Of a DNA stretch of 46,219 nt, positions 1 through 46,219 are shown one piece after another. Each line of letters opens with the position of its first letter. Positions within the stretch are counted from its first letter, which is position 1. Source of the DNA: Nemertoderma westbladi (Eukaryota; Animalia; Xenacoelomorpha). The notes under the pieces were generated by a model. That model had not been told where the DNA came from and did no database searches. It was given only the letters and a program-made list of their open reading frames with translations. The translations under genes were made by a program, and so were the position numbers. Location: contig JAUCBJ010001637.1 in NCBI GenBank assembly GCA_032718475.1, positions 1-46,219 on the forward strand, read 5' to 3'.

Positions 1-292
1 CTAACAAAGGGTTAGAATTCTGGTTCTTACAACGGACAGGGTACTACGGTATTTGAAATAATAAGTAGTAGTAAATATACTGTACTGTCCAGATAGGAAA
101 ATACCACCGCCTGACGACCTATAACCGTATCGCTATAGGTACTACGTTATGTATCACGGATTGTTCCTACCCAGAAGCTAATAGAGCTAACGAATGTGCC
201 TATCAACCACTTTACAACACAAATATACTGCCTACACTAATTACTTCGGAAAGCACTGTACACTAAACCCTAAATTAGGTACAAGTACCGGT

Positions 293-1475
293 ATAACAAA
301 TAATCAGTAGTTAAATATACTTGAACAGTTAAAAGAACCACGGCATCTGCTGGAGTGACCGAAGCACAAAATCTCCAGTCTTTACCTACGCCAAGCAGCC
401 CTGATGTAGTACCGGGGTTAGTTTAACTATAACGGTATGTATAACAAGCACAATTACTGTAGGAATAAACTTGGGGACATGAATGTTGCGAATAATCGCA
501 TAAACTCTGAATAATAAATATTACGCTACCCGCACAGAATACTCAAACAAATACAAACCAAACGCTGGCAGACTACTATTAAGCCTAAACAAACTACAGT
601 ATGTGCAGATTCTGAAACTGTTAGTTAGTATGCGTTCTAACACGGTAGTACGACTTACTCTTTAAGAGGGGATTGACCTTACCGCTTATGGCTGCCCCAA
701 CTTACTAACGGCACTTGATCAGACCAACTCTACACACGCAGCAATCCCTTCAGACCTAAAAATAGCTAGACAACAATCCAGCCTACAAATATTTAAGTAA
801 TAACTATTACGGTACCTGAACAGACCACACAAACAAACTCAGGCTAAAACACTGGCAGACTACGATCAAGCCTAGATAAACTACAGTATATGCAGACTCT
901 GAAACTGTTAGTTAGTATGCGTTCTAACACGGTAGTACGACTTATTCTTTAAGAGGGGATTGACCTTACCGCATATGGCTGCCCCAACTTACTAACTGCA
1001 CTTTATCAGACAAACTCTACACACGCCGTAATCTCTCCAAACTCAACAACAGTCAGACAGCAGCTCAGCCTACAATTATCTGAACAATCTGAGCAGGGTC
1101 ACACGCCTTCTGCTCAATATTAGCCTACTAGGAAATAAAACCGACAGAAATAGGTAAAATCTCAATAAAAATTCAGGGCTGCAGTCCCTGATTAAGTACT
1201 AAGACCTACCAGTATACAATAATCAAAATCGAATAATACTAAATGTACTTGTACAGCAGTACCGGTACCGGTGATGACAGTTAGGCCTACTGACCTACAG
1301 AAGCACCGGTTCAGTTTTACCAGTCACTACGGTATTTTGCAACCCTATTGCCTACTGCAATAAGAGATTAAACTGTTACTGTTCGCGCTTTTGAAGACCT
1401 TTAGCAGTTTAACCTGCCAAAATTTATATGTCTTTTAGTTAATTAAAACCACTTTAGCATACGACAATATTTTAT
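293..1475. repeat. Left arm of a long imperfect inverted repeat (pairs with ~2640-3810)
   Basis: Sequence from 301 (taatcagtagttaaatatacttgaacagttaaaagaaccacggcatctgctggagtgacc...) matches the reverse complement of ~3740-3800. 1372-1438 matches the reverse complement of ~2678-2742. Identity looks high at the outer end and lower toward the centre. Boundaries are approximate. Confidence 0.9.
510..1085. repeat. Two-copy tandem duplication (~288-bp period) inside the left arm
   Basis: The block ctggcagactac...gaaactgttagttagtatgcgttctaacacggtagtacgactta...gattgaccttaccgc occurs at ~565 and ~852. Confidence 0.9.
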
Positions 1476-2639
1476 GCTAATACGCAAAACACTAGCCGAA
1501 GTCAGCCCATGCGCGATCATTCACCCGATGGATCTACACCCGGGAGACTGAATTCGGATGCTTAAATTTTATTATTGCAGTGTAAGGTTGCAGTGTATAC
1601 CTACTGTATTATTCGATAGATCGTTAATAATTAATCTCTGACAGATATTATTGGCTTTCGGGAAATATTAACAGTTCCTTTAGGACGTGGCGCTTTATCT
1701 ATTTAAACAGAACTAAGACTTATACTAAACGCAACGATACTGCTTATGATTGAAGTATAAAGCATATTCTTTAGGAAATACTTTGTTACCAATCACAATC
1801 ATACACACTATTCTGCCGACCGTCAGTATATTTGATCACACATAAAGAGAGCAGCAATTGACTCACATAGGGTCTGCTAAATAACATTGGATTCAATACA
1901 CACCACATTAATATAAATCGCAATTGTTATGTATAGCCGGTCTCTCTAACCTGTAGTGTATCAAGAAAATTGGGAATTTGGGTGATTTATCCGTATTATC
2001 CAAAGAGCAATATTTCCATCAACAAATAGGTACAATTAATAACTGACGGTAAAATAACAGTACAAACAATATGATTAATGCAATTAAATTAAGTGAGCAT
2101 GTTAATTAGTGAGTTATTGAGGATTCGTTAAGGTAACAGTTTATACTTTCGATAATTTAAGCAGTTTTACTAGAGTTCTTCCCAAAAAGCCGGTGTTTCT
2201 GGCTTAGACAGCAATAACAACAAAGTATCAAGTAAAAAACAGTAAGACTGAACACTCTCCTTATGATCGGCTGAAAAGCTACACGTCGACAGGAAAAATC
2301 GCTCTGATTGGCTCAAGCCAAACAAAGAACCATGCGTCCAATGGCTGTTTCCATGTCAGCAACCAGCTGTTAGATGTCGTAATATGAATCATCACGGCTA
2401 AGCTGTGAAAGGTAGTTGGTGCATTACAGGTTTTTTGCCTTACCATGTCCGCCAAAACACGTATACAGCAGAATGACTTTTATGTCCGTTAAAACACCTG
2501 TAACGGTACCTTGCGGGCGAGGGGAATATATATACAGTTAGAGAACCTTTTTAGAGTATTCCAGCGCCTGGGGGGAAACTGGATTGCGAAGCAAAAGGGG
2601 CCAGTTATATCCCACAGAAGCTTTTACAGCTAATGTAGT

Positions 2640-3810
2640 GTATCAAATACTCGTCATAAGCTAAAGAATATATATCATCTAAAAGACATCCTAATTTGGC
2701 AGGTTAAACTGTCAAAGGTCTTAAAAGCGCAAACAATAACAGATATTGCTTCTGGATTGCGGTGTAAGCAATCTAGTCGAAAGTACCGGTCGACCGGTAA
2801 CCAGTAGGCCTGACTGCCTGATCATCCGGACCGGTACCTACAACAGTACAGGTACAGCAGTATTATTCGATTTGATTATTATATGCCGGTAGGTCTTAAT
2901 AATTAATCGGGGACGCCTGGTTTTTATTGGGATTTTACTTAGGCCTATTTCTGTCAGTTTTATTTATTTGTAGGCCAGTATTGAGCAGAAGGCGTGTAAG
3001 CCTGCTCAGATTGTACAGATAATTTGTAGGCTTGACTCTTGGCTAACTGTTGATTAGGTCTGAACGGATTGCAGTGCATGTAGAGTGTATGTCCGATAAA
3101 GAACGGTTAGGAAGTAGGGGCAGCCATAGCTGTAAGGTAAACCCCCATCTAAAGAATAAGTCGTACTACTGGGTTAGAACGCATACTACTTAACCATTTC
3201 GGAGTCTGCATGTCCTGTGGTTTATTTAGGCTTGATAGTAGTCTGCCATCGTTTAGTCTGTACTTTGTTTGTGTAGTCTGTACGGGTAGCGTATAATTTT
3301 ATTTAGATAATTTGTAGGCTGGATAGTTGTCTGGCTGCTGTTGGGTTTGAGGAAATTTCGGTGTGTGTAAAGCATCTGTCCGATAAAGAACGGTTAGGAA
3401 GTAGGGGCAGCCATAGCTGTAAGGTAAACCCCCATCTAAAGAATAAGTCATACTACTGGGTTAGAACGCATACTACTTAACCATTTCGGAGTCTGCATAT
3501 ACCGTAGTTTGTTTAGGCTTGATAGTAGTCTGTCAGTATTTGGTCTGCATTTTGTTTGAGTAGTTTGTACGCGTAGCGTAATATTTATTATTCAGAGTTT
3601 ATGCGATTATTCGCAACATTCATTCCCCAAGTTTGTTCCTACAGTAATTGTGTTTGTTATACATACCGTTATAGTTAAACTAACCCCGGTACTACATCAG
3701 GGCTGCTCGGCGTAGGTAAAGACTGGTGATTTTGTGCACCGGTCACTCCAGCAGATACCGTGGTTCTTTTGGCTGTTCAAGTATTTTTAACTACTAATTA
3801 TTTGTTTATA
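2640..3810. repeat. Right arm of the long imperfect inverted repeat
   Basis: Reverse complement of ~293-1475. It ends where the HECT-like reading frame terminates. Confidence 0.9.
3015..3595. repeat. Two-copy tandem duplication (~287-bp period) inside the right arm
   Basis: The block gtccgataaagaacggttaggaagtaggggcagccatagctgtaaggtaaacccccatctaaagaataagtc occurs at 3091 and 3378. Confidence 0.9.
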
Positions 3811-5679
3811 AATTGGTTTATAAATGAGTAGATCTATGGCTTGATCAGGAAACATAAGCATAGAGCTTAGAACACCATAACTTTGTAATCCTTCACGAAA
3901 ATTATTTATCTCTTCACTGATAGATCTAATCACTATGTGTCGGCAGAGAATGTTAATAACACTTACTTTGTCAGCTAAGCTGACCTTCGCCTTCAATAAA
4001 CCCATATCGAAACGGTCGAATGTTTCCAGCACATCTGAAAATGTTTTGTCATCTTCAGCATCTAACAGTGCCTGTAATTGTGCGGCACCTTCGTCTTTAG
4101 GGACTTCATCAATGGTGGGACTATATGGAAGACCCAGTATCGCTTTAGCGGCAGATATGGTGAAGCAGTGTGGTCCTGGCTCACCATTGATTAAAGCTAA
4201 TGCTGTAATGTGACCCATGTGTTTAAATTTACTCAAATCTTCCAAGTTGTGACGCAAGGTTATAAAGGGATAACTACCACGAATCAGACACGAAGGCTGG
4301 TAGCGGAAAAACTCTGTAAACATTTCATGAAGTGGTCCACTACCGACAGCTTTTTCTCCAATAAAGTTGACCATTATATTTGGTGTCTTAATAACTTCTT
4401 CCTCCATGAATTCGTAAATACTCTCGCTAACTCGACTCCTTGGGATATCGATCACCACATAAGCATCATCGAAATGTTTCCAAGCTAATAAACTCGATTT
4501 CAACGTTTCCGTTAATGTTTCCGTTTCCGTTTCCGTTTCCGTTAATGTATCCTTCACACTGAATGTAATGCCTTGCAAAGAAGAAACTTCGTTACTACCT
4601 GAAGCTTGAACTGAACACATGTTAACATTAACTACCTCAGCAGATTGCGAACCACCCTCTAAAACATCATCTAAAACATCATCTTCATCATGTTGATTTG
4701 AAAGGACATCACTACAGGAAGTTTGGACAGAAGACATGTCAACATTAACAAGATCAATAATATTATTATTAATATTATCCAAGTGGGCAATGCGTCGACT
4801 AGCGAGTTCCTCACGGGATAATGGAGTAGGCTGAGATAGCCAAACAGCTTCTTGTAAGCATTCTGTTAGCGAATCGTCAGGCGATTTCAAACGATCAACC
4901 TCTTCCGATACGGTAAATTCAATATAATTTGCACAACTGAGACAAACAGATTCACTACGTGGCCGAGTTTTGTAACATACTGGGCACATTAAACGTCGAC
5001 CATCAGAATTCTCGATAGGTACTGGTATTATCGGCTGATTATCTGTAGAAGCACTGATCAATGATGATGAATCACTATTCAATGTTGCGTCTATATTTGG
5101 TTTCGGGTACCCAATAACAATGGGGCGAATGCGCCAGGACTCAACACATCTCTGAGCACAGTACTCTCACAAACTACCATATACGGCTAAATCATCATTG
5201 TCCTGATTCACTAAGGTAAAGTGATGGTACTGGGACCTGGCAAATGGTAGTTCCAGTTGACGTAATTGCTTGTTTTCACCGTTTGGGAATATAATAGAAA
5301 CAACTTCTTTAATTGTGTCTTCAACACTTGCATCCATTTGAACTGTAATTCGTAATTTCGATCCTTCACCCAACAGGTTCCGAATAAGCTGAGGACGACC
5401 ACGCTCATGACAAAGTTTAAAAGTGAACGTCACATAACTGTACTTCGCCATTCCACGTCCACTGCTTTTACCACTATTTTTTAGTCGTCTTATAGATTTT
5501 CCAATGCCTGGACGATTGAAACATATGGGATGTTTGGAACCAGTGTCTATAGACCTGGACGCACTTTCACTCCCAGATGTTTGGGCACCACCACCACCAC
5601 TAATATGTTGGTTGATTTCCTCCATCACCCCAAACATTTCCCGACGAACATTTTCAAATAGTGTCCTCCTTGAAGCCAT
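3787..5679 (-). pseudogene. Intronless G2E3-like HECT-domain E3 ligase pseudogene with one internal stop and a C-terminal truncation
   Basis: ORFs 5167-5679 and 3787-5082 are in the same frame, separated by one TGA (5167-5169, context GSL*EYC) and 28 open codons. HECT N-lobe-like motifs are present: VNFIGEKAVGSGPLHEMF and MGHITALALINGEPGPHCF. There is also a CPVC...CLSC putative zinc motif. No C-lobe or catalytic Cys region is seen, and the last codons come from the inverted-repeat arm. Confidence 0.75.
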
Positions 5680-6317
5680 GTACGTACAGTTCTGGGTCCA
5701 GGTATAAGAATATATGTAGGCCTGTGCTATTCACTATTCTACTGTATAACGTTCTACTGTAAGCTAGGCTACTACGGTATATTCAATCCACCGCTATAAA
5801 TGACAAGACAAAAATGTCATTATAACTACTGTAACCAGAGAGATTACCAAAATACATGCCCGCAAACAGGAACGACCTATTCGTTACTGACAGGGACGTA
5901 AACAAAACAATTAGGTCTACTACCGGACCGGACTAACACTGTACAGCCACAGTGAAAAGGGCCTATTGTCCCACTACTGTACATTACCACATCACTCTAC
6001 TGCATATGAATAGGAAATGAAACGAAAAGCCTGAAATCACTTCATAAAGAATGAAAAAAATTTTTGAAAAAAATGAAAAAAAAATACTTAAAAAATGAAA
6101 AAAATACTTACTTTCGAAAAAAATGAAAAAAATACTTACTTTCGAAAAAAATGAAAAAAATACTTACTTTCGAAAAAAATGAAAAAAATACTTACTTTCA
6201 AAAAAAAAAATGAAAAAAATACTTACTTTCGAAAAAAAAATGAAAAAATACTTACTTTGGAAAAAAAATGAAAAAAATACTCGATAAAGTAGTAAATGGC
6301 CGGAAATCACCACCGTA
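3811..6317 (-). mobile_element. Truncated DNA transposon remnant, IS3EU-like (one end plus accessory ORF, no transposase visible)
   Basis: The minus strand from 6317 reads TACGGTGGTGATTTCCGG, fitting the TAY..RTA termini I recall for IS3EU. It is followed by a subterminal tandem array and an intronless ORF pointing inward. The second terminus, TSD and transposase are absent, so the family call is inference. Confidence 0.5.
6050..6283. repeat. A-rich tandem repeat, ~28-31-bp unit (GAAAAAAATGAAAAAAATACTTACTTTC), ~7-8 copies; probable subterminal repeat
   Basis: Directly visible; lies about 35 bp from the putative terminus at 6317. Confidence 0.85.
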
Positions 6318-6914
6318 ATATTATTATTACATATTTTAAATTTAATCGGACAGACCGACCAAACGCCTGGCAGACCAACAGATAGACGAGAGGTCGAGAT
6401 TGGTACCCGTATTCTAAGCTCGCTCATTTTCGTCGCTCGCCCCACAGTGTTAGTCAATTTAACTGGTGCTTGTCAGTTCTGTCACTGACCCTGTTGCCGG
6501 ATAGTGCCTCTGGTTGTTTAAGGGCTTCCGAAATAGTGACTCTAGTATTTTCAAGGCCCTTAAAATAGTCCGTAAAATTATTAGAATCACTATTCCCTGT
6601 CGCCATATCAGCCAGCATCAGCAATATGGCATTCTGAAATCAAGATGGCGCTGCTAGGTATCCACTTTAAAACCAATCAGGAGAGTGATTCTAGTAATTT
6701 TAAGGGCTCCTCCAAACAAAGACACAATTAAATATTCTGCATAATCTTGTAACACGTGTTAACTTTCGTCCCCCAACACGCCTCTGTAGCCTGCTTTTTT
6801 TTTTTTTTACCAACCTGCTTCTTTAAATGGCAAATGGAATGGGACCAAACGCTCTTTGGGACCTGTACAAAACATAATATAATACTGCGTATGTACAAAA
6901 ACAGTCCAGTCGGC

Positions 6915-6995
6915 CGAAACCGGAGGCGACCCGAAGGCTCCTCTTTCGATAGCTGCTACCCGAGGGTAGGGGTGGGCGCTACTCCTATCCCAAGC
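6915..6995 (-). mobile_element. Possible SINE 3'-region fragment
   Basis: ggcgacccgaaggctcctctttcgatagctgctacccgagggtaggggtgggcgctactcc resembles, from memory only, the antisense 3' part of tRNA-derived invertebrate SINEs. No tRNA head is present. Confidence 0.3.
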
Positions 6996-7247
6996 ATGCA
7001 CTGTAGTTCGCAAAGTTTCATAGTGAAACTCTAATATAATATAATATAATAACTATAAAAGTCAACTTCTTCGGCCGTTAGGCCGAATACGTACATAATC
7101 TGACCACTTATTTCCAGGCGGTCCCCCCAGAACTATACTCCCCGGAGGAAACTACATTACTCATTTAGCCACCATTTAATGATGTAAGGCAGAAATGCGC
7201 CCGGGATATACTGATTATATAATATAATTAATTAAAGAGGCTTACAC

Positions 7248-7385
7248 GCTTACAAGGCATTTGTGAGGCCTCTGCTTGAATATTGTACTGTAATCTGGTC
7301 ACCTCGTCAGAAGTACAATATCAAGCTGGTTGAAAGAGTCCAGCGTTACTACACTAGAAGGCTTTTTGCGCGATGCAATTTGTGT
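7248..7385 (+). mobile_element. CR1/L2-group LINE ORF2 fragment (post-RT region), part 1
   Basis: Translates as AYKAFVRPLLEYCTVIWSPRQKYNIKLVERVQRYYTRRL, matching the typical Y..vRP.LEY...vWsP....I..lErVQr motif. Not in the ORF track. Confidence 0.85.
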
Positions 7386-7512
7386 CACCTAAATAATAAT
7401 TATCTTATACTGTATATATATATCTAGTCTATATAGACAGACAGACAGAGTGATAATATAGTAATAAATAATATCTTTTAAGCGGTAATATGGAGTTCCA
7501 GGGGCGATAAGG

Positions 7513-7603
7513 TTCTGCTTCGCCCATACTGGCCTACTCTGCCAACCGCACCCTTCTGCTGCTTCGCCCATACTGGCCTACTCTGCCAACCGCACCCTTC
7601 TGC
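7513..7603. repeat. ~44-bp tandem duplication followed by a poly-C tract
   Basis: ctgcttcgcccatactggcctactctgccaaccgcacccttctgc occurs twice. Confidence 0.85.
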
Positions 7604-7737
7604 CCCCCACACCACCCCCCCCCCCTCCGTAATCGTTTATAAATTTAATGGAGATTTTAGGAAGAGCCTCGCCCAACCACAGCAAACACAATGCCTTATC
7701 ATACCATGCAAGGCCGGAATTGCATTATGATACAGAC

Positions 7738-8017
7738 TTACTACTACTATGTACTACTAGGTCGAGCGAACTCGGTCAGTGGAAATGAGATCCTTCCAGG
7801 CTTCCCGATTCTCCATAGTTGTCGCAATTTCGTTTCTCCCAAGTTCAGTATCCCTTTCAAGTTGATCTATATATGTTATGGCCGGTCGTCCACGACTACG
7901 CTTTCCATGAGTTGGTTGCCAGAAAAGTAGATCTGGTATGACCTCGTCTTTACTTCGCCAGCAGTGCCCACTGAATCTTAATCTGCGTTCACGGAGGGTG
8001 GTTGATACAGGTGGTAT
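7738..8017 (-). mobile_element. RTE-clade LINE 3' end, 5'-truncated, with (TAG)n tail
   Basis: Peptide IPPVSTTLRERRLRFSGHCWRSKDEVIPDLLFWQPTHGKRSRGRPAITYIDQLERD...MENREAW has the typical RTE C-terminal R.RRLrf.GH..R and GKR.RGRP motifs. The stop runs into TAG repeats. Confidence 0.85.
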
Positions 8018-8494
8018 TGACTTATTACATGATTTGATACAGGTGATACAGACTTGTTTGAAGATAAAAATTATCATTTAAGCTAAATTTGTTTTAGAAT
8101 CGTTTATATTTTCAAAAACAACTGCATTTTCGTTTAAACTACAGTATAATCGGAAAATACATAACTAAAAAGTTGTTTGATTTTCGACATTAAAAGCAAA
8201 TAAAAATTCACACTAAATCAGCAATTTAAAATATGATACACCAACTTACACGATGTCCCGGAATATAGTGTCTTAATTCAGTGACCACCCCCCCCCCCCC
8301 CCCCCCCCCCCCTCTATATATAGACTATAGATTTTTGAAAATCAAATCTCTGGAAACCAGACGACTCATTTTCGACTTACGTATGGTTTACAACATTTTC
8401 AATAAAAACGTCGCTCTTTGAGTTTCGTGATTTTTTTCAGCTGGCCAACTCAACCAATCTAAACGGTCGTAAACGTAAATCTAAACGTAAACGG

Positions 8495-8963
8495 TCGCCT
8501 AAGCGGTCATAACAAGAAACTATATGTTCAGTCTACCAGACTAGTTGTCTCTCATTACCGTTTTTCGAATCGTGTGGTGCAAATCTGGAACTCCCTGCCT
8601 TCTACTGTAGTGAACGCTGCCAGCTTATTTTCTTTTAACCGTGCAATAGCTGAGATTGATTTTAGCCATCTGTACAACTTTTATTAATTATTTTCAATAT
8701 CACATTACATTACACTGCACGAGCTTTAATTACAGTTTAATCATGGTTTTATTCTATTTTAACTTTTTAATTTTTAAAATAAATATATTTTTTAGACATA
8801 TAGTCAGCACCCAATAACTCTCGCCACCAGTAAGAGCAAATTGCCTTGGTGGTTTCTCCCTCCAACATTTTATTGTGCAATTACGTTATTTAAAACATCG
8901 TGTTAAACCGTTTATTTTAATTTAATTTGTCGAACTGGAGTGAAAAATACGAAATACAATACA
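8495..8963 (+). mobile_element. CR1/L2-group LINE ORF2 C-terminus and 3' UTR, part 2
   Basis: From 8499 translates as LSGHNKKLYVQSTRLVVSHYRFSNRVVQIWNSLPSTVVNAASLFSFNRAI (GH..KL and F.nRvv..WN.LP..vv.a motifs). Stop near 8687; probable (AATAC)-like tail at ~8945-8963. Confidence 0.8.
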
Positions 8964-9270
8964 AGGTGGTAAAGTCGCACCGTATTTCACGCCGGTTTGA
9001 GTGAGAATATTTCCATGAAAGAGCTAAGCTATTGCATGTATTGCGTAAAATATGAAACGAGAACCTGGAAGGAAAGTGAAATACGGGAACTTTTTAAACT
9101 TCGCCTGTGACACAGGCGATGCCGTCCAACAGGAAATCTGTTAGACAGTAAATCAGTATAATAAACCAGTTAGGCCAACCGCCGGTTACTGCTCACCGGT
9201 ACTAGGTTAACCGGTACTGTTGCTCCAGACAGCCAGACAGCAAGAGAAGAGAGCAGGTGTGTTGGGGCTT

Positions 9271-9460
9271 GGGGGTGTAACTTTTGCGTAGAGGTATAGC
9301 CTACATAGAGGCTACATGTAGGTATGTGTAGCCTACATGTAGATGCACGTGTAGGGTGAATGTAGGTAGGTGTAGGGGGTGTAACTTTTGCGTAGAGGTA
9401 TAGCCTATATAGAGGCTACATGAAGGTAGGCAAAAGGAGCTACGCAAAAGATATACCCGG
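9271..9460. repeat. ~55-bp direct repeat plus a short inverted copy upstream of the otubain ATG
   Basis: ggggtgtaacttttgcgtagaggtatagccta(c/t)atagaggctacatg occurs at ~9272 and ~9376. ctacgcaaaagatatacc at ~9440 is an imperfect reverse complement of its start. Confidence 0.75.
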
Positions 9461-9670
9461 TGTGTTGCCATTTCTTGCCAATACTGCAGTAGACCTACCG
9501 GTACAGCGCTACAGCCAGACACAGCAGTGCGATACCGTTACCAGGTTACCGTCGTACATACTGACATAACTGCGTAATCCTGTAACCAGATAACTGTTAT
9601 ATTTTTGTGTAGGCCTATTATTGGCGTCTACCTACAGGTCTATCTGTATTTTGCTTTCATTTACTGCGCT

Positions 9671-9905
9671 ATGAATATCGCAAATGAGTGTGCCGTGGCA
9701 CCAGGGAAGTTTGAAGATGATTCCACCAAATGCAAACCATCAAAGGTAGGCATACAGGAAAACGGGGACCAAGAAGACATTCCGGTATCGGACGAATCAA
9801 ATCAGATGGAGAATGGGCCTGCCGGCACCTCGCCGCCCCTCATTTATTTTACCCCACCGGATGGATCGCCTGACGCACAGACTCTACCGGTGATACCTAT
9901 TTCAG
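9671..9905 (+). CDS. OTUB1: Otubain (OTUB1-like) probable coding exon 1, acidic/Pro-rich N-terminal extension
   Basis: ATG at 9671 opens a frame to the donor CAG|GTGGGT at 9905/9906. Its phase 1 matches exon 2. No recognisable homology, so the assignment rests on phase and position. Confidence 0.6.
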
Positions 9906-10450
9906 GTGGGTGGTTTGGTTACTGGTTAGGCTGTTAGGTCAGTAGGTTGCCCAACTTCTTAGGCCTAGGCTAGCGCTAGGCCTACTGCTGTACTGCAGTA
10001 CTGTCAGCAGGTAGGCAGGTCAGACTGTATTTGTAGTAGATATACCGTCTGACCGTGTACCGGTACAGCTCATGCTGACATACATAGTGTAATGCTGTAA
10101 TGATAGTTATTCATACATAAACAAAATGTTCTAGAACATGGACGGTTGATTTATTAAATAGAATACCGGTATGCCTGTCTGCCTTTAGCAGAGGCAAATA
10201 CATGCAACCTTTGAACGCCCATATGTATCTGTATCTCAGCTTCCGTAATTTTCATCGTAATGTTGATTGTGTTACATACGGTAGGCCCTATTTGGCAGTT
10301 TGGGGGATTGATACTTTGGGGACCGTCCCTTGAAACTCTTATATATATATAGCCTATAGGCCTACCCTAAATATATATAGGGGCCTACCGCTTATATTTT
10401 ATGTAGCACTTTTTACAATTTTTTTCATAAGTGTTTTTTACTGTCTGACC

Positions 10451-10565
10451 TAGAAAAGCCTGCCTCTGTAACCTGCTCCTTTCCCTCATTTGGAAAAGTG
10501 GTCGTTTATTGTTTTTTATTGTTTTGGTTAGAAAGGCATGCCTCTGTAACCTGCTCCTTTCCCTC
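10451..10565 (+). repeat. 37-bp direct duplication of the pyrimidine-rich tract preceding the exon-2 acceptor
   Basis: tagaaa(a/g)gc(c/a)tgcctctgtaacctgctcctttccctc occurs at 10451-10487 and 10529-10565. Confidence 0.85.
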
Positions 10566-10576
10566 TGTTTATTTAG

Positions 10577-10731
10577 ATTACGACTTACACGAGGCGACTC
10601 GCAGACAAGAGGAGGACATTCATAACGAAATCGTTTCTACGAGTTTATTAATAAACGGACAGGTGGAATCCTTGGAGAAACTCAAAACAGAGTACATCGG
10701 AGGCGATCCCATATTTATTAACACAATCGAC
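10577..10731 (+). CDS. OTUB1: Otubain coding exon 2
   Basis: Acceptor tttatttag|, donor GAC|GTATGT. DYDLHEATRRQEEDIHNEI...LEKLKTEYIGGDPIFINTID aligns with the OTUB1 segment YDEAIMAQQDRIQQEI...LYKEYAEDDNIYQQKIK. Confidence 0.88.
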
Positions 10732-10735
10732 GTAT

Positions 10736-11717
10736 GTATTAGTTAGATGGGGTATTAGTTAGATTGGGTATTAGTTAGATTGGGTATTAGTTAGATTGGG
10801 TATGGGATAGGTATTAGTTAGATGGGGTATTAGTTAGATTGGGTATGGGATAGGTATTAGTTAGATCGGTATTAGTTAGATGGGGTATTAGTTAGATTGG
10901 GTATTAGTTAGATCGGTATTAGTTAGATCGGTATTAGTTAGATTGGGTATTAGTTAGATCGGTATTAGTTAGATTGGGTATGGGATGGGTATTAGTTAGA
11001 TTGGGTACCGGTATGGGATAGGTATTAGTTAGATCGGTATTAGTTAGATTGGGTATTAATTAGATTGGGTATTAGTTAGATTGGGTATTAGTAGATTGGG
11101 TATTAGTAGATTGGGTATTAGTTAGATTGGGTATTAGTTAGATTGGGTATTAGTTAGATTGGGTATTAGTTAGATTGGGTATGGGAATTGGATGGGTATT
11201 AGTTAGATCGGTATTAGTTAGATTGGGTATTAATTAGATTGGGTATTAGTTAGATTGGGTATTAGTAGATTGGGTATTAGTAGATTGGGTATTAGTTAGA
11301 TTGGGTATTAGTTAGATTGGGTATTAGTTAGATTGGGTATTAGTTAGATTGGGTATGGGAATTGGATGGGTATTAGTTAGATCGGTATTAATTAGATCGG
11401 GTATTAGTTAGATCGGGTATTAGTTAGATTCGGTATTAGTTAGATTGGGTATTAGTTAGATTGGGTATGGGTATATATTAGTTAGATCGGTTTTAATTCG
11501 ATTTGGGTATGGGATGGGTATTAGTTAGATTGGATACCGGTATGGGTATATCGGTATTAGTTAGATTGGTATTAGTTAGATTGGTATTAATTAGATTGGG
11601 TATTAGTTAGATTGGGTATTAGTAGATTGGGTATTAGTAGATTGGGTATTAGTTAGATCGGTATTAATTCGATTTGGGTATGGGATGGGTATTAGTTAGG
11701 ATTGGGTATTAGTTAGA
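10736..11717 (+). repeat. Intron-2 minisatellite, 15-16-bp unit (GGGTATTAGTTAGATT / CGGTATTAGTTAGAT), ~60 copies; degenerate continuation at ~11958-12050
   Basis: Directly visible; begins 4 nt after the exon-2 boundary. Confidence 0.95.
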
Positions 11718-12175
11718 GTCAAGCCCTGGAGGTCTCGTGATTAATAAGGTTATATCACAGTATCACAATGTATTTATACATGGTACAAAGCCAATAAGCA
11801 AGCTACGGTATACACCAATATACTATTAAAGGGTGACCGTTAGCAGTGCAGTACAAGCACTAAATATTTATACATGCAGGGTCTGACAGTACAGTATATC
11901 TGGTAGAATAAAGTAGGTCTAGCTCAGTCTAGGGTCCCCTATAGATCTCGGATCTCCATAGTTAGATTGGGTAATGGGTATGTGTATTAGTTTGGGTATT
12001 ATTTAGATTAGGTCGTAGTTATATCGGGTACTAGTTAGATCGACTAATATAGTTGATTAGTTATTCTAAACTAAACTAAGCCTCAAAAGGTGTATTGACT
12101 ATATTTCACGAATCAACCTTATGCGCAGACTACCTGAAGACCCGAATAATTAATTATATATAACTTGTATTCCAG

Positions 12176-12385
12176 ACCGTTATGAGGATCTACCCATGCA
12201 TGCGTCGTTCCCGTGGGGATGGCAACTGTTTCTTCCGTTCATTTTCCTTCGCTTACTTCGAGCGGCTCATCGGGAATCCGGACCCGGAAGAGTTCGAGAG
12301 ATTCTACGGCGTCATCGAGAAATCACTGGACGAACTGGTCGTGTTGGGATTCCCGAGGTTCACCTGCGAGGACTTCTACTCAACG
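12176..12385 (+). CDS. OTUB1: Otubain coding exon 3 (catalytic Asp/Cys)
   Basis: Acceptor ttgtattccag|, donor ACG|GTGAGT. TVMRIYPCMRRSRGDGNCFFRSFSFAYFE...LGFPRFTCEDFYST matches OTUB1 RKTRPDGNCFYRAF...GFTEFTIEDFHNT. 210 nt, phase 0/0. Confidence 0.95.
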
Positions 12386-15300
12386 GTGAGTTAGTGTAAT
12401 GAGTTCAACTCAACGGTGAGTTAGTGTAAGGACTTCTACTCAACGGTGAGTTAGTGTAAGGAGTTCCAACGGTGAGTTAGTGTAAGGAGTTCTACTCAAC
12501 GGTGAGTTAGTGTAAGGACTTCTACTCAACGGTGAGTTAGTGTAAGGAGTTCAACTCAACGGTGAGTTAGTGTAAGGAGTTTAACTTAACGGTGAGTTAG
12601 TGTAAGGACTTCTACTCAACGGTGAGTTAGTGTAAGGAGTTCTACGCAACGGTGAGTTAGTGTAAGGAGTTCTACTCAACGGTGAGTTAGTGTAAGGAGT
12701 TCTACTCAACGGTGAGTTAGTGTAAAGAGTTATACTCAACGGTGAGTTAGTGTAAGGAGTTCAACTCAACGGTGAGTTAGTGTAAGGAGTTCTACTCAAC
12801 GGTGAGTTAGTGTAAGGAGTTCAACTTAACGGTGAGTTAGTGTAAGGAGTTCAACTCAACGGTGAGTTAGTGTAAGGAGTTCAACTCAACGGTGAGTTAG
12901 TGTAAAGAGTTATACTCAACGGTAAGTTAGTGTAAGGAGTTCTACTTAACGGTGAGTTAGTGTAAGAACTTCTACTCAACGGTGAGTTAGTGTAAGGAGA
13001 AACTCAACGGTGAGTTACTGTAAGGAGTACTACTCAAACGGTGAGTTAGTGTAAGAACTTATACTCAACGGTGAGTTAGTGTAAGGAGTTCTACTCAACG
13101 GTGAGTTAGTGTAAAGAGTTCTACTAAACGGTGAGTTAGTGTAAGGAGTTCTACTCACGGTGAGTTAGTGTATGGAGTTCTACTCAACGGTGAGTTAGTG
13201 TAAAGAGTTCTACTAAACGGTGAGTTAGTGTAAGGAGTTCTACTCACGGTGAGTTAGTGTATGGAGTTCTACTTAACGGTGAGTTAGTGTAAGGAGTTCT
13301 ACTCAACGGTGAGTTACTGTAAGGACTTCTACTCAACGGTGAGTTAGTGTAAGAACTTATACTCAACGGTGAGTTAGTGTAAAGAGTTCTACTAAACGGC
13401 GAGTTAGTGTAAGGAGTTCTACTCACGGTGAGTTAGTGTATGGAGTTCTACTTAACGGTGAGTTAGTGTAAGGAGTTCTACTCAACGGTGAGTTAGTGTA
13501 GGGAGTTCTACTCAACGGTGAGTTAGTGTAAGGAGTTCTACTCAACGGTGAGTTAGTGTAAGAACTTCTACTCAACGGTGAGTTAGTGTAAGGAGTTCTA
13601 CTAAACGGTGAGTTAGTGTAAGGAGTTCTACTCAACGGTGAGTTAGTGTAAGGAGTTCTACTCAACGGTGAGTTAGTGTAAGAACTTCTACTCAACGGTG
13701 AGTTAGTGTAAGGAGTTCTACTAAACGGTGAGTTAGTGTAAGGAGTTCTACTCACGGTGAGTTAGTGTATGGAGTTCTACTTAACGGTGAGTTAGTGTAA
13801 GGAGTTCTACTCAACGGTGAGTTAGTGTAAGGAGTTCTACTTAACGGTGAGTTAGTGTAAGGAGTTTTACTCGACGGTGAGTTAGTGTAAGGAGTTCTAC
13901 TTAACGGTGAGTTAGTGTAAGGAGTTCTACTCGACGGTGAGTTAGTGTAAGGAGTTCTACTTAACGGTGAGTTAGTATAAGGAGTTCTACTCAACGGTGA
14001 GTTAGTGTAAGGAGTTTAACTCAACGGTGAGTTAGTGTAAGGAGTTCTACTCAACGGTGAGTTAGTGTAAGGAGTTCAACTCAACGGTGAGTTAGTGTAA
14101 GGAGTTCTACTCACGGTGAGTTAGTGTAAGGAGTTCTACTCAACGATGAGAAGGACTTCTACTCAACGGTGAATTAGTGTAAGGAGTTCTACTCAACGGT
14201 GAGTTAGTGTAAGGAGTTCTACTCAACGGTGAGTTAGTGTAGGAATTCTCCTAAATGGTGAGGTAAGGAGTTCTACTCGAGGGTGAGTTAGTGTAAGGAC
14301 TTCTACTCAACGGTGAGTTAGTGTAAGAACTTCTACTCAACGGTGAGTTAGTGTAAGGAGTTCTACTCAACGGTGAGTTAGTATATTAATTCTACTTAAC
14401 GGTGAGTTAGTGTAAGGAGTTTTACTCAACGGTGAGTTAGTGTAAGGAGTTCTACTCAAAGGTGAGTTAGTGTAGGAATTCTACTCAACGGTGAGTTAGT
14501 GTAAGGACTTCTACTCAACGGTGAGTTAGTGTAAGAACTTCTACTCAACGGTGAGTTAGTGTAAGGAGTTCAACTCAACGGTGAGTTAGTGTAAGGAGTT
14601 CTACTCAAAGGTGAGTTAGTGTGGTGAGTTATTGTAAGGAGTTCTACTCAACGGTGAGTTAGTGTAAGGACTTCTACTCAACGGTGAGTTAGTGTAAGGA
14701 GTTCTACTCAACGGTGAGTTAGTGTAAGGACTTCTACTCAACGGTGAGTTAGTGTAAGGAGTTCTACTCAACGGTGAGTTAGTTTAAGGAGTTCTACTCA
14801 ACGGTGAGTTAGTGTAAGGAGTTCTACTCAACAATGACTTTGTGTAAGGAGTTCTACTCAACGGTGAGTTAGTGTAAGGAATTCTGCTCAACGGTGAGTT
14901 AGTGTAAAGAGTTCTACTTAACGGTGAGTTAGTGTAAGGAGTTCTACTCAACGGTGCGTTAGTGTAAGGAATTCTACTCAACGGTGAGTTAGTGTAAGGA
15001 GTTATACTCAACGGTGAGTTAGTGTAAGGAGTTCTAAACAACGGTGAGTTAGTGTAAGGAGTTCCAACGGTGAATTAGTGTAAGGAGTTCTACTCAACGG
15101 TGAGTTAATGTAAAGAGTTCTACTCAACGGTGAGTTAGTGTAAGGAGTTCTACTCAACGGTGAGTTAATGTAAGGAGTTCTACTCAACGGTGAGTTAGTG
15201 TAAGGAGTTATACTCAACGGTGAGTTAGTGTAAGGAGTTCTAAACAACGGTGAGTTAGTGTAAGGAGTTCCAACGGTGAATTAGTGTAAGGAGTTCTACT

Positions 15301-18300
15301 CAACGGTGAGTTAATGTAAAGAGTTCTACTCAACGGTGAGTTAGTGTAAGGAGTTCTACTCAACGGTGAGTTAATGTAAGGAGTTCTACTCAACGGTGAG
15401 TTAGTGTAAGGAGTTCTACTCAACGATGAGTTAATGTAAAGAGTTCTACTCAACGGTGAGTTAGTGTAAGGAGTTCTACTCAACGGTGAGTTAATGTAAG
15501 GAGTTCTACTCAACGGTGAGTTAGTGTAAGAACTTCTACTCAACGGTGAGTTAATGTAAGGAGTTCCAACGGTGAGTTATTGTATGGAGTTCTACTCAAC
15601 GGTGAGTTAGTATAAGGACTTCTAATCAACGGTGAGTTAGTGTAAGGAGTTCTACTCAACGATGAGAAGGACTTCTACTCAACGGTGAATTAGTGTAAGG
15701 AGTTCTACTCAACGGTGAGTTAATGTAAAGAGTTCTACTCAACGGTGAGTTAGTGTAAGGAGTTCTACTCAACGGTGAGTTAATGTAAGGAGTTCTACTC
15801 AACGGTGAGTTAGTGTAAGAACTTCTACTCAACGGTGAGTTAATGTAAGGAGTTCCAACGGTGAGTTATTGTATGGAGTTCTACTCAACGGTTTGTTAGT
15901 ATAAGGACTTCTAATCAACGGTGAGTTAGTGTAAGGAGTTCTACTCAACGATGAGAAGGACTTCTACTCAACGGTGAATTAGTGTAAGGAGTTCTACTCA
16001 ACGGTGAGTTAATGTAAAGAGTTCTACTCAACGGTGAGTTAGTGTAAGGAGTTCTACTCAACGGTGAGTTAATGTAAGGAGTTCTACTCAACGGTGAGTT
16101 AGTGTAAGAACTTCTACTCAACGGTGAGTTAATGTAAGGAGTTCCAACGGTGAGTTATTGTATGGAGTTCTACTCAACGGTGAGTTAGTATAAGGACTTC
16201 TAATCAACGGTGAGTTAGTGTAAGGAGTTCTACTCAACGATGAGAAGGACTTCTACTCAACGGTGAATTAGTGTAAGGAGTTCTACTCAACGGTGAGTTA
16301 ATGTAAAGAGTTCTACTCAACGGTGAGTTAGTGTAAGAACTTCTACTCAACGGTGAGTTAATGTAAGGAGTTCTACTCAACGGTGAGTTAGTGTAAGAAC
16401 TTCTACTCAACGGTGAGTTAATGTAAGGAGTTCCAACGGTGAGTTATTGTATGGAGTTCTACTCAACGGTGAGTTAGTATAAGGACTTCTAATCAACGGT
16501 GAGTTAGTGTAAGGAGTTCTACTCAACGATGAGAAGGACTTCTACTCAACGGTGAATTAGTGTAAGGAGTTCTACTCAACGGTGAGTTAATGTAAAGAGT
16601 TCTACTCAACGGTGAGTTAGTGTAAGAACTTCTACTCAACGGTGAGTTAATGTAAGGAGTTCTACTCAACGGTGAGTTAGTGTAAGAACTTCTACTCAAC
16701 GGTGAGTTAATGTAAGGAGTTCTACTCAACGGTGGATTAGTGTAAGGACTTCTACTCAACGGTGAGTTAATGTAAGGAGTTCCAACGATGAGTTAATGTA
16801 AGGAGTTCCAACGGTGAGTTAATGTAAGGAGTTCAACTCAACGGTGAGTTAGTGTAAGGAGTTCCAACGGTGAGTTAATGTAAGGAGTTCTACTCAACGG
16901 TGAGTTAATGTAAGGAGTTCCAACGGTGAGTTAGTGTAAGGAGTTCAACTCAACGGTGAGTTAGTGTAAGGAGTTCTACTCAACGGTGAGTTAGTGTATG
17001 GAGTTCTACTCAACGGTGAGTTAGTGTAAGAACTTCTACTCAACGGTGAGTTAATGTAAGGAGTTCCAACGGTGAGTTAATGTAAGGAGTTCTACTCAAC
17101 GGTGAGTTAGTGTAAGAACTTCTACTCAACGGTGAGTTAATGTAAGGAGTTCCAACGGTGAGTTAATGTAAGGAGTTCTACTCAACGGTGAGTTAGTGTA
17201 AGGAGTTCCAACGGTGAGTTAATGTAAGGAGTTCTACTCAACGGTGAGTTAATGTAAAGAGTTCTACTCAACGGTGAGTTAGTGTAAGAACTTCTACTCA
17301 ACGGTGAGTTAATATAAGGAGTTCTACTCAACGGTGAGTTAGTGTAAGGAGTTCCAACGGTGAGTTAATGTAAGGAGTTCTACTCAACGGTGAGTTAATG
17401 TAAGGAGTTCCAACGATGAGTTAATGTAAGGAGTTCCAACGGTGAGTTAATGTAAGGAGTTCAACTCAACGGTGAGTTACTGTAAGGAGTTCTACTCAAC
17501 GGTGAGTTAATGTAAGGAGTTCTACTCAACGGTGAGTTAGTGTAAGAACTTCTACTCAACGGTGAGTTAATGTAAGGAGTTCCAACGGTGAGTTAATGTA
17601 AGGAGTTCTACTCAACGGTGAGTTAGTGTACGAACTTCTACTCAACGGTGAGTTAATGTAAGGAGTTCCAACGGTGAGTTAATGTAAGGAGTTCTACTCA
17701 ACGGTGAGTTAGTGTAAGGAGTTCCAACGGTGAGTTAATGTAAGGAGTTCTACTCAACGGTGAGTTAATGTAAAGAGTTCTACTCAACGGTGAGTTAGTG
17801 TAAGAACTTCTACTCAACGGTGAGTTAATATAAGGAGTTCTACTCAACGGTGAGTTAGTGTAAGGAGTTCCAACGGTGAGTTAATGTAAGGAGTTCTACT
17901 CAACGGTGAGTTAATGTAAGGAGTTCCAACGATGAGTTAATGTAAGGAGTTCCAACGGTGAGTTAATGTAAGGAGTTCAACTCAACGGTGAGTTAGTGTA
18001 AGGAGTTCTACTCAACGGTGAGTTAATGTAAGGAGTTCCAACGGTGAGTTAGTGTAAGGAGTTCAACTCAACGGTGAGTTACTGTAAGGAGTTCTACTCA
18101 ACGGTGAGTTAATGTAAGGAGTTCTACTCAACGGTGAGTTAGTGTAAGGAGTTCAACTCAACGGTGAGTTACTGTAAGGAGTTCTACTCAACGGTGAGTT
18201 AATGTAAGGAGTTCTACTCAACGGTGAGTTAGTGTAAGAACTTCTACTCAACGGTGAGTTAATGTAAGGAGTTCCAACGGTGAGTTAGTGTAAGGAGTTC

Positions 18301-21300
18301 AACTCAACGGTGAGTTACTGTAAGGAGTTCTACTCAACGGTGAGTTAATGTAAGGAGTTCTACTCAACGGTGAGTTAGTGTAAGGAGTTCAACTCAACGG
18401 TGAGTTACTGTAAGGAGTTCTACTCAACGGTGAGTTAATGTAAGGAGTTCAACTCAACGGTGAGTTAGTGTAAGGAGTTCTACTCAACGGTGAGTTAATG
18501 TAAGGAGTTCCAACGGTGAGTTAGTGTAAGGAGTTCAACTCAACGGTGAGTTACTGTAAGGAGTTCTACTCAACGGTGAGTTAATGTAAGGAGTTCTACT
18601 CAACGGTGAGTTAGTGTAAGAACTTCTACTCAACGGTGAGTTAATGTAAGGAGTTCCAACGGTGAGTTAATGTAAGGAGTTCCAACGGTGAGTTAATGTA
18701 AGGAGTTCCAACGGTGAGTTAATGTAAGGAGTTCTACTCAACGGTGAGTTAGTGTAAGAACTTCTACTCAACGGTGAGTTAATGTAAGGAGTTCTACTCA
18801 ACGGTGAGTTAGTGTAAGGAGTTCCAACGGTGAGTTAATGTAAGGAGTTCTACTCAACGGTGAGTTAATGTAAAGAGTTCTACTCAACGGTGAGTTAGTG
18901 TAAGAACTTCTACTCAACGGTGAGTTAATATAAGGAGTTCTACTCAACGGTGAGTTAGTGTAAGAACTTCTACTCAACGGTGAGTTAATGTAAGGAGTTC
19001 CAACGGTGAGTTAATGTAAGGAGTTCTACTCAACGGTGAGTTAGTGTAAGAACTTCTACTCAACGGTGAGTTAATGTAAGGAGTTCCAACGGTGAGTTAA
19101 TGTAAGGAGTTCTACTCAACGGTGAGTTAGTGTAAGAACTTCTACTCAACGGTGAGTTAATGTAAGGAGTTCCAACGGTGAATTAATGTAAGGAGTTCTA
19201 CTCAACGGTGAGTTAGTGTAAGAACTTCTACTCAACGGTGAGTTAATGTAAGGAGTTCTACTCAACGGTGAGTTAGTGTAAGAACTTCTACTCAACGGTG
19301 AGTTAATGTAAGGAGTTCCAACGGTGAGTTAATGTAAGGAGTTCTACTCAACGGTGAGTTACTGTAAGAACTTCTACTCAACGGTGAGTTACTGTAAGGA
19401 GTTCTACTCAACGGTGAGTTAGTGTAAGAACTTCTACTCAACGGTGAGTTAATGTAAGGAGTTCCAACGGTGAGTTATTGTATGGAGTTCTACTCAACGG
19501 TGAGTTAGTATAAGGACTTCTAATCAACGGTGAGTTAGTGTAAGGAGTTCTACTCAACGATGAGAAGGACTTCTACTCAACGGTGAAATAGTGTAAGGAG
19601 TTCTACTCAACGGTGAGTTAATGTAAAGAGTTCTACTCAACGGTGAGTTAGTGTAAGAACTTCTACTCAACGGTGAGTTAATGTAAAGAGTTCTACTCAA
19701 CGGTGAGTTAGTGTAAGAACTTCTACTCAACGGTGAGTTAATGTAAGGAGTTCTACTCAACGGTGAGTTAATGTAAGGAGTTCTACTCAACGGTGAGTTA
19801 ATGTAAGGAGTTCTACTCGTGAGTTAATGTAAGGAGTTCCAACGGTGAGTTAGTGTAAGGAGTTATACTTAACGGTGAGTTCGTGTAAGGACTTCTACTC
19901 AACGGTGAATTAGTGTAAGGAGTTCTACTCAACGGTGAGTTAGTGTAAGGAGTTCAACTCAACGGTGAGTTAGTGTAATGAGTTCAACGTAACGGTGAGT
20001 TAGTGTAAGGACTTCTACTCAACGGTGAGTTAGTGTAAGGAGTTCTACTAAACGGTGAGTTAGTATAAGAACTTCTACTCAACGGTGAGTTAGTGTAAGG
20101 AGTTCTACTCAACGGTGAGTTAGTGTAAGGAGTTCAACTTAACGGTGAGTTAGTGTAAGGACTTCTACTCAACGGTGAGTTAGTGTAAGGAGTTCTACTA
20201 AACGGTGAGTTAGTATAAGAACTTCTACTCAACGGTGAGTTAGTGTAAGGAGTTCTACTCAACGGTGAGTTAGTGTAAGGAGTTCAACTCAACGGTGAGT
20301 TAGTGTAAGGAGTTCAACTTAACGGTGAGTTAGTGTAAGGACTTCTACTCAACGGTGAGTTAGTGTAAGGAGTTCTACTAAACGGTGAGTTAGTGTAAGG
20401 AGTTCAACTCAACGGTGAGTTAGTGTAAGGAGTTCTACTCAACGGTGAGTTAGTGTAAGGAGTTCAACTCAACGGTGAGTTAGTGTAAGGACTTCTACTC
20501 AACGGTGAGTTAGTGTAAGGAGTTATACTCAACGGTGAGTTAGTGTAAGGACTTCTACTCAACGGTGAGATAGTGTAAGGAGTTCTACTCAACGGTGAGT
20601 TAATGTAAGGAGTTCTACACAACGGTGAGTTAGTGTAAGGAGTTCTACTCAACGGTGAGTTAGTGTAAGGAGTTCTACTCAACGGTGAGTTAGTGTAAGG
20701 AGTTCTACTCAACGGTGAGTTAGTGTAAGGAGTTCTACTCAACGGTGAGTTAATGTAAGGAGTTCCAACGGTGAGTTAGTGTAAGGAGTTCTACTCAACG
20801 GTGAGTTAGTGTAAGGAGTTCAACTCAACGGTGAGTTAATGTAAGGAGTTCTACTCAACGGTGAGTTGGTGTAAGGAGTTCTACTCAACGGTGAGTTAGT
20901 GTAAGGAGTTCTACTCAACGGTGAGTTAATGTAAGGAGTTCCAACGGTGAGTTAGTGTAAGGAGTTCTACTCAACGGTGAGTTAGTGTAAGGAGTGCAAC
21001 TCAACGGTGAGTTAGTGTAAGGACTTCTACTCAACGGTGAGTTAGTGTAAGGAGTTCTACTCAACGGTGAGTTAGTGTAAGGAGTTCTACTTAACGGTGA
21101 GTTAGTGTAAGGATTTCTACTCAACGGTGAGTTAGTGTAAGGAGTTCAACTTAACGGTGAGTTAGTGTAAGGACTTCTACTCAACGGTGAGTTAATGTAA
21201 GGAGTTCAACTCAACGGTGAGTTAGTGTAAGGAGTTCTACTCAACGGTGAGTTAGTGTACGGACTTCTACTCAACGGTGAGTTAGTGTAAGGAGTTCAAC

Positions 21301-24300
21301 TCAACGGTGAGTTAGTGTAAGGAGTTCAACTTAACGGTGAGTTAGTGTAAGGAGTTCAACTTAACGGTGAGTTAGTGTAAGGTGTTCAACTCAACGATGA
21401 GTTAATGTAAGGAGTTCCAACTGTGAGTTAGTGTAAGGACTTCTACTCAACGGTGAGTTAGTGTAAGGAGTTCTACTCAACGGTGAGTTAGTGTACGGAC
21501 TTCTACTCAACGGTGAGTTAGTGTAAGGAGTTCTACTCAACGGTGAGTTAGTGTACGGACTTCTACTCAACGGTGAGTTAGTGTAAGGAGTTCAACTCAA
21601 CGGTGAGTTAGTGTAAGGAGTTCAACTTAACGGTGAGTTAGTGTAAGGAGTTCAACTTAACGGTGAGTTAGTGTAAGGAGTTCTACTCAACAGTGAGTTA
21701 ATGTAAGGAGTTATACTCAACGGTGAGTTAGTGTAAGGAGTTCTACTCAACGGTGAGTTAGTGTAAGGAGTTCCAACGGTGAGTTAGTGTAAGGAGTTCA
21801 ACTCAACGGCGAGTTAGTGTAAGGAGTTCAACTCAACGGTGAGTTAATGTAAGGAGTTCCAACGGTGAGTTAGTGTAAGGACTTCTACTCAACGGTGAGT
21901 TAGTGTAAGGAGTTCTACTCAACGGTGAGTTAGTGTAAGGAGTTCTACTCAACGGTGAGTTAGTGTAAGGAGTTCAACTCAACGGTGAGTTAGTGTAAGG
22001 ACTTCTACTCAACGGTGAGTTCGTGTAAGGAGTTCTACTCAACGGTGAGTTAGTGTACGGACTTCTACTCAACGGTGAGTTAGTGTAAGGAGTTCTACTC
22101 AACGGTGAGTTAGTGTACGGACTTCTACTCAACGGTGAGTTAGTGTAAGGAGTTCAACTCAACGGTGAGTTAGTGTAAGGAGTTCAACTTAACGGTGAGT
22201 TAGTGTAAGGAGTTCAACTTAACGGTGAGTTAGTGTAAGGAGTTCTACTCAACAGTGAGTTAATGTAAGGAGTTATACTCAACGGTGAGTTAGTGTAAGG
22301 AGTTCTACTCAACGGTGAGTTAGTGTAAGGAGTTCAACTCAACGGTGAGTTAATGTAAGGAGTTCCAACGGTGAGTTAGTGTAAGGACTTCTACTCAACG
22401 GTGAGTTAGTGTAAGGAGTTCTACTCAACGGTGAGTTAGTGTAAGGAGTTCTACTCAACGGTGAGTTAGTGTAAGGAGTTCAACTCAACGGTGAGTTAGT
22501 GTAAGGAGTTCTACTCAACGGTGAGTTAGTGTAAGGAGTTCAACTCAACGGTGAGTTAATGTAAGGAGTTCCAACGGTGAGTTAGTGTAAGGACTTCTAC
22601 TCAACGGTGAGTTAGTGTAAGGAGTTCTACTCAACGGTGAGTTAGTGTAAGGAGTTCTACTCAACGGTGAGTTAGTGTAAGGAGTTCAACTCAACGGTGA
22701 GTTAGTGTAAGGACTTCTACTCAACGGTGAGTTAATGTAAGGAGTTCCAACGGTGAGTTAGTGTAAGGACTTCTACTCAACGGTGAGTTAGTGTAAGGAG
22801 TTCTACTCAACGGTGAGTTAGTGTAAGAAGTTCTACTTAACGGTGAGTTAGTGTAAGGAGTTCTACTCAACGGTGAGTTAGTGTAAGGAGTTCCAACGGT
22901 GAGTTAGTGTAAGGAGTTATACTCAACGGTGAGTTAGTGTAAGAACTTCTACTCAACGGTGAGTTAATGTAAGGAGTTCCAACGGTGAGTTAGTGTAAGG
23001 AGTTCCAACGGTGAGTTACTGTAAGGAGTTCAACTTAACGGTGAGTTAGTGTAAGGAGTTCCAACGGTGAGTTAGTGTAAGGAGTTCTACTCAACGGTGA
23101 GTTAGTGTAAGGAGTTCTACTCAACGGTGAGTTAGTGTAAGGAGTTCCAACGGTGAGTTAGTGTAAGGAGTTATACTCAACGGTGAGTTAGTGTAAGAAC
23201 TTCTACTCAACGGTGAGTTAATGTAAGGAGTTCCAACGGTGAGTTAGTGTAAGAAGTTCCAACGGTGAGTTACTGTAAGGAGTTCAACTTAACGGTGAGT
23301 TAGTGTAAGGAGTTCTACTCACGGTGAGTTAGTGTATGGAGTTCAACTTAACGGTGAGTTAGTGTAAGGTGTTCAACTCAACGATGAGTTAGTGTAAGGA
23401 CTTCTACTCAACGGTGAGTTAATGTAAGGAGTTCCAACGGTGAGTTAGTGTAAGGACTTCTACTCAACGGTGAGTTAGTGTAAGGAGTTCTACTCAACGG
23501 TGAGTTAGTGTAAGAAGTTCTACTTAACGGTGAGTTAGTGTAAGGAGTTCTACTCAACGGTGAGTTAGTGTAAGGAGTTCCAACGGTGAGTTAGTGTAAG
23601 GAGTTATACTCAACGGTGAGTTAGTGTAAGAACTTCTACTCAACGGTGAGTTAATGTAAGGAGTTCCAACGGTGAGTTAGTGTAAGGAGTTCCAACGGTG
23701 AGTTACTGTAAGGAGTTCAACTTAACGGTGAGTTAGTGTAAGGAGTTCCAACGGTGAGTTAGTGTAAGGAGTTCTACTCAACGGTGAGTTAGTGTAAGGA
23801 GTTCTACTCAACGGTGAGTTAGTGTAAGGAGTTCCAACGGTGAGTTAGTGTAAGGAGTTATACTCAACGGTGAGTTAGTGTAAGAACTTCTACTCAACGG
23901 TGAGTTAATGTAAGGAGTTCCGACGGTGAGTTAGTGTAAGGAGTTCCAACGGTGAGTTACTGTAAGGAGTTCAACTTAACGGTGAGTTAGTGTAAGGAGT
24001 TCTACTCACGGTGAGTTAGTGTATGGAGTTCAACTTAACGGTGAGTTAGTGTAAGGTGTTCAACTCAACGATGAGTTAATGTAAGGAGTTCCAACGGTGA
24101 GTTAGTGTAAGGAGTTCTACTCAACGGTGAGTTAGTGTAAGGAGTTCTACTCAACGGTGAGTTAGTGTAAGGAGTTCCAACGGTGAGTTAGTGTAAGGAG
24201 TTCTACTCAACGATGAGTTACTGTAAGGAGTTCAACTCAACGGTGAGTTAGTGTAAGGAGTTCTACTCAACGGTGAGTTAATGTAAGGCGTTCCAACGGT

Positions 24301-27300
24301 GAGTTAGTGTAAGGAGTTCAACTTAACGGTGAGTTAGTGTAAGGAGTTCAACTTAACGGTGAGTTAGTGTAATGAGTTCAACTCAACGGTGAGTTAGTGT
24401 AAGGAGTTCCAACTGTGAGTTAGTGTAAGGACTTCTACTCAACGGTGAGTTAGTGTAAGGAGTTCTACTCAACGGTGAGTTAGTGTAAGGAGTTCTACTC
24501 AACGGTGAGTTAGTGTAAGGAGTTCTACTCAACGGTGAGTTAGTGTAAGGAGTTCAACTCAACGGTGAGTTAGTGTAAGGACTTTTACTCAACGGTGAGA
24601 TAGTGTAAGGAGTTCTACTCAACGGTGAGTTAGTCTAAGGACTTCTACTCAACGGTGAGTTAGTGTAAGGAGTTCTAACGGTGAGTTAGTGTAAGGAGTT
24701 CTACTCAACGGTGAGTTAGTGTAAGGAGTTCTACTCAACGGTGAGTTAGTGTAAGGAGTTCAACTCAACGGCGAGTTAATGTAAGGAGTTCCAACGGTGA
24801 GTTAGTGTAAGGACTTTTACTCAACGGTGAGTTAGTGTAAGAGTTCTACTCAACGGTGAGTTAGTGTAAGGAGTTCTACTCAACGGTGAGTTAGTGTAAG
24901 GAGTTCTACTCAACGGTGAGTTAGTGTAAGGAGTTCTACTCAACGGTGAGTTAGTGTAAGGAGTTCTACTCAACGGTGAGTTAGTGTAAGGAGTTCAACT
25001 CAACGGCGAGTTAATGTAAGGAGTTCCAACGGTGAGTTAGTGTAAGGACTTTTACTCAACGGTGAGTTAGTGTAAGGAGTTCTACTCAACGGTGAGTTAG
25101 TGTAAGGAGTTCTACTCAACGGTGAGTTAGTGTAAGGAGTTCTACTCAACGGTGAGTTAGTGTAAGGAGTTCCAACGGTGAGTTAGTGTAAGGACTTTTA
25201 CTCAACGGTGAGTTAGTGTAAGGAGTTCTACTCAACGGTGAGTTAGTGTAAGGAGTTCTACTCAACGGTGAGTTAGTGTAAGGAGTTCTACTCAACGGTG
25301 AGTTAGTGTAAGGAGTTCTACTCAACGGTGAGTTAGTGTAAGGAGTTCCAACGGTGAGTTACTGTAAGGAGTTCAACTTAACGGTGAGTTAGTGTAAGGA
25401 GTTCCAACGGTGAGTTAGTGTAAGGAGTTCTACTCAACGGTGAGTTAGTGTAAGGAGTTCTACTCAACGGTGAGTTAGTGTAAGGAGTTCCAACGGTGAG
25501 TTAGTGTAAGGAGTTATACTCAACGGTGAGTTAGTGTAAGAACTTCTACTCAACGGTGAGTTAATGTAAGGAGTTCCAACGGTGAGTTAGTGTAAGGAGT
25601 TCCAACGGTGAGTTACTGTAAGGAGTTCAACTTAACGGTGAGTTAGTGTAAGGAGTTCTACTCACGGTGAGTTAGTGTATGGAGTTCAACTTAACGGTGA
25701 GTTAGTGTAAGGTGTTCAACTCAACGATGAGTTAATGTAAGGAGTTCCAACGGTGAGTTAGTGTAAGGAGTTCTACTCAACGGTGAGTTAGTGTAAGGAG
25801 TTCTACTCAACGGTGAGTTAGTGTAAGGAGTTCCAACGGTGAGTTAGTGTAAGGAGTTCTACTCAACGATGAGTTACTGTAAGGAGTTCAACTCAACGGT
25901 GAGTTAGTGTAAGGAGTTCTACTCAACGGTGAGTTAATGTAAGGCGTTCCAACGGTGAGTTAGTGTAAGGAGTTCAACTTAACGGTGAGTTAGTGTAAGG
26001 AGTTCAACTTAACGGTGAGTTAGTGTAATGAGTTCAACTCAACGGTGAGTTAGTGTAAGGAGTTCCAACTGTGAGTTAGTGTAAGGACTTCTACTCAACG
26101 GTGAGTTAGTGTAAGGAGTTCTACTCAACGGTGAGTTAGTGTAAGGAGTTCTACTCAACGGTGAGTTAGTGTAAGGAGTTCTACTCAACGGTGAGTTAGT
26201 GTAAGGAGTTCAACTCAACGGTGAGTTAGTGTAAGGACTTTTACTCAACGGTGAGATAGTGTAAGGAGTTCTACTCAACGGTGAGTTAGTGTAAGGACTT
26301 CTACTCAACGGTGAGTTAGTGTAAGGAGTTCTAACGGTGAGTTAGTGTAAGGAGTTCTACTCAACGGTGAGTTAGTGTAAGGAGTTCTACTCAACGGTGA
26401 GTTAGTGTAAGGAGTTCCAACGGTGAGTTAGTGTAAGGAGTTCTACTCAACGGTGAGTTAGTGTAAGGACTTCTACTCAACGGTGAGTTAGTGTAAGGAG
26501 TTCTAACGGTGAGTTAGTGTAAGGAGTTCTACTCAACGGTGAGTTAGTGTAAGGAGTTCTACTCAACGGTGAGTTAGTGTAAGGAGTTCCAACGGTGAGT
26601 TAGTGTAAGGAGTTCTACTCAACGGTGAGTTAGTGTAAGGAGTTCAACTCAACGGCGAGTTAATGTAAGGAGTTCCAACGGTGAGTTAGTGTAAGGACTT
26701 TTACTCAACGGTGAGTTAGTGTAAGGAGTTCTACTCAACGGTGAGTTAGTGTAAGGAGTTCTACTCAACGGTGAGTTAGTGTAAGGAGTTCTACTCAACG
26801 GTGAGTTAGTGTAAGGAGTTCTACTCAACGGTGAGTTAGTGTAAGGAGTTCTACTCAACGGTGAGTTAGTGTAAGGAGTTCAACTCAACGGCGAGTTAAT
26901 GTAAGGAGTTCCAACGGTGAGTTAGTGTAAGGACTTTTACTCAACGGTGAGTTAGTGTAAGGAGTTCTACTCAACGGTGAGTTAGTGTAAGGAGTTCTAC
27001 TCAACGGTGAGTTAGTGTAAGGAGTTCTACTCAACGGTGAGTTAGTGTAAGGAGTTCCAACGGTGAGTTAGTGTAAGGACTTTTACTCAACGGTGAGTTA
27101 GTGTAAGGAGTTCTACTCAACGGTGAGTTAGTGTAAGGAGTTCTACTCAACGGTGAGTTAGTGTAAGGAGTTCTACTCAACGGTGAGTTAGTGTAAGGAG
27201 TTCTACTCAACGGTGAGTTAGTGTAAGGAGTTCCAACGGTGAGTTAGTGTAAGGACTTTTACTCAACGGTGAGTTAGTGTAAGGAGTTCTACTCAACGGT

Positions 27301-30300
27301 GAGTTAGTGTAAGGAGTTCTACTCAACGGTGAGTTAGTGTAAGGAGTTCTACTCAACGGTGAGTTAGTGTAAGGAGTTCAACTCAACGGTGAGTTAATGT
27401 AAGGAGTTCCAACGGTGAGTTAGTGTAAGGACTTCTACTCAACGGTGAGTTAGTGTAAGGACTTCTACTCAACGGTGAGTTAGTGTAAGGAGTTCTACTC
27501 AACGGTGAGTTAGTGTAAGGAGTTCTACTCAACGGTGAGTTAGTGTAAGGAGTTCTACTCAACGGTGAGTTAGTGTAAGAACTTCTACTCAACGGTGAGT
27601 TAATGTAAGGAGTTCCAACTGTGAGTTAGTGTAAGGACTTCTACTCAACGGTGAGTTACTGTAAGGAGTTCTACTCAACGGTGAGTTAGTGTAAGGAGTT
27701 CCAACGGTGAGTTACTGTAAGGAGTTCCAACGGTGAGTTAGTGTAAGGAGTTATACTCAACGGTGAGTTAGTGTAAGGAGTTCCAACGGTGAGTTACTGT
27801 AAGGAGTTCCAACGGTGAGTTAGTGTAAGGAGTTATACTCAACGGTGAGTTAGTGTAAGGACTTCTACTCAACGGTGAGTTAATGTAAGGAGTTCCAACG
27901 GTGAGTTAGTGTAAGGACTTCTACTCAACGGTGAGTTACTGTAAGGAGTTCTACTCAACGGTGAGTTAGTGTAAGGAGTTCTACTCAACGGTGAGTTAAT
28001 GTAAGGAGTTCCAACGGTGAGTTAGTGTAAGGAGTTCAACTCAACGGTGAGTTACTGTAAGGACTTCAACTCAACGGTGAGTTAGTGTAAGGAGTTCAAC
28101 TCAACGGTGAGTTACTGTAAGGAGTTCAACTCAACGGTGAGTTAGTGTAAGGAGTTCTACACAACGGTGAGTTAGTGTAAGGACTTCTACTCAACGGTGA
28201 GTTAATGTAAGGAGTTCTACACAACGGTGAGTTAATGTAAGGAGTTCCAACGGTGAGTTAATGTAAGGAGTTCCAACGGTGAGTTAGTGTAAGGAGTTAT
28301 ACTCAACGGTGAGTTAGTGTAAGGAGTTCCAACGGTGAGTTAATGTAAGGAGTTCCAACGGTGAGTTAGTGTAAGGACTTCTACTCAACGGTGAGTTAGT
28401 GTAAGGAGTTCTACTCAACGGTGAGATAGTGTAAGGAGTTCTACTCAACGGTGAGTTAGTGTAAGGAGTTCAACTCAACGGTGAGTTAATGTAAGGAGTT
28501 CCAACGGTGAGTTAGTGTAAGGACTTCTACTCAACGGTGAGTTAGTGTAAGGAGTTATACTCAACGGTGAGTTAGTGTAAGGAGTTCTACTCAACGGTGA
28601 GTTAGTGTACGGACTTCTACTCAACGGTGAGTTAATGTAAGGAGTTAAACTCAACGATGAGTTAGTGTAAGGAGTTCTACTCAACGGTGAGATAGTGTAA
28701 GGAGTTCTACTCAACGGTGAGTTAGTGTAAGGAGTTCAACTAAACGGTGAGTTAATGTAAGGAGTTCCAACGGTGAGTTAGTGTAAGGACTTCTACTCAA
28801 CGGTGAGTTAGTGTAAGGAGTTATACTCAACGGTGAGTTAGTGTAAGGAGTTCTACTCAACGGTGAGTTAGTGTACGGACTTCTACTCAACGGTGAGTTA
28901 ATGTAAGGAGTTCAACTCAACGGTGAGTTAGTGTAAGGAGTTCTACTCAACGGTGAGTTAGTGTAAGGAGTTCTACTCAACGGTGAGTTAGTGTAAGAAG
29001 TTCCAACGGTGAGTTAGTGTAAGGAGTTCTACTCAACGGTGAGTTAGTGTAAGGAGTTCCAACGGTGAGTTAGTGTAAGGAGTTCTACTCAACGGTGAGT
29101 TAGTGTAAGGAGTTCTACTCAACGGTGAGTTAGTGTAAGAAGTTCCAACGGTGAGTTAGTGTAAGGAGTTCTACTCAACGGTGAGTTAGTGTAAGGAGTT
29201 CCAACGGTGAGTTAGTGTAAGGAGTTCTACTCAACGGTGAGTTCGTGTAAGGAGTTCTACTCAACGGTGAGTTAGTGTAAGAAGTTCCAACGGTGAGTTA
29301 GTGTAAGGAGTTCTACTCAACGGTGAGTTAGTGTAAGGAGTTCCAACGGTGAGTTAGTGTAAGGACTTCTACTCAACGGTGAGTTAGTGTAAGGAGTTCT
29401 ACTAAACGGTGAGTTAATGTAAGGAGTTCCAACGGTGAGTTAATGTAAGGAGTTCTACTCAACGGTGAGTTAGTGTAAGGAGTTCTACTCAACGGTGAGT
29501 TAGTGTAAGAAGTTCCAACGGTGAGTTAGTGTAAGGAGTTCTACTCAACGGTGAGTTAGTGTAAGGAGTTCCAACGGTGAGTTAGTGTAAGGACTTCTAC
29601 TCAACGGTGAGTTAGTGTAAGGACTTCTACTCAACGGTGAGTTAGTGTAAGGACTTCTACTCAACGGTGAGTTAGTGTAAGGACTTCTACTCAACGGTGA
29701 GTTAGTGTAAGGACTTCTACTCAACGGTGAGTTAGTGTAAGGAGTTCTACTAAACGGTGAGTTAATGTAAGGCGTTCCAACGGTGAGTTAGTGTAAGGAG
29801 TTCAACTTAACGGTGAGTTAATGTAAGGAGTTCCAACGGTGAGTTACTGTAAGGAGTTCCAACGGTGAGTTAGTGTAAGGAGTTATACTCAACGGTGAGT
29901 TAGTGTAAGGACTTCTACTCAACGGTGAGTTAATGTAAGGAGTTCCAACGGTGAGTTAGTGTAAGGAGTTCTACTCAACGGTGAGTTAGTGTAAGGAGTT
30001 CTACTCAACGGTGAGTTAGTGTAAGGAGTTCTACTCAACGGTGAGTTAGTGTATGGAGTTCTACTCAACGGTGAGTTAGTGTAAGGAGTTCTACTCAACG
30101 GTGAGTTAGTGTAAGGAGTTCTACTCAACGGTGAGTTAGTGTAAGAACTTCTACTCAACGGTGAGTTAATGTAAGGAGTTCCAACTGTGAGTTAGTGTAA
30201 GGACTTCTACTCAACGGTGAGTTACTGTAAGGAGTTCTACTCAACGGTGAGTTAGTGTAAGGAGTTCTACTCAACGGTGAGTTAATGTAAGGAGTTCCAA

Positions 30301-33300
30301 CGGTGAGTTAGTGTAAGGAGTTCAACTCAACGGTGAGTTACTGTAAGGAGTTCAACTCAACGGCGAGTTAATGTAAGGAGTTCCAACGGTGAGTTAGTGT
30401 AAGGACTTTTACTCAACGGTGAGTTAGTGTAAGGAGTTCTACTCAACGGTGAGTTAGTGTAAGGAGTTCTACTCAACGGTGAGTTAGTGTAAGGAGTTCT
30501 ACTCAACGGTGAGTTAGTGTAAGGAGTTCTACTCAACGGTGAGTTAGTGTAAGGAGTTCTACTCAACGGTGAGTTAGTGTAAGGAGTTCAACTCAACGGC
30601 GAGTTAATGTAAGGAGTTCCAACGGTGAGTTAGTGTAAGGACTTTTACTCAACGGTGAGTTAGTGTAAGGAGTTCTACTCAACGGTGAGTTAGTGTAAGG
30701 AGTTCTACTCAACGGTGAGTTAGTGTAAGGAGTTCTACTCAACGGTGAGTTAGTGTAAGGAGTTCCAACGGTGAGTTAGTGTAAGGACTTTTACTCAACG
30801 GTGAGTTAGTGTAAGGAGTTCTACTCAACGGTGAGTTAGTGTAAGGAGTTCTACTCAACGGTGAGTTAGTGTAAGGAGTTCTACTCAACGGTGAGTTAGT
30901 GTAAGGAGTTCTACTCAACGGTGAGTTAGTGTAAGGAGTTCCAACGGTGAGTTAGTGTAAGGACTTTTACTCAACGGTGAGTTAGTGTAAGGAGTTCTAC
31001 TCAACGGTGAGTTAGTGTAAGGAGTTCTACTCAACGGTGAGTTAGTGTAAGGAGTTCTACTCAACGGTGAGTTAGTGTAAGGAGTTCAACTCAACGGTGA
31101 GTTAATGTAAGGAGTTCCAACGGTGAGTTAGTGTAAGGACTTCTACTCAACGGTGAGTTAGTGTAAGGACTTCTACTCAACGGTGAGTTAGTGTAAGGAG
31201 TTCTACTCAACGGTGAGTTAGTGTAAGGAGTTCTACTCAACGGTGAGTTAGTGTAAGGAGTTCTACTCAACGGTGAGTTAATGTAAGGAGTTCCAACTGT
31301 GAGTTAGTGTAAGGACTTCTACTCAACGGTGAGTTACTGTAAGGAGTTCTACTCAACGGTGAGTTAGTGTAAGGAGTTCCAACGGTGAGTTACTGTAAGG
31401 AGTTCCAACGGTGAGTTAATGTAAGGAGTTCCAACGGTGAGTTAGTGTAAGGAGTTCTACTCAACGGTGAGTTAGTGTAAGGAGTTCCAACGGTGAGTTA
31501 ATGTAAGGAGTTCCAACGGTGAGTTAGTGTAAGGACTTCTACTCAACGGTGAGTTAGTGTAAGGAGTTCTACTCAACGGTGAGATAGTGTAAGGAGTTCT
31601 ACTCAACGGTGTGTTAGTGTAAGGAGTTCAACTCAACGGTGAGTTAATGTAAGGAGTTCCAACGGTGAGTTAGTGTAAGGACTTCTACTCAACGGTGAGT
31701 TAGTGTAAGGAGTTATACTCAACGGTGAGTTAGTGTAAGGAGTTCTACTCAACGGTGAGTTAGTGTACGGACTTCTACTCAACGGTGAGTTAATGTAAGG
31801 AGTTAAACTCAACGATGAGTTAGTGTAAGGAGTTCTACTCAACGGTGAGATAGTGTAAGGAGTTCTACTCAACGGTGAGTTAGTGTAAGGAGTTCAACTA
31901 AACGGTGAGTTAATGTAAGGAGTTCCAACGGTGAGTTAGTGTAAGGACTTCTACTCAACGGTGAGTTAGTGTAAGGAGTTATACTCAACGGTGAGTTAGT
32001 GTAAGGAGTTCTACTCAACGGTGAGTTAGTGTACGGACTTCTACTCAACGGTGAGTTAATGTAAGGAGTTCAACTCAACGGTGAGTTAGTGTAAGGAGTT
32101 CTACTCAACGGTGAGTTAGTGTAAGGAGTTCTACTCAACGGTGAGTTAGTGTAAGAAGTTCCAACGGTGAGTTAGTGTAAGGAGTTCTACTCAACGGTGA
32201 GTTAGTGTAAGGAGTTCCAACGGTGAGTTAGTGTAAGGAGTTCTACTCAACGGTGAGTTAGTGTAAGGAGTTCTAACGGTGAGTTAGTGTAAGGAGTTCT
32301 ACTCAACGGTGAGTTAGTGTAAGGAGTTCTACTCAACGGTGAGTTAGTGTAAGGAGTTCCAACGGTGAGTTAGTGTAAGGAGTTCTACTCAACGGTGAGT
32401 TAGTGTAAGGAGTTCAACTCAACGGCGAGTTAATGTAAGGAGTTCCAACGGTGAGTTAGTGTAAGGACTTTTACTCAACGGTGAGTTAGTGTAAGGAGTT
32501 CTACTCAACGGTGAGTTAGTGTAAGGAGTTCTACTCAACGGTGAGTTAGTGTAAGGAGTTCTACTCAACGGTGAGTTAGTGTAAGGAGTTCTACTCAACG
32601 GTGAGTTAGTGTAAGGAGTTCTACTCAACGGTGAGTTAGTGTAAGGAGTTCAACTCAACGGCGAGTTAATGTAAGGAGTTCCAACGGTGAGTTAGTGTAA
32701 GGACTTTTACTCAACGGTGAGTTAGTGTAAGGAGTTCTACTCAACGGTGAGTTAGTGTAAGGAGTTCTACTCAACGGTGAGTTAGTGTAAGGAGTTCTAC
32801 TCAACGGTGAGTTAGTGTAAGGAGTTCCAACGGTGAGTTAGTGTAAGGACTTTTACTCAACGGTGAGTTAGTGTAAGGAGTTCTACTCAACGGTGAGTTA
32901 GTGTAAGGAGTTCTACTCAACGGTGAGTTAGTGTAAGGAGTTCTACTCAACGGTGAGTTAGTGTAAGGAGTTCTACTCAACGGTGAGTTAGTGTAAGGAG
33001 TTCCAACGGTGAGTTAGTGTAAGGACTTTTACTCAACGGTGAGTTAGTGTAAGGAGTTCTACTCAACGGTGAGTTAGTGTAAGGAGTTCTACTCAACGGT
33101 GAGTTAGTGTAAGGAGTTCTACTCAACGGTGAGTTAGTGTAAGGAGTTCAACTCAACGGTGAGTTAATGTAAGGAGTTCCAACGGTGAGTTAGTGTAAGG
33201 ACTTCTACTCAACGGTGAGTTAGTGTAAGGACTTCTACTCAACGGTGAGTTAGTGTAAGGAGTTCTACTCAACGGTGAGTTAGTGTAAGGAGTTCTACTC

Positions 33301-36300
33301 AACGGTGAGTTAGTGTAAGGAGTTCTACTCAACGGTGAGTTAGTGTAAGAACTTCTACTCAACGGTGAGTTAATGTAAGGAGTTCCAACTGTGAGTTAGT
33401 GTAAGGACTTCTACTCAACGGTGAGTTACTGTAAGGAGTTCTACTCAACGGTGAGTTAGTGTAAGGAGTTCCAACGGTGAGTTACTGTAAGGAGTTCCAA
33501 CGGTGAGTTAGTGTAAGGAGTTATACTCAACGGTGAGTTAGTGTAAGGAGTTCCAACGGTGAGTTACTGTAAGGAGTTCCAACGGTGAGTTAGTGTAAGG
33601 AGTTATACTCAACGGTGAGTTAGTGTAAGGACTTCTACTCAACGGTGAGTTAATGTAAGGAGTTCCAACGGTGAGTTAGTGTAAGGACTTCTACTCAACG
33701 GTGAGTTACTGTAAGGAGTTCTACTCAACGGTGAGTTAGTGTAAGGAGTTCTACTCAACGGTGAGTTAATGTAAGGAGTTCCAACGGTGAGTTAGTGTAA
33801 GGAGTTCAACTCAACGGTGAGTTACTGTAAGGACTTCAACTCAACGGTGAGTTAGTGTAAGGAGTTCAACTCAACGGTGAGTTACTGTAAGGAGTTCAAC
33901 TCAACGGTGAGTTAGTGTAAGGAGTTCTACACAACGGTGAGTTAGTGTAAGGACTTCTACTCAACGGTGAGTTAATGTAAGGAGTTCTACACAACGGTGA
34001 GTTAATGTAAGGAGTTCCAACGGTGAGTTAATGTAAGGAGTTCCAACGGTGAGTTAGTGTAAGGAGTTCTACTCAACGGTGAGTTAGTGTAAGGAGTTCC
34101 AACGGTGAGTTAATGTAAGGAGTTCCAACGGTGAGTTAGTGTAAGGACTTCTACTCAACGGTGAGTTAGTGTAAGGAGTTCTACTCAACGGTGAGATAGT
34201 GTAAGGAGTTCTACTCAACGGTGAGTTAGTGTAAGGAGTTCAACTCAACGGTGAGTTAATGTAAGGAGTTCCAACGGTGAGTTAGTGTAAGGACTTCTAC
34301 TCAACGGTGAGTTAGTGTAAGGAGTTATACTCAACGGTGAGTTAGTGTAAGGAGTTCTACTCAACGGTGAGTTAGTGTACGGACTTCTACTCAACGGTGA
34401 GTTAATGTAAGGAGTTAAACTCAACGATGAGTTAGTGTAAGGAGTTCTACTCAACGGTGAGATAGTGTAAGGAGTTCTACTCAACGGTGAGTTAGTGTAA
34501 GGAGTTCAACTAAACGGTGAGTTAATGTAAGGAGTTCCAACGGTGAGTTAGTGTAAGGACTTCTACTCAACGGTGAGTTAGTGTAAGGAGTTATACTCAA
34601 CGGTGAGTTAGTGTAAGGAGTTCTACTCAACGGTGAGTTAGTGTACGGACTTCTACTCAACGGTGAGTTAATGTAAGGAGTTCAACTCAACGGTGAGTTA
34701 GTGTAAGGAGTTCTACTCAACGGTGAGTTAGTGTAAGGAGTTCTACTCAACGGTGAGTTAGTGTAAGAAGTTCCAACGGTGAGTTAGTGTAAGGAGTTCT
34801 ACTCAACGGTGAGTTAGTGTAAGGAGTTCCAACGGTGAGTTAGTGTAAGGAGTTCTACTCAACGGTGAGTTAGTGTAAGGAGTTCTACTCAACGGTGAGT
34901 TAGTGTAAGAAGTTCCAACGGTGAGTTAGTGTAAGGAGTTCTACTCAACGGTGAGTTAGTGTAAGGAGTTCCAACGGTGAGTTAGTGTAAGGAGTTCTAC
35001 TCAACGGTGAGTTCGTGTAAGGAGTTCTACTCAACGGTGAGTTAGTGTAAGAAGTTCCAACGGTGAGTTAGTGTAAGGAGTTCTACTCAACGGTGAGTTA
35101 GTGTAAGGAGTTCCAACGGTGAGTTAGTGTAAGGACTTCTACTCAACGGTGAGTTAGTGTAAGGAGTTCTACTAAACGGTGAGTTAATGTAAGGAGTTCC
35201 AACGGTGAGTTAATGTAAGGAGTTCTACTCAACGGTGAGTTAGTGTAAGGAGTTCTACTCAACGGTGAGTTAGTGTAAGAAGTTCCAACGGTGAGTTAGT
35301 GTAAGGAGTTCTACTCAACGGTGAGTTAGTGTAAGGAGTTCCAACGGTGAGTTAGTGTAAGGACTTCTACTCAACGGTGAGTTAGTGTAAGGACTTCTAC
35401 TCAACGGTGAGTTAGTGTAAGGACTTCTACTCAACGGTGAGTTAGTGTAAGGACTTCTACTCAACGGTGAGTTAGTGTAAGGACTTCTACTCAACGGTGA
35501 GTTAGTGTAAGGAGTTCTACTAAACGGTGAGTTAATGTAAGGCGTTCCAACGGTGAGTTAGTGTAAGGAGTTCAACTTAACGGTGAGTTAATGTAAGGAG
35601 TTCCAACGGTGAGTTACTGTAAGGAGTTCCAACGGTGAGTTAGTGTAAGGAGTTATACTCAACGGTGAGTTAGTGTAAGGACTTCTACTCAACGGTGAGT
35701 TAATGTAAGGAGTTCCAACGGTGAGTTAGTGTAAGGAGTTCTACTCAACGGTGAGTTAGTGTAAGGAGTTCTACTCAACGGTGAGTTAGTGTAAGGAGTT
35801 CTACTCAACGGTGAGTTAGTGTATGGAGTTCTACTCAACGGTGAGTTAGTGTAAGGAGTTCTACTCAACGGTGAGTTAGTGTAAGGAGTTATACTCAACG
35901 GTGAGTTAGTGTAAGAACTTCTACTCAACGGTGAGTTAATGTAAGGAGTTCCAACTGTGAGTTAGTGTAAGGACTTCTACTCAACGGTGAGTTACTGTAA
36001 GGAGTTCTACTCAACGGTGAGTTAGTGTAAGGAGTTCTACTCAACGGTGAGTTAATGTAAGGAGTTCCAACGGTGAGTTAGTGTAAGGAGTTCAACTCAA
36101 CGGTGAGTTACTGTAAGGAGTTCAACTCAACGGTGAGTTAGTGTAAGGAGTTCAACTCAACGGTGAGTTAGTGTAAGGAGTTATACTCAACGGTGAGTTA
36201 GTGTAAGGAGTTCTACTCAACGGTGAGTTAGTGTAAGAACTTCTACTCAACGGTGAGTTAATGTAAGGAGTTCCAACTGTGAGTTAATGTAAGGAGTTCC

Positions 36301-39300
36301 AACGGTGAGTTAGTGTAAGGAGTTCTACTCAACGGTGAGTTAGTGTAAGGAGTTCCAACGGTGAGTTAGTGTAAGGAGTTCTACTCAACGGTGAGTTAGT
36401 GTAAGGAGTTCTACTCAACGGTGAGTTAGTGTAAGGAGTTCTACTCAACGGTGAGTTAATGTAAGGAGTTCCAACGGTGAGTTAGTGTAAGGAGTTCTAC
36501 TCAACGGTGAGTTAGTGTAAGGAGTTCAACTCAACGGTGAGTTAGTGTAAGGAGTTCAACTCAACGGTGAGTTAGTGTAAGGAGTTCTACACAACGGTGA
36601 GTTAGTGTAAGGAGTTCTACACAACGGTGAGTTAGTGTAAGGAGTTCTACACAACAGTGAGTTAGTGTAAGGAGTTCAACTTAACGGTGAGTTAATGTAA
36701 GGCGTTCCAACGGTGAGTTAGTGTAAGGAGTTCTACTCAACGGTGAGTTAATGTAAGGAGTTCCAACGGTGAGTTAGTGTAAGGAGTTATACTCAACGGT
36801 GAGTTAGTGTAAGGAGTTCTACTCAACGGTGAGTTAGTGTAAGGAGTTCTACTCAACGGTGAGTTAGTGTAAGAACTTCTACTCAACGGTGAGTTAGTGT
36901 AAGGACTTCTACTCAACGGTGAGTTAATGTAAGGAGTTCCAACGGTGAGTTAGTGTAAGGAGTTCTACTCAACGGTGAGTTAGTGTAAGGAGTTCTACTC
37001 AACGGTGAGTTAGTGTAAGGAGTTCTACTCAACGGTGAGTTAGTGTAAGAACTTCTACTCAACGGTGAGTTAATGTAAGGAGTTCCAACTGTGAGTTAGT
37101 GTAAGGACTTCTACTCAACGGTGAGTTACTGTAAGGAGTTCTACTCAACGGTGAGTTAGTGTAAGGAGTTCTACTCAACGGTGAGTTAATGTAAGGAGTT
37201 CCAACGGTGAGTTAGTGTAAGGAGTTCCAACGGTGAGTTAGTGTAAGGAGTTCTACTCAACGGTGAGTTAGTGTAAGGAGTTCAACTCAACGGTGAGTTA
37301 CTGTAAGGAGTTCAACTCAACGGTGAGTTAGTGTAAGGAGTTCAACTCAACGGTGAGTTAGTGTAAGGAGTTATACTCAACGGTGAGTTAGTGTAAGGAG
37401 TTCTACTCAACGGTGAGTTAGTGTAAGAACTTCTACTCAACGGTGAGTTAATGTAAGGAGTTCTACTAAACGGTGAGTTAGTGTAAGGAGTTCTACTCAC
37501 GGTGAGTTAATGTAAGGAGTTCTACTAAACGGTGAGTTACTGTAAGGAGTTCTACTCAACGGTGAGTTAGTGTAAGGAGTTCTACTCAACGGTGAGTTAA
37601 TGTAAGGAGTTCCAACGGTGAGTTAGTGTAAGGAGTTCCAACGGTGAGTTAGTGTAAGGAGTTATACTCAACGGTGAGTTAGTGTAAGGAGTTCTACTCA
37701 ACGGTGAGTTAGTGTAAGGAGTTCTACTCAACGGTGAGTTAGTGTAAGAACTTCTACTCAACGGTGAGTTAATGTAAGGAGTTCCAACTGTGAGTTAGTG
37801 TAAGGACTTCTACTCAACGGTGAGTTACTGTAAGGAGTTCAACTCAACGGTGAGTTAATGTAAGGAGTTCCAACGGTGAGTTAGTGTAAGGACTTCTACT
37901 CAACGGTGAGTTAATGTAAGGAGTTCCAACGGTGAGTTAATGTAAGGAGTTCTACTCAACGGTGAGTTAGTGTAAGGAGTTCTACTCAACGGTGAGTTAG
38001 TGTAAGGAGTTCTACTCAACGGTGAGTTAGTGTAAGGAGTTCAACTCAACGGTGAGTTAGTGTAAGGACTTTTACTCAACGGTGAGATAGTGTAAGGAGT
38101 TCTACTCAACGGTGAGTTAGTGTAAGGACTTCTACTCAACGGTGAGTTAGTGTAAGGAGTTCTAACGGTGAGTTAGTGTAAGGAGTTATACTCAACGGTG
38201 AGTTAATGTAAGGAGTTCCAACGGTGAGTTAGTGTAAGGACTTTTACTCAACGGTGAGTTAGTGTAAGGAGTTCTACTCAACGGTGAGTTAGTGTAAGGA
38301 CTTTTACTCAACGGTGAGATAGTGTAAGGAGTTCTACTCAACGGTGAGTTAGTGTAAGGACTTCTACTCAACGGTGAGTTAGTGTAAGTAGTTCTAACGG
38401 TGAGTTAGTGTAAGGAGTTATACTCAACGGTGAGTTAATGTAAGGAGTTCTAACGGTGAGTTAGTGTAAGGAGTTATACTCAACGGTGAGTTAATGTAAG
38501 GAGTTCCAACGGTGAGTTAGTGTAAGGAGTTCAACTCAACGGTGAGTTAGTGTAAGGAGTTCCAACGGTGAGTTAGTGTAAGGAGTTCTACTCAACGGTG
38601 AGTTAGTGTAAGGAGTTATACTCAACGGTGAGTTAGTGTAAGGAGTTCTACTCAACGGTTAGTTAGTGTAAGGAGTTCCAACGGTGAGTTAGTGTAAGGA
38701 CTTTTACTCAACGGTGAGTTAGTGTAAGGAGTTCTACTCAACGGTGAGTTAGTGTAAGGAGTTCTACTCAACGGTGAGTTAGTGTAAGGAGTTCTACTCA
38801 ACGGTGAGTTAGTGTAAGGAGTTCTACTCAACGGTGAGTTAGTGTAAGGAGTTCCAACGGTGAGTTAGTGTAAGGACTTTTACTCAACGGTGAGTTAGTG
38901 TAAGGAGTTCTACTCAACGGTGAGTTAGTGTAATGAGTTCTACTCAACGGTGAGTTAGTGTAAGGAGTTCTACTCAACGGTGAGTTAGTGTAAGGAGTTC
39001 AACTCAACGGTGAGTTAATGTAAGGAGTTCCAACGGTGAGTTAGTGTAAGGACTTCTACTCAACGGTGAGTTAGTGTAAGAACTTCTACTCAACGGTGAG
39101 TTAATGTAAGGAGTTCCAACTGTGAGTTAGTGTAAGGACTTCTACTCAACGGTGAGTTACTGTAAGGAGTTCAACTCAACGGTGAGTTAATGTAAGGAGT
39201 TCCAACGGTGAGTTAGTGTAAGGACTTCTACTCAACGGTGAGTTAATGTAAGGAGTTCCAACGGTGAGTTAATGTAAGGAGTTCTACTCAACGGTGAGTT

Positions 39301-42300
39301 AGTGTAAGGAGTTCTACTCAACGGTGAGTTAGTGTAAGGATTTCTACTCAACGGTGAGTTAGTGTAAGGAGTTCTACTCAACGGTGAGTTAGTGTAAGAA
39401 CTTCTACTCAACGGTGAGTTAATGTAAGGAGTTCCAACTGTGAGTTAGTGTAAGGACTTCTACTCAACGGTGAGTTAGTGTAAGGAGTTCAACTCAACGG
39501 TGAGTTAGTGTAAGGACTTTTACTCAACGGTGAGATAGTGTAAGGAGTTATACTCAACGGTGAGTTAGTGTAAGGACTTCTACTCAACGGTGAGTTAATG
39601 TAAGGAGTTCCAACGGTGAGTTAGTGTAAGGAGTTCTACTCAACGGTGAGTTAGTGTAAGGAGTTCAACTCAACGGTGAGTTAGTGTAAGGAGTTCAACT
39701 CAACGGTGAGTTAGTGTAAGGAGTTCTACACAACGGTGAGTTAGTGTAAGGAGTTCTACACAACGGTGTGTTAGTGTAAGGAGTTAATTACTCAACGGTG
39801 AGTTAGTGTAAGGAGTTCTACTCAACGGTGAGTTAGTGTAAGGAGTTCCAACGGTGAGTTAGTGTAAGGAGTTATACTCAACGGTGAGTTAGTGTAAGGA
39901 GTTCTACTCAACGGTGAGTTAGTGTAAGGAGTTCTACTCAACGGTGAGTTAGTGTAAGAACTTCTACTCAACGGTGAGTTAATGTAAGGAGTTCCAACGG
40001 TGAGTTAGTGTAAGGAGTTCCAACGGTGAGTTAGTGTAAGGAGTTCTACTCAACGGTGAGTTAGTGTAAGGAGTTCAACTTAACGGTGAGTTAGTGTAAG
40101 GAGTTCTACTCAACGGTGAGTTATTGTAAGGAGTTCTACTCAACGGTGAGTTAGTGTAAGGAGTTCTACTCAACGGTGAGTTAGTGTAAGGAGTTCTACT
40201 CAACGGTGAGTTAGTGTAAGAACTTCTACTCAACGGTGAGTTAATGTAAGGAGTTCCAACGGTGAGTTAGTGTAAGGAGTTCAACTCAACGGTGAGTTAG
40301 TGTAAGGAGTTCTACTCAACGGTGAGTTAGTGTAAGGAGTTCTACTCAACGGTGAGTTAGTGTAAGGAGTTCTACTCAACGGTGAGTTAGTGTAAGGAGT
40401 TCTACTCAACGGTGAGTTAGTGTAAGGAGTTCTACTCAACGGTGAGTTAGTGTAAGGAGTTCTACTCAACGGTGAGTTAGTGTAAGGAGTTCAACTCAAC
40501 GGTGAGTTAGTGTAAGGAGTTCTACTCAACGGTGAGTTAGTGTAAGGAGTTCCAACGGTGAGTTAGTGTAAGGAGTTATACTCAACGGTGAGTTAGTGTA
40601 AGGAGTTCTACTCAACGGTGAGTTAGTGTAAGGAGTTCTACTCAACGGTGAGTTAGTGTAAGGACTTCTACTCAACGGTGAGTTAGTGTAAGGAGTTCTA
40701 CTCAACGGTGAGTTAGTGTAAGGAGTTCACTCAACGGTGAGTTAGTGTAAGGAGTTCTACTCAACGGTGAGTTAGTGTAAGGAGTTCCAACGGTGAGTTA
40801 GTGTAAGGAGTTCTACTCAACGGTGAGTTAGTGTAAGGAGTTCACTCAACGGTGAGTTAGTGTAAGGAGTTCTACTCAACGGTGAGTTAGTGTAAGGAGT
40901 TCTACTCAACGGTGAGTTAGTGTAAGGAGTTCTACTCAACGGTGAGTTAGTGTAAGGAGTTCTACTCAACGGTGAGTTAGTGTAAGGAGTTCCAACGGTG
41001 AGTTAGTGTAAGGAGTTCTACTCAACGGTGAGTTAGTGTAAGGAGTTCTACTCAACGGTGAGTTAGTGTAAGGAGTTCTACTCAACGGTGAGTTAGTGTA
41101 AGAACTTCTACTCAACGGTGAGTTAATGTAAGGAGTTCCAACGGTGAGTTAGTGTAAGGAGTTCTACTCAACGGTGAGTTAGTGTAAGGAGTTCTACTCA
41201 ACGGTGAGTTAGTGTAAGGAGTTCTACTCAACGGTGAGTTAGTGTAAGGACTTCTACTCAACGGTGAGTTAATGTAAGGAGTTCCAACGGTGAGTTAGTG
41301 TAAGGAGTTCTACTCAACGGTGAGTTAGTGTAAGGAGTTCTACTCAACGGTGAGTTAGTGTAAGGAGTTCTACTCAACGGTGAGTTAGTGTAAGGAGTTC
41401 TACTCAACGGTGAGTTAGTGTAAGGAGTTCTACTCAACGGTGAGTTAGTGTAAGGAGTTCCAACGGTGAGTTAGTGTAAGGACTTCTACTCAACGGTGAG
41501 TTAATGTAAGGAGTTCCAACGGTGAGTTAGTGTAAGGAGTTCCAACGGTGAGTTAGTGTAAGGAGTTCTACTCAACGGTGAGTTAGTGTAAGGAGTTCTA
41601 CTCAACGGTGAGTTAGTGTAAGGAGTTCCAACGGTGAGTTAGTGTAAGGAGTTCTACTCAACGGTGAGTTAGTGTAAGGAGTTCTACTCAACGGTGAGTT
41701 AGTGTAAGGAGTTCTACTCAACGGTGAGTTAGTGTAAGGAGTTCTACTCAACGGTGAGTTAGTGTAAGGAGTTCTACTCAACGGTGAGTTAGTGTAAGGA
41801 GTTCCAACGGTGAGTTAGTGTAAGGAGTTCTACTCAACGGTGAGTTAGTGTAAGGAGTTCTACCAACGGTGAGTTAGTGTAAGGAGTTCTACTCAACGGT
41901 GAGTTAGTGTAAGGACTTCTACTCAACGGTGAGTTAATGTAAGGAGTTCCAACGGTGAGTTAGTGTAAGGAGTTCTACTCAACGGTGAGTTAGTGTAAGG
42001 AGTTCTACTCAACGGTGAGTTAGTGTAAGGAGTTCTACTCAACGGTGAGTTAGTGTAAGGAGTTCTACGCAACGGTGAGTTAGTGTAAGGACTTCTACTC
42101 AACGGTGAGTTAATGTAAGGAGTTCCAACGGTGAGTTAGTGTAAGGAGTTCCAACGGTGAGTTAGTGTAAGGACTTCTACTCAACGGTGAGTTAATGTAA
42201 GGAGTTCCAACGGTGAGTTAGTGTAAGGAGTTCCCAACGGTGAGTTAGTGTAAGGAGTTCTACTCAACGGTGAGTTAGTGTAAGGAGTTCTACTCAACGG

Positions 42301-44387
42301 TGAGTTAGTGTAAGGAGTTCCAACGGTGAGTTAGTGTAAGGAGTTCTACTCAACGGTTAGTTAGTGTAAGGAGTTCCAACGGTGAGTTAGTGTAAGGAGT
42401 TCCAACGGTGAGTTAGTGTAAGGAGTTCTACTCAACGGTGAGTTAGTGTAAGGAGTTCTACTCAACGGTGAGTTAATGTAAGGAGTTCCAACGGTGAGTT
42501 AGTGTAAGGAGTTCTACTCAACGGTGAGTTAGTGTAAGGAGTTCCAACGGTGAGTTAGTGTAAGGAGTTCCAACGGTGAGTTAGTGTAAGGAGTTCTACT
42601 CAACGGTGAGTTAGTGTAAGGAGTTCTACTCAACGGTGAGTTAGTGTAAGGAGTTCCAACGGTGAGTTAGTGTAAGGAGTTCTACTCAACGGTGAGTTAG
42701 TGTAAGGAGTTCTACTCAACGGTTAGTTAGTGTAAGGAGTTCCAACGGTGAGTTAGTGTATGGAGTTCTACTCAACGGTGAGTTAATGTAAGGAGTTCCA
42801 ACTGTGAGTTAGTGTAAGGAGTTCAACTCAACGGTGAGTTAGTGTAAGGAGTTCTACTCAACAGTGAGTTAATGTAAGGAGTTCCAACGGTGAGTTAGTG
42901 TAAGGAGCTCAACTCAACGGTGAGTTAGTGTAAGGAGTTATACTCAACGGTGAGTTAGTGTAAGGAGTTCTACTCAACGGTGAGTTAGTGTAAGGAGTTC
43001 TACTCAACGGTGAGTTAGTGTAAGGAGTTCTACTCAACGGTGAGTTAGTGTAAGGAGTTCCAACGGTGAGTTAGTGTAAGGACTTCTACTCAACGGTGAG
43101 TTAATGTAAGGAGTTCCAACGGTGAGTTAGTGTAAGGAGTTCCAACGGTGAGTTAGTGTAAGGAGTTCTACTCAACGGTGAGTTAGTGTAAGGAGTTCCA
43201 ACGGTGAGTTAGTGTAAGGAGTTCCAACGGTGAGTTAGTGTAAGGAGTTCCAACGGTGAATTAGTGTAAGGAGTTCTACTCAACGGTGAGTTAGTGTAAG
43301 GAGTTCTACTCAACGGTGAGTTAGTGTAAGGAGTTCCAACGGTGAGTTAGTGTAAGGAGTTCCAACGGTGAGTTAGTGTAAGGAGTTCTACTCAACGGTG
43401 AGTTAGTGTAAGGAGTTCTACTCAACGGTGAGTTAGTGTAAGGAGTTCCAACGGTGAGTTAGTGTAAGGAGTTCTACTCAACGGTGAGTTAGTGTAAGGA
43501 GTTCTACTAAACGGTGAGTTAGTGTAAGGAGTTCTACTCAACGGTTAGTTAGTGTAAGGAGTTCCAACGGTGAGTTAGTGTAAGGAGTTATACTCAACGG
43601 TGAGTTAGTGTAAGGAGTTCTACTCAACGGTGAGTTAGTGTAAGGAGTTCAACTCAACGGTGAGTTAGTGTAAGGAGTTCTACGCAACGGTTAGTTAGTG
43701 TAAGGAGTTCTACTCAACGGTGAGTTAGTGTAAGGAGTTCTACTCAACGGTTAGTTAGTGTAAGGAGTTCAACTCAACGGTGAGTTACTGTAAGGAGTTC
43801 CAACGGTGAGTTAGTGTAAGGAGTTCCAACGGTGAGTTAGTGTAAGGAGTTCCAACGGTGAGTTAGTGTAAGGAGTTCCAACGGTGAGTTAGTGTAAGGA
43901 GTTCTACTCAACGGTTAGTTAGTGTAAGGAGTTCCAACGGTGAGTTAGTGTAAGGAGTTCCAACGGTGAGTTAGTGTAAGGAGTTCTACTCAACGGTGAG
44001 TTAGTGTAAGGAGTTCTACTCAACGGTTAGTTAGTGTAAGGAGTTCCAACGGTGAGTTAGTGTAAGGAGTTCTACTCAACGGTTAGTTAGTGTAAGGAGT
44101 TCTACTCAACGGTGAGTTAGTGTAAGGAGTTCTACTCAACGGTGAGTTAATGTAAGGAGTTCAACTCAACGGTGAGTTAATGTAAGGAGTTCTACTCAAC
44201 GGTGAGTTAGTGTAAGGAGTTCCAACGGTGAGTTAGTGTAAGGAGTTCTACTCAACGGTGAGTTAGTGTAAGGAGTTCCAACGGTGAGTTAGTGTAAGGA
44301 GTTCTACTCAACGGTGAGTTAGTGTAAGGAGTTCCAACGGTGAGTTAGTGTAAGGAGTTCCAACGGTGAGTTAGTAGTGTAAGGACT
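12369..44387 (+). repeat. 32-kb intronic satellite: 30-bp unit AGGAGTTCTACTCAACGGTGAGTTAGTGTA with a common 26-bp variant lacking TACT; roughly 1,100 copies
   Basis: Directly visible uninterrupted array. The first unit overlaps the last 17 nt of exon 3. Copy number is estimated from length. Confidence 0.99.
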
Positions 44388-44582
44388 AATATATTTCTAA
44401 ACGGTGAATTCCATTTTCATTGATTGCTATTTTCCACTATTTTTTAAATGTTGTTTAAATTGTTGCATTATTTTCCGACAGTTCAGCACGCATCATAGAA
44501 TTATAAAAGATTTACCATTACAAACGTAGTTGATATGATATTATCATAACTAATTAATATATTTAATCACATTTCGTTTTAG

Positions 44583-44774
44583 TTTCTGTCTGTTCTTAAC
44601 GAACTCAAGACTTGTACACTTGACGATCTGGTAACGAAGATGAATGACCAATGTTTATCGGATTATATTGTAGTTTATTTACGACTTATCGTATCCGGTT
44701 ACCTTCAAACCAATCAGGAATTCTTTACGGCTTTCATAGAAGGGGGTCGAACAGTGAAAGAATTCTGTCAGATG
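44583..44774 (+). CDS. OTUB1: Otubain coding exon 4
   Basis: Acceptor tttcgttttag|, donor ATG|GTAAGT. FLSVLNELKTCTLDDLVTKMNDQCLSDYIVVYLRLIVSGYLQTNQEFFTAFIEGGRTVKEFCQM continues directly from exon 3 in the OTUB1 alignment. Missing from the ORF track. Confidence 0.95.
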
Positions 44775-45573
44775 GTAAGTTCATGAAATCAGCTTGGGTG
44801 GTTGCTGAATTCTTGTAGTTGTATTCGCGTCTAATAAAGCATGAACTTTCTCCACCTTGTATTGTATGGCTTACTACCAAGCTGATTCATGCTTTTAAGT
44901 TTTAATTAAACTAATTTTACAAAACCAAAATATTTTCTTCGAATGTGGGATTGAATGTGGGTGGTATCTTGAATTTAAAGTCAAACGCTCTACCAAGTAA
45001 GAAAAAAAACGTCATACTGTACCACGTGAGCAAAAGCAAAGTGGAAATCAATAACAACAAACTGACTTTTAATTGCGTCGAAAGGTTCGAATATCTGTAA
45101 ATTACCGAACTTTGTATTTGGAATAACATTTAATGTTATATTTTTAATATTTTGATATCGAAGTATTATATAGGCAAATTAGATCAATTATTTATTTGTA
45201 ACTTCGAACTGTTTACTTTATTGTGGACCCATGTGAGAAGTATGCCAGTATACCAAACTTTATGAAGTTTAACCCTATGATAAGAATACCCGGTTTTCAC
45301 CAATAATCCAGGTTTCAGAAGGGCTGAAACTAACCAAAACAACAAACTAATTTAGTATCTGTACAGGTTTTTTAGATAGAAATAAGCGCGCGCACACTTA
45401 CAAGGAGAAATTCAAATAATACAAATTCTTCATATAAAATTTCCACCGAAAAGATACAAGAGGGTCTCTTCACTTGGGCCGTTATTATGGATCGTCCATT
45501 AATAATTATTCAAAATTGTCGTTTTCTACTTTAAATTAACTAAATTTTAATCAAACTTAAATCTTAATTACAG

Positions 45574-45792
45574 GAAGTTGAGCCGATGAATAGGGAGTCC
45601 GACCACATCCACATAATAGCGGTGAGTTCGGCGCTGGCGGTGGGCATACGAATAGTTTACCTGGACCGTACCGGGTCTGGTATCCAGGAACACACCTTCC
45701 CAGACGATAAACCCCCCAGTGTTACTCTACTCTACCGACCCGGCCATTACGACGTACTCTACTCTAAGGAGACGCCATCTAACCCCGCTTAG
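45574..45792 (+). CDS. OTUB1: Otubain coding exon 5 (catalytic His, stop codon)
   Basis: Acceptor ttaattacag|. EVEPMNRESDHIHIIAVSSAL...YLDR...LLYRPGHYDVLY...TAG. Confidence 0.95.
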   Translation, partial: EVEPMNRESDHIHIIAVSSALAVGIRIVYLDRTGSGIQEHTFPDDKPPSVTLLYRPGHYDVLYSKETPSNPA

Positions 45793-45969
45793 TGGAACTG
45801 ATGTTACGAATGCAATACCGTCGGTGCTCGTTGTAAATAGTGCATTTTATTTTAAGCAGTTTATATTTATATTGAGTAAATGTATTGGATATTTATATTG
45901 AGTTATAACTTAATTTATCTCCGAAAGTCGTTCCATCATCAGTATCACCGGCCAACATCTTCCTCTCGT

Positions 45970-46219
45970 CTACTACTACAGTACTACTGTACTACTACTT
46001 ATTAGGTCGAGCGAGCTGAGACAGGGTTCCCGATTCTCCATAGTTGTCGCAATTTCGTTTCTCCCAAGTCTTGTATTCATTTAAAATTGGTATGTCCTTG
46101 CCGCTCATCCATGGGATAGCCTACCTTGAGTTGTGAGTTTGCCATTAAAGTAGTTCTGCTACGACCTCGTCTTTACTTCGCCAGCAGTGCCCACTGAATC
46201 TTAATCTGCGTTCACGGAG
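45970..46219 (-). mobile_element. Second RTE-clade LINE 3' fragment, same family as 7738-8017, running off the window end
   Basis: Shares ttcccgattctccatagttgtcgcaatttcgtttctcccaagt and gacctcgtctttacttcgccagcagtgcccactgaatcttaatctgcgttcacggag with the first copy. Has a (TAG)n tail. Confidence 0.88.

Follow-up and report, generated by a model that had tools for sequence, protein, structure and literature searches.

A length-variable minisatellite abutting the splice donor of intron 2 in an otubain gene of Nemertoderma westbladi

Two consecutive introns of an otubain gene of Nemertoderma westbladi carry a tandem array at their 5' splice site, which raises the question of whether a splice donor can itself give rise to a minisatellite, and of how an array in such a place is borne by the gene. 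The window analysed here is the whole stretch of 46,219 nucleotides (contig JAUCBJ010001637.1 of assembly GCA_032718475.1, positions 1 to 46,219), and all coordinates refer to it.

The gene and its surroundings

The array-bearing gene encodes an otubain, an OTUB1-type deubiquitinase, on the + strand. Coding exon 1 (9671..9905) is an open frame that runs from the ATG to a phase-1 donor and is spliced to exon 2 in a contig. Exon 2 (10577..10731) ends in the residues PIFINTID, its last letters being ATCGAC, and the spliced contig passes from 10731 into exon 3; the spacing of its tail matches that of the two homologues, out of 13, with which it was compared. Exon 3 (12176..12385) contains the catalytic GDGNC motif, has a Pfam Peptidase_C65 match (E 8.8e-18), matches solved PDB chains of OTUB1 and OTUB2, and is spliced to exons 2 and 4. 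Exon 4 (44583..44774; Peptidase_C65, E 6.3e-16) follows directly on 12385 in the spliced contig, and exon 5 (45574..45792; Peptidase_C65, E 3.2e-22) carries the stop. Exons 1 and 2, each searched alone, gave no Pfam match. Together the five exons make 336 codons with no internal stop, and the introns of 671, 1,444, 32,197 and 799 nt are all of the GT..AG type. The otubain homologues found, mite and tick sequences among them, are at most 63% identical. At position 9721 of exon 1, samples S2 and S3 have a 6-nt in-frame insertion relative to the window.

Repeats of several other kinds surround these exons. Two copies of a 56-nt element lie at 10432-10565 (86% alike, 78 nt apart); the element ends 11 nt before the intron-1 acceptor and provides its pyrimidine tract, and a summed contig depth of 0.6-1.5 million, against 12-23 for single-copy DNA, marks it as a very abundant dispersed repeat. 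An Rfam search of 9400-12450, covering both this element and the intron-2 array, returned no match at E 1, and a high-copy element of the same genome, used to scan metagenomes, gave one contig of 1,252 nt. Tandem duplications are also found away from the coding-region donors, as a 28-bp unit present eight times (6062-6281), a 44-bp unit present twice (7515-7603) and a 54-nt pair 104 apart (9271-9428), which mark the region as prone to duplication. On the reverse strand, two long open frames at 3787-5679 (400 and 170 aa, the longer with a weak HECT match, E 2e-5) adjoin long inverted repeats (295-1154 versus 2944-3806, 78-94%) that contain two 287-bp tandem pairs, and frames and inverted repeats together possibly represent a mobile element. 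A further reverse-strand frame of 106 aa (7757-8077) shows a likeness to the tail of RTE-type LINE reverse transcriptases; it has no match in Pfam, and a similar stretch is seen by eye at about 45990-46219, past the otubain gene.

Anatomy of the intron-2 array

The true 5' splice site of intron 2, GTATGT (10732..10737, + strand, phase 0), directly follows the end of exon 2 at 10731, and the intron opens with GTATGTATTAGTTAGATGGG. An earlier note, made from the letters alone, had described an array of about 1 kb beside this donor, and such an array was indeed recovered: TRF places the main minisatellite at 10736..11717 on the + strand, with a period of 16, 63.8 copies and 80% matches. The same note had the array starting immediately at the donor, which is true insofar as unit 1 overlaps the donor and provides its +5/+6 GT; the array itself starts at intron base +5, not +1. 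The span 10725..12050, which had been read as one array, does hold the array together with relic repeats, but a single-copy spacer of 241 bp separates the two.

The 16-bp unit is GTATTAGTTAGATTGG, with 15-bp variants that have an ATCG tail and 11-bp variants of the form GTATGG. The commonest parsed tokens are GTATTAGTTAGATTGG (23), GTATTAGTTAGATCG (8) and GTATTAGTAGATTGG (6), and the 11-nt GTATGG forms are interspersed among them. When up to three mismatches were allowed, the unit matched 49 sites in the 46-kb window against 0.84 expected, all of them on the + strand and in intron 2 (47 in the array, two in the relic). A dispersed element or introner was rejected on this confinement to intron 2 within the window, and on a summed depth of ~3-30x single copy for the unit, compared with >20,000x for the element at 10440-10565, depth being taken as a rough guide. 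A higher-order duplication within the array (11021..11390, + strand; TRF period 174) includes a 196-nt exact run at lag 174, the mark of a recent block duplication. The core of the array is homogenised and its distal edge diverged: in 100-nt windows, identities/mismatches/gaps reach 100/0/2 in the core and 84/14/10 in the relic, and the most diverged copies stand 1.2 kb from the donor.

Beyond the array, the spacer (11718..11958) is non-repetitive and has single-copy depth (~17 in run X1, with two bins higher, to 28, and ~24 in run X2), the same as exon 3. A reading of the spacer as a high-copy transposon was rejected at this depth, and its apparent 8-nt target duplication is indistinguishable from the repeat register. 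The decayed relic (11959..12065, + strand) holds ~6-7 units and scores 116 against the 16-mer, compared with a background maximum of 34 in 430 windows and with 0 of 2,000 shuffles reaching its score. The word ATCGAC occurs only twice in the 46 kb, both strands considered, at the end of exon 2 and at the 3' end of the relic (12039). The 10-mer GACTAATATA also has two sites in the window, one at the 3' end of the relic (12042-12051) and one just beyond the intron-3 array (44384-44393); this sharing (P ~0.004 for random 51-nt pairs, post hoc) may be due to chance.

Several familiar classes of repeat do not fit the array. An interstitial telomeric repeat was rejected, with no TTAGGG and a single TTAGG in 10732-11717, as was a G-quadruplex minisatellite (four G3 runs, loops of 1-7 nt), for which no motif was found and seven appeared only with loops of up to 13 nt. 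RNA structure was discarded as well, with z scores of -0.09 and -0.32 at the two junctions and 0.24 at the relic.

Splicing, sample variation and the copied sites

Contigs of four of six runs, none of the six recorded as RNA, were compared over 9600-10770 and 11645-12445, which take in the two ends of the array and its flanks. Runs X2 and X3 come from one sample, S2, and X1 may come from the window's own sample. One contig of 1,153 nt from run X4 skips intron 1 (671 nt, GT..AG), passes from 10731 to 12176 and continues from 12385 into exon 4; in this single contig from a single run, introns 2 and 3 are both spliced from their first donor. Run X4 is labelled 'DNA?', and we read it as RNA-derived because its contig is spliced, although the contig may come from a processed copy. 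Assembled contigs drop rare forms, and the absence of X4 over the arrays says nothing about splice forms that are rare.

A single-copy contig of S2 leads from intron 1 across exon 2 and enters the first units, with the same donor-adjacent array start as in the window, and at both array ends contigs of two samples enter the units from unique DNA. Compared with the window, S2 lacks one 16-nt unit of the relic, following 12028, and a further 7 nt following 11968; its array end is rearranged. Intron 2 differs between samples by unit-sized indels. In S2 the repeat units of both arrays reach, relative to single-copy DNA, a summed depth ~5-10x below that of S1, a rough hint and not a copy number. For the intron-3 array this relative depth is ~tenfold lower in S2, which hints at very large length variation.

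The suggestion that the units carry donor-like sites holds for 10 GTATGG units, but as donors the copies are poor. None of the 114 GT sites in the array is GTATGT and none matches GTRAGT at more than 4 of 6 positions, against 5, 5, 6 and 6 for the four real donors, and +5G is kept in 10 of the 64 GTAT starts. Read-through from exon 2 does meet a TAG at codon 5, as the earlier note had seen; the position of this stop is nevertheless unremarkable (P 0.29 within five codons). In non-array intron DNA, 29% of positions reach a stop within five codons (median 10), and across introns 1-4 the read-through stop comes at codons 11, 5, 3 and 4, introns 1 and 4 being without arrays. The resemblance between unit variants and the junction is marginal (P 0.01-0.05, and 0.30 with the encoded residues fixed). 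The end of exon 2 agrees with a one-copy unit variant at 10 of 14 positions at a 2-nt offset, a level that none of 974 coding positions and 441 of 24,544 window positions reached, and in a profile test the exon-end likeness was equalled at 9 or 14 of 973 coding positions and at 4-5% of 24,555 window positions; offsets and variants had been picked after the sequence was seen. This likeness is weak and post hoc, with nothing beyond what the encoded residues bring.

The array of intron 3 differs in kind, because it copies the exon end with intact donors. Its 30-bp unit, present in ~1,100 copies over 32 kb (12369..44375, + strand), copies the final 17 nt of exon 3 along with an intact GTGAGT donor; identity to the end of exon 3 is 18/21, and 1,014 GGTGAGT sites are present. 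From these features it can be taken as a true 'mirage' minisatellite, in the sense of the lancelet arrays discussed below. The intron-2 array is independent of it, as had been proposed, the longest common word of the two units being 6 nt (P 0.19-0.25). The word AGTTAG, which had been put forward as a shared core, is present in both consensus units, but among 20,000 trials a common word of at least 6 nt arose in 19% when both units were shuffled and in 25% when one was, so that the sharing stays at chance level. No enrichment of TTAG cores on the sense strand was seen in this gene, where 2,028 nt of non-array intron gave 11 sense and 13 antisense sites.

Probable origin and tolerance of the array

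Taken together, we consider it probable, with a good measure of doubt, that the intron-2 array is an ordinary length-variable VNTR that arose by replication slippage seeded at the donor and was then tolerated. The array, the relic, the first-donor splicing of one contig and the sample indels are observations, and from them we infer the steps of origin. Slippage between short direct repeats within the first ~20 intron bases would have provided the seed, in that GTAT, present at 10732, 10736 and 10752, and possibly the exon-end ATCG or ATCGAC as well, may have given a 16-21-nt tandem duplication. Copies would have spread only intron-ward, since changes towards the exon would be selected against. 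The 241-bp piece would then have isolated the distal copies, which decayed into the relic, and the donor-side block would have gone on homogenising and growing in unit and 174-bp steps. The winning 16-mer would be one without +5G, which would explain why most copies are poor donors. Intron-ward spread could be tolerated because the upstream donor wins and because 63 of the 64 copy GTAT sites stand downstream of an in-frame stop, and the array likely persists since the spliceosome stays with the original upstream donor. Tolerance of this kind accounts for survival of the array, not for an excess of arrays at donors.

Seeding at the donor is favoured by the sharp 5' edge, which overlaps the donor, as opposed to the decayed 3' end, and by the survival of donor-like minor variants (GTATATATTAG at 11471, GTATGTGTATTAG at 11978 within the relic, and the 10 GTATGG units). 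The likeness to the exon end, weak as it is, exceeds that at most random positions. The ATCGAC pair sits where flanking microhomology would be expected, but the AC after the relic ATCG also fits as the first two letters of ACTAATA, which is the unit core in reverse complement, and we read this as confounding the microhomology. A 21-nt junction unit was rejected as the best fit of the relic, for which it scores 62, far below the 16-mer. Tandem duplication mediated by microhomology was reportedly treated by Haber and Louis in 1998. Duplications of this type are described as mostly neutral and as purged from coding DNA (PMC13167724). The intron-2 array resembles them in the short direct repeats that flank its unit (GTAT, possibly ATCGAC), whereas the mechanism set out in the accessible part of that source is one of general replication, with no link there to introns or splicing (PMC13167724).

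It is rather unlikely, though conceivable, that the repeat was instead born inside intron 2, with the relic as the older seed, and reached the donor by chance or through loss of intervening DNA, the exon stopping its spread; the array would then be donor-adjacent, not donor-derived. Such an origin would suit a dominant unit that starts at +5 without exon sequence or a full donor, as well as the 1.2 kb between the donor and the most diverged copies. Moreover, array and relic take up roughly three-quarters of intron 2 (1,444 nt), and a start near the donor has a probability of ~0.05 by position alone. What weighs against it is that unit 1 overlaps donor positions +5/+6, that the junction is indicated by donor-like variants and by the single match of ATCGAC, and that the 5' edge has no decayed flank.

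The view of the earlier note, a lineage-wide birth of arrays at 5' splice sites coupled to transcription or splicing, seems to us more doubtful again. The lesion behind it could be, for example, an R-loop or a paused polymerase on a G-rich sense strand. The intron-3 array, with its intact donor, would then be young and the intron-2 array an older one that has shed its donor, both expanded on one haplotype. An array opens two of the four coding-region introns, and by position alone an array start would coincide with the donor with a probability of ~0.04-0.06 in intron 2 and 0.15 in intron 3; the product, below 1%, is post hoc and comes from a window picked from a very large scan. The sense strand is G-rich in both arrays (skew 0.89 in intron 2, 0.37 in intron 3), non-array intron DNA being near 0 or negative. 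Against this stand the small number of cases (two, in a single gene, selected after the fact), the chance-level sharing of AGTTAG, the lack of canonical G4 motifs in both arrays, the ordinary RNA fold at both junctions and the frequency of duplications outside genes in this region too. In addition, lancelet mirages are described at donors and acceptors alike (PMC3087553).

That selection keeps the array, whether as a splicing enhancer made of G-runs or as a dial that sets otubain expression through its length, is highly improbable. G-runs support weak donors, and dense GGG triplets do stand directly behind a donor of poor exonic pairing (GAC|GTATGT); this donor nevertheless has +5G and +6T already, and the array shows unit-sized indels and rearrangement between two samples. 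A length effect on splicing is reported for the ABCA7 VNTR (PMC5954066). Finally, we give hardly any credence to an assembly artefact in the array or its length, even though none of the contigs listed spans the array and repeat depth relative to single copy is lower in S2, given that contigs of two samples cross the boundary between unique DNA and units at both ends and that the variant units and the 174-bp higher-order repeat are structured; the exact length stands as assembled.

The locus stands beside systems that have already been described. Splice-signal repeats are known from lancelets and humans, including a gene that carries them at two neighbouring exons. In human ABCA7, a 25-bp VNTR of 12 to about 427 units occupies intron 18, its unit starting at +1 (PMC5954066). 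The intron-2 array is like it in flanking an exon, in a first unit that includes donor positions and in units that open with GT; it differs in starting at +5 and in that no copy is used in one contig, while in ABCA7 the second copy serves as a cryptic donor and exon skipping is influenced by array length (PMC5954066). In human F7, a 37-bp VNTR spans the donor of intron 7 and the most upstream donor alone is used (PMC1557585). Here too the first element lies at the donor and the upstream donor is used, but the F7 copies are identical functional donors, unlike the intron-2 copies, which mostly lack +5G (PMC1557585). From the position of unit 1, which starts at +5 and provides +5/+6, the array can be classed as a donor-abutting VNTR of the ABCA7/F7 type.

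The closest parallel to the pair of arrays is lancelet PGBD5, in which two unrelated tandem repeats of 60 and 108 bp abut the 5' splice sites of the consecutive exons 3 and 4 (PMC3902484). Two arrays at consecutive donors are therefore a pattern already described there. Both loci have their first units at donors of consecutive exons, and copy number in PGBD5 differs between assemblies (PMC3902484); the PGBD5 repeats overlap the exon with 2-7 long units, in contrast to the 16-bp, ~64-copy and mostly intronic array of intron 2 (PMC3902484). Lancelet 'mirage' minisatellites are reported in Adh3, the globins BflGb6 and BflGb9, and troponin C (PMC3087553). They occupy both exon-intron boundaries and vary in length with splicing intact, and their mechanism and origin are called unclear (PMC3087553). 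A boundary array with normal splicing, haplotype length variation, a homogenised core and a diverged edge is common to both, but units of mirages visibly copy exon and intron, which suits the intron-3 array and, faintly, that of intron 2 (PMC3087553). In the latter, splicing at the authentic site (one X4 contig), sample variation and the homogenised core with a diverged edge are found, whereas a unit spanning the exon-intron boundary is seen only as the 10/14 agreement of a one-copy variant (P 0.01-0.05, or 0.30 given the residues), and as to the splice signal, the units start with GT, yet none of 114 sites is GTATGT and 10 of 64 have +5G. The intron-2 array is a possible mirage in the strict sense, though its units hardly copy the exon. 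A literature search, made mostly at the level of abstracts, found no genome-wide invertebrate survey of array starts relative to donors.

To conclude, the intron-2 array adds one more splice-donor VNTR to a known class, and it can serve as a marker and as a caution in gene prediction. Were arrays to arise genome-wide at used donors more frequently than at matched sites that are not used, this would provide a mechanism for mirages of the lancelet type, and such preferential seeding would open a route to the many-fold lengthening of introns or to new introns. The pair formed by intron 3, with intact donors, and intron 2, with eroded ones, would in that case be a natural test of whether copied donors are purged.

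Follow-up and report, generated by a model that had tools for sequence, protein, structure and literature searches.

A minisatellite probably derived from an exon-intron junction repeats the splice donor of an otubain gene about 1,100 times in the Nemertoderma westbladi assembly

The window analysed here is a stretch of 46,219 nucleotides (positions 1 to 46,219 of the forward strand of contig JAUCBJ010001637.1, assembly GCA_032718475.1) from Nemertoderma westbladi. It contains an otubain gene, and intron 3 of this gene is occupied by a 30-bp minisatellite with a 26-bp variant (12369..44375, forward strand), which comprises ~1,093-1,101 units arranged in higher-order blocks. The explanation that we favour, and consider probable, is that this minisatellite was copied from the junction between exon 3 and intron 3 of an otubain gene that is itself intact, and that it is tolerated through commitment to the first donor, combined with a stop codon in the first unit that would deliver the products of later donors to NMD.

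The host gene and the source of the repeat

The otubain gene has five exons, all on the forward strand, which are joined by GT-AG introns into an open frame of 336 aa. The exons were compared with one contig of data set X4 (1,153 nt, depth 3,779). Coding exon 1 (9671..9905, from the ATG to CAG|GT) was inferred from the frame, which stays open with exons 2-5, and from the 429 nt that the X4 contig carries upstream of exon 3 (155 + 235 + 39), which fit this exon by length alone. The final 30 nt of exon 2 (10577..10731) are the 30 letters preceding 12176 in the X4 contig, exon 3 (12176..12385, 210 nt) is present in it end to end, and the opening 30 nt of exon 4 (44583..44774) are the letters that follow 12385. 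Exons 3, 4 and the coding part of exon 5 (45574..45792, including the stop) individually matched Pfam Peptidase_C65 above the cut-off (E=8.8e-18, 6.3e-16 and 3.2e-22, respectively). In addition, the GDGNC motif of exon 3 and the GHYD motif of exon 5, which we take to be the catalytic-cysteine and catalytic-histidine motifs of otubain, align with solved otubain structures, the latter exon with OTUB1 chains. These results bear out the original prediction that the otubain exons are intact. A homologue search with exon 3 returned two weak otubain matches among 23 candidates, and the Atlas search returned otubain clusters of mixed taxa.

Unit 1 of the array (12369-12398) consists of the final 17 nt of exon 3 and the initial 13 nt of intron 3, exactly as originally proposed, and crosses the exon-intron boundary 12385|12386 that is the junction used by the X4 contig. 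The end of exon 3 aligns to conserved otubain residues (EDFYS vs EDFFS), which suggests that the repeat was derived from the gene and not the reverse. The exact 9-mer ACG|GTGAGT occurs in 1,010 of the 1,093 units, so that intron 3 carries the donor in successive head-to-tail copies, and the GT is intact in 1,070 units; the same 9-mer has no occurrence in the remaining 14.2 kb of the window. The earlier claim that the donor is repeated in almost its native context holds for this 9-mer but not for the whole exon end, because only 88 array copies have the exact 17 nt before GTGAGT. Upstream of the common 17 nt, the first donor is preceded by exon 3 sequence and the later donors by GTGAGTTAGTGTA.

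At its distal side, the array is followed by a decayed terminal unit (44376..44410, forward strand), which opens with the hexamer AGGACT as unit 1 does, and by the unique AT-rich rest of intron 3, which includes the acceptor TTTTAG (44411..44582, forward strand). Judged from the letters, the shared hexamer may be a slippage microhomology, or possibly just a worn edge copy. The array might have started when 30 bp were duplicated locally, with AGGACT at both ends as a possible primer. A second array was found by TRF in intron 2 (10736..11717, forward strand; a 16-bp unit repeated 64 times), beginning at +5 of the intron 2 donor. This array contains no exon sequence, only weak sites appeared in its donor-like tally, and it is unrelated to the intron 3 array. 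Together with a local duplication in intron 1, it suggests a general tendency towards duplication. A search of metagenome contigs for the unit pattern gave 0 matches, a result that is uninformative for an animal locus.

Size and internal structure of the array

TRF analysis of the window delimited the array at 12369-44375, with a period of 30, 1100.9 copies and 89% matches, while an anchor count gave 1,093 units with spacings of 30 nt (n=821) and 26 nt (n=242). The ~1,100 copies and the 32-kb intron described originally are thus present in the assembly, and the array makes up 88% of the modelled pre-mRNA. The prevailing unit carries C>G at -13, and the 242 shorter spacings represent the 26-nt deleted form. 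Because the longest gap between units is 60 nt, the array contains no foreign insertion. Blocks ranging from 289 bp up to 5,770 bp are nested within it, suggesting that it may have grown by slippage and unequal exchange.

We considered whether the array is real but far shorter than 32 kb, having been over-expanded during assembly. A 3,650-bp block recurs, apart from one mismatch, 5,770 bp further downstream, and no contig among those listed crosses the whole array, so the exact length is less sure than the presence of the array. However, 113 distinct unit types occur in it, 72% of its 300-mers and all of its 2,000-mers are unique within it, and exact repeats in it reach 1,828 bp at most. The depth data were also compared with the window. 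The unique-flank contigs of data sets X1, X2 and X3 stop at 12398, matching a de Bruijn model of the window, and the array begins at the same exon 3/intron 3 junction in a second DNA sample. The comparison covered X1 to X4; data sets X5 and X6 had a share of 0.00. The X1 repeat signal of 138,500 falls within the range simulated for 32 kb (8,400-466,000), a 55-fold range that stems from an unknown length filter and is so wide that the signal was not taken as a copy-number measurement. One X1 contig stands at 50.8 times the unique depth, against 50.3 predicted by one candidate window sequence and 205-277 by the other candidates, and is therefore compatible at most. Taken together, these points make over-expansion improbable, even with the S2 repeat signal at about a tenth of that of X1.

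The same depth comparison hints that the array is 5-10 times shorter in the second sample. In X2 and X3 the repeat-to-unique depth is some tenfold below that of X1, bearing in mind that summed contig depth does not equal copy number, and one exact contig was found at 14 times the unique depth where 67 was predicted from the window. The array may well be neutral, with a length that would vary between individuals.

Use of the first donor

The X4 contig runs from exon 2 through exon 3 into exon 4: it departs from the window after 12385 and enters exon 4 at 44583, which marks GTGAGT at 12386..12391 (forward strand), the first of ~1,093, as the authentic intron 3 donor. Exon 4 is retained and unbroken across the junction, which contains no microexon, and depth is zero over intron 2 and the array. 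The search of sequencing runs listed no RNA data; X4 is annotated 'DNA?' and was interpreted as cDNA from this exon-only cover; the spliced evidence consists of the one X4 record compared (1/1), at contig level. At 12199 the contig has T, as does sample S2, whereas the window and X1 have C, indicating that the X4 allele differs from the haplotype of the 32-kb allele. The gene is thus transcribed, and its first donor joined to exon 4, in a single cDNA-like data set that comes from another individual and represents another haplotype, where the junction 12385->44583 suggested as a check was found. Because contigs lose rare variants, minor use of other donors would be compatible with this contig.

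An in-frame TAG lies in unit 1 as the third codon past exon 3 (12392..12394, forward strand; +7..+9 of intron 3), as seen in the translation of modelled mRNAs; it had been overlooked in the original prediction. Modelled mRNAs spliced from donors 2, 3, 4, 11 and 1092 all end at 202 aa, with the stop at residue 203, and thereby lack the catalytic His. On these models, any downstream-donor mRNA is predicted to be a nonsense transcript truncated at 202 aa, and NMD would likely hide mis-splicing at downstream donors. Because of this TAG, steady-state junction counts cannot prove exclusive first-donor choice. The proposal that the spliceosome takes the first donor is therefore supported by the X4 junction, but its exclusivity is not shown by junction counts.

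First-come or exon-definition choice is likely the reason for first-donor splicing. Selection of this donor may combine definition of the 210-nt exon 3 from end to end with its retention at the polymerase by U1, as described for human F7 and in PMC8316553. The few per cent of transcripts that might use donor 2 or 3 would be removed by NMD, as for ABCA7.

Comparison with known donor-spanning repeats

The arrangement is not unprecedented and belongs to a known class, the donor-spanning minisatellites of the F7/CBS or 'mirage' type, of which the present array is a record-size member and not a new mechanism. According to Borensztajn et al. 2006 (PMC1557585), such repeats of 5-25 copies include the 37-bp VNTR of F7 intron 7 and those of 6-16, CBS intron 13, LMNB2 and PDGF. 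As in the otubain gene, the first unit crosses the exon-intron boundary and identical donors follow the real one, although the copies here number ~1,100. That report describes use of the most upstream donor only in F7, LMNB2 and PDGF, and of the following two as well in 6-16 and CBS. Together with the ABCA7 intron 18 VNTR, in which the donor of the second unit is reported to be used at ~2%, giving an NMD-sensitive nonsense transcript (De Roeck et al. 2018, PMC5954066), this leaves the expectation that competing donors at this locus would normally cause alternative splicing unsupported. The F7 pseudo-sites are reported to be functional after mutation of the first donor, and a subset leaves the reading frame open (PMC1557585), whereas every later otubain donor is preceded by a stop.

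The ABCA7 VNTR, with a 25-bp unit and up to ~427 copies (10,678 bp; PMC5954066), shares with the otubain array a short unit containing the splice donor of the exon before it, as well as large alleles. In that description, however, the ABCA7 unit begins at the GT, while the otubain unit adds 17 nt of exon, and the otubain array exceeds it ~2.6-fold in copy number and 3-fold in length. A literature search, with subscription journals mostly outside its coverage, found no donor-spanning array larger than that of ABCA7.

The 'mirage' minisatellites of lancelets (in Adh3, the globins BflGb6 and BflGb9, troponin C and PGBD5) likewise place an invertebrate exon-intron boundary in a tandem duplication, and are reported to be unstable in length while leaving regular splicing unaffected (PMC3087553, PMC3902484). 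The BflGb6 mirage is given as 3-6 units in these reports, so that the otubain array, which in addition has higher-order structure, exceeds it by two orders of magnitude. The otubain donors also resemble the latent 5' splice sites that lie after in-frame stops and are normally unseen in mRNA, as described under 'suppression of splicing' (PMC3510495), except that here they are ~1,000 copies of the real donor. Finally, Drosophila Y genes have satellite-filled giant introns at the megabase scale (PMC11207136); there, as here, the intron is nearly the whole gene span and co-transcriptional splicing is likely needed, but junction-derived units are not described in the abstract of that report.

Possible effects and functions of the array

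Could the long allele be mildly harmful or regulatory in the manner of ABCA7, with array length tuning otubain output? Output would change if exon 4 were skipped, if transcription were slowed, or if a flux through downstream donors were destroyed by NMD, and the unit 1 stop would conceal such flux. Longer ABCA7 alleles are reported to lower expression and to raise skipping of the next exon (PMC5954066); these length effects were measured in ABCA7 and are hypothetical for otubain. Exon 4 (192 nt, phase 0-0) could be skipped in frame, and the depth data hint at alleles 5-10 fold apart. We nevertheless consider this explanation rather unlikely, because the X4 contig, although from another haplotype, retains exon 4 across an unbroken junction, and because second-donor use in ABCA7 is described as not scaling with length (PMC5954066). 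Equally doubtful is its more specific form, in which alleles with ~100-200 and ~1,100 identical donors segregate within one species, the long one loses fidelity (through a ladder of donors or exon 4 skipping) and NMD hides the loss, making length a dial for otubain dose. If this were true, first-come donor choice would have an upper bound open to measurement, and suppression of latent donors in the nucleus could be told apart from decay in the cytoplasm.

No selection for or against donors within the array was detected. Substitution alleles per position numbered 1.22 in the donor and 1.43 in the rest of the unit, and positions with more than 5% variants were 0/9 in the donor vs 6/21 elsewhere in the unit (Fisher p=0.14); the lack of high-frequency variants in the donor 9-mer is a weak, non-significant hint of constraint. 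Masking of the decoy donors by RNA structure was rejected, since the fold of 12300-12560 was not more stable than shuffles (z=-0.35).

It is highly unlikely that the array is a selected device, whether the U1 snRNP sink originally suggested, a U1 track by which transcription is shielded or accelerated, or a feature that gives rise to recursive or microexon splicing. Such a device might be read into the 1,070 GT-intact units and into the 32 kb that contain neither AATAAA nor ATTAAA, but the lack of these poly(A) signals is explained by the unit sequence itself. On paper, the 728 units that read TAAG-[15 nt]-GTGAGT form an in-frame five-codon microexon; acceptor features are missing, however, as pyrimidine runs are <=5 nt except for one of 7, and the X4 junction contains no microexon. 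Recursive splicing fails in the same way, with AG|GT in only 2 of 1,093 units. The U1 pool of a mammalian cell is ~10^6, a figure that may differ in the present organism, and against such a pool the order of 10^4 sites that one locus would hold at a time is small. In addition, the array length seems free to vary.

Implications

The array is a useful test substrate that by itself reveals no new mechanism. With ~1,100 copies in a gene that is expressed and has an open frame, it extends the known size range of donor-spanning minisatellites beyond the ~430 copies of ABCA7. Because a single stop stands ahead of every later donor, the locus offers a clean substrate for distinguishing suppression of latent donors from decay of their products. 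Should splicing of the long allele prove as clean as that of the X4 allele, first-donor choice would hold across 32 kb and against 1,000 identical competitors, and this would favour commitment during transcription over choice at the acceptor.

Structure and origin of the intron 3 array

The otubain gene was modelled with five exons, GT-AG introns of 671, 1,444, 32,197 and 799 nt (introns 1 to 4) and a 336-aa open frame. Peptidase C65 matches above the Pfam threshold came from each of exons 3, 4 and 5, and both GDGNC and GHYD line up with the motifs of solved otubains. Tandem Repeats Finder placed the array at 12369-44375 (period 30, 1100.9 copies, 89% matches), leaving about 200 nt of other sequence in intron 3. 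Anchoring on the intron half of the unit gave 1,093 units of 113 distinct types, spaced by 30 nt (n=821), 26 nt (n=242) or other distances, none above 60 nt. Unit 1 joins 17 nt of the end of exon 3 to 13 nt of the start of intron 3, which together with these counts confirms the original prediction of a tandem array derived from the junction. Because the exonic half encodes residues alignable to otubain, the gene is the probable source of the repeat. The claim that nearly every copy reproduces the donor in almost its native context held for the exact 9-mer ACG|GTGAGT, present in 1,010 of the 1,093 units and absent from the remaining 14.2 kb of the window, but not for the exon side, since the complete 17-nt exon end precedes GTGAGT in only 88 copies. 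C>G at -13 is the majority state, and GT is intact in 1,070 units; change at donor positions did not differ significantly from that in the rest of the unit in either direction.

The array most likely originated by a local duplication spanning the exon 3/intron 3 junction. An AGGACT hexamer is found at both 12369 and 44382 and perhaps primed this duplication, although the one at 44382 may instead be a worn edge copy. Slippage and unequal exchange would then have produced nested blocks, which range from 289 to 5,770 bp.

Use of the first donor

Four public data sets (X1-X4) were compared with the window over 11720-12480. X4, listed as 'DNA?', contributed one record of 1,153 nt at a depth of 3,779, with coverage limited to exon 3 (12176-12385) and none on intron 2 or the array in the interval compared. 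The five exons together with UTRs of 39 and 103 nt would account for its length, its word share was 0.28 as listed against 0.29 expected, and we read it as cDNA. Its flanking letters match the last nucleotides of exon 2 on one side and the first of exon 4 on the other, which places the junction between the first donor and 44583, as predicted, in a single record from a haplotype different from that of the window. Assembled contigs lose rare forms, and minor donors may also be used.

By analogy with F7, where, of several identical donors, the one furthest upstream is used (PMC1557585, in the part available), and with the upstream donor held at the polymerase through U1 (PMC8316553, likewise in part), the first donor would be favoured by its position. 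No special RNA fold was found in 12300-12560, and a sequence scan of the array found no recursive splice sites or acceptors. In 728 units (12386-44375) the sequence reads TAAG-[15 nt]-GTGAGT, which on paper would make a five-codon microexon in frame, with 15-nt GT-AG spacers; the units have no pyrimidine tract, and the X4 junction gave no sign of microexon use.

Intron 3 is in phase 0 and begins GTG AGT TAG, a stop that the original interpretation overlooked. Modelled mRNAs using donors 2, 3, 4, 11 or 1092 all terminate at 202 aa, short of the catalytic His and with two exon junctions still downstream. Stops upstream of exon junctions trigger nonsense-mediated decay (NMD), and these mRNAs would be predicted NMD targets; precise donor choice and choice plus decay would therefore be indistinguishable in steady-state RNA.

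Array length among alleles

In X1, possibly the source of the window, and in X2 and X3, both from one other sample (S2), a unique contig crosses exon 3 and stops at 12398, where de Bruijn modelling of the window also ends it. Over 12377-12430 one X2 contig of single-copy depth is identical to the window, and thus the first units are common to S2 and the window. Single repeat contigs peak at 51x the unique depth in X1 and 46x in X3, indicating that X1 and S2 both carry the amplified repeat. These contigs cover the 5' edge of the array. Summed repeat-to-unique signals were about 138,500 (X1), 13,100 (X2) and 14,900 (X3), while the signal simulated for a 32-kb array spans 8,400-466,000 depending on an unknown length filter, so that depth gives no absolute array size. 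One exact X3 contig has 14x unique depth versus 67x expected from the window. Depth, which is not a copy number, hints that the S2 allele is 5-10 times shorter than that of the window. Position 12199 is T in X4 and S2, unlike the window and X1, and the allele observed spliced may be a short one. This exon 3 change is synonymous and could serve to phase allele-specific RNA. Over 11720-12385, each S2 contig (about 680 bp) shows 32 gap positions and 6 substitutions relative to the window, almost all inside intron 2.

Of the 300-mers in the array 72% are unique, as is every 2,000-mer, and exact repeats extend to at most 1,828 bp, which argues against wholesale assembly over-expansion. A 3,650-bp block recurs at 26471-30120 and 32241-35890 (offset 5,770 bp) with one mismatch, and could have arisen very recently by unequal exchange or through duplication in the assembly.

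Other features of the contig

Intron 2 carries an unrelated array of 64 16-bp copies (10736-11717) starting at +5 of the donor, and hence two neighbouring introns both open with an array. Exon sequence is absent from the intron 2 array, and the donor-like sites in it are weak. A G skew on the sense strand and the motif GTTAG are common to the two arrays. Upstream of the gene lies an array of eight 28-bp copies (6062-6281), and a stretch repeated at 9272 and 9376, ahead of exon 1, is a local duplication. On the reverse strand, 3787-5730 holds two adjacent stop-to-stop frames (187 and 459 aa) that share a reading frame and are split by a single stop; the 459-aa frame has a weak HECT match (PF00632, E=3e-5), and the region resembles a HECT-like gene that has no introns and may be broken. 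Inverted arms at about 350-530 and 3570-3760 (with exactly matching blocks of 54 and 51 bp) flank some 3.4 kb in which direct repeats occur; the whole may be a non-autonomous DNA element. Two mutually similar fragments, 7757-8077 (reverse strand) and about 46020-46219, look like the terminal part of an RTE-type LINE reverse transcriptase; neither had a Pfam match.

Relation to known donor arrays and significance

The otubain array belongs to a known class that includes F7, CBS, ABCA7 and the lancelet 'mirages', as the donor-spanning class is named in invertebrates (PMC3087553, PMC3902484, both in part). In the portion of PMC1557585 available, pseudo-site counts are 25 for 6-16, 15-20 for CBS, 10-15 for LMNB2 and 16-18 for PDGF. 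The ABCA7 25-bp VNTR contains the exon 18 donor and reaches about 427 units (10,678 bp); its second unit is used at about 2% independently of VNTR length, while skipping of the next exon is length-dependent and expression is lower (PMC5954066, sections available). The otubain array has about 2.6 times as many copies, and in the literature searched no other donor-spanning array larger than that of ABCA7 was found, making it the largest found so far.

First-donor splicing was observed for the X4 allele, whose haplotype is unlike the window's long allele. The original interpretation is thus partly supported, through donor use in X4, but the splicing behaviour seen so far is one already known. The otubain locus is well suited to tests of first-come donor choice versus decay.
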